Below, one piece after another: positions 1 through 52,860 of a DNA stretch of 52,860 bases (positions are counted from its first letter, which is position 1; each line of letters begins with the position of its first letter). This DNA comes from a virus. Its lineage: Duplodnaviria; Caudoviricetes. The DNA is taken from the IMG/VR virus record IMGVR_UViG_3300020044_001825, positions 1 to 52,860 of that record; one strand, given 5' to 3'. The position numbers and the translations under genes are program-made. Below the pieces are notes generated by a model. The model was given only the letters and a program-made list of their open reading frames with translations, ran no database searches and was not told the DNA's origin.

Positions 1-1190
1 GATGGGGGCATATGTTCTCGTTCGCCGGAGACCAGAACGCCAAGCAGCGCTTTGAGAACGACAAGACCGGCTACCGGCTCGCGACCTCAGTCGGGGGTAC
101 GGCGACCGGTGAGGGTGGCTCGCGCCTGATACTTGACGACCCGCACGGCGCTCAAGCCGCGCAGTCAGAGGTGATGCGGGAGTCAGACCTTGAATGGTTT
201 GACATGGTATGGTCAACGCGACTGAATAACCCGAAGACCGATGCGATGGTGACCGTCATGCAGCGCCTACACGAGCGCGACATCAGCGGGCATATCCTTG
301 AAGACATCAAGGGCTGGGAGCATATCTGCATTCCGGCAGAGTGGGACGGCAAGACCCGCAAGACCAGCCTCGGCGTGTACGACCCACGCAAGAAGAAGGG
401 CGAGCTGATCTGTCCCGAGCGGTTCGGCGAGAAGGAGATCACCACGCTGAAGCAACTGCTGGGCACATACGGCACGGCAGGTCAGTTACAGCAAGACCCG
501 ACTCCGAGCGAGGGCGGAATCCTGAAGGTCAACAACTTCAGGCTCTGGCCAGCGTCATCAGGTCTGCCGCCCTTTGAGTACATACTGCAGTCATACGACT
601 GTGCATTCACCGAGAAGACGACCGGCGACCCGACCGCCTGCTCGGTCTGGGCGATGTTCACGCACAAGGGCGCACGCAATGCGATGCTCATTGATGCATG
701 GGACGAACACCTGAGCTATCCAGACCTGCGAGCACGAGCCGTGAAAGACTGGACGACTGAATACGGCGGGATGACAAAGGACTCGCCATACTCCCGAGCG
801 AAGCGCCCTGACCGTATCTTGGTGGAAGCGAAGGCGAGTGGGCAATCATTGTTGCAGGACTTGCGCTTGGCGAAAGTGCCAGCAGTGGGCTATAATCCAG
901 GTCAGGCTGACAAGGTATCACGGGCGCACCAAGCCGCGCCAACCCTTGAGCTGGGGTTGTTGTGGGTGCCGGAGTCAAAGAAGAACCTCGGTCAACCGGT
1001 GAGCTGGGCGGGGGCTTTCCTCAAACAACTGGGCAAGTTCCCAGTAGCGGAGCATGATGATTATGTTGACACGTTTACGCAAGCTATCATTTATCTCAAG
1101 AATGATGGATGGTTTGAGTTACCTCAAGCAAAAGATATCGACGAGCCTCGCATCTCTAACAAACCGAGGATAAACCCGTATGCAGCCTAA
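1..1190 (+). CDS. terL: Terminase large subunit, 5'-truncated by the window edge
   Basis: Walker B LILDDPH, VMQRLHERD coupling motif, GQLQQDP, nuclease QSYDCAF and C-terminal HDDYVD. The frame is open back to the window start. Confidence 0.93.
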   Translation, partial: WGHMFSFAGDQNAKQRFENDKTGYRLATSVGGTATGEGGSRLILDDPHGAQAAQSEVMRESDLEWFDMVWSTRLNNPKTDAMVTVMQRLHERDISGHILEDIKGWEHICIPAEWDGKTRKTSLGVYDPRKKKGELICPERFGEKEITTLKQLLGTYGTAGQLQQDPTPSEGGILKVNNFRLWPASSGLPPFEYILQSYDCAFTEKTTGDPTACSVWAMFTHKGARNAMLIDAWDEHLSYPDLRARAVKDWTTEYGGMTKDSPYSRAKRPDRILVEAKASGQSLLQDLRLAKVPAVGYNPGQADKVSRAHQAAPTLELGLLWVPESKKNLGQPVSWAGAFLKQLGKFPVAEHDDYVDTFTQAIIYLKNDGWFELPQAKDIDEPRISNKPRINPYAA

Positions 1191-1344
1191 GAAACCAATC
1201 TGGGACAAAGCTAGACCTAAGAGCCTCGGCGAGAGCAAGACGCTGTCATCGGCGGCTAAGTCATCCGCTAAGGCGGCAGCAAAGAGCGCCGGACGCCCTT
1301 ACCCCAACCTCGTCGACAACATGAGAGCGGCGAGGAAGAAATGA
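1180..1344 (+). CDS. Small basic protein, 54 aa (MQPKKPIWDK...AGRPYPNLVDNMRAARKK)
   Basis: Translated by hand, not in the ORF track. It overlaps the terL stop and has an ATGA overlap with the next gene. Confidence 0.75.
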   Translation: MQPKKPIWDKARPKSLGESKTLSSAAKSSAKAAAKSAGRPYPNLVDNMRAARKK

Positions 1345-4300
1345 CTGACCGCGTTGACAAGGACAGCCTGCCGCTGAATCAACCACGGCGCACACCGAGC
1401 CATCCTACGAAGTCACACATCGTGAAGACGAAGGTAGACGGCAAGGAGAAGATTATCCGCTTCGGTGAGCAGGGCGCGAGCACAGCAGGCAAGCCCAAGG
1501 AGGGCGAGTCCGACCGCATGAAGGCTAAGCGAGCCTCGTTCAAGTCACGTCACGCAAAGAACATTGCTAAGGGTCCGAGTAGCCCAGCGTATTGGGCAAA
1601 CAAGGTGAAGTGGGCAGATGGCGGGTTTGTCAAGACGAATTACTACGATGGCGGTTCAATGCGCGCACAGCCGCAGAACGCCGCGTTGGGTTCTATTGCG
1701 GAGTTCTTGAAGCAGACTTACTCGCCACGGCGCACGCAGCAGATGCAGGGGACGATGGAGTTCCTCGGTGTACCGGCGCTAGCTCGTACTGCTGAGCGCT
1801 TGAGCTACGGGCAACCGATCACCAACATCAACAAGGCTAACGTCCCCCTGCTGCCCGATGATACTGCTGAAGCGGCGATGTTGGTCGCCCCGCCGTTAGC
1901 GAGCATTGCTAAGCGCGTGGGCACCAACCTCGTGCAGACCGCGCCTGCCGTTGCCCGCGACATTGTGCAGAACGTAACTTCACCTCTGAAGTCTTACGCT
2001 GTGAAGCCGAAGGGTGGCAACTGGCAACCGCCGCAGGGTTCAAGAGACAGCGTTACTATGTCGGTAAACCCCATCAAGCGTAACCCTGAAGTCATGAGCG
2101 GCGATATGATCAACCAAGCCGCTGGTGAAGACCTCTGGTCAAAAATGGTGGATCTGGGTCCTAGTGCTTATAATTCTCCTGTCCCGTGGCTAAAAGAAAA
2201 CAGACCTGACGTCTTAGAAAAGCTCTACGGCGAAGACAGATTAGCGCTCAACAAGTGGCTTGACACTAAGCTCGAAAAGTACATCCGCAACGACATGGGC
2301 ACACCGGACGACCCGATCAGGCTTGCGCACGAGGAAGGGTTCTCGCACATTCCTGGTGAAGCGGAAGAACTCGGCATGTGGCTACCTGAAGACGTAGCCG
2401 CTATGCGTGTTAAAGCGGGTTACCCCGAGGAAGGGTTCGCCGTCAAGAAACACGCAGACGCGGGTTATCCTGAGAACATGGAAGTTAACTCTCGCAAAGC
2501 TGAGATGTGGGAAGCTCTTTCGGACGCCGAGATCACCGCCACCCCTGCGCGGGAATTTCAAGAGCGGTTCCGTATGGCGCGTGAAATGCCCAACTTTGTG
2601 AGTAATGGTAAGCAAGAAATTGCGATAGCGGAGCGTAATCCTTGGATTGAAAAGCTCGCCCCAGAGACTCCGATTTACAAGATTGACAGACCTATGGATC
2701 TCAATGAGAACCTCGGGTTCAATCACATGGCTGACGAGATTCAGAACATGCTTGACCCCGAGTCAGGTTTGCCCGCCGCGTTACGCTTGACACCTCAGCA
2801 GCTTGACAAGGTGACGATGAAGCAGATGGTGGAGAAGGTTGACGCTGTCAACAAGTGGCGCTCCGAGGAAGCAGCCAAGGCTGAGCTGGGCGACATGATG
2901 GGTAACCTGACCGCCACACCGAGAATGCAGATACCTGATACGCAACTTTCGTTCGTCAAAGAACCAGGAATGACTTGGGTTGATATTCCGGCGACTGTTG
3001 ACGAGTCGGCTATGAAGCTCTGCACGACGATCGGCAAACAAGCCGGTTGGTGTACGCAAGGTGAAAGTCTCGCCAAGGCTTACGGCTCAGGCGACCGCCG
3101 CCTCGCCACATTGCTCGATGCTGAGGGTCGTCCGCACGCACAGGCGATGACCGATTATTCGCCAGAAGGTAAGATGTTTTCTAACCCCTTCAATCGTTTG
3201 TCGGACAGCACACAAGCTGAGTTGCTGAAAGAGGTGCAGGCTGTGACGGGTATTGAAGGTTGGTCGTCCCAAGGCAAAGCGTTCGAAAGACAGAAGCAAG
3301 TTCTTAACGAGCTGATGCAGCGCCCAGAGATACAAGCTCAACTCAACGACTTTCCAGAACCGCCTAAAAATATTGTAGAGCTGAAGCCGGTTGAGAATAC
3401 TTTTAACAGCGAACGCGCCCGTGAATACGTGAAGCGCGACCCTCAGTACAAAGCTAAGATCACCGACTCGGTGCTTAAGTTTTTGAACACTGGCGAGTGG
3501 GGTAGAGTTAACGATCTTGACCATTACGACATCGTTGACTTGAAAGATTCAAACAGTCTGATGAGATATGTCAATGATCTTTTCCCTGATGATTTTAAAA
3601 AGGGTAAAGCGCTTTTTTACGAAGCCGTTGGCCAATCACCAAACGCGCCGCGCTTTATGTCTCGTAGTCAGTTCCGCGAGTTTGTTGATCCTAGCTTAGG
3701 TAGAGAAGGCTACGCCGAAGGCGGCTCAGTCACGCGTGCTGGTGAGGGCTTACCCGACCCGACGCTTATGAACCTGAGACTTTACTCTGAGACCGTGGCG
3801 CAGGAGATGTTCCCCAACGAGCGCGACAACGCCAAGCGCGATGCCGCACGACACATGCTCGCCTCGGCGCTCGCTGCGCAGAAGACCACTCCAGGGATTG
3901 CAGACTTCTTAGGCAAAGCGTACGAGTTCAAGGAAGCCCCCTTCCGCACCGCCGGTCACTGGATGGGTCTGAGCGAGCCGCGCTCTGACTACCCGACCGA
4001 CGTACACAACAACGCGCTCGGCATTCAGCTGGGCAAGGACACCCGCTCGCTGCAGGAGTTGTTGGACTCCGTAGAGCGTGAAGCTAAGCGCGGCACGCCC
4101 GCCACTCAAAAGGGTCGCGCCTCGTTGAAGCCTGACACAGTCAAAGCCACGCGTTACGCCGAGGGCGGCTCAGTGTCTTACGACCCGTCACGCATTGAGC
4201 AAATCATGAGCAGCATCAGCGCCCCGCAGAATTATGCCGAGGGCGGTTCAGCGCGAGTACCTACCAACTTGCACCCTGACGTAGAAGAAGCGTTGAAGGC

Positions 4301-4793
4301 GGGTCGTATTACGCCCAATCAGGCTCGGTGGATGAGCAACCTCGCAAACACTCCAGGCAACCCTGAGATTGGCACTGCCGGTATTCGCGATGGTGTGTCT
4401 GAGAAAATGATGAACTACATGAAGGCGGTTCGCGCCGGTGAGTACACGAGACCGCATTGGATGGAGCCCATCCCCAAAGAAGTGAAGATGCCTAAGTGGT
4501 TCAGCGGTAGCGTTGACTTAGACCGAGAAGGTTTGAGGCAACTTGACAAGATTCCTGGTCTGACCAAGCAGGCTTTCAAGGCGAGCGAATACTCAAACAC
4601 GTATCCCGTGGGTGCTGGCGATCTCAGCTACTACCGCGAGTTGCTACAAGGGTTAGAGAAAGACCCGACGTACCAACCCTACCTTGATGAGATCGCGAAA
4701 GTAAAACAACGTAACCCGAAATTTGCCGAGGGCGGCAGTGTGTCGGTGTACGACTCCGGTCGCGTAGATGCGATCGTTAACCAGTTTATGTGA
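1341..4793 (+). CDS. 1150-aa modular protein between terL and portal, with domains separated by xxxGG motifs; probable virion-carried polyvalent protein
   Basis: Basic N-terminal domain (RASFKSRH...PAYWANKVKW), large middle region with GWCT, a DAARH...D.HNNALG domain, and six W/Y/F-A/Y-D/E-GG motifs. Confidence 0.7.
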   Translation: MTDRVDKDSLPLNQPRRTPSHPTKSHIVKTKVDGKEKIIRFGEQGASTAGKPKEGESDRMKAKRASFKSRHAKNIAKGPSSPAYWANKVKWADGGFVKTNYYDGGSMRAQPQNAALGSIAEFLKQTYSPRRTQQMQGTMEFLGVPALARTAERLSYGQPITNINKANVPLLPDDTAEAAMLVAPPLASIAKRVGTNLVQTAPAVARDIVQNVTSPLKSYAVKPKGGNWQPPQGSRDSVTMSVNPIKRNPEVMSGDMINQAAGEDLWSKMVDLGPSAYNSPVPWLKENRPDVLEKLYGEDRLALNKWLDTKLEKYIRNDMGTPDDPIRLAHEEGFSHIPGEAEELGMWLPEDVAAMRVKAGYPEEGFAVKKHADAGYPENMEVNSRKAEMWEALSDAEITATPAREFQERFRMAREMPNFVSNGKQEIAIAERNPWIEKLAPETPIYKIDRPMDLNENLGFNHMADEIQNMLDPESGLPAALRLTPQQLDKVTMKQMVEKVDAVNKWRSEEAAKAELGDMMGNLTATPRMQIPDTQLSFVKEPGMTWVDIPATVDESAMKLCTTIGKQAGWCTQGESLAKAYGSGDRRLATLLDAEGRPHAQAMTDYSPEGKMFSNPFNRLSDSTQAELLKEVQAVTGIEGWSSQGKAFERQKQVLNELMQRPEIQAQLNDFPEPPKNIVELKPVENTFNSERAREYVKRDPQYKAKITDSVLKFLNTGEWGRVNDLDHYDIVDLKDSNSLMRYVNDLFPDDFKKGKALFYEAVGQSPNAPRFMSRSQFREFVDPSLGREGYAEGGSVTRAGEGLPDPTLMNLRLYSETVAQEMFPNERDNAKRDAARHMLASALAAQKTTPGIADFLGKAYEFKEAPFRTAGHWMGLSEPRSDYPTDVHNNALGIQLGKDTRSLQELLDSVEREAKRGTPATQKGRASLKPDTVKATRYAEGGSVSYDPSRIEQIMSSISAPQNYAEGGSARVPTNLHPDVEEALKAGRITPNQARWMSNLANTPGNPEIGTAGIRDGVSEKMMNYMKAVRAGEYTRPHWMEPIPKEVKMPKWFSGSVDLDREGLRQLDKIPGLTKQAFKASEYSNTYPVGAGDLSYYRELLQGLEKDPTYQPYLDEIAKVKQRNPKFAEGGSVSVYDSGRVDAIVNQFM

Positions 4794-4801
4794 GGTGAGT
4801 A

Positions 4802-7294
4802 ATGGCTATTGAAAGAATGGAAGACGACCTGCCCGAAGGCGAGACAGTTCAGCTTGAGGACGTCGACAACGAGGTAGAAGACACCGAAGACGGCGGGGCA
4901 ATCATTCGTGAGAAGAATGAGGAAGACCTCGCCGACAAGCTCGCCCATTTTGCCAATATCGTTGACGAGGTCGATCAAGACCTGCTCAAGACCGCCATTA
5001 GCGACCTTGTGGAAAAGATCGGCAACGACAAAGAGGCTCGTGAGAAGCGCGACAAGCAGTACGAGGAGGGCTTGCGTCGTACGGGCTTAGGTGATGATGC
5101 ACCAGGAGGCGCTCAGTTCACCGGCGCAAACAAGGTCGTGCACCCGATGCTCGTCGAGGCATGCGTGGACTTCTCTGCCCGCTTCATGAAGGAGGTCTTC
5201 CCGCCTAGTGGTCCCGTCAAGAGCAAGATCCTCGGCGAGCGGGACAAGTCTAAGATTCAGAAAGCAGAGCGTAAAGCCGAGTTCATGAACTGGCAGACGA
5301 CTGAGCAGATGGTGGAGTTCCGCGGAGAGCTTGAGCAGTTGAGCACGCAGCTCCCGCTCGGCGGCGGTCAGTACATGAAGTTCATGTGGAACCCGTTGCA
5401 CCGCCGCCCCTGTGCTGAGTTCATCGCTATTGATGACATCTACCTGCCGTTCGCGGCGACCAACTTCTACACCGCCGAGCGTAAGACGCACGTACAGTAC
5501 ATCACGAAGTTTGAGTACCAGCGCCGCGTCAAGTCAGGTATGTACATTGACGTTGACTTGGGTATGCCGGAAGATCCCGAGTTCAGCAAGTCCACTCAGG
5601 CTAACGACAAGATTGAGGGACGCAAAGACCTGAGCTACAACGAAGACGGCTTACGCACGATCTTTGAAGTTTACACGTACCTTGACTTCGGGGATGGTCC
5701 GGAGCCTTATATTCTGAGCATTGACAAGACGACTAACCTCGGCTTGGGGTTGTACCGTAACTGGGAACCTGATGACCCGCGCCAGCTTGAGCTAGATTGG
5801 ATTGTGGAGTTCCCGTTTGTGCCTTGGCGTGGCGCGTACCCCATCGGTCTGACGCACATGATTGGCGGCTTGAGCGGCGCAGCCACCGGCGCACTCCGCG
5901 CCCTCCTCGACTCGGCTCACATTCAGAACGTGCCCACGCTGCTCAAGCTCAAAGGGGGACCAGGAGGCCAGACGCTGAACGTCCAACCGACAGAAGTGGT
6001 TGAGATGGAGGGTGGGGCGCTCATCGATGACGTGCGCAAGCTGGCAATGCCACTGCCGTTTAACGGTCCCAGCCCAACTTTGTTCTCGCTTCTGGGTTTC
6101 CTAGTAGACGCAGGCAAGGGCGTGGTGCAAACGTCCTTTGAGAAGCTGTCTGACCAGAACCCTAACCAGCCTGTAGGCACAACCATGGCGCTCATTGAGC
6201 AGGGCATGGTGGTGTTTTCGTCAATTCACAGCCGTTTGCATGGCTCGATGGCGCGTTGCTTCAAGATTTTGCACCGCATCAACAGCGCATACCTGACGAC
6301 TGAGGACATTGAGGCACAATCTGCTGGTCTTGAAATTGATCCGTCTGACTTTGACGGTCCGATGGACATCATTCCGGTCAGCGACCCCGCAATTTTCAGC
6401 GAAACCCAGCGTTTTGCGCAAACTCAGGCAATCATGCAGCGTGCACAAGCCATGCCGCAGATGTATGACGCACGCAAAGTTGAGGAAATGTTCCTCCGCA
6501 ACATGAAAGTGCCTGCGAATGAGGTGCTGCAGCCGTTGCCAGGAAGCGAGGACATGGATCCGGTGAGCGAGAACGTCGCAGCCGCCATGGGACGTCCAAT
6601 TTACGTGCTCCCGTCGCAAGATCACATGGCGCACTTCATGACGCACATCCCTTTCCTGAAGTCGCCGCTGTTCGGGTCAAATCCCGCCATCGCAAAGACG
6701 TATTTGTACCCGATGGCGACGCATTTGCGTGATCACCTGCTCAATTACTACCTAGTCGAAGCACACAACGCTGTTGACAAGGCACAGCGTGAGGAGTTGA
6801 TTCCTGAAGAAGCCGAAGATCAGGTCAAAGTCATCTTAGAAGTGCAGAAGTTCATCGAGGCACAACTCGGTAGCTTCGGTCAAGAGCTGGCGCAGATTGA
6901 TCAAGCCGCTCAGCAGTTCAAACCCCAGCCACCTATGCCGCCTGACAAGAGCATGGAGGTCGCCCAGCTCAACGCGCAAGTCCAAGGCAAGGCGCTGGAG
7001 CAGCGTATGCAGATTGACCAAGCTAAGTTGCAAATCGAGCAGCAGAAGATGCAGACACAGCAGCAGCTTGAAGCGACTAAGTTGGCTGCTGAGCAACAAG
7101 CCGAGTCTGAGCGCATGCAGACTGAGCAGATGAGACAACAAGCCGAAAACGAACGCACCGCCGCTGATCTTGAGACCCGCGAGCGCATGAACACGGCTGA
7201 CAACGACACCGCGAAACTGCTTGCCGCTGCCGAAATGGCTACGGGTGAGAAGGTCGCAGTGAGCACTGGAACTGGTATTAACCCTAACCCTTGA
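4802..7294 (+). CDS. Portal protein
   Basis: 830 aa between terL and the head genes. VHPMLVEACVDF and GAYPIGLTHMIGGL motifs, with a Q-rich coiled-coil C-terminus like P22-type portals. Confidence 0.85.
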   Translation: MAIERMEDDLPEGETVQLEDVDNEVEDTEDGGAIIREKNEEDLADKLAHFANIVDEVDQDLLKTAISDLVEKIGNDKEAREKRDKQYEEGLRRTGLGDDAPGGAQFTGANKVVHPMLVEACVDFSARFMKEVFPPSGPVKSKILGERDKSKIQKAERKAEFMNWQTTEQMVEFRGELEQLSTQLPLGGGQYMKFMWNPLHRRPCAEFIAIDDIYLPFAATNFYTAERKTHVQYITKFEYQRRVKSGMYIDVDLGMPEDPEFSKSTQANDKIEGRKDLSYNEDGLRTIFEVYTYLDFGDGPEPYILSIDKTTNLGLGLYRNWEPDDPRQLELDWIVEFPFVPWRGAYPIGLTHMIGGLSGAATGALRALLDSAHIQNVPTLLKLKGGPGGQTLNVQPTEVVEMEGGALIDDVRKLAMPLPFNGPSPTLFSLLGFLVDAGKGVVQTSFEKLSDQNPNQPVGTTMALIEQGMVVFSSIHSRLHGSMARCFKILHRINSAYLTTEDIEAQSAGLEIDPSDFDGPMDIIPVSDPAIFSETQRFAQTQAIMQRAQAMPQMYDARKVEEMFLRNMKVPANEVLQPLPGSEDMDPVSENVAAAMGRPIYVLPSQDHMAHFMTHIPFLKSPLFGSNPAIAKTYLYPMATHLRDHLLNYYLVEAHNAVDKAQREELIPEEAEDQVKVILEVQKFIEAQLGSFGQELAQIDQAAQQFKPQPPMPPDKSMEVAQLNAQVQGKALEQRMQIDQAKLQIEQQKMQTQQQLEATKLAAEQQAESERMQTEQMRQQAENERTAADLETRERMNTADNDTAKLLAAAEMATGEKVAVSTGTGINPNP

Positions 7295-7304
7295 GGAAAA
7301 CATC

Positions 7305-7442
7305 ATGAGCGATAAACCTACTCCTGGCACAGTCCCTATGACTGGCGCATTTGTGAAACAGAAACACCGCCTAGCGGCGGGTGAGAAGCTGAACGGTCAG
7401 ACCCTGCCCGCTGCGCCTTCTACACCTAAGACTCCTGCATGA
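7305..7442 (+). CDS. Hypothetical protein, 45 aa
   Basis: Translated by hand. GAGG RBS upstream and ATGA overlap with the next ORF. Confidence 0.6.
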   Translation: MSDKPTPGTVPMTGAFVKQKHRLAAGEKLNGQTLPAAPSTPKTPA

Positions 7443-7636
7443 ACATTGAGTCTCAACTTCTGAATCGTCTGAAAGCAGAACAGCAGTCATTTGCTGTTAC
7501 CGCTTTGAGACGACCCCAGACTCGCGATACTTTTGAGTACGGGTATCGCGTGGGAATGGTTGCTGGTTATGAGGCAGCAATCGACGTACTTTTAAACCTT
7601 CTAGACCAGGAGAAAAACCTTGACAATGACCTATGA
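7439..7636 (+). CDS. Hypothetical protein, 65 aa
   Basis: Translationally coupled ORF between portal and groES. Confidence 0.7.
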   Translation: MNIESQLLNRLKAEQQSFAVTALRRPQTRDTFEYGYRVGMVAGYEAAIDVLLNLLDQEKNLDNDL

Positions 7637-8033
7637 GGACGCAATGGCGGAGGCTTTCCCAGCAGTAGATGCTGGAATTCAGCCTTTCGGGAGCCGTGTT
7701 CTGATTCAGATTCGCACACCGAAAAAGAAATCAGCTGGTGGCATTATTATTGACATCGCGGGTACTAATGATACCGAGAAGTGGAACACTCAGATTGGCA
7801 AAGTGGTTGCCTTGGGTCCGCTGGCTTTCAAGAACCGCAATGACATGAAGACGTGGCCAGAGGGTGAGTGGTGCAAAGCCGGTGAATACGTTCGCGTGGC
7901 TAAGTACGGCGGTGATCGTTGGGAAGTCAAGATTCCTGACACTGACGGATCTGCTATGTTTGTGATTTTTAACGACTTGGACATCATCGGGCAGGTAACT
8001 GGCGACCCGTTGGCAATCCGAGCATTCATCTGA
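7626..8033 (+). CDS. groES: GroES/Cpn10-like co-chaperonin
   Basis: IQPFGSRVLI, SAGGIII mobile loop, GKVVALGP, KYGG, DIIG. The ATG at 7626 is preferred to the TTG at 7620. Confidence 0.85.
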   Translation: MTYEDAMAEAFPAVDAGIQPFGSRVLIQIRTPKKKSAGGIIIDIAGTNDTEKWNTQIGKVVALGPLAFKNRNDMKTWPEGEWCKAGEYVRVAKYGGDRWEVKIPDTDGSAMFVIFNDLDIIGQVTGDPLAIRAFI

Positions 8034-8046
8034 AAGGAGATGATTT

Positions 8047-9003
8047 ATGGCTAATGTGATGAAAGAAGACGACGAACGCGGTGGTGAAGAAATCATCATC
8101 GTCGAAGACGAGTCAAAACTAACCGACAGACAGGAAGAGCAGGACGATGATTCAGATGACAGCGGTGATGAACGAACCGCGTCCTCAGCAGCCGAAGACG
8201 GCAATGACGACGAGCGAGAGGCGATACGTGAGCGACGCCGCCTTGAAAAGCTCGAGCGTAAAGACCGCCGCGATCAAGCCATCAAGCGCGACAAACTCGA
8301 GCTGGACTTCCTGCGTAAACGAAATGATGACCTTGAGCGCCGCGTATCTCTTCAAGAGCACCGAGCGCATCAAGTAGACCTCGGCACGTACGACGCACAC
8401 ATTGCTAGCGCGGCGAAGGAAGCCGAGATGGCGGAGCGTGTCATCGCTAAGGCGGTGGAGGCGGGCAACGGCAAGGACGTAGCTCAGGCGCTCAAGTACC
8501 GCGATCAAGCTATGCAGAAAGTGCAGCAGCTCCAGTACGCTAAGCAACAAGCCGCCCAACAGCGCCCCCAGCCACAGGGTCAGCAGCTTGATGACATGAC
8601 CATGCATTACGCTAATGAGTTCATCAAAGAGAATCCATGGTACGACTCACAGGGTCGTGATGAAGATTCTGCAATTGTCATCGCTATTGACCAATCATTG
8701 GCCAAGGACGGTTACAATCCACAGTCAGAGGAATACTGGGATGAATTGCGCAAGCGTGCTGCCCGCCGATTGCCTGAAAAGTTCAAGAATGAACGCCGCG
8801 ACTCTAGGGAGGAACGCACTCCTCGCGGTGGTCCCGCAGTGGGTTCCGGACGTGAGCACGCACCGGCTTCTACGCGTAAAGAAATTTACGTCAGTCCCGA
8901 GCGCAAGCAGGCATTGATTGAGGCTGGCGTGTGGGATGATCCAGTGTTGCGCATGAAATACGTCAAGCGCTACGCCGAGTACGACCGTACTAACAAAGCG
9001 TGA
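8047..9003 (+). CDS. Putative capsid scaffolding protein
   Basis: Acidic N-terminus and long coiled coil, located upstream of the capsid genes. AAGGAG RBS. Confidence 0.65.
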   Translation: MANVMKEDDERGGEEIIIVEDESKLTDRQEEQDDDSDDSGDERTASSAAEDGNDDEREAIRERRRLEKLERKDRRDQAIKRDKLELDFLRKRNDDLERRVSLQEHRAHQVDLGTYDAHIASAAKEAEMAERVIAKAVEAGNGKDVAQALKYRDQAMQKVQQLQYAKQQAAQQRPQPQGQQLDDMTMHYANEFIKENPWYDSQGRDEDSAIVIAIDQSLAKDGYNPQSEEYWDELRKRAARRLPEKFKNERRDSREERTPRGGPAVGSGREHAPASTRKEIYVSPERKQALIEAGVWDDPVLRMKYVKRYAEYDRTNKA

Positions 9004-9017
9004 AACGCTTGAATGAT

Positions 9018-9046
9018 TTGGCTTTTTAATTTTCAAACCCTATAAT
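9018..9046 (+). promoter_or_regulatory. Sigma70-like promoter TTGGCT-17-TATAAT
   Basis: Perfect -10 box with 17-nt spacing in an AT-rich intergenic gap. Confidence 0.75.
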
Positions 9047-9076
9047 TGGTTTCAATCGCTGAAAGGAGCGAGTATT

Positions 9077-9607
9077 ATGACAGACGAACGCTTGAAGAAA
9101 TCCGCAGGAGAAGGTCGTGAGAATCGTGCGATGTTAGATCGCGCAGTAACACAAAACCGCGAGGTGACCGAAGATGAGCGGGTTGAAATGTTCCGTCAGC
9201 AGTTTTTTCAGTCCTCTTTACCGGACTTACCGAAACTCTCCGGCTGGCATTGTTGCTGGCTGACCACGACTAACCCTCGTGATTCGATCCAGATGCGGAT
9301 CCGCTTAGGCTACGAGCCTTTGAAGCCAGAAGACGTTCCTGGCTGGGAATACGCAACCCTTAAGACGGGTGACTGGGTGGGGTTCATTGGGGTGAATGAG
9401 ATGTTGGCTTTTAAGCTGCCTATTTCTCTTTATGAGAAATACATGAAGGAGGCGCATCACGATGCACCCCTGCGTGAAGAAGAGAAACTCACCGACACGG
9501 CAGAGTTCCTCGAGCAGCAAGCTCGTACATCTAAGTCGCGCTTGACCATGGGAGACGGCAATATGGAAATAGGGCAACAGCGGGAAGCTCAGTTTGATCT
9601 TTCCTGA
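9077..9607 (+). CDS. Head-module hypothetical protein
   Basis: 176 aa with strong RBS, directly upstream of the capsid genes. Confidence 0.75.
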   Translation: MTDERLKKSAGEGRENRAMLDRAVTQNREVTEDERVEMFRQQFFQSSLPDLPKLSGWHCCWLTTTNPRDSIQMRIRLGYEPLKPEDVPGWEYATLKTGDWVGFIGVNEMLAFKLPISLYEKYMKEAHHDAPLREEEKLTDTAEFLEQQARTSKSRLTMGDGNMEIGQQREAQFDLS

Positions 9608-9636
9608 CGCAACTTTTTAATCCATTAGGAGCAACT

Positions 9637-10230
9637 ATGTCTTCGATAAGTGCACCCTTTGGCTTTCGTGCGTCTTACCACAACAGTGGTCAGATGCGTC
9701 CAAAAGCCTATGTAATCGCGAGCACCTACGCAGCCAACATCTTCAGCGGTGACCCCGTGAAGTTGACTGATAACGGTGTTATTCAACTCGGCACGTCTGA
9801 CGGTACTCGTTCAGGCACCACCGATGGAGTTTCTTTGTTGGGCATCTTCGCAGGTGTTCAGTATTTGGACGCCAGCGGCAAGCCTTCAATCTCTCCTTTC
9901 TGGCCTTCTGGCACGACTGGGACTGAGATCACAGCTTGGGTGTATGATGACCCTGAAACACTGTTTGATGTTCAATACAACAACCCTTCTGCTGGTACAA
10001 CTGTGCAAACAGCTGTCGGCGAAGAGTGTGATTGGACAGTCGCCTCTCCTGGTGGCTCAACACAAACAGGTTTGTCAAACACTTACCTGACCGCCATTCA
10101 AGCCACTTCTGGTCAATTCCAGATCACCGGCTTTGGATATGAAATCACTGACTCCCTCACTGACGCGTACGTAGTTGTGTCTGTTCGAATCAACGAACAC
10201 CACTACAAAGCTGCTGTGAATTCTGTTTAA
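9637..10230 (+). CDS. Putative capsid decoration/cement protein
   Basis: 197 aa, beta-rich (APFGFR, IFSGDPV, GIFAGVQY, VYDDP), immediately before the major capsid gene. Confidence 0.6.
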   Translation: MSSISAPFGFRASYHNSGQMRPKAYVIASTYAANIFSGDPVKLTDNGVIQLGTSDGTRSGTTDGVSLLGIFAGVQYLDASGKPSISPFWPSGTTGTEITAWVYDDPETLFDVQYNNPSAGTTVQTAVGEECDWTVASPGGSTQTGLSNTYLTAIQATSGQFQITGFGYEITDSLTDAYVVVSVRINEHHYKAAVNSV

Positions 10231-10243
10231 GGAGGGCTAAATT

Positions 10244-11158
10244 ATGGCTACCCCAATGCGTAGTACGGACTTTAGATCCGTAGTTGAGCCTATCCTCAAC
10301 GAAGTGTTCGATGGTGTTTATGACCAACGTGCTGACGAGTGGAAGATGGTTTTCCGCGAGCAAAAAGGCATTCCTCGCAACTACCATGAAGAACCCGTTC
10401 TTTATGGTTTTGGCGCAGCGCCTGAACTGCCCGACGGTATGGCTGTTTCTTACCAGTCTGGTGGCGTGTTGTTCTTGCAGCGTTACCTCTACAAAGTCTA
10501 CGGTCTCGCATTCAGCTTGACCAAAGTCCTCGTAGAAGACGGCGACCACATCCGTATCGGTCAGACCTACGCCAAGCACTTGGCGCAGTCTTTGATCGAG
10601 ACTAAGGAAACCCTCTCTGCTAACATCTTGAATCGTGCCTTCAACGGCGCGTATGTTGGCGGTGATGGCGTGTCGTTGACTAACACTGCCCACCCCATTG
10701 TTAACGGCACGTTCAGCAATCAGCTGACCACTCCCGCTAACTTGTCACAGACCTCCCTTGAGCAGATGCTGATTCAGATTCGCAACGCCGTTGACAACAA
10801 CGGTAAGCGTATCCGTCTGACACCTAAAAAGATCGTTTCCGGTCCTTCCAACGTGTTCCAAGCTGAAGTCCTCTTGAAGAGCGTCTTGCGCACCGGCACA
10901 GCCGACAACGACATCAACCCAGTTAAGTCCATGGGCTTGCTGGCTGATGGCCAAGCTAACTTGTCTCGTATCACTTCATCTACCGCATGGTGGGTGCAGA
11001 CCGACGCGCCAGAAGGCTTGAAGTTGTTGATGCGTCGTGGCTTGGAGAAGTCTATGGAAGGTGACTTCGAGACTGACTCAATGCGCTACAAGGCTACTGA
11101 GCGTTACACAGTGGGTTGGACTGACCCACGTGGCGTGTACGGTACTGCTGGCGTATAA
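10244..11158 (+). CDS. Major capsid protein (Mu gpT-like, HK97 fold)
   Basis: 304 aa. YGLAFSLTKVLVED, GDGVSL..TAHP, LSQTSLE, GDFETDSMRYKATERY..GWTDPRG. Followed by a terminator. Confidence 0.88.
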   Translation: MATPMRSTDFRSVVEPILNEVFDGVYDQRADEWKMVFREQKGIPRNYHEEPVLYGFGAAPELPDGMAVSYQSGGVLFLQRYLYKVYGLAFSLTKVLVEDGDHIRIGQTYAKHLAQSLIETKETLSANILNRAFNGAYVGGDGVSLTNTAHPIVNGTFSNQLTTPANLSQTSLEQMLIQIRNAVDNNGKRIRLTPKKIVSGPSNVFQAEVLLKSVLRTGTADNDINPVKSMGLLADGQANLSRITSSTAWWVQTDAPEGLKLLMRRGLEKSMEGDFETDSMRYKATERYTVGWTDPRGVYGTAGV

Positions 11159-11159
11159 G

Positions 11160-11190
11160 GAAGAGGGGGGCTTCGGCTCCCTTCTTTTTC
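11160..11190 (+). terminator. Intrinsic terminator after the capsid gene
   Basis: G-rich stem, C-UUCG-G loop, then a T-run. Confidence 0.75.
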
Positions 11191-11268
11191 TGGGTTTCCC
11201 CGAAGTGCCTGACAGTCCCAGCTGACGTCATGCAGACAGGCACTTCACTTTTTACTCGCATGAGAGGA
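11190..11268 (+). ncRNA. Structured RNA downstream of the gpT-like capsid gene (candidate Mu-gpT-DE motif)
   Basis: 10-bp perfect stem GAAGTGCCTG 11202-11211 / CAGGCACTTC 11237-11246. Two loop segments are complementary to the flanks. The location matches the described Mu-gpT downstream element; no covariance search was run. Confidence 0.6.
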
Positions 11269-11275
11269 ATTTAAA

Positions 11276-11764
11276 ATGGCTTCTACTACCTTCTCCGGAC
11301 CAGTAACGTCCACCAATGGTTTCATCGGTAACTTGACCGGCAATGTGACCGGCAACGTAACCGGTAATGTGACTGGCGCTGTCGCCGTTACGACTTTAGC
11401 CGCTGCTTCTACCTTGACAGCCGCTCAATCCGGTACTACGTTCTTCTTGAGCGCAGCTACTGAATTCGCAACAACCCTGCCCGCACCCGCTGCCGGTTTG
11501 ACTTACAGATTCATCGTGGGTGCTGCACCTTCTGGCGCGAGCTACACCGTTGTTACCGCCTCTAGCGCTAACATCATCAAAGGTCAAGCTGTTAACGCTG
11601 CCGGTGTTGCTGGCGACACAGGTACTGCTGATGACACTATCTCTTTTGTTGACGGTCAAGCCGTTGCCGGTGACACTGTTACAGTGATCAGCGACGGTAC
11701 TAGCTGGTTCGCTTACGGCATGTGCGCCGCCGCCGCTGGTATCACCTTCACACAAGCTAGCTAA
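11276..11764 (+). CDS. Putative head fibre/minor virion protein
   Basis: MASTTFSGPV start, GNLT/GNVT x4 repeat, small-residue-rich beta domain. Confidence 0.6.
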   Translation: MASTTFSGPVTSTNGFIGNLTGNVTGNVTGNVTGAVAVTTLAAASTLTAAQSGTTFFLSAATEFATTLPAPAAGLTYRFIVGAAPSGASYTVVTASSANIIKGQAVNAAGVAGDTGTADDTISFVDGQAVAGDTVTVISDGTSWFAYGMCAAAAGITFTQAS

Positions 11765-11766
11765 TT

Positions 11767-11790
11767 TGAGGGGGTTCGCCCCCTCATTTT
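11767..11790 (+). terminator. Intrinsic terminator
   Basis: TGAGGGGG-TTCG-CCCCCTCA-TTTT, an 8-bp perfect stem. Confidence 0.8.
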
Positions 11791-11808
11791 TAACTTCAGG
11801 AGATAGAC

Positions 11809-12222
11809 ATGGCTGACGCAGTAGCTTCGCAAACGATTCTTGACGGTGAGCGCTTGTTCATCGCCAAATTTACAAATTTTTCAGACGGCACTGGTGAAAC
11901 CAATGTCATCAAAATTGACGTCTCAACGCTGAACCCTAACTCGTTCGGTCTAGCTTGTAACGGCGTGAAGCTGAACAAAATTTATGGAACCACGCACGGT
12001 ATGGAAGTCCAAATTCTTTGGGACGCCACGACCGATGTATTTGTTTGGCAGATTCCGCAAAACTCAAACTACCTGATGGACTTTTCGTCTTTTGGTGGTA
12101 TTCCAAACAACGCCGGTGCAGGTAAAACCGGCGACGTGTTGTTCACTACGAGGGATGCCGGTGCGGGCGACATGTACAGCATCGTTCTTGAGTGTCTCAA
12201 AACATACGCCACTAGCAATTAA
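11809..12222 (+). CDS. Hypothetical virion protein, 137 aa
   Basis: AGGAG RBS; lies in the structural module. Confidence 0.7.
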   Translation: MADAVASQTILDGERLFIAKFTNFSDGTGETNVIKIDVSTLNPNSFGLACNGVKLNKIYGTTHGMEVQILWDATTDVFVWQIPQNSNYLMDFSSFGGIPNNAGAGKTGDVLFTTRDAGAGDMYSIVLECLKTYATSN

Positions 12223-12232
12223 GGGGATCAAC

Positions 12233-12628
12233 ATGACAGTCGGAAAAGTTAAAGATTTCAATTTTTCATCAGGCGGTATGGCTAAAGGCTACGCTAAAGG
12301 TGGTGAGGCTCGTGTCAAAGACACTATTCGCAATGAGCGCCAAGAGTTGAACCGCGTTTCCGCTAAGCAGCGTGACGCGGGTCAAGAGATGTCTCGTGTT
12401 CGTTCTGAAATGCGCTATGACAAGAACGAACTCAAAGGTATGGCTAAAGGCGGCGCTATGAATCAAGGCGGTCGCGAGATGTTGAAAAATCGCGGTGCTT
12501 TGGGTGTTGTCGACAATAAGAATCCTGGTGAAACTCGCATGCACACCGCGCCTAAGTTGCCTGGTGCGAAAATGATGATGAACAAAGGCGGTATGGCTAT
12601 GTCCAAGGGTAAAGGTAAAAACTGCTAA
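12233..12628 (+). CDS. Basic low-complexity protein, 131 aa, with five xxxGG motifs
   Basis: ATG at 12233 after AAGGGG RBS. Motifs FSSGG, YAKGG, MAKGG, MNQGG, MNKGG. Confidence 0.75.
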   Translation: MTVGKVKDFNFSSGGMAKGYAKGGEARVKDTIRNERQELNRVSAKQRDAGQEMSRVRSEMRYDKNELKGMAKGGAMNQGGREMLKNRGALGVVDNKNPGETRMHTAPKLPGAKMMMNKGGMAMSKGKGKNC

Positions 12629-12634
12629 TTTCCT

Positions 12635-12662
12635 TTGCTTTTTAGCAAGGTTGAATTATAAT
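12635..12662 (+). promoter_or_regulatory. Sigma70-like promoter TTGCTT-16-TATAAT
   Basis: Intergenic with a perfect -10 box; same consensus as the other promoters in this genome. Confidence 0.65.
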
Positions 12663-12718
12663 TTGTCAATATCGGGCGTGCTAGGACAGCAGCCATCTGA
12701 CTACAAAATGGGGTTAGT

Positions 12719-13699
12719 ATGGCATATTCCGGCACAGTGAGCACGACGACGTTTAACGCGCTGAAGGTGGTAGACCACGCCTTCAGGCGCTGTCGTCTGC
12801 CCGCTCAGGCTATCTCAGCCGAAATGCAGACCTATGCTCTAGAGTCTCTGTATTTGTTCCTGTCAGAGTTGGCGAGCATTAAAACACCTAGCTGGTGTAT
12901 TGAGAAGATGGTGCTACCGATGTACCAGAACCAGCCGATTGTCACCCTGCCCAATGGTACGGTAGAAGTCCTCAACCTGAACTATCGTACGCTTCAGCCG
13001 GTGACCGGCGCTACCGTAGCTACGTCAACCTCGTATACCGTAAACTTCACCACTCAGACTGTCGTAGATACGGTCGGTGTTGAATGGTCTGGCGCGTCAA
13101 CTCCGCTGACTTTTCAAGTGAGCACGAACGGGACAGTTTGGGTTACCGTAGGAACGTACACGGGCACTGCGAGCGCGGGCGAGATTACGTGGACAGACAT
13201 TTCTGGTGCATTGCCCTATCAATACTTCAGAATTACCTCTACGGCAACTTTCAACTACGCGGTAATCAGCCTAGGCAATATGCCTCAAGAGATCCCCCTC
13301 GGGCAGCTGAACCGCGACAGTTACGTCAACCAGAGCAATAAAGTGTTTCCTGGTCGTCCTAGCAATTACTATTTTCAGCGCGACCTACCTGAGCCAGTGG
13401 TTTACCTCTGGCCAGCGCCGTTCATTGCTGCTGAGCAGGCTCAGTTAGTCCTCTGGCGTCATCGTCAGATCATGGACACTGCGAACCTTCAACAAGACGT
13501 AGAAGTGCCTCAGCGCTGGTTGAATGCGATTGTTGACAACTTGACCGCTAAGGTCGCCTCTGAGACTCCGCAAGTTGACGCACAACTCATTCCTATGCTT
13601 GAGCAGAGAGCCGCTATGAGCTTGCAGCGTGCGTGGGACGGTGACAATGACGGCTCGCCTATTCAGATCAATCCTGGCATCGGGGTCTACACTAAATGA
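12719..13699 (+). CDS. Putative head-tail adaptor/tail tubular protein with an inserted beta-sandwich domain
   Basis: DHAFRRC..., GRPSNYYFQR, VYLWPAP, VEVPQRW pattern typical of podovirus connector proteins. T-rich insertion in the middle. Confidence 0.55.
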   Translation: MAYSGTVSTTTFNALKVVDHAFRRCRLPAQAISAEMQTYALESLYLFLSELASIKTPSWCIEKMVLPMYQNQPIVTLPNGTVEVLNLNYRTLQPVTGATVATSTSYTVNFTTQTVVDTVGVEWSGASTPLTFQVSTNGTVWVTVGTYTGTASAGEITWTDISGALPYQYFRITSTATFNYAVISLGNMPQEIPLGQLNRDSYVNQSNKVFPGRPSNYYFQRDLPEPVVYLWPAPFIAAEQAQLVLWRHRQIMDTANLQQDVEVPQRWLNAIVDNLTAKVASETPQVDAQLIPMLEQRAAMSLQRAWDGDNDGSPIQINPGIGVYTK

Positions 13700-13998
13700 G
13701 CGTCTTTCTTGACCCGAGCGGACAACCGACTTATGGTATTGCCATTTGCGGTCGTTGCTCGCGTAAGATGTTGCTTTCTGAGTTGTCCCCCGACCCGAAC
13801 TATCCAGGTCTTATGGTCTGCGAAGAAGACCGCGATGAGTACGACCCTTACCGCCTTGCGCCGCGTCGTCCTGATCAAATCGTCCTCCCGTTCAATCGTC
13901 CGGACACCCCGATTAACACTCATCCTGCGGGCGTCATTCAAGAAGCCGGTGATGAGTTTTTCATTACCGAAGATGGTAATGGCTACTTGGAGTTTTAA
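13696..13998 (+). CDS. Small Cys-motif protein (ICGRCS...LMVC), likely metal-binding virion or assembly protein
   Basis: 100 aa, ATGA-coupled to the upstream gene. Confidence 0.65.
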   Translation: MSVFLDPSGQPTYGIAICGRCSRKMLLSELSPDPNYPGLMVCEEDRDEYDPYRLAPRRPDQIVLPFNRPDTPINTHPAGVIQEAGDEFFITEDGNGYLEF

Positions 13999-16248
13999 AT
14001 GTCTGATGTCCCAAGCAATCTGATACCGACGCGAATCACGCAGTTGCCCGTCGCCCCTGTGGCTGACGAAAACAGCTTGATGATGATCGTGTATCAGGGT
14101 AACAACTACCAGATCCGCGTCGGTGACCTGCTGAGCGTTGCCGGTGTGCCTACGACTCGTCAGGTGATTGCCGGTACAGGTATGACGGGCGGCGGTCAAT
14201 TGTCTAGCAATGTGACCCTGAGCGTTGCCCCGAAAGGTATCAACGGCACGCTATTGTCAGACACCGGCGTTACGTCAGGTGTGTACGGCGACGCTACTAA
14301 TATTCCTATTTTCACTGTTGACAGTACCGGTCGCGTGACTGCTGCTACTACGACCCCTGCGACTGTTTCAGGTTACGTACCTACGACCCGCCAAGTCATT
14401 GCCGGTAACGGCTTGACCGGCGGTGGCGCATTGAGCACCAACATCACCCTCGCAGCCAGCTATAGCGCCAGCGCACCGGAGTCGGGCTTTCAAACCGGCT
14501 CGGCGGGTGTCGCAAACACCCTCGCCCGTAGCGACCACAAGCACCCCGCAGTTGATTTGTCAGCTGATGACGAGGTGGACAACATTCTCGGTCTCGGTAA
14601 TGGTGGTACGGCGCGTAGCTTGGTGATGCAACCAGGAGCGGTTATCTGGTCAGGCGCTGACGGCATGTACGTCAGTCCCGCTGGCGCTCTGGGGCAGGTT
14701 CTGGTTTCAGGCGGTACATCTGCTCCGAGCTGGGGTTCTGCTTTGATCGTGTCAGACCAGCCTGCAAATTATGTGTACGCCGGTCCGACTGCGGGCGGTT
14801 CTGCCCCAACGTCTTTCCGCTTGCTCGTTAACGCCGACATCCCGACCACTTTGACCGGTAAGTCGATCTCAGGCGCTACAAACACGCTGACAGCTATTCC
14901 CAACGCTTCACTTGACAACAGCGCCATCACCATTAACGGCTCTTCTGTGAGCTTAGGCGGCTCGGTCACTGTCACAGCTACAGCGTCAAACGCTTTGACA
15001 ATCGGAACCGGTCTGACGGGTACATCGTACAATGGTTCTGCCGCTGTCACGATCGCGATTGATTCTACCGTGGCTACGCTGACGGGTGCTCAAACACTGA
15101 CCAACAAGACGATTAGCGGCTCGAGCAACACTCTGACAAACATCGCGAATGCGAGCCTGACAAACTCAGCTGTGACTGTCGGAACTACCGCAATCTCATT
15201 AGGCGCTTCTAGTTTGACATTAGGCGGTCTGACTTCGGTCGCAGTGACGCAAGATCCGACAACCAACTTACAAGTAGCAACTAAGCAATACGTTGACACT
15301 TTAGTGTCTTCGGGTATTACGTATCATACACCGGTCAAGTACGAAGTGCCTGACTCAACCGGTAACCTGAACGCCACCTACAACAACGGCACTGCCGGAG
15401 TAGGCGCTACGCTGACAAACGCGGGCGCTCTAGTTGCATTCACACCGGACGGCACAGTAGCTTCGGTTAACGACCGTATTCTGGTTTACAATCAGACCAA
15501 CCAAGCTGAGAACGGCGTCTACGTCGTAACGACAGTCGGTAGCGGCTCGGTGGCTTGGGTGTTGACCCGCGCTTCTGATGCTGATACGTATGTTTTAAAG
15601 AGTCCTAACGGCTTAGGTAACGGCGACGCATTCTTCATTACTTCAGGTGCTACCGGTGCTGGAGAGACTTACGTCTGTAATACTGTGGGTGTTATCACCT
15701 TCGGCACGACCGCGATCACTTTCGTTCAGATTTCAGCTACGCAAATCTACTCTGCTAGTACCGGTCTGACTTTGACCGGAACAGCTTTCAGCATCAGCAA
15801 CACGGCTGTCACTGCTGGATCATACGGCTCGGCTACGCAAGTTGGCACATTCAGCGTTAACGCGCAGGGTCAACTGACCCTCGCGGGTAACACGACTGTG
15901 ACCCCTGCGGTCGGTTCAATCACCGGCTTAGGTACTGGGGTAGCTACGGCGCTCGCGGTCAATACCGGATCCGCTGGCGCTGTTGTGCTTTTCAACGGGG
16001 CGCTCGGAACTCCATCTTCTGGCACTCTGACTAATACCACGGGTTTACCCTTAACCACCGGCGTAACCGGAACGCTGCCGATTGCGAACGGCGGTACGAA
16101 CTCGACCGCAACTCCCACAGCGGGTGGCGCAGTATACGGAACCGGTTCAGCGTTCGCGTTCACAGCAGCGGGTACAGCCGGTCAGGTTTTGACCTCTGCC
16201 GGAGCAAGCGCTCCGACGTGGAGCGGTATCTCTGGAGGCACATTCTGA
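13999..16248 (+). CDS. Tail fibre protein (proximal/branching type)
   Basis: G/T/S/A-rich. Repeated VIAG.G.TGGG.LS.N.TL, QTLTNKTI, DRILV.NQT...ENGVY, LPIANGGT. Ends in GGTF. Confidence 0.8.
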   Translation: MSDVPSNLIPTRITQLPVAPVADENSLMMIVYQGNNYQIRVGDLLSVAGVPTTRQVIAGTGMTGGGQLSSNVTLSVAPKGINGTLLSDTGVTSGVYGDATNIPIFTVDSTGRVTAATTTPATVSGYVPTTRQVIAGNGLTGGGALSTNITLAASYSASAPESGFQTGSAGVANTLARSDHKHPAVDLSADDEVDNILGLGNGGTARSLVMQPGAVIWSGADGMYVSPAGALGQVLVSGGTSAPSWGSALIVSDQPANYVYAGPTAGGSAPTSFRLLVNADIPTTLTGKSISGATNTLTAIPNASLDNSAITINGSSVSLGGSVTVTATASNALTIGTGLTGTSYNGSAAVTIAIDSTVATLTGAQTLTNKTISGSSNTLTNIANASLTNSAVTVGTTAISLGASSLTLGGLTSVAVTQDPTTNLQVATKQYVDTLVSSGITYHTPVKYEVPDSTGNLNATYNNGTAGVGATLTNAGALVAFTPDGTVASVNDRILVYNQTNQAENGVYVVTTVGSGSVAWVLTRASDADTYVLKSPNGLGNGDAFFITSGATGAGETYVCNTVGVITFGTTAITFVQISATQIYSASTGLTLTGTAFSISNTAVTAGSYGSATQVGTFSVNAQGQLTLAGNTTVTPAVGSITGLGTGVATALAVNTGSAGAVVLFNGALGTPSSGTLTNTTGLPLTTGVTGTLPIANGGTNSTATPTAGGAVYGTGSAFAFTAAGTAGQVLTSAGASAPTWSGISGGTF

Positions 16249-16592
16249 TGATTGAAACACTGATCGAGCGCCTATTCCACGCCCGAAACGCAGCCCACCT
16301 TGCACACTGGAAAACGAAATCCTACGCTGAGCACAAAGCCCTCGGGCATTACTATGAAGACGTCATCGAGCAGCTGGACGAGCTGATTGAGGCGTATCAG
16401 GGTACTTTCGGAATCATCGGTGAAGTGGGTGAACAGGAAAAAAGCGTTGCAAAACTGATTCATGATGATATAATTTGGCTGAATGAAAACCGTAGCAAAG
16501 TTGCTAAAGGTGTCCCAGCCTTAGAGAATATCGTTGATGAACTCACCGGTATGCATATGAAAACTTTGTACAAACTTGAGAATTTGAGGTAA
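16248..16592 (+). CDS. Dps/ferritin-like four-helix protein (DUF5856-like)
   Basis: HLAHWKTKSYAEHKALGHYYE...LDELIEAYQG resembles the Dps ferroxidase helix pair. The ATG overlaps the upstream TGA (TGATG). Confidence 0.65.
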   Translation: MIETLIERLFHARNAAHLAHWKTKSYAEHKALGHYYEDVIEQLDELIEAYQGTFGIIGEVGEQEKSVAKLIHDDIIWLNENRSKVAKGVPALENIVDELTGMHMKTLYKLENLR

Positions 16593-16596
16593 CATC

Positions 16597-19500
16597 ATGG
16601 CGGCTACAGGCTACACACCCATTCAACTGTACTACAGCACGACCGCGTCTGCTGTTCCTACTGCCGGAAACCTTGCGAGCGGCGAGTTGGCGATCAACAT
16701 CACCGACGGCAAGTTGTACTACAAGAACAACTCAGGCACAGTGACCCTGCTCGCCGGTTCAACCGGTTCTGGTCCTGCAGGCGGCTCTAACACTCAAGTG
16801 CAGTACAATAGTTCTGGAATTCTGGCTGGCTCTGCCAACTTTACGTTCAACGGCACTACTGTAACAATGGCTAACGATGCCTCTATCAGTGGTCTGACTG
16901 TTGGTCGTGGTGCTGGTGCTGTGGCTTCCAATACTGCTATTGGTGCGAGTGCTTTGTCGGCAAATACGACTGGTGTTCAAAACGCTGCTTTTGGTCTTAA
17001 CACTCTTGCGGCAAACACCACTGGTGGTTATAACGCAGCATTTGGCCCTGCAACAATGCAGAACCAAACGACAACCTCATATAACTCCGGTTTTGGTTAT
17101 GCAGTTCTTACATCTTCGGCTGGTGGCAATAATTCAGGATTTGGTTTTGCAGCATTAACTGCAAATACATCAGGCGCAAACAACGTAGCAATTGGCATGC
17201 AAGCCCTGCAAGCCAACACTACAGCTTCAAGCAACACCGCTGTTGGCTACCAAGCCGCTTATTCAAACGTAACAGGTACAAACCTTACAGCAATTGGTCG
17301 AGGTGCTTTGTACAACAACACAGCAGACAACAATACTGCTTTGGGTAAACTTGCTGGTTTTAGCAACACAACAGGTAACGCCAACGTGTTTGTCGGCTCT
17401 GAGTCTTCTGCATCTGGTTTTGCCGCTGGTTACAGCAACACAACTGGTTCTTCCAATACCGCAATTGGTGCAAATGCTCTTGGCTCAAACACCACAGCAG
17501 ATAACAACACTGCTGTCGGTTATCAATCCGCCTATTCAAACACTACTGGATACCAGAACACAGCGGTTGGACGTAGAGCGGGGTACAGTAATACAACTGG
17601 TTACGTAAACACAGCGGTAGGTGACCTTGCGCTTTACTCAAATACGACTGGCTATCGAAACACTGCAATCGGCTATCAGGCGGGTTATTCAATCACCGAC
17701 GGCACTGGCTTGGTTGCTGTGGGTGACCGTGCGTTGTTATCCAACACTGGAAACTTTAACACTGGCATTGGGTATCAAGCCCTCCAAGCCAACACCACAG
17801 CATCTAACAACACTGCTGTGGGCTATCAGGCGGGGTATGCAAACACGACTGGTTATAACAATAGCTATGTTGGTCAAGAAACGGGATATTCTGGAACAAC
17901 CGCCTTTTTCAACGTGGCAATAGGTACTAGCGCCCTGTACACCAACACTACTGGTGCAAACAATATAGCTATTGGTGTTTCTTCTTTAGTCTACAACACC
18001 ACCGCCTCTAACAACACTGCAATTGGTTTTCGGTCGGGGTTTTCAAACACCACTGGCGCTAACAATTTGTTTATGGGTAGAGAGGCTGGCTATTCAAACA
18101 CCACAGCATCAAGCAACACTGCTGTAGGTTATCAGGCAGGATACAGCAATACTACTGGCCCATATCTGACAGCACTTGGCTACAGGGCTGGCTACAGCAA
18201 CACTACCGCAGATCAAAACACTTTTGTTGGTTTTGATACTGGCTATGCAACTACTGGCGCAAGCAACACAGCAATGGGAGCGTTTGCGTTAACTGCCAAT
18301 ACCAGCGGCACAAACAATACTAGCGTTGGTACAGGATCAATGCTCACAGCTACCACAGGCTCATGGAACGCTGCTTATGGTAGGAATTCACTGCGTAATC
18401 AAACCACTGGAAACTACAACACCGCAGTTGGTGGAGATTCGCTCTACTCCAACACCACCACCAGCAACGGCACGGCTGTTGGGTATCGTGCGCTATACAG
18501 CAACACCACTGGTGGAAATACAGCGGTCGGTGCAAATGCTGGTTACAGCGCAACCAGCGCGGCTGGTTTAGTTATTATTGGCGAAAACGCCGGATACGGC
18601 ATCACCACTGGCGGCTTCAACGTCACCATTGGTGTTGACAGTATGTTTGCCACCACCACTGGCGCAAACAACATCGGTCTTGGAACATCTGCCCTTCGAT
18701 ACAACACCACTGGAGGCAACAATGTGGCGTTGGGTCATCAGGCGTTGTACACCAGTACCACGGCATCAAGCAACACTGCTGTAGGCACTCAGGCGTTGTA
18801 CGGCAATACGACGGGTGATGAATCAGTCGCAGTTGGTATGCAGGCATTGTATTCACAGACAACTGGACGAAATACAGCAGTTGGTTACCACGCAGGTCTT
18901 GATGTAACCACTGGTACTTACAACACGCTAGTTGGCGGCGAGACTGGTGAAAACATCACTACAGGCGGTTTTAACGTGGCCGTAGGCACTTTCTCGATGC
19001 GCCTCACCACCACAGCAGAAAGCAACACAGCCGTTGGCTATCAATCACTGTATTCAAATACCATCTCAACGGCAAACACAGCATTTGGCTATCAGTCGCT
19101 TTATGCATACAACAGAACTGCTGATAGTACAGGCAGAAATGCCGCCTTTGGTTATCACTCTTTGAAAAGTCTGACAACAGCGCAAGAAAACGCCGCATTT
19201 GGTACTTTTGCAGGGTTTAGTGTAACAACAGGAAATGGTAATACGTTGATTGGTGAAGAGGCGGGTTATGCCCTCACCACAGGTATTCAAAACACATACG
19301 TTGGTATTGCCTCTGGTAACTTGATGACCACAGGCTCGTACAACACTATCCTTGGTCGTTACTCTGGCAACGCAGGTGGCCTAGACATTCGCACAGCAAG
19401 CAACTACATTGTGCTGTCTGATGGGGCTGGGAATCCACGGGGATTTTTTGATAACAACGGTTCTTTCTTTGTTGGTAAAACTCAAGAAGATGGTACTCAA

Positions 19501-20127
19501 AACGGATTTCTTGCGACTGTTGGAACAAACGCATATGCCTTTATAACAAACAGTACGGCTAGTGGTAATTACGCTTTAGGAATAAACCGTCAAGCATCCG
19601 ATGGGGCGCTAATTGAATTTAGACAAGCAAACACAGCAGAAGGTAGTATTTCCGTTTCTGGCACAACCGTTTCATATAACGGCGGTAACTTATCTCGTTG
19701 GGCGCAGACTACAGCACCAAAAGATGAATCAATTGTCAAAGGTACAGTTTTGTCTAATCTTGATGAAATGAACGTCTATACAAAAGATGGGCAACCTGTT
19801 GCTAACGAGCAATTAAACAAAGTCAAAGTGTCTGACACAGAAGGCGATGTAAATGTTGCAGGTGTGTTTGTTAACTGGTCACATGATGAGCAACACAATG
19901 TTGACGAAATCAATATGGCAATGACTGGCGACATGATTATCCGCATTGCACAAGGGGTAACTGTTGTTCGTGGTGATTTGCTCATGTCTGCGGGCGATGG
20001 AACTGCAAAACCACAAGGCGATGACATTGTTCGTTCTAAAACTGTTGCAAAAGTAACTTCAAACCATGTTACTTGCACATACGCAGATGGCTCATATTGT
20101 GTGCCGTGTGTGCTGATGGCTTGTTAA
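16597..20127 (+). CDS. Long tail fibre/receptor-binding protein with ~14-aa beta-roll repeats and a putative C-terminal chaperone/autocleavage domain
   Basis: N-terminal PT..NLASGELAINITDGKLYYK anchor, dozens of NTAVGYQA.YSNTTG repeats, C-terminal GDLLMSAGDGTAKPQ domain. Confidence 0.82.
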   Translation: MAATGYTPIQLYYSTTASAVPTAGNLASGELAINITDGKLYYKNNSGTVTLLAGSTGSGPAGGSNTQVQYNSSGILAGSANFTFNGTTVTMANDASISGLTVGRGAGAVASNTAIGASALSANTTGVQNAAFGLNTLAANTTGGYNAAFGPATMQNQTTTSYNSGFGYAVLTSSAGGNNSGFGFAALTANTSGANNVAIGMQALQANTTASSNTAVGYQAAYSNVTGTNLTAIGRGALYNNTADNNTALGKLAGFSNTTGNANVFVGSESSASGFAAGYSNTTGSSNTAIGANALGSNTTADNNTAVGYQSAYSNTTGYQNTAVGRRAGYSNTTGYVNTAVGDLALYSNTTGYRNTAIGYQAGYSITDGTGLVAVGDRALLSNTGNFNTGIGYQALQANTTASNNTAVGYQAGYANTTGYNNSYVGQETGYSGTTAFFNVAIGTSALYTNTTGANNIAIGVSSLVYNTTASNNTAIGFRSGFSNTTGANNLFMGREAGYSNTTASSNTAVGYQAGYSNTTGPYLTALGYRAGYSNTTADQNTFVGFDTGYATTGASNTAMGAFALTANTSGTNNTSVGTGSMLTATTGSWNAAYGRNSLRNQTTGNYNTAVGGDSLYSNTTTSNGTAVGYRALYSNTTGGNTAVGANAGYSATSAAGLVIIGENAGYGITTGGFNVTIGVDSMFATTTGANNIGLGTSALRYNTTGGNNVALGHQALYTSTTASSNTAVGTQALYGNTTGDESVAVGMQALYSQTTGRNTAVGYHAGLDVTTGTYNTLVGGETGENITTGGFNVAVGTFSMRLTTTAESNTAVGYQSLYSNTISTANTAFGYQSLYAYNRTADSTGRNAAFGYHSLKSLTTAQENAAFGTFAGFSVTTGNGNTLIGEEAGYALTTGIQNTYVGIASGNLMTTGSYNTILGRYSGNAGGLDIRTASNYIVLSDGAGNPRGFFDNNGSFFVGKTQEDGTQNGFLATVGTNAYAFITNSTASGNYALGINRQASDGALIEFRQANTAEGSISVSGTTVSYNGGNLSRWAQTTAPKDESIVKGTVLSNLDEMNVYTKDGQPVANEQLNKVKVSDTEGDVNVAGVFVNWSHDEQHNVDEINMAMTGDMIIRIAQGVTVVRGDLLMSAGDGTAKPQGDDIVRSKTVAKVTSNHVTCTYADGSYCVPCVLMAC
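16930..19370 (+). repeat. Degenerate coding tandem repeats (~42 bp/14 aa, NTAVGYQA.YSNTTG)
   Basis: Directly visible in the translation; boundaries approximate. Confidence 0.85.
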
Positions 20128-20151
20128 TTTTTAAACCCAAAAAGGAAAACC

Positions 20152-20373
20152 ATGACTATTGAAACACAAACCCCATCCGCAGAACAAATTGCACAGCACT
20201 ACAGTGCCGCAATGGACTCAGTAAACCTGATTAACGCAGGACAACCTGAACTTATGTCTGACGAAGATTGGGCAGACACTGTTGCTCGTAACAAAGAGCA
20301 TCTGAAAATTATGCTCGCAAAAGACTTCTGGACTACCGAAAACCTTGCTCCCCTGCAAGCGGCTTCGGCATAA
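20152..20373 (+). CDS. Small tail-fibre-associated protein
   Basis: 73 aa with AAGGA RBS, directly after the fibre gene. Confidence 0.7.
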   Translation: MTIETQTPSAEQIAQHYSAAMDSVNLINAGQPELMSDEDWADTVARNKEHLKIMLAKDFWTTENLAPLQAASA

Positions 20374-20401
20374 CGGGAAGCCACCACCCGATCTTGGTGG
20401 C
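20374..20401 (+). promoter_or_regulatory. Predicted H-type RNA pseudoknot
   Basis: CGGG 20374-77 pairs with CCCG 20387-90. GCCACCA 20380-86 pairs with TGGTGGC 20395-401. Confidence 0.5.
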
Positions 20402-20419
20402 ACATTAAAAGGAAACATC

Positions 20420-20650
20420 ATGGGAAACGAAAAAAAGACCCCTGTGACAATCGACGGTGTAGAGTACAAGTTTGAAGACATGACACAGCAACAGCAGATG
20501 TTGCTCAACCATGTCGCTGACTTGGATCGCAAACTCGACTCGGCTAGATTCAACGTGGATCAACTTCAGGTGGGTAGAGATGCCTTCTTCAACATGTTGA
20601 AAAGCGCGTTAGAAGCTAAACCAGAGGTAACTGACGTAGCGGTGCAATAA
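20420..20650 (+). CDS. Small coiled-coil protein, possible fibre assembly chaperone
   Basis: ATG at 20420 after AAGGA. VTIDGVEY followed by a coiled coil. Confidence 0.7.
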   Translation: MGNEKKTPVTIDGVEYKFEDMTQQQQMLLNHVADLDRKLDSARFNVDQLQVGRDAFFNMLKSALEAKPEVTDVAVQ

Positions 20651-20844
20651 TGGAATCAGTAGATACTCGATTGGCGGTTCACGAGGCTGTCTGCACGGAG
20701 CGCTATCGCTCTATTCAGGACGCGCTTGATCGTGGAAAAGACCGTATGAAAACGATCGAGTATCTACTTTACATTGTGATTGCGGCGGTTTTATTTGGTC
20801 CAGGAGTTGCCGGAGAGTTTGTTAAAAAGATTCTAGGTTTGTGA
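20650..20844 (+). CDS. Small membrane protein (coiled coil plus C-terminal TM), holin/XhlA-like
   Basis: RLAVHEAVCTERY then hydrophobic YLLYIVIAAVLFG; first gene of the lysis region. Confidence 0.6.
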   Translation: MESVDTRLAVHEAVCTERYRSIQDALDRGKDRMKTIEYLLYIVIAAVLFGPGVAGEFVKKILGL

Positions 20845-20856
20845 GATCGGTAATGG

Positions 20857-21000
20857 ATGTATTGGCTTCTTTTACCGTTGGCGCTGTTAACAGGAACTAC
20901 AGAAAAAGTTGAATACCGCTGTGTGCGGTGGACTTGGACGGGAGATGTTTATAACCGCAAAGTTGTTTGCCTGCAGTGGGAAAAGGTTGTACGGAAATGA
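20857..21000 (+). CDS. Small exported peptide, 47 aa (MYWLLLPLALL...YRCVRWTWTGDVYNRKVVCLQW...)
   Basis: Translated by hand. Hydrophobic N-terminus, two Cys, ATGA overlap with the next gene. Confidence 0.6.
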   Translation: MYWLLLPLALLTGTTEKVEYRCVRWTWTGDVYNRKVVCLQWEKVVRK

Positions 21001-21491
21001 TTGATCCTGTTACCGCATTAGCGGGTCTTCAAAGCGCTATAGGGCTTGTCAAGAAGGCGGCGCAGGTTGCGAATGACCTCGGCGGTTTAGGGGTCATGGT
21101 TGGGCGTATGTTTGACGCTAAGAGCGTTGCAAGTAAAGCAATGGTTGAAGCTAAGCGGTCAGGCAATAAGTCTAATTTTGCATTGGCGATGCAAATAGAA
21201 AACACGTTGATGCAGACAGCCAAATTAGAGGCTGAGTTGCAGATGCTCTACATGCAGACCGGCAACATAGACGTCTGGAATAAAATTAAAGCGCGGGCGG
21301 CTGAGATGGACAGAGACGACGCTATCGCTGCTAGACAAGCTAAAGAGGAAGAAAAACGCCGTAAAGAAAAAGCACAAGAAGAACTCGAAATAGCGGCTGG
21401 TCTCACCGCCGGTGCTTTTGTTTTGATGATGTTTGCGTTTGGCTTGTACGAATTGTTTGAATTTTGTGCTGTCAACAGGTGTGGGCGGTGA
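20997..21491 (+). CDS. Membrane-anchored coiled-coil protein
   Basis: MIDPVTALA start at 20997; C-terminal TM helix. Confidence 0.7.
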   Translation: MIDPVTALAGLQSAIGLVKKAAQVANDLGGLGVMVGRMFDAKSVASKAMVEAKRSGNKSNFALAMQIENTLMQTAKLEAELQMLYMQTGNIDVWNKIKARAAEMDRDDAIAARQAKEEEKRRKEKAQEELEIAAGLTAGAFVLMMFAFGLYELFEFCAVNRCGR

Positions 21492-21625
21492 ATGAATACC
21501 AGAAACAGTTTGATTTGTTTCTTAAGATTTTCGTCAGACTTTGTGTGGCGTGGTGGGTGCTTGGACTGCTCCGCTTTTTGCCTGACGACGTTGCCAAAAA
21601 AGTACTTGGAATGTTTGGACTATGA
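21488..21625 (+). CDS. Small membrane protein, 45 aa
   Basis: Translated by hand (GTG start). One TM segment, 4-nt overlaps on both sides. Confidence 0.6.
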   Translation: MNEYQKQFDLFLKIFVRLCVAWWVLGLLRFLPDDVAKKVLGMFGL

Positions 21626-22233
21626 GTGATGAAAAGCCAGCAGATGTATTGAGCAAAGTGTTGTCCTATGTGGATAGCCCATTCAAGCTGTTTGCGCTAA
21701 TCCTCATGGCAGTGTTTGCGTTTTCTGGGTACTTTGTCTGGCAAAACCAAGAATTGTTGATGGGCGCGTACAAAGAGTCGAAAAGAATGCCAAGCATTGT
21801 TGAGGACAGAGTAGAAGACGCTGTTGCTCACTTACTCAAAACCACCAACGCTACCGTTGTTGCTGTGTTCAAAGTGAATCCAATGTTTGGAACTCGAGTG
21901 CTGTACCGCGCTTACACTAAAGAAGGTCGAGACAAAGTCAACGATGGGCTAGATGTGGGCTTGTTTACTCAGAACTCAGCCAATAACGCTGATGTGGTCA
22001 GGCTGATGGCTAGCGAGATTCCTTGCGGCGAATACAAGTCAGCGCAATCCGAGATGGGTTTATGGTACATCGCCAAAGGGGTTACCTACACTTGCCGAGT
22101 CAGCATTCCACCTGACCCAAGCCGATTCGTAGGTCAGATTACGGTGGGTTGGGATAATGAGCCAGCCGACATTCAGGTAGCAAGAACCATGATGGAAATC
22201 GCAGCAACTATGCTTTCAAGGAGCAAACAATAA
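21622..22233 (+). CDS. Single-TM protein with a soluble alpha/beta domain, upstream of the endolysin
   Basis: TM FKLFALILMAVFAFSGYFVW followed by a ~160-aa domain with two Cys. Confidence 0.65.
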   Translation: MSDEKPADVLSKVLSYVDSPFKLFALILMAVFAFSGYFVWQNQELLMGAYKESKRMPSIVEDRVEDAVAHLLKTTNATVVAVFKVNPMFGTRVLYRAYTKEGRDKVNDGLDVGLFTQNSANNADVVRLMASEIPCGEYKSAQSEMGLWYIAKGVTYTCRVSIPPDPSRFVGQITVGWDNEPADIQVARTMMEIAATMLSRSKQ

Positions 22234-22748
22234 TGGCTCAGTTTGAACCAGCTTTTGAGCAGATGATTAGAGACGAGGGTGGTTACGTCCTCCACGAAAT
22301 TTTTGGCGACACAGGTGGTATGACTTACGCCGGTATTGCCCGTAACAAAAACCCGCAGTGGAACGGCTGGGCGCTCGTAGACAAGAAAGAGTTCGGCGGC
22401 TCACTTACCCCCATGGTGCGTGAGTTTTACCGTGTTGAGTTCTGGGACAAGATGCGTGGTAACGAGATCGCTAATCAAGATGTAGCAAATTCTATCTTCA
22501 ACTTCGGCGTAAACGCAGGTATGGGTATGGCGGTCAAGCTGGCTCAGCTGGTCGTGGGTGCTACCCCTGACGGCGGTATCGGCGCTAAGACCGTAGAAAA
22601 ACTGAACCAAATCACAGACGGACAACGCTTCAAAGAATCTTACGCTCTGGCTAAGATCGCTCGTTATGTTGAAATATGCAATAAGAACCCCGTGCAGGTC
22701 AAATTCCTCAAGGGTTGGATTAACCGCACATTGAAAGGTTTAGCATGA
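22233..22748 (+). CDS. Endolysin, glycoside hydrolase family 108 with peptidoglycan-binding C-terminus
   Basis: EGGYV...DTGGMTYAGI catalytic motif, FNFGVNAG, DGGIGAKT, FLKGWINR. Confidence 0.9.
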   Translation: MAQFEPAFEQMIRDEGGYVLHEIFGDTGGMTYAGIARNKNPQWNGWALVDKKEFGGSLTPMVREFYRVEFWDKMRGNEIANQDVANSIFNFGVNAGMGMAVKLAQLVVGATPDGGIGAKTVEKLNQITDGQRFKESYALAKIARYVEICNKNPVQVKFLKGWINRTLKGLA

Positions 22749-23182
22749 GCTTGCTAGCTGTTGGGTCAATCATTGAAGCCGTAGGTAAAGTTGCTGGCGA
22801 CTTGATCACCACTGACAAAGAAAAGATGGAGATGGAGATCGAGCAACGTAAGCTAGATCTTGAAGAAAAGCGCATCGATCAAGCTACAGACCTTGCTCAG
22901 ATTGAAGTCAACAAGATTGAAGCCGCGTCTTCTAGTGTGTTCGTTTCCGGCTGGCGACCCGCTATCGGCTGGATCGGCGTAGCGGCTATGGCGTATCAGT
23001 TCCTGCTCTACCCGCTGTTTCAGTGGGCGTGGAAATACTTACAAGCTATGGGTTGGGTTCCAGTCGGTATGGATCCCCCGCCGGTGCTTGAAGCAGACCA
23101 ACTTTGGGTGATATTGTCAGGCATTTTGGGTATCGCGGGTATGCGCTCTTTTGAGAAGACCAAAGGCGTCGCAAGTAAGTGA
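22745..23182 (+). CDS. Holin of the 3TM/GTA-type family
   Basis: QIEVNKIEA...FVSGWRPAIGW...LGIAGMRSFEK signature, next to the endolysin. Confidence 0.85.
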   Translation: MSLLAVGSIIEAVGKVAGDLITTDKEKMEMEIEQRKLDLEEKRIDQATDLAQIEVNKIEAASSSVFVSGWRPAIGWIGVAAMAYQFLLYPLFQWAWKYLQAMGWVPVGMDPPPVLEADQLWVILSGILGIAGMRSFEKTKGVASK

Positions 23183-23192
23183 GACATTTAGT

Positions 23193-23222
23193 TTGCCTTG
23201 AAACTTGTTTCAAGGTTATAAT
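23193..23222 (+). promoter_or_regulatory. Sigma70-like promoter TTGCCT-18-TATAAT with a 9-bp inverted repeat across the -35 box and spacer
   Basis: CCTTGAAAC 23196-204, TT, GTTTCAAGG 23207-215. Confidence 0.7.
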
Positions 23223-23272
23223 TCATCAAAACGGCGCATGCTGAATCAGCTGCTAATACCCATGGAGTATTT

Positions 23273-23905
23273 ATGAGCTATAGCATGACGTACGACAGTT
23301 TGCTGGTGGACGTGCGTCGCTACCTTGAACGTGGTTTCACGCAAGAGAGCGACCAAATCGTTTACGACCAGCTACCTCGCCTAATTACATTAGGTGAGCG
23401 CCGTATCGCCCGCGAACTTAAAATTCAGGGGTTCATCCGCGCCGTGTCAACCCCTCTGTCAATCGGCGTTGCTGTGTATTTGAAGCCCGACCGATGGCGC
23501 GACACAATCAGCATGACGGTCAACGGCTCGCCTATTTTCGCTCGTTCCTACGAGTATTGCCGCAGTTATTGGCCTAACGAAGCCCAGACCGCTGCTCCGC
23601 AGTTTTACGCCGACTACGACTATCAGCACTGGCTGATTACCCCGACACCCATAGCAGCGCAGACCCTTGAAATTCTGTACTACGAGCAGCCCGCCCTGCT
23701 AGGTGATGACTTACAAACGAACTGGCTTACCGAGTATGCACCTGATGTGCTGCTGTACGCAACCTTGCTCGAGGCGACTCCGTTCCTCAAGAAAGACGAG
23801 CGTATTCAGACTTGGCAAGTCATGTATGACCGTGCGGCTCAGGCGCTGAATGGCGAAGACTTGAAGCGTATCATGGATCGCACAGCTAACAGGAGTGAAG
23901 CGTAA
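23273..23905 (+). CDS. Putative tail adaptor protein (P22 gp4/tubular A-like)
   Basis: ITLGERRIARELK, PTP, TNWLTEYAPDVLLYATLLEATPFLK pattern common in podovirus adaptors. Confidence 0.65.
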   Translation: MSYSMTYDSLLVDVRRYLERGFTQESDQIVYDQLPRLITLGERRIARELKIQGFIRAVSTPLSIGVAVYLKPDRWRDTISMTVNGSPIFARSYEYCRSYWPNEAQTAAPQFYADYDYQHWLITPTPIAAQTLEILYYEQPALLGDDLQTNWLTEYAPDVLLYATLLEATPFLKKDERIQTWQVMYDRAAQALNGEDLKRIMDRTANRSEA

Positions 23906-25107
23906 TGCCTATCTATACCGATGTCTTTGGTGGAGCAAACATCTACCCGAGCGAAATCAGTTACAGCGCCATTGCGCTTTCTACCGATGTTACGCTGAGT
24001 TGGCCAGAGGAAACCTCTACTAACACCAACCTAGCAACGCGCATCATCGATGTAACTGCTTCTACCTCGAACCTGTCAATCTTCCTGCCAGATGCGCAGA
24101 AGAGCGGCACAGGTAACACTATCCTATTTAACAATCAAGGTGCTAACACTTTCATAGTTAAGAATGCGGGTGGTACGCAGATTGTTTCTATTGCTGCCGG
24201 TACAGTTTGGCAAGTCTATTTGACAAGCAACGCCACTACGAATGGTTTGTGGGAGACGCTTCAGTTTGGCGCTACAGTTTCCGTTGCCAATGCTTCTGCC
24301 CTTGCCGGCACTGGTATCGTGGCGGTCGGAACGCTGTTGTCTCAGTCTGTGCCGATCACGCTGTTCAATTCAAACTACATAGCGGGCGATACAGACCGCG
24401 CAAAGATGTACGTATGGAACGGCTTAGGCTCAGGCACTTTGACGCTTCCTAGTGCTCCTACGGTCGGTAACAACTGGTTCATGTACCTGCGCAACGCGGG
24501 TGGCGGACAGGTTACAGTCTCAGCTTCCGGTCTCGCTACGATTGACGGGTTGGCGAGTAAGAACTATCAGCCAAGTGATTCGTCAGTGCTGATCAGTGAC
24601 GGTACCAATTACTACACCCTCGGTTTCGGGCAGTCTTCTGTTTTTGTTTTTGACTATACGGTTATCAGCATTGCCGGTACTGGCACCTACACGCTAGCTG
24701 GGTCAGAGCTGAATCGTATCGTTTACAAATTTACGGGCGCTTTGACCGGAAACCGAACTGTGGTTGTTCCTGCTACTGTGCAGCAGTATTGGGTTGACAA
24801 CGCTACGACCGGCGCGTATACGCTAACTGTCAAAACCTCTGCCGGAACAGGTGTCGTCGTCAACCAAGGTGCTAGGGGTATTTATTACTGCGACGGCACT
24901 GACGTGGTAGACGCTGACACGGCTACCGTCAGCTTCCCGATTTCAATACCTCAGGGTGGTACGGGAGCTACAACGGCGGGTGGCGCTTTGATCAACTTCG
25001 GCGGCACTTCAACCGGTATCTCAATTTTTACAGCAGCTGACCAGCAAGCCGCTTGGACGGCTCTGGGTATCGCACCTGCTGGCGTCGTTGTTGGTGGGAC
25101 ATTCTGA
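23905..25107 (+). CDS. Tail/fibre-attachment protein
   Basis: Beta-rich, TLTLPSA and FTGALTGNRTVVVP motifs. Ends in GGTF. Confidence 0.6.
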   Translation: MPIYTDVFGGANIYPSEISYSAIALSTDVTLSWPEETSTNTNLATRIIDVTASTSNLSIFLPDAQKSGTGNTILFNNQGANTFIVKNAGGTQIVSIAAGTVWQVYLTSNATTNGLWETLQFGATVSVANASALAGTGIVAVGTLLSQSVPITLFNSNYIAGDTDRAKMYVWNGLGSGTLTLPSAPTVGNNWFMYLRNAGGGQVTVSASGLATIDGLASKNYQPSDSSVLISDGTNYYTLGFGQSSVFVFDYTVISIAGTGTYTLAGSELNRIVYKFTGALTGNRTVVVPATVQQYWVDNATTGAYTLTVKTSAGTGVVVNQGARGIYYCDGTDVVDADTATVSFPISIPQGGTGATTAGGALINFGGTSTGISIFTAADQQAAWTALGIAPAGVVVGGTF

Positions 25108-26942
25108 TGCCTTCAACCACAATAGTCCTGAAATCTCTCGCCGGTATTAAGCGAGACGGTACTAGGTACGATGGTGACTTTTACATTGACGGACAGTGGG
25201 TCAGGTTTCAGCGCGGACTGCCGAGAAAAATCGGCGGGTATCGCTCAATCAGCAAATACTTAGCTGAGATTTCTAGGGGCTTCAACAGCTTTACGCAGCA
25301 GAGTTTACAGTACTGCCACTCAGCGGGTTCATCAGCGATTGAGCGCTTTACTATTGACGCAACTAAGAACAGTTCAATCGTCACCAACCGCAATCCGGTA
25401 GCGGTCGCCGCGACTGGGACAGTTACTTTGACCGGCGGTGCTGGCGGCTCAGTTAACAATGTCACAGTCAATGGTGTTACGATTACATCGGGCGGTGTTC
25501 TTTTTACGGTAGATTTAGCAACGACCGCAACCGCTGTCGCGGCGAATATCACCGCTTACACATCTTCACCGAACTACACTGCCGTTGCGGTGGGTCCGGT
25601 AATTACAATCACGGCTTCTAACGCTGGTCAAAGCCCTAACGGATTTGTCGTCGCTACTAACACGACTACCATCACGGCTACAACGACCAACATGGGTGGC
25701 GGCTTGAACGCCATTACTGTTAGCCCGTACAACCAGTGGATGTTTCAAACTGCGTACGACGCTTCTACCACGTACAACTCAATCATTGCGCACGTAGCCC
25801 CCAACTTGCAGTGTGTCTGTAATGACACCGGCGGTCAGATTTTCTACGGCGACGTCTTAGGAACTGCGCCGCTAGTAGACATCCCCCTGCCCGCAGGCGC
25901 TAACGCCACGGGCGGTATCGTGATGTTGTTCCCTTACCTGTTTTACTACGGCACTGCGGGTATTGTGGGCTGGTCGGTTGCCGGCGACTTTACTGATCTG
26001 AGCGGTATGGGTTCAGGGATAGCGCGTGTTTGGGGTCAAAAGATCATCAAAGGTATGCCGCTACGCGCTGGCTCAGGTTCAGCGCCAGCAGGGTTGTTCT
26101 GGGCTTACGACGCGGTCATCCGCGCAACCTTCACCGGCGGCGCTACTGTGTTTCAGTTTGACACGATCGCGACAGACACCTCAATCATGTCGCCCGACTG
26201 TGTAGTTGACTACGATGGCGTGTTTTTCTGGTGCGGAGTTGACCGCTTCTTGATGTTCAACGGCGTGGTGCGCGAAGTGCCTAACCAGCTGAATCTGAAT
26301 TATTTCTTTGACAACGTCAATCCGAACCACCGCTCTAAAGTGTTCGCATTTAAAGTGCCGCACTTTGGAGAGATCTGGTGGTGCTACCCTAAAGGTGACG
26401 CTACAGAGTGCACGCACGCGATCATTTACAATGTTCGTGAGAACTCTTGGTATGACACAGCGCTACCCGATTCAGGACGCGCCTCCGGCGGGTACAACAA
26501 CGGCTTTGCCGCGCCCCTGTTGACAGATTGCATTCCTACGGCGAGCGGCTATCGCGTCTGGATTCACGAGCAGGGTGTTGACAATATTGACGGCCAATCA
26601 GTCCTGCCGATTCAATCTTACTTTGAAACCGCCGACCTGTCATCATTACCTCAGGGTAAAAATGAGTATTTGCGGATCACAGAGATTGAACCTGACTTTA
26701 TTCAAAACGGCTCTATGTCTGTGCAAATCACAGGTCGTGCCAACGCTAGAGCGCCTGAAGTTTACAGCAGCGAATTTACATTCCCTGAGACTGCCAGCGA
26801 ACCTTACCAGCAGATCGTCATGCTCAAAGAACAGCGCCGCGAGTTGCGCGCACGCTTTGAATCAAACACGATCGGCGGCGATTACCAGATGGGTCAGATC
26901 ATTGCGCACGTTGACACGGGCGACAGGACGGTGCTCGGATGA
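25107..26942 (+). CDS. Tail tube/nozzle protein (P22 gp10/tubular B-like beta-propeller)
   Basis: ATG at 25107 (TGATG overlap). WVRFQRGLPRKIGG, FGEIWWCYP, IIYNVRENSW. Confidence 0.65.
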   Translation: MPSTTIVLKSLAGIKRDGTRYDGDFYIDGQWVRFQRGLPRKIGGYRSISKYLAEISRGFNSFTQQSLQYCHSAGSSAIERFTIDATKNSSIVTNRNPVAVAATGTVTLTGGAGGSVNNVTVNGVTITSGGVLFTVDLATTATAVAANITAYTSSPNYTAVAVGPVITITASNAGQSPNGFVVATNTTTITATTTNMGGGLNAITVSPYNQWMFQTAYDASTTYNSIIAHVAPNLQCVCNDTGGQIFYGDVLGTAPLVDIPLPAGANATGGIVMLFPYLFYYGTAGIVGWSVAGDFTDLSGMGSGIARVWGQKIIKGMPLRAGSGSAPAGLFWAYDAVIRATFTGGATVFQFDTIATDTSIMSPDCVVDYDGVFFWCGVDRFLMFNGVVREVPNQLNLNYFFDNVNPNHRSKVFAFKVPHFGEIWWCYPKGDATECTHAIIYNVRENSWYDTALPDSGRASGGYNNGFAAPLLTDCIPTASGYRVWIHEQGVDNIDGQSVLPIQSYFETADLSSLPQGKNEYLRITEIEPDFIQNGSMSVQITGRANARAPEVYSSEFTFPETASEPYQQIVMLKEQRRELRARFESNTIGGDYQMGQIIAHVDTGDRTVLG

Positions 26943-27166
26943 CCACGATCACGCGCCCCTCCTACATGTCGCTACACGACTGGGCTGACCAGATCGCGCT
27001 CGACTTGGACAGCTATGGCGCACTTAGTCGCTTGGACGGCGATGACTGGCAGAACTGGGCTATGCAGTTTTTAAACAATACTTCGCTAGGTAGAAACTTC
27101 CCTCTACCTTACGATTTTGATGATTGGCGTGACTGGGCTGAGCGGTTCGCTCAGTCGTTGTCTTAA
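26939..27166 (+). CDS. Small Trp-rich hypothetical protein
   Basis: 75 aa, ATGA-coupled. Confidence 0.65.
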   Translation: MTTITRPSYMSLHDWADQIALDLDSYGALSRLDGDDWQNWAMQFLNNTSLGRNFPLPYDFDDWRDWAERFAQSLS

Positions 27167-27178
27167 TTGGAGTGACAA

Positions 27179-28990
27179 ATGAATAAGCAGCAGATTCTTG
27201 AAATAGCAAAGAACGACCCTCGGTTCTCAAAAGCGGTTTTAACGCTTGAGAACGAAATCGGCGACATGCCGGTCACGGGCGAGGGCTTAGACGAATTAGT
27301 CAAGATGCTCGAGTTTGCGCTCAATAATCCTGAAAGCTACGCAGAGATCGTTGCTTCTGCTGTTCAAGACGACATGATTGAGGAGGGTGACCTGCCCGCG
27401 CAATTTGACCCCGTAGCAATCATATCCCTGCTCGTACTGATGTACGGTATGCAAGAGCGCTTGAAGCAAAAAGGTTTTGCTAAAGGTGGTCTGGCTTCGT
27501 TAGGTCGTCACGGCGACACGATGCTGGCGCACATCAATCCGCGTGAAGCTGCAATGCTCAAGCGTATGGGTGGTTCGGGAACAATTAATCCAAACACCGG
27601 ACTACCTGAATATAAGTTCAGTTTTAAGAAACTCTTAGCTGTCGCGTTACCTATCGCGCTGAATTTTATCGTCCCTGGAGCTGGTGCTGCTATCGGCGCA
27701 TCAATGGGTTTGACGGGTACAGCAGCCGCTATGGCGGGTAGCGCGATTATCGGCGGCGGTACTGCTGCTCTGACTGGCGGTGATCCGCTCAAAGGCGCTA
27801 TTCTGGGCGGCTTAGGAGGTGGCTTAGGTGAAGCCGTAGGTGGTGCTGCTAATAGCGCTTTAGGCTTAGATTTAGGCGCTGCCGGTCAAAACGTGCTCGG
27901 TAACGCGCTCGTAGGCGGCGGTATGGGTGCGGCTACTGGCCAAGGCTTCTTGAAAGGCGCGGCTTCAGGTGCGTTGGGAGCTTACGCCGGTCAACAGCTC
28001 GGTGACCTCACTGGTAACGCCGCCATAGGCGCGGGCGGTAAGCAGTTCAGCAACATGATCACTGCGGGCTATGATCCTAAGTCTGCCGTCATCGGTGGTG
28101 GCTTAGCCGGTCTAGCTAGTAGCATGTCAAAACCTGCTGAATCTAGCAGGATGGGGCTTAAACCCTCAGACGCTGTAGTTGAAGGTTTGAAGATGCCTAA
28201 AGGTAGCGATTACGCATACAGCGGCGTGCCTGAGGCGGGTTACGGTACTACAAATTTCATGACCGGAGAGACTGGCTATAAAGGTCCCGAAAACTTCTCC
28301 GTTGATTATTCTCTGACTAATCCAGCCGCGCCGGTAGCACCTAGCGGTTACGGTGCTCAAGAGATGGGCGGTGGGCTTTCATCGACCCCGCAGTCACCCC
28401 TTGCTCAACTCAAAACGACCACCCCAACCGCAAGCACAAGCAGCCCATTCTCAATGAAGAACGCTTTGATGGGCGCTACACTTTTGAGCAGCCTCACCAG
28501 CGCTCCTCCTCAGGTTCAACAGGCGGTCAACAAGATGCCTGCCGAGCAGCAAGAGTACTTCAACCGTCCCTCAATCGTCTGGGACTGGAACAAATTACAA
28601 AGTGACGCTAATGCTAACAACCAGAGCCTGAGTGAATACATGGCGCGGAGTTGGCCAAAAATCACTTCTGGCGCTTATAATATGCAACCAGCGACCACCC
28701 CCAAGCCTCCAGGCATGGCACAAGGTGGCGCTCTGTCAGCTGTTGCCCGATTCGCCCAAGGTGCGGGTTCTGGTCGAGCAGACACCATTGATGCTAAACT
28801 CTCAGATGGTGAATACGTGATTGACGCAGAAACAGTTGCAATGCTCGGCGACGGCTCCAATAAAGAGGGAGCTAAGCGCCTCGACGCTATGCGCGGAAAA
28901 ATCCGTTCACACAAAGGTAAAGCGCTGGCGAGGGGTAAGTTTAGCCCTAACGCTAAGTCACCTCTCAGCTATTTGAAAGGAGTTGCATAA
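27179..28990 (+). CDS. Putative internal virion/ejection protein
   Basis: GRHGDTMLAHINPREAAMLKRMGGSGTINPNTGLPEY domain, Gly/Ala-rich hydrophobic region, C-terminal GRADTIDAKLSDGEYVIDA domain. Confidence 0.65.
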   Translation: MNKQQILEIAKNDPRFSKAVLTLENEIGDMPVTGEGLDELVKMLEFALNNPESYAEIVASAVQDDMIEEGDLPAQFDPVAIISLLVLMYGMQERLKQKGFAKGGLASLGRHGDTMLAHINPREAAMLKRMGGSGTINPNTGLPEYKFSFKKLLAVALPIALNFIVPGAGAAIGASMGLTGTAAAMAGSAIIGGGTAALTGGDPLKGAILGGLGGGLGEAVGGAANSALGLDLGAAGQNVLGNALVGGGMGAATGQGFLKGAASGALGAYAGQQLGDLTGNAAIGAGGKQFSNMITAGYDPKSAVIGGGLAGLASSMSKPAESSRMGLKPSDAVVEGLKMPKGSDYAYSGVPEAGYGTTNFMTGETGYKGPENFSVDYSLTNPAAPVAPSGYGAQEMGGGLSSTPQSPLAQLKTTTPTASTSSPFSMKNALMGATLLSSLTSAPPQVQQAVNKMPAEQQEYFNRPSIVWDWNKLQSDANANNQSLSEYMARSWPKITSGAYNMQPATTPKPPGMAQGGALSAVARFAQGAGSGRADTIDAKLSDGEYVIDAETVAMLGDGSNKEGAKRLDAMRGKIRSHKGKALARGKFSPNAKSPLSYLKGVA

Positions 28991-30759
28991 TGGGCAGCTT
29001 ATTCCAAGGGTCGCCGCAGACCGCTACTTCTTACACCACGTCATCCACTGAGACCCCGAAGTGGATGCAGGATGCGATTTATAACCAAATTCAGGTCGCC
29101 CAGAACATTGCTAATACGCCTTACGAGTCGTATAACATGCCTACCGTGGCTGAATTGTCACCGCTGCAACAGCAAGCGTACAAGCAGGTTCAAGGTAATC
29201 AAGGTTTCTATCAGGGAGACCTTGACAAAGCCCAGTCTGGTATGTACGAATTCGGCAGCAAAGGTACAGCTGACGCTTTGAAACAAGCGCAAAGTCAGTA
29301 TTTGAGCCCAGACTTAGCTGGTAGAAATCTGAACGCCGGTCAATATTATTTTGATCAAGCCGGTCAGTCAGACATCGTAGGAGCAGGTCAACCCGCGTTT
29401 GCAAGGGCGATGGGTATGGACGCTACGGGCGCGGCGCAACCTTCTTTGTCTCAGGCGGGTGCGTCTGCGGGCAACATTCTAGGCGCGGCTCAACCTTACA
29501 TGAATCAGGCTGGCGCTGCTGCGGGTAACATCACCGGCGCGGCTCAACCTTATTTGAACCTAGCCGGTCAATCGGCGGGTAATATCTACAACGCTGCTCA
29601 ACCTTTTATGGGTCAGGCGGGTCAGACAACCGCACAAGCGCTTTCAGACCGCGCTTTGAACGCGGCTAACCCATACCTGTCAGCGGCTTCTCAGTCTGGT
29701 GCGGGCGGTGTGAGCCAATACATGTCGCCGTACCAAAGCGGCGTCATGGACGTTATTGCTAAGCAGGCAGGTCGCAATCTCAGCGAGAACCTTTTACCTA
29801 ACGTGTCTGATGCGTTCATCAAAGCTGGCCAGTTCGGCGGTACACGCATGGGTGAGTTCGGTAGCCGTGCCCTGCGCGATACTCAAGAAGCCGTGTTGAA
29901 CCAACAAGCTCAACTGGCTAACCAAGGCTACGGACAGGCTCTCGGCGCTTCTCAGGCTGATCTCGCACGTCAAGCGCAGTTAGCTGGTACGGTCGGTAGC
30001 ATTTCCGGCGCAGACCTCTCTCGCGTGCTTCAGGGTGGCGCTCAGTATGGTAACCTCGCACAGACTCAAGGTCAGTTGGCAGGTCAACAGGCTTCAGCTC
30101 TAGCTAACCTCGGTCAGACCCAAGGTCAACTCGCAGGGCAACAGGCTTCTACATTAGCTAACCTCGGACAGACCGCTGGTCAGCTGACAGGTCAACAGGC
30201 TTCGGCTTTGACCAACCTCGGCCAGACCACCGGTCAGTTGACAAGCCAGCAGCAACAAAACCTGACTAACCTCGGTCAGACACAAGGTCAGCTTACCGCC
30301 CAACAAATGTCTCAGATGGCTAACCTTGGTCAGATGCAAACCGCTGCGGGTCAGGCTCAACAACAGTTCGGTCTCACCGCTGGTCAGGCTGCACAAGGCG
30401 CTCAAGCTCAAGATTACCAGCGCCAGATGTCGGCGTTGCAGAACTTCGGTAATATGCAACAGCAAGAGCAAGCCCTGCGTTCAGCTGATGTGGCGGCGCT
30501 TGAAGGTGCGGGCGCGGCTCAGCAGACCCAAGCTCAGCAGCAACTTAACGCAGCTAAGGCTCAGTATGAAGCGCAGAAGTTGTACCCTAGACAACAACTT
30601 GATTTCTTAAGCACTCAAATTCGCGGTATGGCTCCAATCACGCCGCAGGTCACAACTAATCAAGGTACAACAACCGGCGCTACGTATTCACCTTCACCGC
30701 TGTCTCAGCTGGCGACGGGTCTTTATACGTACAAAGGTTTAGATAACCTTGGTCGCTAA
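28990..30759 (+). CDS. Putative DNA pilot/ejection protein, Gln/Gly-rich
   Basis: 18-aa repeats (AGNI.GAAQPY; NLGQTQGQLAGQQASAL), AGQFGGTR motif, SPLSQLATG C-terminus. Confidence 0.65.
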   Translation: MGSLFQGSPQTATSYTTSSTETPKWMQDAIYNQIQVAQNIANTPYESYNMPTVAELSPLQQQAYKQVQGNQGFYQGDLDKAQSGMYEFGSKGTADALKQAQSQYLSPDLAGRNLNAGQYYFDQAGQSDIVGAGQPAFARAMGMDATGAAQPSLSQAGASAGNILGAAQPYMNQAGAAAGNITGAAQPYLNLAGQSAGNIYNAAQPFMGQAGQTTAQALSDRALNAANPYLSAASQSGAGGVSQYMSPYQSGVMDVIAKQAGRNLSENLLPNVSDAFIKAGQFGGTRMGEFGSRALRDTQEAVLNQQAQLANQGYGQALGASQADLARQAQLAGTVGSISGADLSRVLQGGAQYGNLAQTQGQLAGQQASALANLGQTQGQLAGQQASTLANLGQTAGQLTGQQASALTNLGQTTGQLTSQQQQNLTNLGQTQGQLTAQQMSQMANLGQMQTAAGQAQQQFGLTAGQAAQGAQAQDYQRQMSALQNFGNMQQQEQALRSADVAALEGAGAAQQTQAQQQLNAAKAQYEAQKLYPRQQLDFLSTQIRGMAPITPQVTTNQGTTTGATYSPSPLSQLATGLYTYKGLDNLGR

Positions 30760-30768
30760 GGAGTAATT

Positions 30769-33645
30769 ATGGGTTTTGAACTCGACAGACTTATGAAGCA
30801 GTACGGTGTGAGTACTGCCGGTGTGGTTAACTATTCTGGTGCTACCCCAGAAGACACAGCCGCGTATGATGCGTACAAGAAAGAATATGAGACGCGCCTG
30901 CAAAACACTCCGATGATGATGCAGTCACAGTATCAGACAGGCTACGAGCCTAAGTCTGCGGGACTGAAGTCCGCCACTGACACTATCGGTGTTGACCAGT
31001 TCAATAAAAATATTCAAAACTGGGCGAACCTAAACCCCACAGCCTTTTCAAGCGATATCAACGCGTATGCGCAGAAGTACGGCATTAGCGGTCAAGACAT
31101 TTTCAACGCGACTCAAAACCGCTGGGGTAATATACTCCGAGCGCCTAAGTTCAACACGCCCGCTCCCGTCGTACCGCCGGTGGTTCCTCCGGTCGTAGCT
31201 CCTGTCACACCGCCAATTGTTCCCCCTATTGTACCACCTGTCGTACCGCCGGTAGTGCCTCCCGTAGTACCGCCAGTAGTACCGCCAGTAGTGCCGCCAG
31301 TAGTGCCGCCTGTCGTGCCAAGTCCTGATGACGACTTTCCTCCGACTATTCCTCCAGTTGTTCCGACTCCTGATGACGACTTTCCACCAACTATTCCTCC
31401 GGTGGTGCCAAGTCCTGACGATGACTTTCCTCCTACGCCTATTCCTCCAGTAGTGTTACCAAGCGTAGATGATGATTTTCCTCCTACGCCTATACCCACA
31501 CCGGTCATGCCTAGCCCAGACGAAGATTTTCCGTCAACAATTAGAACAGGTACTGTGGATATAGAAGAAGTTGACCCTAATGTCATTATCCCCGACACTG
31601 TTGGACCAAACAGAGCGGGTGGCGGTGATCTGCCTGAAGAGTTTGACAAGTATTTGGTTCCAGAAACCCCTGCGGTAACCCCCAGCGCCCCCGCCGTAGT
31701 TGACACTCCGGCGGTGATTGACACCCCTATGGTTGTTGACACGCCTTTTGTAACTGTCGATTCACCAACCCCTGCTGATGACGGTACAACCGGTAGTATT
31801 CAAGACGCTATTAATTCTCTAGAGACTCCGTATGAAGTGCAGCCATGGGAAAATCTTGACAACTCCGGTGTTAATATCGGGTCAATGGCAGGTGACAACT
31901 CGCTCAACAGCGGTAACAACACTTACATCGGTGATGTAGCAGAGACGCCTGTAGGCTTGCCAGACGCATTTGGTTCATACCCGAGCGACTCAACATATAC
32001 CGGCGATGACGATTTCAGCAGCCCTGCAGAATTCACTAAACCTGATTATTTCGGCGGCGCTGATGATTTCAGTAACTACGGCGTAGGTGTTAGCGATTTC
32101 GGCGGTGGCGCAAGTGTTGCCGACGATTTCGGTAAGTACGGACTAGGTGTTAGCGACTTCGGTGGCGGCGGTGGCGGGGGTGGTAAATTCTTTGACGATC
32201 AAAGTATGTCTGTTTCTGCGTATGCTCAAGGTGGTCCCGTGAAAACACATTATCAAACCGCCGGTCGCGTTCAGTTACCTAGCGGCTATGAAACCTCTGA
32301 AGACGAAGCAGATTTTCTAGCTCGTCAAGAGCGTGACCGCGTACCGGTTGAAATTAACGCGATCAATATGGCTAACCCCCCGCCGCCAGTCATTTCAGAA
32401 CCTATGGCAGCTCCAGCTCCGGCTGCACCCTTGACAGCGGTGGCTTTGAACGCTGCTAAAGACGCCTCTGCGCCTGTTGCTCCGGCAGTAATGGCAGCGC
32501 CTAAGCCTATCGCACCTCCAGCGCCGGTCGGTGGCGAGCGTATGGCTAACATTCAAGCCCTGCTCGCTGCGTATGGTCCGAAGGACGGTGCTTACGGCGC
32601 TGAACTCAAAGCCGCTCGTGCGACCGCTAAAGCGGAGAGCGATGCTTTTGCTAAGCTGTTGTCAGATTCCATGAAGGCTCCAGAGGACGCAAAGAGTTCT
32701 AAGGCTGAGATGTACTTCCGGTTGGCGGCTGCTTTCGGCGCTCCCACTAAGACTGGCCACTTTGCTGAAAACCTCGGAATGGTCGGTAAAGAGCTTGGCG
32801 ATTACTCTAAGGAGCAACGCGCCTCTAGACAGCAGAAACTGGCTCTGGCTTTGAAAGGTCAAGAGATGAAGATGGGCGCAGCTAAGGAAGACCTCCGCAC
32901 CCTGCAAGCGCTGTCAGCTGAGGAAATGAAAGACAAGCGTACCATTGCGACTGAACTCATCAAAGACTTTATCAAGTCAGGTGAGCCTCAGTCTGCGGCT
33001 GGTAAGCAAGCTCTTGACGAAGGTCTCAAGCCAGGAACCCCTGAGTATCAGAAGCGTGTGGAAACTCTCGGTAATATGAATATTGAGAGTAAGCTGGCGC
33101 AGATTACTGCTTCCTTGGCAGGTGTGAGCACAGCTGCGGCTAATTTAGCCTTGGCGCAGGAAAAGTTCCAAAACCAGAAACAGCAACAGACTAAGCTGAG
33201 TCCGGCTGAAGTCACTATGAAAAAAGAAGCTGAAGACTTTATCGCTTCTAGCAAGCAATCTCTGCTTGATTTGAAACAGGCTTACGCGCTGAACCCGAAC
33301 TCGCTAGCTGGTGGCTGGTTGGAAAAAGGGCAGCAGTTCTTGAGTGAAGCGGCGGGTTCTAAAGACCCTGTGATTGTTAACACCCGTATCATTAACAACC
33401 TGCTCGGTTCTCAAGGTCTAGCTAAGCTGAAAGCAACCTTTGGCGGTGCGCCGACTGAAGGTGAACGCGCGATCTTGATGGAGCTTGAAGGTATCGGCTC
33501 TAAAACTAGAGAAGAACGCGCTGCGATCATCAAGCGCACCTACAAAGTTTTGCAAGACCGTATGGCTCGCGAACAAGCTCGCTTGGATCAAATCACTTCC
33601 GGCGCTTACCGTACGACCACCCCACTTGAAGAAGGGAATGAGTAA
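30769..33645 (+). CDS. Putative internal virion/ejection protein with a Pro/Asp-rich N-terminal half
   Basis: PPVV and PSPDDDFPPT repeats, then a helical C-terminal half with GAPTEGER. Confidence 0.65.
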   Translation: MGFELDRLMKQYGVSTAGVVNYSGATPEDTAAYDAYKKEYETRLQNTPMMMQSQYQTGYEPKSAGLKSATDTIGVDQFNKNIQNWANLNPTAFSSDINAYAQKYGISGQDIFNATQNRWGNILRAPKFNTPAPVVPPVVPPVVAPVTPPIVPPIVPPVVPPVVPPVVPPVVPPVVPPVVPPVVPSPDDDFPPTIPPVVPTPDDDFPPTIPPVVPSPDDDFPPTPIPPVVLPSVDDDFPPTPIPTPVMPSPDEDFPSTIRTGTVDIEEVDPNVIIPDTVGPNRAGGGDLPEEFDKYLVPETPAVTPSAPAVVDTPAVIDTPMVVDTPFVTVDSPTPADDGTTGSIQDAINSLETPYEVQPWENLDNSGVNIGSMAGDNSLNSGNNTYIGDVAETPVGLPDAFGSYPSDSTYTGDDDFSSPAEFTKPDYFGGADDFSNYGVGVSDFGGGASVADDFGKYGLGVSDFGGGGGGGGKFFDDQSMSVSAYAQGGPVKTHYQTAGRVQLPSGYETSEDEADFLARQERDRVPVEINAINMANPPPPVISEPMAAPAPAAPLTAVALNAAKDASAPVAPAVMAAPKPIAPPAPVGGERMANIQALLAAYGPKDGAYGAELKAARATAKAESDAFAKLLSDSMKAPEDAKSSKAEMYFRLAAAFGAPTKTGHFAENLGMVGKELGDYSKEQRASRQQKLALALKGQEMKMGAAKEDLRTLQALSAEEMKDKRTIATELIKDFIKSGEPQSAAGKQALDEGLKPGTPEYQKRVETLGNMNIESKLAQITASLAGVSTAAANLALAQEKFQNQKQQQTKLSPAEVTMKKEAEDFIASSKQSLLDLKQAYALNPNSLAGGWLEKGQQFLSEAAGSKDPVIVNTRIINNLLGSQGLAKLKATFGGAPTEGERAILMELEGIGSKTREERAAIIKRTYKVLQDRMAREQARLDQITSGAYRTTTPLEEGNE
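31165..31540 (+). repeat. Coding tandem repeats: about 12 x PPVV (12 bp), then 5 x P(S/T)PDDDFPPT...
   Basis: Directly visible in DNA and protein; boundaries approximate. Confidence 0.85.
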
Positions 33646-35681
33646 TGGCAACAGCTAATCCGTACTTAGGCGGCGCTCGCGCCGTTATCGGTCAAGGTCT
33701 CGGCATGGGTTGGGGTGATGAGGCTGAGGCGTGGCTTCGGTCTAAGCTCGCAAATAGCAAGGGTTATGAAGCCGAACTCGCTAGGATCAATCAAGAGTAC
33801 GCTCAATACTCTAAAGAGAACCCATTTGTAGCCCCTGCTCTTGAGTTCGGCGGCGGGGCTGCTCCTGCTCTGGCGGCGATGTTGACTGCCCCCGCAACCG
33901 GAGGTGCTACTGCGCCGGTCGCCGCGAGCGCACTAGCTCGCTTGGCAGCTAACCCTTACGTACGTGGCGCAGTAACCGGCGGTGTGACCGGCGGTGTCTC
34001 TGGCGCGGGGTCTGCCCAACCAGGAGAGCGAGGCTCCGGCGCGGTCACTGGTACGGTCGTCGGCACAACAGTCGGCACAGTGGCTCCGGCGGCTATTCGC
34101 GGAACAGGCGCGGCTTCTAAATGGTTACGTGACAGGCTCGCTCCGAGCGAAGCTAGTGTCACTAAGGCGGCGGTAGGCAAAGTCTCCCGCGCTATAAACG
34201 AGTCAGGTATGACTCCGCAACAGATTGAGCAGAAGGTCTTGCAGGATCGCGCTCGTAATATTCCTTCAACTATGGCCAACGCTGATCCCGCGTTGGTTGA
34301 CCTCGCAGAGACCGTCGCCCAGCGTAGTGGTCCCAGCGGTCGTCTAGTTGAGAAGAAACTCGGCGAGCAGACCGCCGGTGCTCGTGAGCGTACTTATGCA
34401 CAGACTCGTAAAGCGATTAAGTCTGGTAACTTCTACGCTGATGAACAGAAAATGATGGCAGATTTGCGCAAGCAAGCTGACACGCTTTATGACGACGCGT
34501 ACGCTTTTGGTGACGTAGATGACCCCCGCATCATTGATGCTTTGAAGAACCCTCGCTTTCAAGAGTTCTGGGGCAGAGCGCGTAGCATTGCTGACACCGA
34601 GGCTCAAGCGGCTAAGTTGCGTGGCGAAGACCCCAGCAAGTTTGCCCTGCCTGAAATCTACAAACCTAGCGGTAAATTTGACGCCAATGGTAATGAGATT
34701 CTTGAGCTGACAAAACTACCCGATGTCCGCACTCTTGATTACATCAAACGCGGTATTGACGCTAGTATTGAAGCGGGTTACAAAAGCGCTCAGGGTATGA
34801 GCAGCGCTGAAGCCAACGCCCTCAAACAGTTGCGCAACGTCTACGTAGGCGCGATTGATGAAGCTACGGGCGGTGCAAACTCACCCTACCTCAAAGCTCG
34901 TCAAGCCTACTCCGGCGACATGGAGGTGCTTGATGCGATGCGCGCAGGTATGAAAGATTTCAACAAGCTAGATCATGAGCAAGTGATTGACATGATTAGC
35001 AAAATGGGTGTCGCTGAGAAAGACGCATTCAGAACAGGTGTTGTACGTGATTTGTACAGCAGGATCATGGATCCCTCGAGCAACATCAACGCCGCCCAGC
35101 GAATCATCGGCGCACCTGAGATGCAAGCTAAGTTGCAGCCGCTGTTTGACAGCCCTGCTAAGTTTGACATGTTCAAGTCCGCACTTGAGCGCGAGGCTCA
35201 GTTGTTCCAACAATCCAACCGCATCCTCGGTGGCGCGGCTACCGGAAGACGCACTCAGGCGCGTGAACGCTTTGAAGAAGGCTCAGGTGTGGGGGCTGCG
35301 GTTGCGGATGCCGTCTCGGGAGGATTCTGGGGGTCTCTGAGTAACATGGCAGCGCGTGTTGCGCGTAGCGCTAACATGACTGACGAAGTTGCTGAGAAAG
35401 TCGGCAAGTTGCTCATGTCAAGCGATCCACATGAAGTTGCTGCGGCAGTCAAGTTGATTGAGCAATATAACGTCAAAGCCGCCGCCGGTGCTAAGCGCCT
35501 CGGCAAAGGCGAGACCGGCGCAATCATGGGCACTATGACCGCATTCCCGCCTTCACCCATTGACCCTAACGCTAAATTAGAGAATGTTGAAGATGCGGAC
35601 ATTCCTAACATTCCTGGCGGTCGCTTAATCGGTCCGGACATTGATGCGGACATCGAAGCCGACTTGAAGAAAATGAAGTAA
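33645..35681 (+). CDS. Putative DNA transfer/ejection protein
   Basis: GQGLGMGWGDEAEA N-terminus, Gly-rich segment, then a long helical body; last gene of the late operon. Confidence 0.65.
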   Translation: MATANPYLGGARAVIGQGLGMGWGDEAEAWLRSKLANSKGYEAELARINQEYAQYSKENPFVAPALEFGGGAAPALAAMLTAPATGGATAPVAASALARLAANPYVRGAVTGGVTGGVSGAGSAQPGERGSGAVTGTVVGTTVGTVAPAAIRGTGAASKWLRDRLAPSEASVTKAAVGKVSRAINESGMTPQQIEQKVLQDRARNIPSTMANADPALVDLAETVAQRSGPSGRLVEKKLGEQTAGARERTYAQTRKAIKSGNFYADEQKMMADLRKQADTLYDDAYAFGDVDDPRIIDALKNPRFQEFWGRARSIADTEAQAAKLRGEDPSKFALPEIYKPSGKFDANGNEILELTKLPDVRTLDYIKRGIDASIEAGYKSAQGMSSAEANALKQLRNVYVGAIDEATGGANSPYLKARQAYSGDMEVLDAMRAGMKDFNKLDHEQVIDMISKMGVAEKDAFRTGVVRDLYSRIMDPSSNINAAQRIIGAPEMQAKLQPLFDSPAKFDMFKSALEREAQLFQQSNRILGGAATGRRTQARERFEEGSGVGAAVADAVSGGFWGSLSNMAARVARSANMTDEVAEKVGKLLMSSDPHEVAAAVKLIEQYNVKAAAGAKRLGKGETGAIMGTMTAFPPSPIDPNAKLENVEDADIPNIPGGRLIGPDIDADIEADLKKMK

Positions 35682-35720
35682 AATTCACTTCGCTGTCTCC
35701 GCAAAGAGCAGTTGCCACTT

Positions 35721-35921
35721 TTAACCCCGCTTCGGCGGGGTTTCTTTTTGCTCAATGTCCATGAGCACGCGGTTACGTAGTCTGAGTATGATGCGAATGT
35801 GGTCAGCAGCGTCATGTTGACCGTCCTTGTCCGCTTGAGCTATCGCTGCCAATAACTCTGGTTGCGTCCTGTCCCAATGTAATCCTGGTCCCAGCAGTGA
35901 GCGAATGTACGCCCACGGCAT
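35721..35921 (-). CDS. Hypothetical protein, 66 aa
   Basis: Coupled to the upstream ORF by a 1-nt overlap; its 3' end overlaps the terminator. Confidence 0.55.
   Translation of the reverse strand: MPWAYIRSLLGPGLHWDRTQPELLAAIAQADKDGQHDAADHIRIILRLRNRVLMDIEQKETPPKRG
35723..35749 (+). terminator. Intrinsic terminator at the convergence of the two transcription units
   Basis: AACCCCGC-TTCG-GCGGGGTT-TCTTTTT. Confidence 0.85.
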
Positions 35922-36328
35922 TACATACCGCCCGCGAGCCTATTCCACTCTTGATTGAACAGCACTGAGTTAACCTTGTTAGTCAGTGCGTAAGCGCAGT
36001 CAAGCGCTGTCTCAAGTGAAATAATGTTTACGCGGTGGTATGTGTTATCAGTTATCATTTGCTCAAGCGCGGAGAGTGCCCCACGAATGATTTTGACCTC
36101 ATAGGTGTCAACCCCTACTTTCGGATCAGCCCCTGCCGCATTGATTAATGCGCGGAACATCATCCACATCGGCACGCAAAAGTCAACACAGGGTTCACCC
36201 TCATCGCGCATGTAGAGCTGGATCTTTTGATCAAGAATAGCCTTGCGCATGCTCTCACGCGCTACCAGCTTAGCAATCGGGTTCAGACCGACCTGCCTTT
36301 TGACCCGAGTAGGGGTTATTTTGGCCAT
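35921..36328 (-). CDS. Hypothetical protein, 135 aa
   Basis: Part of a chain of stop/start-coupled ORFs. Confidence 0.7.
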   Translation of the reverse strand: MAKITPTRVKRQVGLNPIAKLVARESMRKAILDQKIQLYMRDEGEPCVDFCVPMWMMFRALINAAGADPKVGVDTYEVKIIRGALSALEQMITDNTYHRVNIISLETALDCAYALTNKVNSVLFNQEWNRLAGGM

Positions 36329-36510
36329 CAGAAGTTTTCGTTATAAAATTTGCGCAGCACTTCGGCGAGGTCTTCGGTCTTGAACTCTCCACCTTCACCG
36401 CCGTTTACTTCACCAATCCAGACCGTGCCGGTGTTAGGTACACGACCAGGAGCGATGAACAGGTCACCTACCTGAATATGCCATGGGCACTTGGGTTCAA
36501 ATACTTCCAT
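36328..36510 (-). CDS. Hypothetical protein, 60 aa
   Basis: GGAG RBS; coupled ORF. Confidence 0.65.
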   Translation of the reverse strand: MEVFEPKCPWHIQVGDLFIAPGRVPNTGTVWIGEVNGGEGGEFKTEDLAEVLRKFYNENF

Positions 36511-36749
36511 TAATGTTCTCCTGCGTTTTCAGTTAATTCTTTGATGATGCGCTTCTCGTCCTCAGCGGTCATCTTCTTCTCAAGCCATGCGGCGCGATAA
36601 CCTTTACGGTCATACACCTCGAACTCTACGTCAAACCAGCCGCCGTAGTAATCCCAGTCGCTAGCCCAAGTGTTGTGGTCGGGTTTCTGGTAATACCCTG
36701 CGGTCATCTCAACCTTGCAGGGTATACCCTTAACATGAGTCTCAATCAT
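36510..36749 (-). CDS. Hypothetical protein, 79 aa
   Basis: The ATG at 36749 overlaps the resolvase stop. SDWDYYG...YDRKGYRAAWLEKK. Confidence 0.65.
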   Translation of the reverse strand: MIETHVKGIPCKVEMTAGYYQKPDHNTWASDWDYYGGWFDVEFEVYDRKGYRAAWLEKKMTAEDEKRIIKELTENAGEH

Positions 36750-37222
36750 TTGTACCTCGTCTCGTAAAGCCAACGAGCCATGAGCAACGCCTCTGCGCGA
36801 TCAGAATGTTTCTTCAGATTCAACGGCGCTTCAGGGAACATGCGAATCGCGAGCGCCCTGCTCATTTCTTTGTCGCTGGTCAGTTTGAAATGTTTCTTCC
36901 ACTGCGAAGGGGTCATGTAGACAGTCTCAAACCGACACCCCGCAATAGAAGCTCGGGCAGAGCCGAAGCTGTCGCCTAAGCTGAAGATAGAAGATGACCC
37001 CTGTCCAGGCATAGCGTTCACCCGCTCAAGCGCAACGCATACCGCCTCCTCAGCGGGGACGTGCTTCCTGAGCAGGGTGATTAACCCAGCGGGGTCAACT
37101 TCATTCTTCACAGCTCCTGAGCCTTTGGCTACGACCGGCATATCTTCCACGGCTACGTACACGCCATCACGAAGAACGCCGATAGCGCCGCTGAGTCCTG
37201 GATCAATGCCGATCGTAATCAT
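36746..37222 (-). CDS. RuvC-like Holliday junction resolvase
   Basis: IGIDPGLSGA, VALERV, PSQWKK, DRAEALL acidic catalytic pattern. Confidence 0.85.
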   Translation of the reverse strand: MITIGIDPGLSGAIGVLRDGVYVAVEDMPVVAKGSGAVKNEVDPAGLITLLRKHVPAEEAVCVALERVNAMPGQGSSSIFSLGDSFGSARASIAGCRFETVYMTPSQWKKHFKLTSDKEMSRALAIRMFPEAPLNLKKHSDRAEALLMARWLYETRYK

Positions 37223-37446
37223 ACTTTGTTCTCGTCCAGCTTATGGTCACCACACCAGTCATTCATATACACCGCTGGGTAACCACCCATGGTTGGGGCG
37301 TGTTTGCGGCAACGACCGACCTGAACAAGTGCATTGACGTCCGAGTTTGAAGTTCCAATACGTTGTTTCGGAACAAACCACATGCAGGTTTTGCAACTCA
37401 TGTTCTCTGAGCGATGTGCCCAAGGGTCTTTTTCAACTTCAATCAT
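37219..37446 (-). CDS. Small Cys-rich metal-binding protein
   Basis: CKTC...GRCRKHAP...DWCGDH. Confidence 0.7.
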   Translation of the reverse strand: MIEVEKDPWAHRSENMSCKTCMWFVPKQRIGTSNSDVNALVQVGRCRKHAPTMGGYPAVYMNDWCGDHKLDENKV

Positions 37447-38279
37447 AAAGCCTCGTAATTCTCACAGCCGGTACGCTGAGCGTCCATGCTGAGGGTTTCT
37501 TTGTTGAGTTCACACGTCCAAGTCCCTGCTGGGGTCGGAGTGGCCATAGAGCATGTGCGGCAGTGACGTAAGGGTTCAGCCTCACGGGTACAGACCGCTT
37601 TCATGCTACAGAATTTACATCCGAAGCTGCTACCGTCATCACTAATACCGGCGGGGCGCAGACGCGCCTCGGTCAGCTTGATGATTTTCTGTTGCAGTTT
37701 CTTTTGCTCGCTCTTGTCCTCTTTGACGCGCTCAACGTAGAACTGTTCATCGTCTTTGCAAACTGCGACGTAGAGGGCGCGGGTAAACCCGCCGAGCGCC
37801 ATGCTGATTTGAACCTGAGCATAGTGCAACGGCTTGGACTCCTGAATACCCTTCTTGACGACTCCGCTAAAGCTGTTCTTATTGTGCGTCTTGACTTCAA
37901 GCACGTGAGGCGTGTCGCAGTCTGGCACATCTTTGATGACTCCGTCCACCTTAGTGATAAAGTGACCGGTATCATCTATGAACTCAAACTGACGACCGTC
38001 CTCTTGTTTATCCCAGACGGCAAACCCTGCGCGGCGCAGATCAGCTACGATCCGCTCCTCCTGCAAGTGTCCCGTCTCAAACAGGCGAAGCATACGTCCC
38101 TCAAAACCTTCGCGGGCGAACCCACGCCAGTCAAGCCAGATTTGTCGTATGCATTCTTCGCCTATAAAAGACGAGCCAAGCCGCCCGAGGTAGAGGTCAG
38201 TTGACGACTTCTCTTTCTCAATAGCAGCGTAGACCCTGTTAATGATCTGCTGCTCTGGTCTGGGCGGTATGGCTACCAT
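37443..38279 (-). CDS. Cas4-like PD-(D/E)XK exonuclease
   Basis: ECIRQIW, VDG...LEVKT, HYAQVQ, and C-terminal CKFC...C plus CRTC clusters. Confidence 0.82.
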   Translation of the reverse strand: MVAIPPRPEQQIINRVYAAIEKEKSSTDLYLGRLGSSFIGEECIRQIWLDWRGFAREGFEGRMLRLFETGHLQEERIVADLRRAGFAVWDKQEDGRQFEFIDDTGHFITKVDGVIKDVPDCDTPHVLEVKTHNKNSFSGVVKKGIQESKPLHYAQVQISMALGGFTRALYVAVCKDDEQFYVERVKEDKSEQKKLQQKIIKLTEARLRPAGISDDGSSFGCKFCSMKAVCTREAEPLRHCRTCSMATPTPAGTWTCELNKETLSMDAQRTGCENYEAL

Positions 38280-38282
38280 GGC

Positions 38283-38783
38283 TCAATCCCAAGGGTTAGC
38301 GGACTTAGCGGCGGGGGCGGCGGGCTTAGGCGCGGCGGCTTTAGCCGGTGCAGCCTTAGCTGGCGTGGCGGCTTCCTGATTGAACATGAACGCCTTGATC
38401 TTGTTACTGTCAGCGTAGCCACCAGTACCCTTCTCAATCGTGACTGCCGCGCTGAAAGGCTTTTCAAGCAGCTTGTCAGTGTCGTCGGCTTCAGGCTTAC
38501 CGCAAGCAGCAGCCCACGCAACCAGCTGTTGACGACCGATACGCTGGGCTTTCTCGCTCGGGTTGTTGATGTTGAAGTTTTGCCAGATCCAACGACCGGT
38601 GAACTCACCCTTGACGACTTCAAATTTCGCCTTGATGTAAGAACCTGTACCGGCGCTGGTTGCTTTTTCCTCAGCGTCGATTGCTTTCAACACGTACTCG
38701 CCGTCAGGGATAGGATCGTACGAACCACCGGTAGAACCGGTGTCAGGGGTGACGTCAGAGACGTCGAAGCCAAATTTAGCCAT
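38283..38783 (-). CDS. DUF669-like ssDNA-binding protein
   Basis: YDPIPDGEY, GRWIWQNFNINN, low-complexity tail ending NPWD; next to the AAA ATPase. Confidence 0.75.
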   Translation of the reverse strand: MAKFGFDVSDVTPDTGSTGGSYDPIPDGEYVLKAIDAEEKATSAGTGSYIKAKFEVVKGEFTGRWIWQNFNINNPSEKAQRIGRQQLVAWAAACGKPEADDTDKLLEKPFSAAVTIEKGTGGYADSNKIKAFMFNQEAATPAKAAPAKAAAPKPAAPAAKSANPWD

Positions 38784-38799
38784 GATGATTTTCCTTAAG

Positions 38800-39540
38800 T
38801 TATTTAGAGATTGGGATCAGTTTTTCGATATTTTCGATTGTCATCTCAATATCGTCAGGACAGGTGTACCGGTTCTTAGCAGCGAACGCAGGGTTCTCAA
38901 CAAAGTGGAGCAAGCGCTCACCTGTCGTTACGCCTCGGTTCTTCTGGTTATTGAAACCGGAGTCAGACTTGCGAATGATCACCTTGAACGCAGCAAACGC
39001 GAGCACATCAGCCCACTCCTGCAGCAGCGCGTTGCAGCGGTTAGGCAGCTTAGGCTGGAAGCGGTCGTAGGGTTCAGTACGCGGGTCTTCAAACTTCACT
39101 ACGGCAGCGTGAGCGATCAGCACGACATTCATACGGCGCTTTACGCGCAGCACGTCTAAGCCCTGCAAGATCTCGCGGAACTCCTCAGCAACGAGCATCT
39201 GACCTTTACCGTAGGCAAGGTCTTTCGCATCATGTGAAGACTCCACGTTGCTCACGATGAGCGGCTCAATGAGCCAATCAACCGAGTCAATTACGACAGT
39301 CTTGAACTCATGCTCCTCTTTGATGAGGGTCTTGATGTTCTCGACCACGTCCTCAACCTTAGTTGCACGCGGGAAGCTGGTAACGTCTAACGAGTCTAGA
39401 CCGTCCTCAGTGCTGATGAAAATCGGCGCTGGGAACTTGCTAGCCAAAGTAGACTTACCGATACCGTGACCGCCGTAAATACAAATACGGGGCGGCACGT
39501 CCTGTTTGCCTTTTCTCAAGGCGTCTTGCCAGTTTGACAT
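38800..39540 (-). CDS. AAA_24/Sak4-like recombination ATPase
   Basis: Walker A YGGHGIGKST, Walker B VVIDSVDW, LIAH, AKNR. ATG at 39540 after GGAG. Confidence 0.82.
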   Translation of the reverse strand: MSNWQDALRKGKQDVPPRICIYGGHGIGKSTLASKFPAPIFISTEDGLDSLDVTSFPRATKVEDVVENIKTLIKEEHEFKTVVIDSVDWLIEPLIVSNVESSHDAKDLAYGKGQMLVAEEFREILQGLDVLRVKRRMNVVLIAHAAVVKFEDPRTEPYDRFQPKLPNRCNALLQEWADVLAFAAFKVIIRKSDSGFNNQKNRGVTTGERLLHFVENPAFAAKNRYTCPDDIEMTIENIEKLIPISK

Positions 39541-39559
39541 ATTTTTCTCCTTTCGTGGG

Positions 39560-39928
39560 TTAAAGCGGTTTGTCATCCGCTGCTTCAAAATCGTCGTAGT
39601 CGAGACCCATCTGACCAAAGTCCCAACGCTGAGGCATGTACGAGAACGAGTTACGATCCCAGCTCAGCACATTGATAATATCGTCCTGCTCGCTTGCAAT
39701 AACCATGCACACTGCGCACAGCGTGGGGTCACCCACCATCAGCAAGTGATCGCCGTTCTGCCATTCAGACATGACCCGACGCGCCTTAGCGATCATGGTT
39801 GTCGTATCATAAGGTTTACGCGGATTACCGAAGACTGCACGCAACGCGCCGTACTTCTTCGCGTCCGAGAGGTCTTTATTATTGTCTACTTGTACTACGT
39901 AGACAGTTCGTTGATTACCGTGTTCCAT
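39560..39928 (-). CDS. Hypothetical protein, 122 aa
   Basis: Between the polymerase and the ATPase; DLSDAKKYG, DHLLMVGDP. Confidence 0.7.
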   Translation of the reverse strand: MEHGNQRTVYVVQVDNNKDLSDAKKYGALRAVFGNPRKPYDTTTMIAKARRVMSEWQNGDHLLMVGDPTLCAVCMVIASEQDDIINVLSWDRNSFSYMPQRWDFGQMGLDYDDFEAADDKPL

Positions 39929-41756
39929 TTTTAGCTTTCCTAGTTTTCTTAGGTGGTGGTGCCACTAAAGCGATCTGCTCCGAAGTGAGATACTGCGAGC
40001 AGCCGACCGCTATGGCGATTTTTATCGCCTCTTTGTTGTACCAGTCATAATCTAAATCAGCTGGGTGTGTGGTTTTGTCAAGTAAAGTCATGCAGGCTTT
40101 TGCGCCCTCGGTCTTTGGAACCTTGTTGCCGTTTGACGCATACTTGATAGGCTCATTGTTAGCATCTGTTGATTGGTACCACCGCACAACTTTACCGAGG
40201 TAGACGCCGTTCTGCTGACCGCCGCCGGTAACATTTCGGGCGCTGATAAAGTCTGTAAACGGGGCAGATCTGATCGTGTCTTCAAATGGAGTACCGTCCG
40301 CCAGCCACGCCCCTACAGCGTCAGACGAGACCTGAGCCGTTGGGTTTTTCTTAAGAGATAGCGGCGCATAGATACCTTTCACTTTCAGTTTCCGGTCAGG
40401 TTTGACCGCAATGTAATTGTTGACGTCTTTGACAGCGAGGGCGCGATAGGGCGTGTATTCAAATGAGAAACCAGACACCTCGCTGAACTTGTTGACAACC
40501 TTCTCAACCAGCTCTTTCTGCTCCTTAGTATAACGAATCGCAATGCCGTCAGTGTTAGCTGACAGGGTCAAAGCCCCTGCTCGCTCAAGCCACTCAATCA
40601 ACATGAGCAGGGTGAACTGTCCTGTCAGCGTGACCGCCAACATTAAGTCCGGCGAGTACAACACCGAGTAACGGCTGGCGAGCTTGCCGAACGTGCCATT
40701 CAGCGAAATCTTCAGCGTTGCGTCGGTGATCTTGTCACCACTGCGCTTTGCCTCTAGGCGGCGCTCGTAAATTTTGCGGTACTCTTCAACGAAGCGCTTA
40801 CCTAACGCAACCGGCACAAAGCCGCACTCAAGAATGATACTCGGGTAGAACGAAGCCGCGTCAATGTCACACATGTGATCATCACCGGCGATGTGGCACA
40901 CCTGCCTATCATGTACGCTGTGAATACCGCCCACGCCGAGCTGGTACTCACCTGCGCCAAACTTGATTGTCCGCAGTCCGAGGAAGTCCGGAAGCTGAAC
41001 GTGTCCGGTAACGGGGTTCATGTTGAAAACGTGCTCAGAGACGCGATCAAGCAGACCCTGTAGCTCGGCATCCATAAACTTCAGGAAGGCAGGAGGCGTA
41101 TATCTGACCGTCTTGGGGATGTCATTCTCTTGACGCTTGAGACCCATGCTAGTAATGTACGCCTGCTCAGCCATCTGCGAGTCCGACTTGCTACGCATGT
41201 CAGCCCCGTAGCGGCGGCTCATCTCAACGCGCAGCATAAGCTCACCCTCAAGCTGATTCAACAGCTCGGCGGTGGTGTCAACGTCGTTATGACAATATTC
41301 AAGCAGCACTGGCTCTTGATCAGGGGTGATCATCTCGTCGTGGGCGATCGGCATGTCCTGCAACTTAGGCATGTGCATGCGAGCGCCATAGGCTTTCAGA
41401 CCTACGAATGACGGGGCGACCTCAATCAAGTCAATGTCATCAAGAATAACGTCACGTAAATTGTGCTTGCGCATCGCATTCCACGGCGACAGGCGATTAG
41501 TGATGATGTCATCAGCAATACGCTTGATCTCAATCTCAGTCCTGCCGAGGCAGAACGCCGCCACAACCGCGTTGTCAAACGACTTACTGTTGAACCCGAT
41601 AAAGGTGCTGTCAGCCTGCTGCACGAAGCGCGTGAGCCGAGCCGGTGCGTCGTCATCATGACGCCACAGGTCAAACCACTCGCCCGTCTCAATGTTCTTT
41701 GCGCAGAACAAAGTCCGGTTGGGCAGAGTTTCAGTATCAAACACCCAAGTGCCCAT
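39915..41756 (-). CDS. DNA polymerase, family B-like, with 3'-5' exonuclease
   Basis: Exo motifs FDTET, GFNSKSFD, YCHNDV. Pol motifs DIDAASFYPSII, KISLNGTFGK, SANTDGI. Start taken at ATG 41756. Confidence 0.88.
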   Translation of the reverse strand: MGTWVFDTETLPNRTLFCAKNIETGEWFDLWRHDDDAPARLTRFVQQADSTFIGFNSKSFDNAVVAAFCLGRTEIEIKRIADDIITNRLSPWNAMRKHNLRDVILDDIDLIEVAPSFVGLKAYGARMHMPKLQDMPIAHDEMITPDQEPVLLEYCHNDVDTTAELLNQLEGELMLRVEMSRRYGADMRSKSDSQMAEQAYITSMGLKRQENDIPKTVRYTPPAFLKFMDAELQGLLDRVSEHVFNMNPVTGHVQLPDFLGLRTIKFGAGEYQLGVGGIHSVHDRQVCHIAGDDHMCDIDAASFYPSIILECGFVPVALGKRFVEEYRKIYERRLEAKRSGDKITDATLKISLNGTFGKLASRYSVLYSPDLMLAVTLTGQFTLLMLIEWLERAGALTLSANTDGIAIRYTKEQKELVEKVVNKFSEVSGFSFEYTPYRALAVKDVNNYIAVKPDRKLKVKGIYAPLSLKKNPTAQVSSDAVGAWLADGTPFEDTIRSAPFTDFISARNVTGGGQQNGVYLGKVVRWYQSTDANNEPIKYASNGNKVPKTEGAKACMTLLDKTTHPADLDYDWYNKEAIKIAIAVGCSQYLTSEQIALVAPPPKKTRKAKNGTR

Positions 41757-41757
41757 T

Positions 41758-42027
41758 TCAGTCTTGATTGACATAGCCGCGAGTCGGCTCAGCGCCGTCA
41801 TTGCAGAGCGCATCAGCCTTACGCTGCTCGATCTCAATCAGCTTCTCAAGGAAGTGAACGGCTTTCTGCAAGTCTTGAATCGGGTTACCTTTGAGGTAGC
41901 AACGCTCAACGTACTTAGTAGCCGCGCCCTGAAAGTAATTGAGACCCAAGCGATTGACGCGATCCCAGTGTTCCTCGCCGCCGTGCTTGTAGTGATTACC
42001 GCCGACCTGTTTATCATTCGCGCTCAT
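41758..42027 (-). CDS. DUF3310 family protein (related to T7 gp1.7-type nucleotide kinases)
   Basis: QVGGNHYK...YFQGAATKYVERCYLKG...DLQKAVHFL. Confidence 0.8.
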   Translation of the reverse strand: MSANDKQVGGNHYKHGGEEHWDRVNRLGLNYFQGAATKYVERCYLKGNPIQDLQKAVHFLEKLIEIEQRKADALCNDGAEPTRGYVNQD

Positions 42028-42512
42028 GCTGCGTAGTCCTTAATCATGTTGAAAATTTCGCGCTCGCGACCGACCAGAATCAGCTCTTCCGCGTAGCTGA
42101 TGTAGCGGTCAAATACGCGGCGCATACGCTTGTTACCTAATGAGATCTCCCGAGCGCAAAACAGCGCCCCCTGAGCTACGTCAGCGAGCTTGAGAGTGCG
42201 CTTGTCTTCAGGCGAGAGGTGAGGCATGACGATTCCGGCAGCGGTCATAAGGCGCAGCTCTAATTCATCAACCTTACCGCCGATGCCGAACTCACGCTTA
42301 GCAGGGGAGGGGATGTCGCCGGTCTGGTGCTCGGCTAAATCATGAAAGAGCGCCGCCATCAGTAATTGACGACTCGCCATCGGGTCAAACATCAAGCACA
42401 ACATAGCGACGCCGTGCGAGTGGTGACCGACGGTCTCAGACACGAGCGTAGTTACGGTATGGTAGCGCTTGACTTCGCTTCCAGCCAGAATAAAATCGAG
42501 AGTATGTTTCAC
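42024..42512 (-). CDS. HD-domain nucleotide phosphohydrolase (YfbR-like)
   Basis: VKRYH, ETVGHHS, ALFHDLAE..TGDIPSP.K, LKLAD. GTG start after GGAG. Confidence 0.85.
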   Translation of the reverse strand: MKHTLDFILAGSEVKRYHTVTTLVSETVGHHSHGVAMLCLMFDPMASRQLLMAALFHDLAEHQTGDIPSPAKREFGIGGKVDELELRLMTAAGIVMPHLSPEDKRTLKLADVAQGALFCAREISLGNKRMRRVFDRYISYAEELILVGREREIFNMIKDYAA

Positions 42513-42544
42513 AAAAAGTTCTCCAGTTAGCAGTTATGTGAGCA

Positions 42545-42574
42545 ATTATAGCTCACATTTCTCACACAAAGCAA
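42545..42574 (-). promoter_or_regulatory. Sigma70-like promoter TTGCTT-18-TATAAT; -10 box flanked by an 8-bp inverted repeat
   Basis: ATGTGAGC 42536-43 and GCTCACAT 42551-58 bracket the -10 box. Confidence 0.7.
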
Positions 42575-42575
42575 A

Positions 42576-43613
42576 TTATTTTTTCTCAGCCTTTCGCAAC
42601 TCGTTCAGCTCGTCATCTTCCTCTTTGATCTTGCGTGCGTGGTCACGGCGGTCAATCCAATCAAATGCGGCGCGTTTCCAATCACTAGCGCGGATCTTAG
42701 CGGCGTAGCTACGACCGTCACCTGCGTGGATCTTACGTACGCGACTGATCATAGCCAGAGGGTGAGCCACGTGCTCAAAGAACGGGTTAGCATAATGAAT
42801 GCGCTCGTTGTACGGGTCGTGGCAGAACATCTCACACTCCGCTAGGAACAGCTTGTACTCGCCGTTGAGCATGATAGGTAAGGGGCGCACCTCACCTTTA
42901 CTGTAGAGGTCGTAGCTCTCTGCGTCAGGCGGTGAAGCCAAGTAATCTTTCGCATTGTAAAGCTCAGTGTACAAGTGGAAATTGTTGCTCACCTGACGGT
43001 ACACGCCCATATGCATACCGATAGCGGAAGCGACGAACTCCTGCACAAAACTGAAGTGAACCGCGTTAGCGCCGTACGCACCCCACCAGATGTCATTCGA
43101 CCGGTTATACACTGTCATGTTCAACCGGTTGTTACGCGTGTCAAATATCATCTGCGTGTTACACGCTTTGTCTTTGGTCTTCTTAGTGAGGTCGGCTTCG
43201 TCCCAGATTTGAACGACCGCCTGACGGGTTGCAGGGTCTCTGCGCAACAACTTGATAACCTCATCAAGCTGGTCACGTCCAAAGTGCTTACGCCAGCGGT
43301 AGCCATAAGCGGCGTTGAACGTCTTGCCGTCGTCGCTGAACTCGCCCATGCGCTTGTTGAACTGCTGCAGGAACGCCACATCGTTACGCCCTGCTAGCAT
43401 CCAGATTGACTCCATCAGGTGAAAGATCGGGTTAGCGTCGCGCCCCTTATGAAACAGCACACGCTCGAACGGGTACTTATAAACAGTGGTAACCGGCTCA
43501 GGGTACACGAGAGCGGGACCATTGCGGGTCTGCTCAGGTTGTAGGTTGAGCACTTTGAGCTTCCAGAATATCTCACTAAAAGCCTGATTGACGTTACGTA
43601 CGACTAATTCCAT
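42576..43613 (-). CDS. Thymidylate synthase homologue, probable dUMP hydroxymethylase
   Basis: AAYGYRW, TRQAV, catalytic Cys in DKACN, RSND...GAN (Asn, dUMP-type), NFHLY; adjacent to the 5-hmdU kinase gene. Confidence 0.82.
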   Translation of the reverse strand: MELVVRNVNQAFSEIFWKLKVLNLQPEQTRNGPALVYPEPVTTVYKYPFERVLFHKGRDANPIFHLMESIWMLAGRNDVAFLQQFNKRMGEFSDDGKTFNAAYGYRWRKHFGRDQLDEVIKLLRRDPATRQAVVQIWDEADLTKKTKDKACNTQMIFDTRNNRLNMTVYNRSNDIWWGAYGANAVHFSFVQEFVASAIGMHMGVYRQVSNNFHLYTELYNAKDYLASPPDAESYDLYSKGEVRPLPIMLNGEYKLFLAECEMFCHDPYNERIHYANPFFEHVAHPLAMISRVRKIHAGDGRSYAAKIRASDWKRAAFDWIDRRDHARKIKEEDDELNELRKAEKK

Positions 43614-44534
43614 TTAGAACTCCGTTTCTGGTTGGTAGGTTGTTTTAGGTTTACCCTCGCTGAGAACAGCTCGGCAGTATTTGCTGAATTCGCACATGCA
43701 GTTCTGCACATCATGCAGCGTCATGTCTACGATTTCTAATTTGTCAACGATCTCGCCATAGACGTTACTCAGCTCGGCGTTAAACTCTTTTTGCTTCCAC
43801 GTAGCGAACGGCGCTCTGCCGAGCAGGTAGTTGAGACCGCGTGAACTCCCTGGACCGATAGGCGCGTAGGTGTACAAATCTTCAACGTCCATTCCCGTGT
43901 AGGTCAAATCAGCAGCCACTTGACCGGCTATGAAAGTACTAATGCCGAAGCACTTGCTCAACTCGGCTACAAACTTCTCAATCGACATCACGCTATCAGC
44001 GTTCCACAACGCCGCTCTAACATTGTCGGCGTTCTCAATAGCGCTGCCGATGATGTACTTTGCGACTGCCTTAGACTTGTTGCCTCCTGGTTCCATCTTA
44101 GTCGGGTAGAGCATATACGCGCCGGAGTAGACCTTCTTACCGTCATTCTTGATGCGCTCAAGCGTATGCTCAAACATGTCAGCGTCAAAGTCTTCAGGGG
44201 CGCAGGGGATGACACCCTTTTTCATCAGCGCCTGTAGCGTGGGTGGCCAGTTGATCAGGCGGGCGATCAACAGCGTGAACCACAGGTGCTCGTCACCACT
44301 AGCGGTCGCTGGCTCAATCAGCTTGTCAATCACCCACTGCGAGACGCGGTCGTCGCTGCGGTGAATATTGGTGAATTTGTACTTAGCGAGCACGGGGTCT
44401 TTAGTCCACGGGGCGCTGTGACCGTTCTCACGGGCGAGGCGAATAGCCTCACGCTCCCAGATGAAGTAAAGCAGACCCCCCATCGAGCATACCGTCTCCG
44501 GTGTCGGCATAGGATAAGGGCAGTTGTCACGCAT
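43614..44534 (-). CDS. 5-hmdU DNA kinase (aGPT-Pplase1 family)
   Basis: WTKDPVLAKYKFTNIHRSDDRVS, FIAGQVAADL, GPGSSRGL, DVQNCMCEFSKY. Confidence 0.82.
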   Translation of the reverse strand: MRDNCPYPMPTPETVCSMGGLLYFIWEREAIRLARENGHSAPWTKDPVLAKYKFTNIHRSDDRVSQWVIDKLIEPATASGDEHLWFTLLIARLINWPPTLQALMKKGVIPCAPEDFDADMFEHTLERIKNDGKKVYSGAYMLYPTKMEPGGNKSKAVAKYIIGSAIENADNVRAALWNADSVMSIEKFVAELSKCFGISTFIAGQVAADLTYTGMDVEDLYTYAPIGPGSSRGLNYLLGRAPFATWKQKEFNAELSNVYGEIVDKLEIVDMTLHDVQNCMCEFSKYCRAVLSEGKPKTTYQPETEF

Positions 44535-45108
44535 TTTCGTTATCTTTCAAATAGGTTACAACGCCCGAGATAGGGTCTTGCCAATCTAGGAAACGCACGT
44601 CATAGCCGCCCGCCTCAGTTAGTATTTCGGCGCTCCTGTGACATTGGTCATACGCGGTGCGCATAGTCTTGTCAGGGTCAAATACTTTCTCATTACCCGC
44701 CGCCGCGCGACGAGCTAACACTCTCTCAAGGCAGACCTCCCAAGGGGTGTCCAAGAATGAGAATATCGCGCCATGGTCTTTCAGTATCGGAGCCACATGA
44801 CCGCCGCTGCTTGACTTGCTCATCAGCAACCCTTCAACGAGCACATGACCATGACCATGCGCCTTTACCACGCGATCAGCGATCTCCTCTTGCGTCTTGA
44901 TCCCGTCTGCGCCGCCGCATGTGTTTTCGTAGCTACCTACTACAAACACAGGAGTCATAATACCCCAAGCAGAGGCGTCTACTTTGTAACCCAACGGGCG
45001 GTCAGGTTTACCACCCAGCGCCTGAGTCGGTAGCTTAGTGAGAAAGCGCCGCACGATTGTGGTCTTGCCAGAACCATTACAGCCGCGAATGTTGACAATC
45101 TGGGTCAT
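44527..45108 (-). CDS. P-loop nucleotide kinase of the base-modification cluster
   Basis: NIRGCNGSGKTT Walker A, GGADGI, VLVEG, FLDTPWEVCLERVLARR lid. Confidence 0.78.
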   Translation of the reverse strand: MTQIVNIRGCNGSGKTTIVRRFLTKLPTQALGGKPDRPLGYKVDASAWGIMTPVFVVGSYENTCGGADGIKTQEEIADRVVKAHGHGHVLVEGLLMSKSSSGGHVAPILKDHGAIFSFLDTPWEVCLERVLARRAAAGNEKVFDPDKTMRTAYDQCHRSAEILTEAGGYDVRFLDWQDPISGVVTYLKDNENA

Positions 45109-46106
45109 AGGAAGTACTCCGCTCTATAGGGTGAACCGGTCTCAGGGAACACAGCGGCTTTCTGCTTCACAGTCATAGGTGAACTCTCGCATTCAACACG
45201 CAGCCAGTCGGGCAGCAGTTGAGACCGCATGTCTTTGAACACGTCGGTGTATGCGTCTTGACCGCGTAGATCAGCCCACTCAATACGCTCTTGTGCCATG
45301 TCAGCGTAAACTCCTGGGTACCGACGACCGAAGAAATGATTCTTGAAGGTGCACAGGTTTGACTCCATAGTGAAGCGACCCGCATTAGGCGCGTCAGGGT
45401 GAGCAGCTTTGAAGTCATCAATGACCTTGTCAGCTCCCGCCGCGAGGAAGCCGCACATCAAGTTGAATTTAGGGTAATTGCCGTCCTGCCCGTTAGGTAG
45501 GCGCTTGTCCCAGACCAGCTCATCTTTGCCAATCAAGAACAGCATCCCGTTGCGGTGTGACTTGCTACCTGACTTGTCACTGAACAGCAGGTCATCACAG
45601 TCAGCGCCGTAGCCGTTCAGGTGTACGTACTCTAGGTAGCTGAACGATGACAGGCGACCGAAGCTATGATAGCGGTTACGTACGATGTCCCACAGCGCCT
45701 CGTAGGGCTTACCAGTCAGCATCGCCTCTTGAGAGCCGAACTCCTCTACCAACTTAGCGTAAGCCTTGATAGCGGGCAGCGTGTCTTTCTTTTGATACCG
45801 GCGGTCGGTGTCAAACTGAAGCGTGTCCCACTCGGCGTTGAACCATTCTTCAAACTTAGTCAGCGCGGCGCTAGCTGGAGGAACCATCGGCAGCTGATCA
45901 AATATGCGCAGCGACGTGATTGGGTTTTGAGTCATGCCGTTCAAGAATGCGAACCAGAGCTTCTGCTCGGCGTTCCACTTGTAGCGGCGAGCGAGTTCAG
46001 GCATATACAGGTAGACGAGTCCTGGCATTACCCCGTGCTCAAGGTTCATCTTGTAAAGCGCGGTGAAATACTCTGACCGGTTTTCCGGCAGGCGGTAATC
46101 TTTCAT
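45105..46106 (-). CDS. Amino acid:DNA transferase (aGPT-Pplase2 family, HhH-glycosylase-like fold)
   Basis: FDTDRRYQK, FGRLSSFSYLE, SKSHRNG, ESNLCTFK, RRYPGVYAD; supported by cluster context. Confidence 0.75.
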   Translation of the reverse strand: MKDYRLPENRSEYFTALYKMNLEHGVMPGLVYLYMPELARRYKWNAEQKLWFAFLNGMTQNPITSLRIFDQLPMVPPASAALTKFEEWFNAEWDTLQFDTDRRYQKKDTLPAIKAYAKLVEEFGSQEAMLTGKPYEALWDIVRNRYHSFGRLSSFSYLEYVHLNGYGADCDDLLFSDKSGSKSHRNGMLFLIGKDELVWDKRLPNGQDGNYPKFNLMCGFLAAGADKVIDDFKAAHPDAPNAGRFTMESNLCTFKNHFFGRRYPGVYADMAQERIEWADLRGQDAYTDVFKDMRSQLLPDWLRVECESSPMTVKQKAAVFPETGSPYRAEYFL

Positions 46107-47059
46107 GATGCTTTCCTAGTGTAAAAAGGTTCAACAATCTTCGTGTCGGGGGCGCTGCCCACAATCCAGAAGGCGGTCTGGTCATCATAATCTAACTGGT
46201 CATGGTGTGTCAACCAGCGCCACATCTTAGCCTCGTAGGTCGGGTGAAATTTGATACCGTCATAGTTCTCACCGGTAAAGTGATCGCTGTACTTGCTGTA
46301 GCCGCTATCGTGCAGGCTATAGTGCTTCCACTTGAACGGCAGCTTATCAACGTCCACGCCGATGTACGCAAGGCGCTGACGCATCCAACCACGCTTGTCG
46401 GGACCGATACCTATGGTGAACAACTCCTCAATGTTGTGCGAGTCGCGGCTCAAGCCGAGCATGATGCTCGTCAGCGAGTTACAAGACCCCGCAGGGGCGA
46501 TGAGGCGCTTGACTTCAGGCGGCATGTTAGTAGTCTGATGAGCGCCGACCTCGTGAAACTTACGCACATCTTCCTCAGGGTAGCGGTCATGCGGCACAGT
46601 GATACCGTACTCAACCACGAGCGAGGTAGGTTGCGTCAGGTCAACAACTTTGCGTTGCAAGATAGGATTGTACGGACCAGAAGCGAACTCAAACTCAGCA
46701 TCAAAGCCGTAGGCAATGCGAGGGTTCTCATGACGCAACACAGTCTCAGGCTTGCTATAGACGATCTGCCGAGCGCGTAAGCCATAATGCGCACCCACGA
46801 TGGCGCTCATGCTCAGCTGAGGAGACTGAATGCTAGCGCCAGTAACGATGTGGGTCTTACCCTGACGAAATTTGTTGACATACCAAATCAGCTGGCGCAT
46901 CTTTGAGCCGTTCGGACCACTGTAGCCGAGGGGGGCGAAGTAATCATCACGCTTGAACCACATACCCTTGCGGTTCTCCCACGGGGTGTGCGTGCCGAGG
47001 TGTTGCTCCCACTTGACCAAGTTACGGTCAATAGCTAACTCAGGAAATACTGTGTTCAT
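46103..47059 (-). CDS. PLP-dependent enzyme (fold type II), probable decarboxylase acting on modified DNA
   Basis: WFKRDD...NGSKMRQ PLP lysine, SPQ, PAGSCNS, FHPTYEAK, FWIVG. Confidence 0.78.
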   Translation of the reverse strand: MNTVFPELAIDRNLVKWEQHLGTHTPWENRKGMWFKRDDYFAPLGYSGPNGSKMRQLIWYVNKFRQGKTHIVTGASIQSPQLSMSAIVGAHYGLRARQIVYSKPETVLRHENPRIAYGFDAEFEFASGPYNPILQRKVVDLTQPTSLVVEYGITVPHDRYPEEDVRKFHEVGAHQTTNMPPEVKRLIAPAGSCNSLTSIMLGLSRDSHNIEELFTIGIGPDKRGWMRQRLAYIGVDVDKLPFKWKHYSLHDSGYSKYSDHFTGENYDGIKFHPTYEAKMWRWLTHHDQLDYDDQTAFWIVGSAPDTKIVEPFYTRKAS

Positions 47060-47280
47060 TCTGAATCCTCTCGTACGAATACTGCGTAACCGGCGTCCTC
47101 AGGGAAAACCGCCCCATGTGACATGACCAGATTAGCGTCAATCACCTCGTTAAAACCATCAACTGGGCAGATGCGGAAAGTGAGGTCACCTGCCTCAGTC
47201 CTCATAGCCGCGATACCCACGATACCCTTACCAGTGGTGAACCACTTGACATCAGCCAATACAGGCGCGTTCTCGTTCAT
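47056..47280 (-). CDS. Hypothetical protein, 74 aa
   Basis: GGAG RBS and ATGA coupling. Confidence 0.65.
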   Translation of the reverse strand: MNENAPVLADVKWFTTGKGIVGIAAMRTEAGDLTFRICPVDGFNEVIDANLVMSHGAVFPEDAGYAVFVREDSE

Positions 47281-47705
47281 TTCTTGACTCCTTTAATGTT
47301 AACCAGCATGAAGCTGCGTGCGTTGATTTCAATGATCTTCTGCTCACCGACCTTAGCGGCGGCGTAGAGCTGTGCAGTGAGGCGGTCTTGCTGAGCGCTA
47401 GTCATCCACTCAGGATTGTCGCGCCACATCTGATACGCATTCTTCCACGTGTCGCCGGTGTTCACGCAGATGATGGTGCGGTCGAGCTTGAGCGAGTCCT
47501 TCATGACGGGGCGGGTAGAGGTGTCAACCACTTGTTTAATCACTTTGCTAGTAGGTACAGGGGAGAGCAAGCTCTCAAAAACCTCAGCACAACGCCGCTC
47601 GGCGGTTTTACGGTCACTAAAGCGCTTGACCGGTGTTGTGCTGTGGCGGTTATAAAACGACACTAATTGTGGAGTCGTCATGCTGGAAAAGTTTACTGTA
47701 TTCAT
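47277..47705 (-). CDS. Hypothetical protein, 142 aa
   Basis: GGAG RBS; LVSFYN...VKRFSDRKTAERR N-terminal motif. Confidence 0.7.
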   Translation of the reverse strand: MNTVNFSSMTTPQLVSFYNRHSTTPVKRFSDRKTAERRCAEVFESLLSPVPTSKVIKQVVDTSTRPVMKDSLKLDRTIICVNTGDTWKNAYQMWRDNPEWMTSAQQDRLTAQLYAAAKVGEQKIIEINARSFMLVNIKGVKK

Positions 47706-47730
47706 TTCAAATCTCCAAGGAAAATTCTAA

Positions 47731-47841
47731 TTAAAAAGGGGCTTTTTCGGTCTGCTCGATTTGCTTGCGAGCATACTCACGGATTTGTTTAGCAGTCCAC
47801 GGCACGGGACCAGTAGCGGGTGGGAATGGCCAGTTGTTCAT
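47731..47841 (-). CDS. Hypothetical peptide, 36 aa (MNNWPFPPATGPVPW...KAPF)
   Basis: Translated by hand; ATGA overlap with the upstream gene. Confidence 0.55.
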   Translation of the reverse strand: MNNWPFPPATGPVPWTAKQIREYARKQIEQTEKAPF

Positions 47842-48542
47842 ACGCCCGCCTTTTGAATCATGTACAACGTAGTTGACAGGTCAGACACGCCGCCATTGCA
47901 GTAATGTAGGTTAGGCGCTTGACGGTACTTGTTCTGAGCGCTGTGATTGATAAACTTAGTCATCAGGATTGTATGGTCAGCGTGGAACTGGCTACGGCTC
48001 GCGGCTTCCTCACCCGTCATGAATGTGAATTTGACATCGGGGTAGTTCCGACTGACGCTAGTCATCTGAACGCCGTTCAAACCGACGATCAACACTGAGG
48101 GCTTACGGGGCTTAGGCGGCGTAGCTTCAACTTTGTAGCGCTTGAACTGCGTGTCAAACTCAGCGCCGATGTGCTGCTTGACTTCAGCCTGAGTCATCTG
48201 CGGACGCAGACGCTCGGCTATGCGGTCAGCTAGCGCGTCTAGTAGGTCGTCAAAGATCTTGAGCAGGGGGTTAACCGGCGGCTGCTCAACTACAGGGGCG
48301 CTCACCGGCGCGGGTTCAGGCTTAGGTACTTTTTCAGCCGCAACCTGCGCAGCCTCAATCATAGGACGCTCGTTATAGACGACTTGGTCAGTGATTTTAC
48401 GGCGGCGCTCATACGGCAGGACGAGCTGGGCGCGGCTAAGGGCTTCGCGGCGGGTGAGCATAGGGCTAGCGATGAACGCTTCAGTCAGCGCTTGATTGAT
48501 GAGCGCTCGCTCGGCTGTAGACCAGTGAATTCGTGTTGACAT
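47838..48542 (-). CDS. Hypothetical protein with a C-terminal DUF2325-like alpha/beta domain
   Basis: ATG at 48542 after GGAG. VLIVG...ILMTKFINHS...CNGGVS. Confidence 0.6.
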   Translation of the reverse strand: MSTRIHWSTAERALINQALTEAFIASPMLTRREALSRAQLVLPYERRRKITDQVVYNERPMIEAAQVAAEKVPKPEPAPVSAPVVEQPPVNPLLKIFDDLLDALADRIAERLRPQMTQAEVKQHIGAEFDTQFKRYKVEATPPKPRKPSVLIVGLNGVQMTSVSRNYPDVKFTFMTGEEAASRSQFHADHTILMTKFINHSAQNKYRQAPNLHYCNGGVSDLSTTLYMIQKAGV

Positions 48543-48543
48543 G

Positions 48544-48720
48544 TTAGTTGCTCCAGTGGCGAGCGGCACAGACGCTCTTCAGGTTGTCGTAGTCCGTATG
48601 CACTTTGTTTTGCAGGCGGTCGCAATACGCGGCTTCCTCATCGACCGCGTTGTCATAATCAAATGTCCCAACCGCGCCGAACGCGATCAGGATGAGTAGG
48701 AATGTAGCGCGGGCGATCAT
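48544..48720 (-). CDS. Small membrane/exported protein, 58 aa
   Basis: Translated by hand: MIARATFLLILIAFGAVGTFDY...YC...C. GGAGG RBS and ATGA overlap. Confidence 0.65.
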   Translation of the reverse strand: MIARATFLLILIAFGAVGTFDYDNAVDEEAAYCDRLQNKVHTDYDNLKSVCAARHWSN

Positions 48721-48926
48721 GCTACCTCCTTGAATGTTGTTGCGTGAGGCTTGATACCCAACTCTTCAAGATGACGGATAGCGACGAAGTCGAGTGGCAG
48801 GCTAGAGCCGCAGATCAGGAACACGGCTTGACTAGATGTGACGGGGCGAGAGAATACACGGCGTGTGCCGTCTTCGTCCTTGATGATGACGACGTATTCT
48901 TTCTTGCCTTGACCTTTATATTTCAT
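48717..48926 (-). CDS. Early hypothetical protein, 69 aa
   Basis: Preceded by the repeated 21-bp leader. Confidence 0.7.
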   Translation of the reverse strand: MKYKGQGKKEYVVIIKDEDGTRRVFSRPVTSSQAVFLICGSSLPLDFVAIRHLEELGIKPHATTFKEVA

Positions 48927-48930
48927 AGTA

Positions 48931-48951
48931 GTTCTCCAGTTATTGAGTTAT
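48931..48951 (-). repeat. 21-bp leader repeat ATAACTCAATAACTGGAGAAC, copy 1
   Basis: Identical to 49160-49180. Variants at 49801-49821 and 42518-42537. Confidence 0.9.
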
Positions 48952-48954
48952 TGA

Positions 48955-49155
48955 TTAAATAGCCAGTTCGGCTTGCTTGACTTCAATGGCGTAGCCGAGG
49001 CTCTTAGCGAGCTTAAGCGTCTCGCGAGTCAGCGTGTACTGACGGGCGAGGTCAGCAAAGATCTGAGCCGTGCTGTTAGCGGGGTAGATTGTTTCTTTAC
49101 CGTAAACATTCTTTACGGTGACTAACAGGGTTGTGTTGGTGATAGGTTGAGTCAT
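48955..49155 (-). CDS. Early hypothetical protein, 66 aa
   Basis: VKNVYGKETIYP...TLT...KSLGY; preceded by the repeated leader. Confidence 0.75.
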   Translation of the reverse strand: MTQPITNTTLLVTVKNVYGKETIYPANSTAQIFADLARQYTLTRETLKLAKSLGYAIEVKQAELAI

Positions 49156-49159
49156 GTGA

Positions 49160-49180
49160 GTTCTCCAGTTATTGAGTTAT
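49160..49180 (-). repeat. 21-bp leader repeat, copy 2
   Basis: Exact match to copy 1. Confidence 0.9.
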
Positions 49181-49205
49181 GAAGAGGGGCTTACGCCCCA
49201 TTTGG

Positions 49206-49796
49206 TTATTCGGTTTTAGCGTCCAACACTGCGATAATCGTGTTTAGCGGGGTCAACTTGCCAGCCATGTAATAAAACACGCGGATAAAACTGGTGCCAA
49301 ACTGATTAGTCACGTAGTGCCATGTTGCTGTCACTGGCAAGCCGTTGAAAATGTCATACAACTGCACACCGCGTTCAAATTGGCTCTTACGCAATGCGAT
49401 GATTTCAGATACTGATTTGCTGATTGTTTCCACGCGTGGGTTAACAGTGCGCTCAACTTTAACGATCTCTGCTGACTTGATTGTGCTGCGCATTTCAACC
49501 AGTGTTTCAATTTGAGATGTGAACACTTCAGCTTGTGGGAACACGTTCAACACCAAGGCGGTGTGCTTAGCTTTCCAGTTGTTGAGGTAATTAGCCAAGC
49601 CCCAGTACACATCGTTCTGTGCTTCAGTTCTGTCATCGTAAGGGATGGCCAAGCACAAGGCTTTGATACTATCTGTGAGCATTTCATAGGCGCGACCTAA
49701 GTCTTGCAACGCATCGTTTTTTGAAGCCATTGTGGTGAAGCCAGCTTCAAACTTTTCGTTAGCGCGATTTACGTAAAATTCAACATTGCGGGTCAT
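49206..49796 (-). CDS. Early hypothetical protein, 196 aa
   Basis: First gene after the leftward promoter; preceded by the leader variant at 49801-49821. Confidence 0.75.
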   Translation of the reverse strand: MTRNVEFYVNRANEKFEAGFTTMASKNDALQDLGRAYEMLTDSIKALCLAIPYDDRTEAQNDVYWGLANYLNNWKAKHTALVLNVFPQAEVFTSQIETLVEMRSTIKSAEIVKVERTVNPRVETISKSVSEIIALRKSQFERGVQLYDIFNGLPVTATWHYVTNQFGTSFIRVFYYMAGKLTPLNTIIAVLDAKTE

Positions 49797-49852
49797 GTCA
49801 GTTCTCCAGTTATCAAGTTATCATGGTCAGCACTGTGCCAGCCAATGAATGA

Positions 49853-49882
49853 ATTATAGGCTGAATGTTTTTGAAAAGGCAA
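49853..49882 (-). promoter_or_regulatory. Leftward promoter TTGCCT-18-TATAAT
   Basis: ATTATA 49853-58 and AGGCAA 49877-82 on the + strand. Confidence 0.75.
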
Positions 49883-49995
49883 GCGTTATTTTTAATGACC
49901 CTTCACCGCAGTTGGTTATTGGCTATTTCCCCTATAAACATTAGGCTTCCGGAGTGGGTGATTCAATGTCACGCAAAATAAATTTTTCAAAGAAT

Positions 49996-50024
49996 TTGCC
50001 TTTTCAAAAAATCTAAGGCATAAT
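49996..50024 (+). promoter_or_regulatory. Rightward promoter TTGCCT-17-CATAAT
   Basis: AT-rich UP-like tract upstream; shares a 15-bp sequence with the leftward promoter. Confidence 0.72.
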
Positions 50025-50055
50025 TCGCAGTGATAACGTATAACTGGAGCACCGG

Positions 50056-51609
50056 ATGCAATTAAGACCTTACCAAGACGAAGCCACCCAAGCCGCTATA
50101 GCCGCGCTAGGGAAGGGGATCAACCCCGTGCTTCAGCTCGCCACCGGTACAGGCAAGTCTCTCATCATCGCCGCTATAGCTAGCCTCTATAGGGCAGCGG
50201 GCAAAAACACTTGGGTACTCACCCACGTTCAACAACTCGTCAAACAAAACGCCTCCACCTACACTCGCTATAGCGAGCTAGAGCCGGCAATCGTCTGCGC
50301 AGGACTGAACCGCAAGGACGTTGACGGGCAAGTTACCTTCGGCACCATTCAAAGCATGATGGGCGTCCTAGCTGAAATGCAAGCGCCTGACCTCATCATT
50401 ATAGACGAAGCGCACCGCGTCCCGCACAACGAGGGCGAGCCGACGCTCTACGAATCAATACTGCGCCGTTACCCCGCTGCTCAACGCGTCGCTATGACCG
50501 CTACGCCGTGGCGAATGGACAATGGGATCATTTACGGTGACGGGGAGCAGTTCTGGTTTGACCGCCTCGCCTACAACTACCCCGTGCCCCGCGCCGTTCA
50601 CGACGGATGGCTGTGCCCGCTAGTCGGCGTTGAGACCGCGTTTCAACTCGACCTAGAAGACGTGGGTGTGAACGGGGACTTTGTGCAAACCGAAGTCGGT
50701 GACAAGCAGATGAACGACTGGCTTGAGTCAATGGCTGAATCATTGCTCACCCTCGCCGGCAACCGGAAGCATCTCGCGGTTTACTGCCCGACCATTACCG
50801 CCGCCATGCGTGCCGCTAACGCGATCACTAAGGTGACGGGTTGGTCAACAGAAGTCATGGCGGGCAGCATGAAGGGCGTTGAGCGGGATGACATCATGCA
50901 CCGGTTCCTGAGCGGTAAAAGCCGCGTGCTCTGCTCGGTTGATATGATTACCACCGGCTTTGACTTCCCTGCGCTGGATTGCATCGTGTGCCTGAGGCCA
51001 ACTCTCTCCTCCTCTCTGTGGGTTCAGATTCAAGGTCGGGGTACTCGCCTACACGACAGCAAAAAGAACTGCCTCGTGCTTGACTTTGTGGGTAACCTGC
51101 AACGCTTAGGCGGCGTAGACATGTATGAAAAGTTCTACCGCGAGCGCCTTGACGCTGAAGCGGAAGAGCTACCCGCAGTGCCCACTAAGCCTCACGTCAA
51201 AAAAGAGCGCAAGGTTTATCCTGGTGTGCGCACCATCATACCCATTGACCCTATGACAGGACGTGAGGCTACTGATGACTCAGTCATCACCGCCAAGGTC
51301 AGCAACGTCAACTGCGTCGCGGTGTTTACGCGGCGTAACCCCAATCAACCGGTGCTGCTCGTGCAGTACGCCTGCATCACAGATGAGGGGGCGCGTATTG
51401 ATGCTTCTACTTTCATCAGCACCGAAACACCCACATCGCAAACGGTAGCATTTTTCAAAAGACGCGCCCTTGCGGTAAACTTACCCTCCCCTGCTCGTTC
51501 ACTCACTTGGCAACTGAAAGGCGCTCGACAACCGGTCGCGGTTACTGTACGCAAGTCTGGGCGCTACTGGAATGTGCTTGAGGAGTATTTCAACGGAGAA
51601 ACAGAATAA
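50056..51609 (+). CDS. Superfamily 2 DEAH helicase (RadD/YejH-like)
   Basis: LRPYQ, ATGTGKS, IIDEAH, MTATP, TTGFDFP, QIQGRGTR. Confidence 0.9.
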   Translation: MQLRPYQDEATQAAIAALGKGINPVLQLATGTGKSLIIAAIASLYRAAGKNTWVLTHVQQLVKQNASTYTRYSELEPAIVCAGLNRKDVDGQVTFGTIQSMMGVLAEMQAPDLIIIDEAHRVPHNEGEPTLYESILRRYPAAQRVAMTATPWRMDNGIIYGDGEQFWFDRLAYNYPVPRAVHDGWLCPLVGVETAFQLDLEDVGVNGDFVQTEVGDKQMNDWLESMAESLLTLAGNRKHLAVYCPTITAAMRAANAITKVTGWSTEVMAGSMKGVERDDIMHRFLSGKSRVLCSVDMITTGFDFPALDCIVCLRPTLSSSLWVQIQGRGTRLHDSKKNCLVLDFVGNLQRLGGVDMYEKFYRERLDAEAEELPAVPTKPHVKKERKVYPGVRTIIPIDPMTGREATDDSVITAKVSNVNCVAVFTRRNPNQPVLLVQYACITDEGARIDASTFISTETPTSQTVAFFKRRALAVNLPSPARSLTWQLKGARQPVAVTVRKSGRYWNVLEEYFNGETE

Positions 51610-52860
51610 TGACGAGCAAGACGCCTAAGCATGTGTGGGCAGTAGACACTGACGGACCAAAAACTTTAGACTTCGCGCTAGCTTATGCGAGGCTCGGTTG
51701 GTACGTGTTGCCCGTGTGGTCGGTGGACTCGCATGGCCAATGCCGGTGCGGTCGCCCTAACACTGAGAAAGGTCACAAGGCGGGCAAGCACCCTCAGTCT
51801 GAGTTAGTTCCGCACGGGCATCAAGACGCAACTGTTGATGAACAAGTCATCAAGGACTGGTGGGCTACTGACCCCGACGCGGGTATCGGTATCTCCCTCG
51901 CCGAGTCAGGTCTGCTGGCGCTGGACATTGACCCGCAGAACGGCGGTGTTGACTCACTGGCAGAGCTAGAAGCTGAACATGGCGTCATGCACTCCGACTG
52001 TACGGCGGTGACTCAAGGCGGCGGGGAGCATAGGCTGTTCACCGCTGATGAGGACATGACGTATCCTGGCACACTGGGTAAAGGGCTTGACCTGAAGCAC
52101 CATGGCTATATCTGCGTCGCCCCTACGCTCGGACCCTCCGGTGATTACAAGTGGCAACAAGGGCGCTCGCCGCTCAGTCAAACCCGTCCGGCAAAGCCCT
52201 CACCCTTACCTCAGCTGATAGCGAGTAAGGCACGACCTCCAGTGAACTATAGCCTGACCGAGCGCGGTGGCGTTCCGGTGGCAACGGCTCAGACCTTTGA
52301 TGACCTGCGCTCGGCGCTCAAACACGTTGACGCTGATGACTACACAACGTGGGTCAACGTCGGTATGGTGCTCAAGCCTTACGGCGAGAACGGCTACAAA
52401 ATTTGGACCGAGTGGGCGGCGACCAGTGACAAGTTTGATGCCGCCGCGCAGAGGCGCAAGTGGGAGCGTGACATCAGTACTCCGCACTCAATCACTTACC
52501 GCTCAATCTTCCGCATGGCGATTGACAACGGCTGGGCAGGTAACACTCACGAAGCACCACAAGCCGCAACGACTCCTGACGGTAAACCCGCAGTTCACCC
52601 GCTCAGTCTCAAGAACTCAGTCGCCTCGGGCGCGGGTGAAGTCAACGTCTTTGAGTACGTGTACGAGGACTTTATGTCTACCGGTGTCAACGTAGTCGCC
52701 GGTGCTCCTGGTGTCGGTAAGACGACGCTCATCGTACCTATGGCGTTAGCCACTGCGCACCTCTGCCCGCATGACTACACGCTCAAGCCCGCCGTTAGGC
52801 GCAACGTCATCATCATAACCGAGTCGGTCGTTCAGGTTCAACGGGTCATTTACTCGCTCT
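51609..52860 (+). CDS. Bifunctional primase-polymerase + PriCT-2 + AAA helicase, 3'-truncated by the window edge
   Basis: Translated by hand from ATG 51609: ALAYARLGWYVLPV, CRCG, GKHP, LLALDIDPQNGG; DDYTTWVNVGMVLK; Walker A GAPGVGKTT. Confidence 0.88.
   Translation, partial: MTSKTPKHVWAVDTDGPKTLDFALAYARLGWYVLPVWSVDSHGQCRCGRPNTEKGHKAGKHPQSELVPHGHQDATVDEQVIKDWWATDPDAGIGISLAESGLLALDIDPQNGGVDSLAELEAEHGVMHSDCTAVTQGGGEHRLFTADEDMTYPGTLGKGLDLKHHGYICVAPTLGPSGDYKWQQGRSPLSQTRPAKPSPLPQLIASKARPPVNYSLTERGGVPVATAQTFDDLRSALKHVDADDYTTWVNVGMVLKPYGENGYKIWTEWAATSDKFDAAAQRRKWERDISTPHSITYRSIFRMAIDNGWAGNTHEAPQAATTPDGKPAVHPLSLKNSVASGAGEVNVFEYVYEDFMSTGVNVVAGAPGVGKTTLIVPMALATAHLCPHDYTLKPAVRRNVIIITESVVQVQRVIYSL

Follow-up and report, generated by a model that had tools for sequence, protein, structure and literature searches.

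A short hydrophobic-A-x-G-G motif at module joints of probably ejected proteins in an uncultured podophage clade

Motif-bearing genes of the window

In this study we analysed a 52,860-nucleotide stretch of an uncultured Caudoviricetes genome (IMG/VR record IMGVR_UViG_3300020044_001825; the whole stretch is called the window), in which a preliminary description had listed 14 copies of a short [YFWM]-x-x-G-G motif in four unrelated late proteins. All 14 are in frame and at the positions listed, and the four genes lie on the plus strand. The first (1341..4793), between the genes for the terminase large subunit and the portal, encodes a mosaic, putatively 'polyvalent' cargo protein of 1150 aa with six copies (WADGG 1611; YYDGG 1641; YAEGG 3711, 4155 and 4233; FAEGG 4722). 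Five copies (FSSGG 12263, YAKGG 12290, MAKGG 12440, MNQGG 12458, MNKGG 12578) fall in a small basic Lys/Met-rich protein of 131 aa that ends in a C-terminal Cys (12233..12628), two (FAKGG 27476, MAQGG 28715) in an ejection-type internal protein of 603 aa (27179..28990), and one (YAQGG 32221) in an internal protein of 958 aa (30769..33645). Both extended tandem forms, at 1611-1655 and 32221-32265, read as they had been written. The gene that follows on the same strand (33645..35681) is free of the motif and serves as context; its product matches phrog_5880 and is possibly a P22 gp16-like ejection protein. As a lead only, an ESM Atlas search with this product placed PF26808 at rank 25 (score 0.95).

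How strongly the motif is enriched over shuffles depends on its definition. Across the window proteome (58 ORFs, 17,126 aa; 2000 within-protein shuffles) the broad form [YFWM]xxGG is weakly enriched, with 22 matches against 14.75 after shuffling and 78 of the 2000 shuffles reaching 22. For the narrow form [YFWM]A[DEKQ]GG there are 10 matches against 0.30, and for the pattern proposed in the preliminary description, which was framed post hoc, 14 against 0.97; no shuffle was as high in either case. The companion claim that capsid and replication proteins lack the motif stands for the narrow form only, since the broad one matches the capsid protein (YQSGG 10451) and several early proteins. In 12 of the 14 window copies a hydrophobic residue (Phi) is followed by A-x-G-G or N/S-x-G-G, with Ala in 10. 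Over 359 distinct contexts, position -1 is G in 36% and K in 20%, and position +6 is V in 60% and A in 15%; both conserved positions lie outside the search pattern. The extended consensus is [G/K]-Phi-A-x-G-G-x-[V/A/L], with the core [GK]-Phi-A-x-G-G-x-[VA], and Pro follows Gly-Gly in about 7% of copies.

Conservation and restriction to four families

The relatives give independent support: across 160 related IMG/VR loci the motif is retained in the same four families. Counted on distinct ORFs, each against its own shuffles, [YFWM]AxGG has 174 copies against 3.6 in the cargo family, 85 against 8.4 in the 27179 family, 71 against 6.1 in the 30769 family and 25 against 0.4 in the 12233 family, and in more distant relatives the positional equivalents of the small basic protein have 3-8 copies each. 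Portal, capsid and terminase families of these loci contain none, and all window families other than the four have, when pooled, 14 copies against 30.8. Most of the latter are one fixed MALGG in an early nuclease (9 distinct ORFs; 11 before de-duplication). Other late proteins seldom contain the motif, even when they are long and multi-domain: late families beyond the four have 5 copies against 25.7 in sequences that are related to each other, a depletion that is only suggestive for the reading preferred below, and the family of the 33645 product has 2 copies in 48,119 aa against 6.0 expected.

Outside these loci the motif is not universal. It is absent from P2 gpT and Mu gp42, HK97 gp16 has FAKGAG only, and the whole proteomes of P22, T7 and Mu contain 0, 1 and 0 copies. 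Caulobacter phage RW shares the head module (portal, GroES, scaffold and capsid protein) and shows no enrichment. The sole named relative within the clade, DSL-LC04, is a metagenome-assembled genome according to the part of its report available to us (PMC10611076). By capsid protein the group is large, with at least 7,998 clusters at 90% identity. The capsid protein alignment itself is shallow (92-98% identity).

Placement at module joints and before conserved C-terminal segments

The cargo gene keeps its slot between the terminase large subunit and portal genes in relatives, i.e. in the late or virion gene region, while its content changes. In the window, residues 11-91 match phrog_7595 (E 3.3e-34), residues 302-518 match a PcfJ-like protein of DSL-LC04 by tblastn, and residues 817-912 resemble DUF6973 at 23.6 bits, under the 27-bit cut-off. 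Beyond phrog_7595, the latter two are its only domain matches. Proteins in the same slot of relatives are 500-1743 aa long and vary in domain order, with ART-PolyVal (E down to 1.7e-19), SLT (7.7e-28), PcfJ and DUF7178 domains. In Pfam searches the ART-PolyVal and SLT domains are bracketed by motifs, and the motif stays while the neighbouring domains are swapped; even ORFs upstream of the portal gene that have no BLAST match to the window protein contain 2-6 copies. Both the variety of domains among relatives and the late-gene location class the cargo protein as polyvalent by sequence; as such it would enter the virion and be delivered along with the DNA. Like the cargo family, polyvalent proteins (Iyer et al. 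2017, PMC5512222) are large, mosaic and multi-domain, lie beside virion genes and have ART-PolyVal, SLT, PcfJ and LPD domains. The extracts seen of that paper do not use the terms linker, glycine or PcfJ and describe neither a motif code nor the C-terminal module.

The individual copies sit at recognisable joints. The tandem unit WADGGFVKTNYYDGG (1611..1655) lies where the phrog_7595 domain is fused to what follows it. SIO1, CRP-207 and S-EIVl have phrog_7595 proteins that stand alone and stop directly after ...KVKW, and where the cargo gene of a relative is split the downstream ORF begins MAE.. and lacks ADGG; ADGGxV thus follows the domain only in fused versions, stand-alone versions ending at W. 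YAEGG at residue 791 (3711..3725) precedes the DUF6973-like region, and homology to many relatives ends at residues 797-800. The motif-helix-motif module YAEGGSVSYDPSRIEQIMSSISAPQNYAEGG (4155..4247, residues 939-969) yields HSPs over residues 939-970 that recur in otherwise unrelated proteins, and its motif spacing of 26-27 aa occurs 51 times in 118 homologues. The C-terminal module FAEGGSVSVYDSGRVDAIVNQFM (4722..4790) is found at the C-termini of relatives: for the gene upstream of the portal, 36 of 41 distinct C-termini consist of the motif and a tail of 18-28 aa, and in 85 of 118 database homologues the last motif begins 23-27 aa before the end. Overall, of 394 internal BLAST HSP ends in the cargo protein, 254 are at most 12 aa from a motif centre (11.7% expected). 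In part this clustering is trivial, since what the proteins share is the motif module itself.

In the ejection-type protein the order is N-domain, motif 1, the GDTMLAHINPRE module, a Gly-rich hydrophobic middle, motif 2 and a conserved C-terminal domain, and both motif positions are conserved in the family. Over residues 489-584 the protein matches phrog_6090, a tape measure profile (E 2.1e-5). Site 1 (FAKGG, residue 100, 27476..27490) has the module [LIVM]AH[LIVM].P.E downstream; among the best 150 database representatives 75 have this module, and in 58 of the 75 an xAxGG lies at most 40 aa upstream of it (F 37, M 10, Y 8, L 3). Site 2 (MAQGG, residue 513, 28715..28729) is directly N-terminal of the C-terminal domain, and in the 150-row alignment its two Gly are present in 149/150 and 146/150 and its Ala in 127/150. 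Tblastn matches to Caulobacter phages start at residue 513, and a profile of the C-terminal domain finds 12,302 clusters (50% identity) at E <= 1e-3. A GE-type module (GE[YF]V or GExG[PT]E) follows the motif at both sites and is absent after it in the cargo, small basic and 30769 proteins.

The 958-aa protein has a variable, proline-rich acidic N-half, the motif, and a conserved C-half of ~470 aa. Total length in its family ranges from 517 to 1372 aa, and the last motif lies a median of 471 aa (IQR 436-489) from the C-terminus. Its tandem unit YAQGGPVKTHYQTAG (residue 485, 32221..32265) recurs in relatives as Phi-A-x-G-G-x-V-[KR]-T-H-Y-Q-T-A-G, and 15 of the 54 best HSPs begin exactly at the Y of YAQGG. 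All three large proteins thus have a conserved segment after their last motif. Together with the HSP ends of the cargo protein and the Pfam flanks in its relatives, the HSP starts strengthen the original suggestion of a domain-boundary marker common to several unrelated late proteins.

Boundaries of this kind could in principle arise at the DNA level. Junction motifs of polymorphic toxins (VENN and Rhs motifs) have been proposed to provide microhomology for cassette exchange, and the coding stretch of the motif might be chiefly such a recombination joint, without function at the protein level. Breakpoints in the highly mosaic cargo gene cluster at motifs, and GGC encodes the first Gly in 69% of copies (background 41%). 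However, motif codons differ synonymously among copies even inside the window, the motif is just as conserved in 150 divergent clusters of the 27179 family, where its sites are fixed and non-mosaic, five copies lie in one 131-aa protein, and 15-24 degenerate nucleotides are very short for homology-driven exchange; we regard this origin as highly improbable. A generic flexible hinge that has no specific reader and aids long multi-domain proteins in packing, unfolding and threading through the tail channel, as Gly-Gly would leave their modules independent, seems improbable as well. It would fit the location between domains in low-confidence coil and the kind of proteins concerned, which are expected to traverse a narrow channel. 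An invariant Ala and a conserved aromatic residue and Val across clusters at <=50% identity are nevertheless atypical of linkers, and a hinge leaves unexplained both the rarity of the motif in other long late proteins and the conserved C-terminal copy 22 aa from the end of the cargo protein.

Tape measure proteins and a possible processing site

Tape measure proteins of long-tailed phages contain the motif too. L216 and L242, which both match TMP_3, and L186 from IMG/VR, which matches Tape_meas_lam_C, have 1-5 copies each; after several of these comes a module GE[YF]V or GERGPE, just like at the two sites of the 27179 protein. Phage T5 pb2 is cleaved after R1127 into pb2* and pb2C, as stated in the sections seen of Linares et al. 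2023 (PMC10038345), and residues 1124-1134 read FVPR↓AEGGMMY (arrow, mapped cut), so that the cut adjoins AEGG on its N-side; A.GG occurs only twice in the 1219 aa of pb2. T5 is a single mapped case, noticed after the fact, and its R-A-E-G-G-M-M fits only the relaxed x-A-x-G-G. Like the 27179 protein, pb2 has a hydrophobic stretch, the site and then a conserved C-terminal module, which in T5 stays bound to the tail tip. It differs from the window motif in having Arg rather than an aromatic residue or Met at position 0, and Met at +6; T5 is a siphovirus, unlike the podophage clade of the window, and no protease is recognised for either. For the tape measure protein gpH of phage lambda, processed to gpH* and gpHC, the passages seen of the 2025 Ur-lambda paper (PMC12617516) state that about 14 kDa is lost from the Gly-rich C-terminal region to give gpH* of about 78 kDa, and that cleavage site and catalyst are unknown. 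In that region gpH has two copies, HFATGG at 733 and RGYATGGYV at 778, around a GEFVF module. A hypothetical cut at F733↓A734 gives 79.8 + 12.5 kDa, and the published fragment sizes are gel estimates that other sites fit too. The lambda-like L186 retains both gpH copies despite diverged flanks. Homology of the T5 and lambda sites to the window modules lacks statistical support: hhalign of the window domain against the C-terminal regions gave non-significant probabilities of 0.9% (T5) and 0.6% (lambda), an ad-hoc module HMM had no significant match in T5 and a domain E of about 2 in lambda gpH, and phrog_6090 is the sole significant tape-measure link of a window protein.

We propose, tentatively and at somewhat less than even chances, that the motif is a post-assembly processing site that would release ejected modules from conserved anchor segments. 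It would be a short linear signal of proteins for which ejection via the tail channel is probable, namely the polyvalent cargo, the two ejection-type internal proteins and the small basic protein in this clade, and tape measure proteins in long-tailed phages. The signal would sit in flexible stretches at module joints and just before conserved C-terminal segments; two AF2 models place it in low-confidence coil with helices after it. What follows the final motif, 22 aa of the cargo, 86 aa of the 27179 and ~470 aa of the 30769 protein, would serve as assembly anchor. Once cut there, the modules N-terminal of the site could be ejected and act separately inside the host, and by analogy with T5 pb2 the cut might fall between Phi and Ala. 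Polyvalent proteins are predicted to be processed into separate domains in the extracts of Iyer et al. 2017 (PMC5512222), where processing is ascribed to embedded metallopeptidase (MPTase) domains; none was detected in the scanned ORFs of the window.

The cut might be made autocatalytically, by an enzyme of the host or by a phage enzyme that escapes recognition. Pfam and PHROGs searches found no peptidase family in about 52 of the 58 window ORFs (a few ORFs of 60-90 aa were left out), nor in the close relatives' equivalent of the ~2.7 kb absent from the contig, and the prohead protease types S77, S78, S80, S49, U9 and U35 were found in neither set. No clan CE or C39 domain was found either. 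These searches bear out the preliminary remark that no prohead protease is recognisable and shrink its caveat, that one might lie outside the window, to about 2.7 kb that is peptidase-free in close relatives. The 318-aa ORF at 8047-9003 encodes an acidic, coiled-coil, scaffold-like protein.

Known Gly-Gly protease sites include those of the adenovirus protease, (M/L/I)xGG↓x, which also cuts small basic core proteins, of ASFV pS273R (GG↓x) and of C39 double-glycine leaders. In these virion precursors, as in the window motif, Gly-Gly is preceded at a short distance by a hydrophobic residue; in the window motif, however, this residue stands five rather than four positions before the second Gly. 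They are cut after Gly-Gly whereas T5 pb2 is cut before Ala, and a cut after Gly-Gly, as first envisaged, is disfavoured by the T5 register.

The preliminary description had left open whether the motif is a maturation-cleavage site or a procapsid-targeting tag. The former gains indirect support from AEGG in T5 pb2 and the copies in lambda gpH; the latter is weakened because tape measure proteins, which occupy the tail tube and do not enter capsids, have the motif too. This occurrence argues against any role confined to the shell and makes a pure capsid-loading tag less likely. Phage T4 signals are N-terminal, about 10 residues long and function in the head, and a dedicated prohead protease cuts them at L/I-x-E. 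Both they and the window motif are short and reusable, label internal ejected proteins and are, in the window presumably, tied to cleavage, but the window motif is internal or C-terminal, comes with no recognisable prohead protease and is found in tail proteins as well. A T4-type capsid targeting sequence does not fit the window, where copies are not N-terminal and no prohead protease is recognisable in the ORFs scanned. N-terminal copies are seen only in some relatives, e.g. at residues 16, 39 and 55 in DSL-LC04.

Alternatively, the motif might be an uncleaved docking element, a strand or hairpin pinning its proteins to a conserved virion component such as the portal, the nozzle or hub channel, or the scaffold or capsid interior, with several copies giving avidity and the amphipathic helix of the cargo protein adding contact. 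T4 capsid targeting sequences are precedents, as are encapsulin cargo-loading peptides, whose conserved C-terminal sequence attaches to the inside of a shell protein with HK97 fold. The cargo protein has a conserved C-terminal peptide, which may or may not bind the capsid protein. Copies are multiple and tandem (8-15 aa and 26-27 aa apart), the C-terminal motif and helix module is common to unrelated cargo proteins, and small A, G and G alternating with hydrophobic Phi and V suit a tight peptide-protein contact; the T5 and lambda tape measure C-terminal pieces, moreover, bind the tail-tip hub according to the portions of those reports available. A capsid or scaffold partner, however, leaves the tape measure copies unexplained, phage RW has a matching head module and no enrichment, and neither AF2 model includes the motif region in a confidently folded unit. 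Docking is possible in our view, if rather unlikely. Tandem copies 8-15 aa apart and the conserved 22-aa tail would fit a binding element as well as a cleavage site.

If the processing reading is right, it would supply a sequence rule for where polyvalent cargo and ejection proteins come apart, and effector modules could be delimited by sequence alone in uncultured phages that are very abundant, judging by the capsid and 27179 C-terminal domain cluster counts given above. It would also rationalise the mapped T5 site, make a 50-year-old question about lambda gpH cleavage testable at two candidate bonds and, by a short motif, tie tape measure proteins of long-tailed phages to ejection proteins of short-tailed phages. 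If it fails, the motif still is a clean module-boundary marker in these proteins.

A bolder and rather doubtful extension would make Phi↓A-x-G-G a code for processing that is widespread and so far undescribed, and that tape measure proteins (T5 pb2, lambda gpH) have in common with the ejection, polyvalent and internal proteins of an abundant group of uncultured podophages. One common activity would read it, and it would provide a cleavable anchor that frees modules for ejection. Its reader might be a virion protease that is not recognised, a ubiquitous host enzyme, or the adjacent conserved module acting autocatalytically. For lambda gpH the code would predict a cut at F733↓A734, or alternatively at Y778↓A779.

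The motif and the proteins that carry it

The 14 motif copies that the preliminary description had assigned to late proteins of this phage are all where it placed them, and in frame. Their excess over chance depends on how the motif is written. The broad form [YFWM]xxGG is hardly enriched (22 observed against a shuffled mean of 14.75, with 78 of 2000 shuffles reaching 22), whereas the narrow forms are strongly so. For [YFWM]A[DEKQ]GG we counted 10 copies against a shuffled mean of 0.30, and none of 2000 shuffles reached 10; the regular expression used at first, which was post hoc, gave 14 against 0.97, again with 0 of 2000 shuffles reaching 14. The supposed absence of the motif from capsid and replication proteins likewise holds for the narrow form, while matches to the broad form occur in the capsid protein and in some early ones.

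Relatives were taken from IMG/VR (80 loci around homologues of the portal and 80 around homologues of the protein starting at 33645), 2258 ORFs were called and labelled by BLAST to the window proteins, and [YFWM]AxGG was counted on distinct ORFs. The family of the 1150-aa cargo protein (1341-4793, + strand) holds 174 copies against 3.6 in shuffles, the families of the internal proteins starting at 27179 and 30769 hold 85 against 8.4 and 71 against 6.1, and that of the small basic 131-aa protein (12233-12628, + strand) holds 25 against 0.4. All other window families contain 14 copies against 30.8 in shuffles, and the late families outside the four contain 5 against 25.7, a depletion that is only suggestive because the sequences are related. 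There were zero copies in the portal family (58,429 aa) and in the 28990 family (27,239 aa). Nine of the 14 copies outside the four families, counted on distinct ORFs, are a fixed MALGG of an early PD-(D/E)XK-like nuclease; this probably belongs to that fold and is unrelated to the motif of the late proteins. In the window the nuclease MALGG lies at 37802 (ORF 37443-38279, - strand), and before de-duplication it was present in 11 of 28 homologues.

Positions that the regular expression did not select are also conserved: among 359 distinct contexts, position -1 is G or K in 56% and position +6 is V or A in 75%, with Val at +6 in 93% of the cargo family. The extended consensus is [G/K]-Phi-A-x-G-G-x-[V/A]. 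Codons vary synonymously between motif copies; selection therefore acts on the protein, and selection at the DNA level was set aside. Autoproteolysis of the SEA-domain type at G|S was set aside as well, as Ser follows Gly-Gly in just 26% of copies. The proteomes of P22, T7 and Mu contain 0, 1 and 0 copies, and no enrichment was found in Caulobacter phage RW or Methylophilales phage Venkman. In the metagenome-assembled DSL-LC04 and MW202545.1 the motif is enriched, at the same gene positions as in the window.

Placement within cargo and internal proteins

The 1150-aa cargo protein is polyvalent and mosaic. In relatives, the gene in this slot, between terminase and portal, has a product of 500-1743 aa in which ART-PolyVal, SLT, PcfJ and DUF7178 are shuffled, and 2-6 motifs are found even in slot ORFs that have no BLAST similarity to the protein of the window. 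Pfam domains in this slot are bracketed by motifs: at locus L026 the ART domain occupies residues 727-853, between motifs at 672 and 863/871, and at locus L025 residues 1153-1305, between motifs at 1112 and 1315/1323. As a stand-alone protein in SIO1, CRP-207 and S-EIVl, the N-terminal phrog_7595 domain stops precisely at the W of 'WADGG', and in relatives with a split cargo gene the downstream ORF begins MAE.. and lacks ADGG; hence the motif is present only at the fusion.

In 72 loci with an ORF upstream of the portal we found 41 distinct motif-bearing C-termini, and in 36 of the 41 the motif plus 18-28 residues forms the C-terminus, of the type Phi-A-x-G-G-[SA]-V-x-x-Y-[DN]-P-x-x-[VI]-D-x-I-x-N-Q-F-M. 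The strict motif is missing in four portal-upstream ORFs, all cut at the 5' end of the locus, and two of these close with a degenerate, motif-like sequence (SHGGSV.., SKGGSV..). With cargo residues 925-1150 as seed, a database search yielded 118 proteins, every one from metagenomes; together they hold 404 motifs in 118,811 aa, and in 85 of the 118 the last motif begins 23-27 aa before the end.

The model that fits our data best, and that we favor tentatively, is a cleavable junction: the motif would mark the points at which ejected proteins are split into their modules and detached from conserved anchor segments at the C-terminus. We think it rather unlikely that the motif docks, uncleaved, to a channel component, yet this rival has to be taken seriously, since it accommodates the tandem copies and the conserved C-terminal helix well. 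A complex prediction of the portal with the last 56 residues of the cargo protein gave a score of 0.00 in a run without controls, which speaks neither for nor against binding.

In the 27179 protein both motif sites are kept in position. A profile of its last 115 residues matched 12,302 clusters (50% identity) at E <= 1e-3; in the best 150 of these 12,302 clusters the two Gly of site 2 occur in 149 and 146 rows, the Ala in 127 rows, and position 0 is relaxed to M, K, L, Y, A or F. Conserved modules follow the motifs, GDTxLAHINPxE after site 1 and DTIxAxLSDGEYV after site 2. In the 30769 family the distance from the last motif to the C-terminus has a median of 471 aa (IQR 436-489) at total lengths of 517-1372 aa. 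In keeping with the proposed coincidence of motifs and homology breakpoints, 15 of 54 homologues have a best HSP whose first residue is the Y of YAQGG. Breakpoints of this kind bring up the idea that the motif is a joint of recombination and nothing else, which explains less than cleavage or docking and which we regard as quite improbable. The N-half of the 30769 protein varies extremely in length among relatives, and in its residues about 130-260 (31150-31560) PPVV / PPVVP repeats form a long stretch, after which SPDDDFPPT units recur.

The small basic protein family (12233) is Lys/Met-rich and carries 3-8 motif copies. Its members end in a conserved Cys (..KNC, ..SNC, ..KKC), and the 449-aa equivalent in MW202545.1 ends ..AKC.

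AlphaFold2 (AF2) gave no usable fold for cargo residues 925-1150 (34 sequences, mean pLDDT 44.6) and a pLDDT of 66.5 for the C-terminal domain of the 27179 protein (150 sequences). A Foldseek search of the latter model against the PDB returned nothing at E <= 0.001, and a sequence search of solved structures found no relative of any of the four motif proteins. In both models the motif lies in low-confidence coil with helices after it, a prediction compatible with an exposed linear motif. A hinge and nothing more would explain less than cleavage or docking, and we consider it improbable.

Tape measure proteins and known cleavages

IMG/VR was also scanned with a degenerate DNA pattern for G-Y-A-E-G-G-[S/T..]-V, and 89 in-frame matches were fetched. 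At least two strict copies are present in 46 of these ORFs, 27 of which have no BLAST match to window proteins; single pattern matches may be due to chance. Seven multi-copy ORFs outside the clade were tested for domains: those at loci L216 and L242 are TMP_3 tape measure proteins, that at L186 is a lambda-type tape measure protein and that at L188 carries a polyvalent-associated LPD23 domain. Since the motif occurs in tape measure proteins, a tag for loading into the capsid only, as the preliminary description had considered, is unlikely. In the L242 and L186 proteins the motif stands ahead of GE[YF]V or GERGPE modules, like the sites of the 27179 protein. Lambda gpH has copies at residues 733 and 778, HK97 gp16 has FAFAKGAG upstream of AEAGPEAIMPL, and P2 gpT and Mu gp42 have no copy.

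The motif can be set beside known cleavages of two tape measure proteins. Linares et al. 2023 (PMC10038345) give the T5 pb2 cleavage, mapped by MS, as 'after R1127', between a hydrophobic stretch and a metallopeptidase-type motif. In the T5 record residues 1124-1134 read FVPR|AEGGMMY, and A.GG occurs only twice in the 1219 residues of pb2. By analogy with T5, the cut at a cleavable junction would fall before the Ala. According to a 2025 Ur-lambda paper (PMC12617516), gpH loses ~14 kDa from a Gly-rich region near its C-terminus to give gpH* of ~78 kDa, and cleavage site and catalyst are described there as not known; a hypothetical cut at F733|A734 would yield computed fragments of 79.8 and 12.5 kDa. 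Statistical homology tests of the window module and domain against T5 and lambda gave no significant homology. The links to both phages are suggested by the motif and its local architecture; significance is reached only through the tape measure profile phrog_6090, which the 27179 domain and the L242 protein both match.

The reported lack of a recognizable prohead protease agrees with our scan, as no peptidase family was found in the ~52 of 58 ORFs covered by Pfam or PHROGs (all except a handful of short ones, 60-90 aa), nor in the ORFs of relatives that fill the missing 2.7 kb. Lambda tail protein K is annotated as a C40-family peptidase in the lambda record, a lead for lambda only; no counterpart was seen in the window. 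P22 provides a precedent, by analogy, for the trimming of such a protein by an enzyme of the host: the record of P22 (L169) notes that host OpdA removes 20 N-terminal residues of gp7 (9369-10058). The bond precedes KGGKGG, the new N-terminus, so that Gly-Gly once more lies beside a cut, here in an ejection protein, although the register differs.

No earlier description of the motif was found in open-access literature text (supplements excluded), and searches for its variants (YAEGG, FAEGG, YADGG, YAKGG, FAKGG, MAKGG, FADGG) returned nothing on phages. Searches for ART-PolyVal and for PcfJ in phage virions gave nothing relevant, and apart from the T5 paper a wider search for cleavage sites in tape measure proteins brought up nothing further. 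It is already known in principle that tape measure and polyvalent proteins are processed; what would be new is a sequence code that they share for it.

Genome and gene neighborhood

The window spans the entire 52,860-base contig and is an almost complete podophage-like genome. It is not closed because the contig ends cut the genes of the terminase large subunit (1-1190; C-part at 3-1190, + strand, late) and the primase (51609-52860). Judged from close relatives, ~2.7 kb are absent between the ends, comprising the primase C-part, a 209-aa ORF, an Sf6-like small terminase and the terminase N-part. The late gene of the cargo protein is followed on the + strand by the portal (4802-7294, 830 aa), of which the PHROG portal profile covers residues 171-581 only. 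Its Gln/Ala-rich C-terminal extension of ~130 residues (about 700-830) may be a P22-like barrel. A GroES-like co-chaperonin (7620-8033, + strand; Cpn10, E 1.2e-8) sits between portal and scaffold and is conserved in DSL-LC04, MW202545.1 and Caulobacter phage RW. The sequence of its mobile loop is KSAGGIII; mimicry of this loop by the motif for GroEL binding was set aside, as the register differs.

Further + strand genes encode an acidic coiled-coil scaffold-like protein (8047-9003), a Mu gpT-like major capsid protein (10244-11158), whose homologue search returned sequences of >92% identity only, and the late SU10-type adaptors, tailspike-like protein, endolysin and holin. An ESM Atlas look-alike search with the protein starting at 9077 returned nothing. 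The SU10 adaptor family matches strongly at 23273-23905 (E 6.9e-26) and weakly, below cut-off, at 12719-13699 (E 1.1e-4). Amid the late structural genes lies a DUF5856 protein (16218-16592) with a PHROG match annotated 'starvation-inducible transcriptional regulator'. Four large internal proteins occupy 27179-35681 (+ strand). Between two motif-bearing ones lies a 589-aa Gln/Ala/Gly-rich protein (28990-30759) with repeated NLGQTQGQLAGQQAS units. The 33645 protein is a motif-free neighbor for which the ESM Atlas gave a lead only to the P22 gp16 ejection-protein family; tblastn against cultured phages gave it one weak match and gave the 30769 protein none.

Early and replication genes are on the - strand, and the 3' end holds helicase and primase. 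A thymidine hypermodification cluster on the - strand (42024-46106) comprises a dNTP-hydrolase-like ORF (42024-42512), a thymidylate-synthase-like protein (42576-43613), a 5-hmdU DNA kinase (43614-44534; PF18723, E 2e-45), a weak second kinase-like ORF (44527-45108) and an amino acid:DNA transferase (45105-46106; PF18724, E 1e-17). The phage DNA probably carries hypermodified thymine.

Follow-up and report, generated by a model that had tools for sequence, protein, structure and literature searches.

A predicted ViI-type thymidine hypermodification pathway in an uncultured freshwater phage

A probable post-replicative thymidine hypermodification pathway

In a 52,860-nucleotide stretch of phage DNA (the window; IMG/VR record IMGVR_UViG_3300020044_001825), we identified a gene cluster that probably encodes a working post-replicative pathway for thymidine hypermodification. 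The pathway would be of the type known from Salmonella phage ViI, in which an amino acid is attached to the base through its side chain and is then decarboxylated. The locus is a further example of a known modification strategy, not a new kind of system.

Extent of the gene cluster

The core of the cluster is five back-to-back open reading frames on the minus strand, which encode a PLP enzyme (46103-47059, 318 amino acids), an amino acid:DNA transferase (ADDT; 45105-46106, 333 amino acids), a P-loop kinase (44527-45108, 193 amino acids), a helical protein of the HMUDK_hel or aGPT-Pplase1 type (43614-44534, 306 amino acids), and a thymidylate synthase (TS)-fold protein (42576-43613, 345 amino acids). 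Neighboring frames either abut or share 4-8 bases at the four junctions, an arrangement compatible with translational coupling. An earlier note on this DNA had reported five contiguous genes at 42576-47059. The limits in our ORF listing are identical to these coordinates, and the family assignments hold with one correction (see below).

The five-gene core stands, but the unit does not end at 42576, as the earlier note had it. It extends past an HD-domain gene as far as the DNA polymerase, a gene order that Pseudomonas phages M6 and PaMx11 share. The HD protein (42024-42512, minus strand) is a homolog of YfbR-like 5'-deoxynucleotidases (PF12917, 40.3 bits against a cutoff of 25.9); the NCBIfam 5'-deoxynucleotidase model gives E = 2.9e-7, which is under that model's cutoff. 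By tblastn, it is 36% identical to M6 gp59 and 32% identical to PaMx11 gp52, and the gene lies downstream in 52 of the 54 related loci with enough sequence. This protein is a candidate for the clearance of dTMP or other dNMPs. Next is a small DUF3310 protein (41758-42027, minus strand; PF11753, 24.2 bits, cutoff 24) that is syntenic with PaMx11 gp53 and M6 gp61 (tblastn identities of 52% to M6, 40% to PaMx11, and 45% to HTVC023P). The conserved block ends with the replicative DNA polymerase (39915-41837, minus strand; phrog_1252 at E = 2.7e-162). The polymerase is 37-40% identical to polymerases from many phages, and its gene is placed with respect to the TS and HD genes just as in M6 and PaMx11.

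Upstream of the core, two small minus-strand ORFs at 47056-47705 had been proposed to be accessory genes. Both ORFs exist, but nothing supports such a role. orf74 (47056-47280) is poorly conserved, with a counterpart in just 10 of the 60 related loci that have at least 2000 nt upstream, and it has no match in Pfam, PHROGs, or NCBIfam. orf142 (47277-47705) has a same-strand counterpart upstream in 48 of those 60 loci. It has an N-terminal match to phrog_4730 only and no match in Pfam or NCBIfam; an Atlas lead to DUF3489 scores 0.81, under the reliable range.

We compared the cluster to at least 80 related IMG/VR contigs, which derive from lake-water metagenomes. The genes for the kinase, the helical protein, and the TS homolog follow the ADDT gene in 68 of 69 related loci, and a PLP gene is upstream of it in 52 of the 66 loci with enough upstream sequence. 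The source phage is an uncultured freshwater phage, and the only public reads are assembled contigs, in which no modification signal is preserved.

The TS homolog, kinase, and helical protein

The TS homolog clearly belongs to the family that had been proposed for it (Thymidylat_synt, PF00303; 81.1 bits against a cutoff of 24.3), and it looks like a dUMP hydroxymethylase. It is 45% identical to M6 gp58 and to PaMx11 gp51, and it is 43.6% identical to SPO1 gp29 (E = 8e-54) as opposed to 25.8% for E. coli ThyA (E = 8e-15). Its best sequence match in the PDB is the CMP 5-hydroxymethylase MilA (E = 3.5e-23), while the best thymidylate synthase has E = 1.2e-13. It groups with dUMP hydroxymethylase-type proteins and falls far below the cutoffs of NCBIfam's equivalog models for thymidylate synthase (50-75 bits against 108-405). 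The conserved residues include Cys151 and Asn183. There is an Asn at the position of ThyA's Asn177, which T4 gp42 lacks; also, Asn takes the place of His147 and there is a gap in the column of Trp80, as in all of the phage hydroxymethylase-type sequences in the alignment.

The 193-residue P-loop protein has a Walker A motif close to its N-terminus and is, by homology, a 5-hmdU DNA kinase (5-HMUDK). Using tblastn, we found similarity to the characterized kinases M6 gp54 (28% identity, E = 1e-11) and PaMx11 gp49 (32%, E = 1.2e-15); it is also similar to PhiW-14 gp37 (28.5%, E = 9e-7). Its Pfam matches are all below threshold, with HMUDK_HMUD1 at 19.7 bits (cutoff 27). This P-loop gene had been correctly described as a kinase, but the next gene (43614-44534), which had been listed as a second kinase, is not one. 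It encodes a helical protein of the aGPT-Pplase1 or HMUDK_hel family (PF18723, 155.7 bits, cutoff 25) that is 31% identical to M6 gp55 (E = 1.6e-38) and is also homologous to PaMx11 gp50. Its gene immediately follows the kinase gene, as it does in M6 and PaMx11. The kinase step was also misdescribed: in M6 and ViI, 5-hmdU was said to be pyrophosphorylated, but Lee et al. 2021 describe a monophosphorylation to 5-PmdU (PMC8989533).

The ADDT and the PLP enzyme

As proposed in the earlier note, the 333-residue protein is an amino acid:DNA transferase. It matches the aGPT-Pplase2 family (PF18724; 65.1 bits, cutoff 26.2) and is 26% identical to ViI gp247 (E = 7e-32). It has no match at E ≤ 10 in M6, including the ADDT gp51, or in PaMx11. 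When we aligned it with PaMx11 gp46, the key residues were conserved: Asp177 aligned with Asp175, Glu248-Ser249 with Glu243-Thr244, Lys255 with Lys250, and Cys252 with Cys247, whose catalytic role is described for gp46 (PMC11472151). A model of the ADDT also superimposes on the structure of gp46 (8z2n; Z = 15.7, rmsd 3.8 Å over 247 residues). In a phylogenetic tree, the split between a side with ViI, Lolalove, and the window and a side with M6, PaMx11, and PhiW-14 has support of 100/100, which puts the ADDT on the side of ViI gp247. On that side, the window's clade is separate from the clade of the Ackermannviridae, and the branches are long.

The PLP protein has no Pfam match at E ≤ 0.01 (PALP included), yet it is homologous across its full length to ViI gp226 (YP_004327553; 31% identity, E = 2e-59), with Lys53 aligned to Lys92 of ViI. 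It belongs to phrog_3650 (E = 3.3e-74), and its AlphaFold model (pLDDT 83.1) has the fold of a type II PLP enzyme, so the assignment to PLP enzymes is upheld. In contrast, its similarity to M6 gp52 is E = 0.0017 at best. Both the ADDT and the PLP protein are detectably related to ViI gp247 and gp226 only, and not to proteins of M6 or PaMx11. ViI gp226 is reported to decarboxylate O-SerT on DNA (PMC8989533), and by analogy, we predict that the window's protein decarboxylates an amino-acid:thymine conjugate.

The absence of radical SAM, flavin enzyme, and acetyltransferase genes, which had been claimed from inspection, is borne out by searches. Using tblastn of M6 gp53 (radical SAM) and of PaMx11 gp47 (the flavin enzyme) and gp48 against the record, the best hit had E ≥ 1.0. 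The search for a flavin enzyme was this tblastn with gp47. There was also no six-frame match to PF04055 or PF00583 at E ≤ 1, while the controls gave matches in all of the 14 genomes examined. With a completeness of 97%, the record may still lack a gene.

Proposed pathway and its product

By homology, the TS-fold enzyme would form 5-hydroxymethyl-dUMP. Through the action of host kinases and of the phage's polymerase, 5-hmdU would then enter the DNA instead of T, and the HD protein would probably deplete the competing dTMP. By analogy to experiments on proteins from M6, PaMx11, and ViI, the P-loop kinase would convert 5-hmdU in DNA to 5-PmdU. Cys252 of the ADDT would then attack C6, the phosphate would be expelled, and an amino compound would be joined to the exocyclic methylene. 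PLP-dependent decarboxylation requires that a primary amine be free beforehand (PMC8989533). Since tailoring would fall to a gp226-type PLP protein alone, with no radical SAM isomerase, the amino acid would be attached by its side chain, with its alpha-amine free, and the PLP enzyme would then decarboxylate it.

The earlier note had left the product as 5-NeOmdU-like or a new base, and the ViI-like gene content agrees with the first. By analogy to ViI, serine is our leading candidate for the donor, which would give O-serinyl-T and then 5-NeOmdU; this is the single likeliest outcome, but we hold it only tentatively. Almost as probable is a donor other than serine that is likewise linked by its side chain. 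The same route could be taken by threonine, homoserine, cysteine, or a diamino acid joined by its distal group, in which case the decarboxylated base would be an undescribed relative of 5-NeOmdU. The low identity of the ADDT to ViI gp247 and its separate, long-branched clade are consistent with a different donor, as is the residue after the catalytic Cys, adjoining the pocket, which is Thr253 in the window, Trp288 in ViI, and Lys in M6. According to a 2026 similarity network of Pplase2 enzymes (PMC13458397), the donor is chosen by a small number of pocket residues, two of which are enough to switch it; two enzymes from the same cluster with ~35% identity use different donors, and many clusters are uncharacterized. 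(The similarity of the ADDT to gp247 is weaker than that network's edge threshold of 1e-50.) On the other hand, the only characterized pair that resembles this ADDT and PLP enzyme uses serine, and no particular alternative is positively indicated.

Fold-type II PLP enzymes more commonly catalyze beta-elimination or beta-replacement. The top Foldseek matches to the model are a D-cysteine desulfhydrase and an ACC deaminase homolog (1j0a), at E ~1e-10, and its relatives by fold include beta-replacement enzymes as well. The PLP enzyme might produce the free donor or alter it, or might catalyze an elimination, and the mature base would be the conjugate itself or some other derivative. In 14 of the 66 loci, no PLP gene adjoins the ADDT gene, so the ADDT's product is evidently a possible end point in sister phages. 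But given the full-length homology to an enzyme that decarboxylates O-SerT on DNA, and a PLP gene directly beside the ADDT in 35 loci and farther upstream, across a gap, in 17 more, we consider this unlikely. About as doubtful, or slightly more so, is that the helical protein is a second group transferase and the DNA contains two different modified thymidines. Of the two clades, phage SP10 has just this one, fused to its kinase, and still makes alpha-glutamylthymidine, and both are present in ViI and PhiW-14 (Table 3 of PMC5889632); the helical gene is also almost always kept in the related loci. However, its homolog M6 gp55 is reported to be dispensable for forming the glycine adduct in lysates (PMC8989533), and Pfam currently classes the domain as the kinase's helical domain. 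Finally, there might be no modification pathway, if the TS homolog functioned as a normal thymidylate synthase or hydroxymethylated dCMP, and if its neighbors were unrelated or decayed. The generic thymidylate synthase family is the only model whose cutoff the TS homolog reaches, but its closeness to SPO1 gp29, its residues at the aligned positions given above, and its low equivalog scores all argue against this. In addition, every ORF of the cluster is intact, with conservation across 80 loci, and we consider this explanation very improbable.

Comparison to known systems

Judged by homology, the operon is a mosaic: the kinase, helical, TS, and HD proteins are like those of M6 and PaMx11, and the ADDT and PLP enzyme are like those of ViI. 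In ViI (a Kuttervirus), the pathway comprises the kinases gp67 and gp243, the Pplase1 gp160, the serine:DNA transferase gp247, and the PLP decarboxylase gp226. The window has the same classes of enzymes, also without a radical SAM enzyme, and the PLP lysine is conserved. But the genes are scattered in the 157-kb genome of ViI, a myovirus, while the window has a single operon with one kinase instead of two. Also, the ViI transferase and decarboxylase have insertions (411 and 424 amino acids, against 333 and 318 in the window), and the window's kinase, helical protein, and TS homolog are nearer to those of M6 and PaMx11.

The 5-NedU cluster of M6 (gp51-gp59; a Yuavirus with a siphovirus virion) has the kinase, helical, TS, HD, and polymerase genes in the same order, with identities of 28%, 31%, 45%, and 36% for the first four. 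Unlike the window, M6 encodes an ADDT of the glycine type (gp51), a PLP enzyme of another kind (gp52), and a radical SAM isomerase (gp53). The 5-AcNmdU cluster of PaMx11 (gp46-gp52) shares the core, its order, and the fold and Cys/Asp/Glu/Lys residues of the ADDT gp46, but its tailoring is by a flavin lyase and an acetyltransferase, and the window has no homolog of either. The nearest ADDT from a cultured phage is gp3 of Mycobacterium phage Lolalove (34.6% identity), which groups with the window's clade with weak support (80/48). Lolalove (genes 1-4) and Rhodococcus phage Tonitrus represent the TET/JBP-type clusters of actinophages. In these, 5-hmU is formed on the DNA by a hydroxylase and a ParB-like protein, instead of by a dUMP hydroxymethylase, and the ADDT has no adjoining PLP gene.

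In HTVC023P-type pelagiphages (clades V, VIII, and IX), the virion module is of the podovirus type and the replication module is Yuavirus-like, with TS and aG/PT-PPlase1 genes near the polymerase. The sections of PMC9599517 that describe these genomes name TS, Pplase1, a 5'-deoxynucleotidase, and a glucosyltransferase, but not a kinase, Pplase2, or PLP enzyme. These are marine genomes, whereas the window's relatives are from lakes, and the five operon proteins have no match in the first 50 kb of HTVC023P. The earlier note proposed that a podovirus-like phage would extend the known range of this chemistry. That extension was largely pre-empted, because a TS and an aGPT-Pplase1 were reported for HTVC023P-type podovirus genomes in 2022 (PMC9599517) and a survey of IMG/VR and GOV contigs had been made in 2021. 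A podovirus-like virion is itself plausible, because the predicted capsid, portal, and terminase are homologous to those of HTVC023P, whose podovirus form was verified by TEM (39.6% identity for the capsid, 29% for the portal, and 32% for TerL). The window's virion genes resemble those of Caulobacter phage RW and, more distantly, those of HTVC023P.

A compact five-gene operon

Five minus-strand genes at 42576-47059 encode, in order of reading, a PLP enzyme (46103-47059, 318 amino acids; phrog_3650, E = 3.3e-74), an amino acid:DNA transferase or ADDT (45105-46106, 333 amino acids; phrog_3271, E = 1.1e-63), a P-loop kinase (44527-45108, 193 amino acids; phrog_800, E = 8.8e-17), a helical protein of the HMUDK_hel family (43614-44534, 306 amino acids; phrog_2396, E = 3.1e-54), and a homolog of thymidylate synthase (TS; 42576-43613, 345 amino acids; phrog_5131, E = 1.3e-109). 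These are the same limits that the earlier note gave for the run. The junctions within it are mostly abutting or overlap by 4-8 bases. The run is preceded by two small ORFs, orf142 (47277-47705) and orf74 (47056-47280), and is followed by an HD gene (42024-42512), a small ORF (41758-42027), and a polymerase gene (39915-41837), all on the minus strand.

The order kinase, helical protein, TS homolog, HD protein, and then polymerase is common to the window, Pseudomonas phage M6 (gp54-55-58-59-62), and phage PaMx11 (gp49-50-51-52-55). Scans for promoters and terminators were not above the shuffled expectation (12 sites versus 10.6, and 24 versus 15.2, respectively), so our reading of these genes as an operon rests on their packing and their conserved order. 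At the DNA level, a search of 50,697 phage records with the operon matched only short stretches of the TS gene, at 66-73% identity.

By CheckV's estimate, the record is 97% complete; end repeats are absent. Genes are cut at both ends (the C-terminal part of the large terminase at 3-1190 and a primase that runs off the end at 51609-52859), which is consistent with this estimate. We found no tRNA genes.

An M6-like core

The TS homolog matches the thymidylate synthase family (Thymidylat_synt, PF00303) with 81.1 bits, against a cut-off of 24.3. It is 45% identical to M6 gp58 and to PaMx11 gp51, 43.6% identical to SPO1 gp29 (E = 8e-54), which we take to be a dUMP hydroxymethylase, 38.7% identical to the homolog from Salmonella phage ViI, and 25.8% identical to ThyA from E. 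coli (E = 8e-15). Cys151, Arg171, Asp174, His213, and Tyr215 align with Cys146, Arg166, Asp169, His207, and Tyr209 of ThyA, which are the catalytic cysteine and dUMP-binding residues. An asparagine at the position of ThyA's Asn177 is typical of enzymes that act on uracil, while cytosine-specific enzymes have aspartate. The window's protein has asparagine (Asn183), and the CMP hydroxymethylase MilA has aspartate (by phmmer alignment). Also, the window's protein and every phage hydroxymethylase-type row of the alignment have asparagine instead of His147, a gap at the column of Trp80, and a long C-terminal extension. Among PDB sequences, the best match is MilA (E = 3.5e-23), and the best thymidylate synthase is at 1.2e-13. 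All seven of the thymidylate synthase equivalogs in NCBIfam scored far below their cut-offs (the best were 74.9 versus 174.55 and 70.4 versus 327). By sequence, the TS homolog lies nearer to hydroxymethylases, whether known or inferred, than it does to thymidylate synthases, and we read it as a predicted dUMP hydroxymethylase.

The P-loop protein has a Walker A motif (GxxGxGKT) at residues 9-16. It is homologous to characterized 5-hmdU DNA kinases: M6 gp54 (28% identity, E = 1e-11), PaMx11 gp49 (32% identity, E = 1.2e-15), and PhiW-14 gp37 (E = 9e-7), whose activities are reported in PMC8989533. The match to the corresponding family model (HMUDK_HMUD1, PF18748) is statistically significant but sub-threshold (19.7 bits versus a cut-off of 27, E = 6.7e-4), and matches to other P-loop families are sub-threshold as well. 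The kinase gene immediately precedes the HMUDK_hel gene in the window, M6, and PaMx11, and in SP10 the two are fused (PMC5889632, Table 3).

The protein encoded at 43614-44534 was labeled a 5-hmdU DNA kinase in the earlier note. It is instead a helical protein of the aGPT-Pplase1 type: it matches PF18723 with 155.7 bits (cut-off 25), covering 272 of the 281 profile positions, and it is homologous to M6 gp55 (31% identity, E = 1.6e-38).

Both phrog_800 and RefSeq attach the label "terminase small subunit" to members of the kinase family, including the window's gene (44527-45108), M6 gp54, PaMx11 gp49, and PhiW-14 gp37. On 5-hmdU DNA kinases, this label is a propagated misannotation, and it would conceal the pathway from keyword searches.

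A ViI-like tailoring pair

The genes ahead of the core differ between these phages. M6 has an ADDT, a PLP enzyme, and a radical SAM enzyme; PaMx11 has an ADDT, a flavin lyase, and an acetyltransferase; and the window has a PLP enzyme and an ADDT that are both of the ViI type. As the earlier note had it, we found no radical SAM, flavin, or acetyltransferase gene in the window. Searching it by tblastn with M6 gp53 (radical SAM) and with PaMx11 gp47 (flavin) and gp48 gave nothing better than E = 1.0. A six-frame search with the Radical_SAM and Acetyltransf_1 models gave nothing at E ≤ 1, and both models matched all 14 of the 14 control genomes.

The PLP protein (46103-47059) is homologous over its full length to gp226 of ViI (31% identity over 369 columns, E = 2e-59), which is the PLP decarboxylase of the 5-NeOmdU pathway (PMC8989533). 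Lys53 aligns with Lys92 of gp226, the Schiff-base lysine proposed in the same paper, within a common NGSK-x-RQ motif, and this lysine is invariant across 19 members of the clade. A structural model built from the 19 sequences (pLDDT 83.1, pTM 0.84) is most similar, by Foldseek, to D-cysteine desulfhydrase (4d8w, E = 1.1e-10) and to an ACC deaminase homolog (1j0a, E = 8.8e-10), with TM scores of about 0.58. The predicted fold is fold-type II, or tryptophan synthase beta-like. Lee et al. also gave 1j0a as the template for gp226 (PMC8989533). In NCBIfam, only sub-threshold matches were obtained (E = 2e-4 to 8e-9), to models for ACC deaminase / D-cysteine desulfhydrase. By analogy to gp226, we predict that this protein is a decarboxylase of the DNA-bound amino acid adduct.

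The ADDT (45105-46106) matches PF18724 (aGPT-Pplase2) with 65.1 bits (cut-off 26.2, E = 1e-17), and this model also recovers all four of the characterized transferases (M6 gp51, PaMx11 gp46, ViI gp247, and the PhiW-14 gene). In Pfam, then, the ADDT, the HMUDK_hel protein, and the TS homolog score above the cut-offs of their families, the kinase scores below its own, and the PLP protein has no match at E ≤ 0.01. When we compared the ADDT directly to the proteins of ViI, M6, PaMx11, and Caulobacter phage RW, the only match was to ViI gp247 (E = 6.5e-29), with nothing at E ≤ 10 in the other three. In a 24-row tree of the kind suggested in the earlier note, with the enzymes from M6, ViI, and PaMx11, the window's clade falls with the ViI-side proteins: it groups with mycobacteriophage Lolalove and the Ackermannviridae, and M6, PaMx11, and PhiW-14 lie on the other side of a split with 100/100 support and long branches.

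In the 24-row MAFFT alignment, Asp177, Glu248-Ser249, Cys252, and Lys255 of the window's ADDT correspond to Asp175, Glu243-Thr244, Cys247, and Lys250 of PaMx11 gp46, and these residues are invariant in 13 members of the clade. Cys247 has been proposed as the nucleophile that attacks C6 (PMC11472151), and the roles of residues in this family are described in PMC11472151 and PMC13458397. From the alignment, we infer that the Glu-Thr pair matches the family's metal ligands in PMC13458397. The residue just after the catalytic cysteine is threonine in the window, tryptophan in ViI, and lysine in M6.

The predicted structure of the ADDT (pLDDT 81.5) recovers the helix-hairpin-helix-containing fold of PaMx11 gp46. 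The solved structure of that protein (8z2m) is the top match in Foldseek (E = 0.016, TM 0.50/0.57), and VIA-align matches the model to gp46 with Z = 15.7 and an rmsd of 3.8 Å over 247 residues (the next family has Z = 8.8). A profile from 13 ADDTs of the clade had no match at E ≤ 10 among all PDB sequences, and hhalign of this profile against an alignment of the M6, PaMx11, and PhiW-14 transferases gave a probability of 0.3. The alignments are too shallow for these comparisons, so we linked the ADDT to the characterized enzymes through Pfam, the joint MAFFT alignment, and the fold.

In summary of gene content, the window's core (kinase, helical protein, predicted hydroxymethylase, HD nucleotidase-like protein, and polymerase) is M6-like, and the tailoring pair is ViI-like.

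Predicted chemistry and amino donor

The steps of the pathway have been demonstrated in other phages, and we carry them over to the window by homology. dUMP would be converted to 5-hydroxymethyl-dUMP, and 5-hmdU would be built into DNA. The kinase would then turn 5-hmdU into 5-PmdU. This product is a monophosphate (PMC8989533), so the earlier note's description of the base as pyrophosphorylated needs correction. The ADDT would swap the phosphate for an amino compound, via a Cys-C6 adduct and an exocyclic methylene intermediate (chemistry from PMC11472151), and the PLP enzyme would strip CO2.

Which amino compound would be attached? According to Lee et al. (PMC8989533), the PLP step requires a free primary amine. 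M6 therefore depends on its radical SAM isomerase, whereas ViI joins serine to the base through oxygen and can do without one. Since the window encodes an enzyme of the gp226 type and we found no isomerase, we expect the adduct to be linked through the side chain. By analogy to ViI, the leading candidate is serine, which would yield 5-NeOmdU. Serine stays a candidate only, because the ADDT is 26% identical to gp247, because it has a different residue after the catalytic cysteine, and because a 2026 study (PMC13458397) reports that two pocket residues can switch the donor and that enzymes with ~35% identity use different diamines. Alternatively, the donor for the ADDTs of this freshwater clade may be none of serine, glycine, putrescine, and 1,3-diaminopropane. 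Combined with a gp226-type decarboxylase, this would give an undescribed hypermodification of thymidine, and sister phages would vary the end product further by losing the decarboxylase or by gaining, between its gene and that of the ADDT, one that resembles class I methyltransferases. We view this alternative as a serious possibility, with the odds somewhat against it. Because the five-gene set is compact and intact, it is a handy target for reconstituting the clade's donor use in vitro.

The enzyme families, the logic of the pathway, and the idea of combinatorial cassettes have already been published. What seems new is modest. Within one operon, we see a mosaic of an M6-type core and ViI-type tailoring genes. 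The ADDT clade has no cultured or characterized member (34.6% identity to the closest match in 50,697 phage records). And variation in the tailoring cassette is visible inside one freshwater lineage. The exact gene combination or the pocket residues may already appear in figures or supplements of Lee et al. 2021, a 2022 mSystems paper, and a 2026 NAR paper. With a conserved core of the M6 type joined to tailoring genes of the ViI type, the operon exemplifies the swapping of cassettes that was proposed in 2021. More broadly, hypermodified thymidines shield phage DNA from restriction enzymes, and biotechnology can draw DNA-modifying enzymes from their pathways.

Variation among related loci

Scanning IMG/VR, we found at least 80 loci that encode ADDTs of the window's type (55-99% identity). 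The core is highly conserved: the kinase, helical protein, and TS follow the ADDT in order in 68 of the 69 loci with enough flanking sequence (the exception is L077), and the HD gene follows the core in 52 of the 54 that extend far enough downstream.

The tailoring genes are more variable. Among the 66 loci that extend 1300 nt or more upstream, the PLP gene lies within 300 nt upstream of the ADDT gene in 35, is beyond a larger gap in 17, and is absent from the upstream sequence in 14 (L027, L028, L042, L045, L051, L052, L058, L060, L061, L062, L078, L083, L085, and L089). In several of the loci without it, such as L058, the ADDT gene comes immediately after orf142. The end product of these phages may be the conjugate with an amino acid or amine. 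Overall, orf142 is kept upstream in 48 of 60 loci and orf74 in 10 of 60. We considered that orf142 might belong to DUF3489, and rejected this because its Atlas score (0.81) is within the range reached by shuffled proteins.

The gaps between the PLP and ADDT genes contain a family of ~250-amino-acid ORFs (10 loci), DHH phosphoesterase genes (2 loci), and small ORFs. The ORF family is found in L063 (6226-6996), L064 (1670-2416), L066, L067, L068, L071, L073 (3726-4493), L074, L075, and L077, with 62-100% mutual identity, and is absent from the window. It has no match in Pfam, NCBIfam, or PHROG, and Atlas places it beside clusters of class I SAM methyltransferases (0.94-0.95). These ORFs may encode an additional tailoring enzyme, whose class is absent from the thymidine-hypermodification literature that we consulted.

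The DHH/DHHA1 phosphoesterase genes are at L036:4029-4850 and L053:6054-6992 (phrog_4771, E = 2.5e-102 and 2.2e-65, respectively).

In two of the loci without a PLP gene, L083 (1135-3209) and L085 (4940-7014), a Tet_JBP oxygenase gene (E = 5.3e-21) and a distant relative of the 250-amino-acid ORF (20-26% identity) are directly upstream of the ADDT gene. Neither has a match to the window's kinase within the 1.2-1.5 kb of sequence downstream. These loci are a dioxygenase-fed variant of the pathway with the same clade of ADDT.

The kinases of 76 relatives fall into two allele classes, with at least 70% identity to the window's kinase in 25 and under 55% identity in 51. The kinases of L015-L020 are 48% identical to the window's, while the flanking ADDT and helical genes are 84-86% and 85-92% identical, respectively. 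On sequence, this looks like the replacement of a single gene inside the operon.

Virion type and habitat

Compared to Caulobacter phage RW, the window's capsid protein is 82.6% identical, the portal 50.8%, and the large terminase (TerL) 36%; compared to pelagiphage HTVC023P, these values are 39.6%, 29%, and 32%. Electron microscopy, which exists for HTVC023P only, shows that phage to be a podovirus. By these homologies, the window plausibly belongs with the HTVC023P-related or Riverwalk-like podoviruses, for which freshwater Alphaproteobacteria such as Caulobacter would be a first guess at its host, given the relationship to RW. (The replication genes of HTVC023P resemble those of Yuavirus siphophages; bioRxiv 10.1101/2019.12.14.876532.) A short non-contractile tail would go with the absence of sheath, tube, and tape-measure genes; matches in the window to PHROG families of this kind are weak (tail sheath, E = 7.1e-5, 22.5 bits; tape measure, E = 2.1e-5). 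We searched RW for the ADDT, the PLP enzyme, and the TS family and found none of them. The earlier note proposed that a podovirus-like virion extends the range of this pathway. A 2018 table of phages with 5-HMUDK lists only myo- and siphoviruses. TS and Pplase1 were already reported in genomes of HTVC023P-type podoviruses in 2022 (PMC9599517).

For a 1150-amino-acid ORF between the large terminase and the portal (1341-4793), the only matches are one at the N terminus to phrog_7595 and a weak one to DUF6973; RW and HTVC023P lack a counterpart. A tailspike-like protein of 1176 amino acids (16597-20127) contains 8-10 repeated stretches that match virion and tailspike PHROGs. Neither RW nor HTVC023P has a match to this protein, so it is probably the host-range determinant.

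The operon is also a marker of a large group of uncultured freshwater phages, with at least 80 contigs in IMG/VR and near-identical strains in four independent studies. Of 24 public runs listed, all as assembled contigs (which carry no signal of base modification) rather than raw or long reads, four runs from separate studies (X1-X4, three of them labeled as lake water) have contigs that cover all 30 of the 30 bins of the operon region (41800-47800). The pieces are mostly 95-99% alike to the window. The many short contigs across this region suggest strain microdiversity in these metagenomes.
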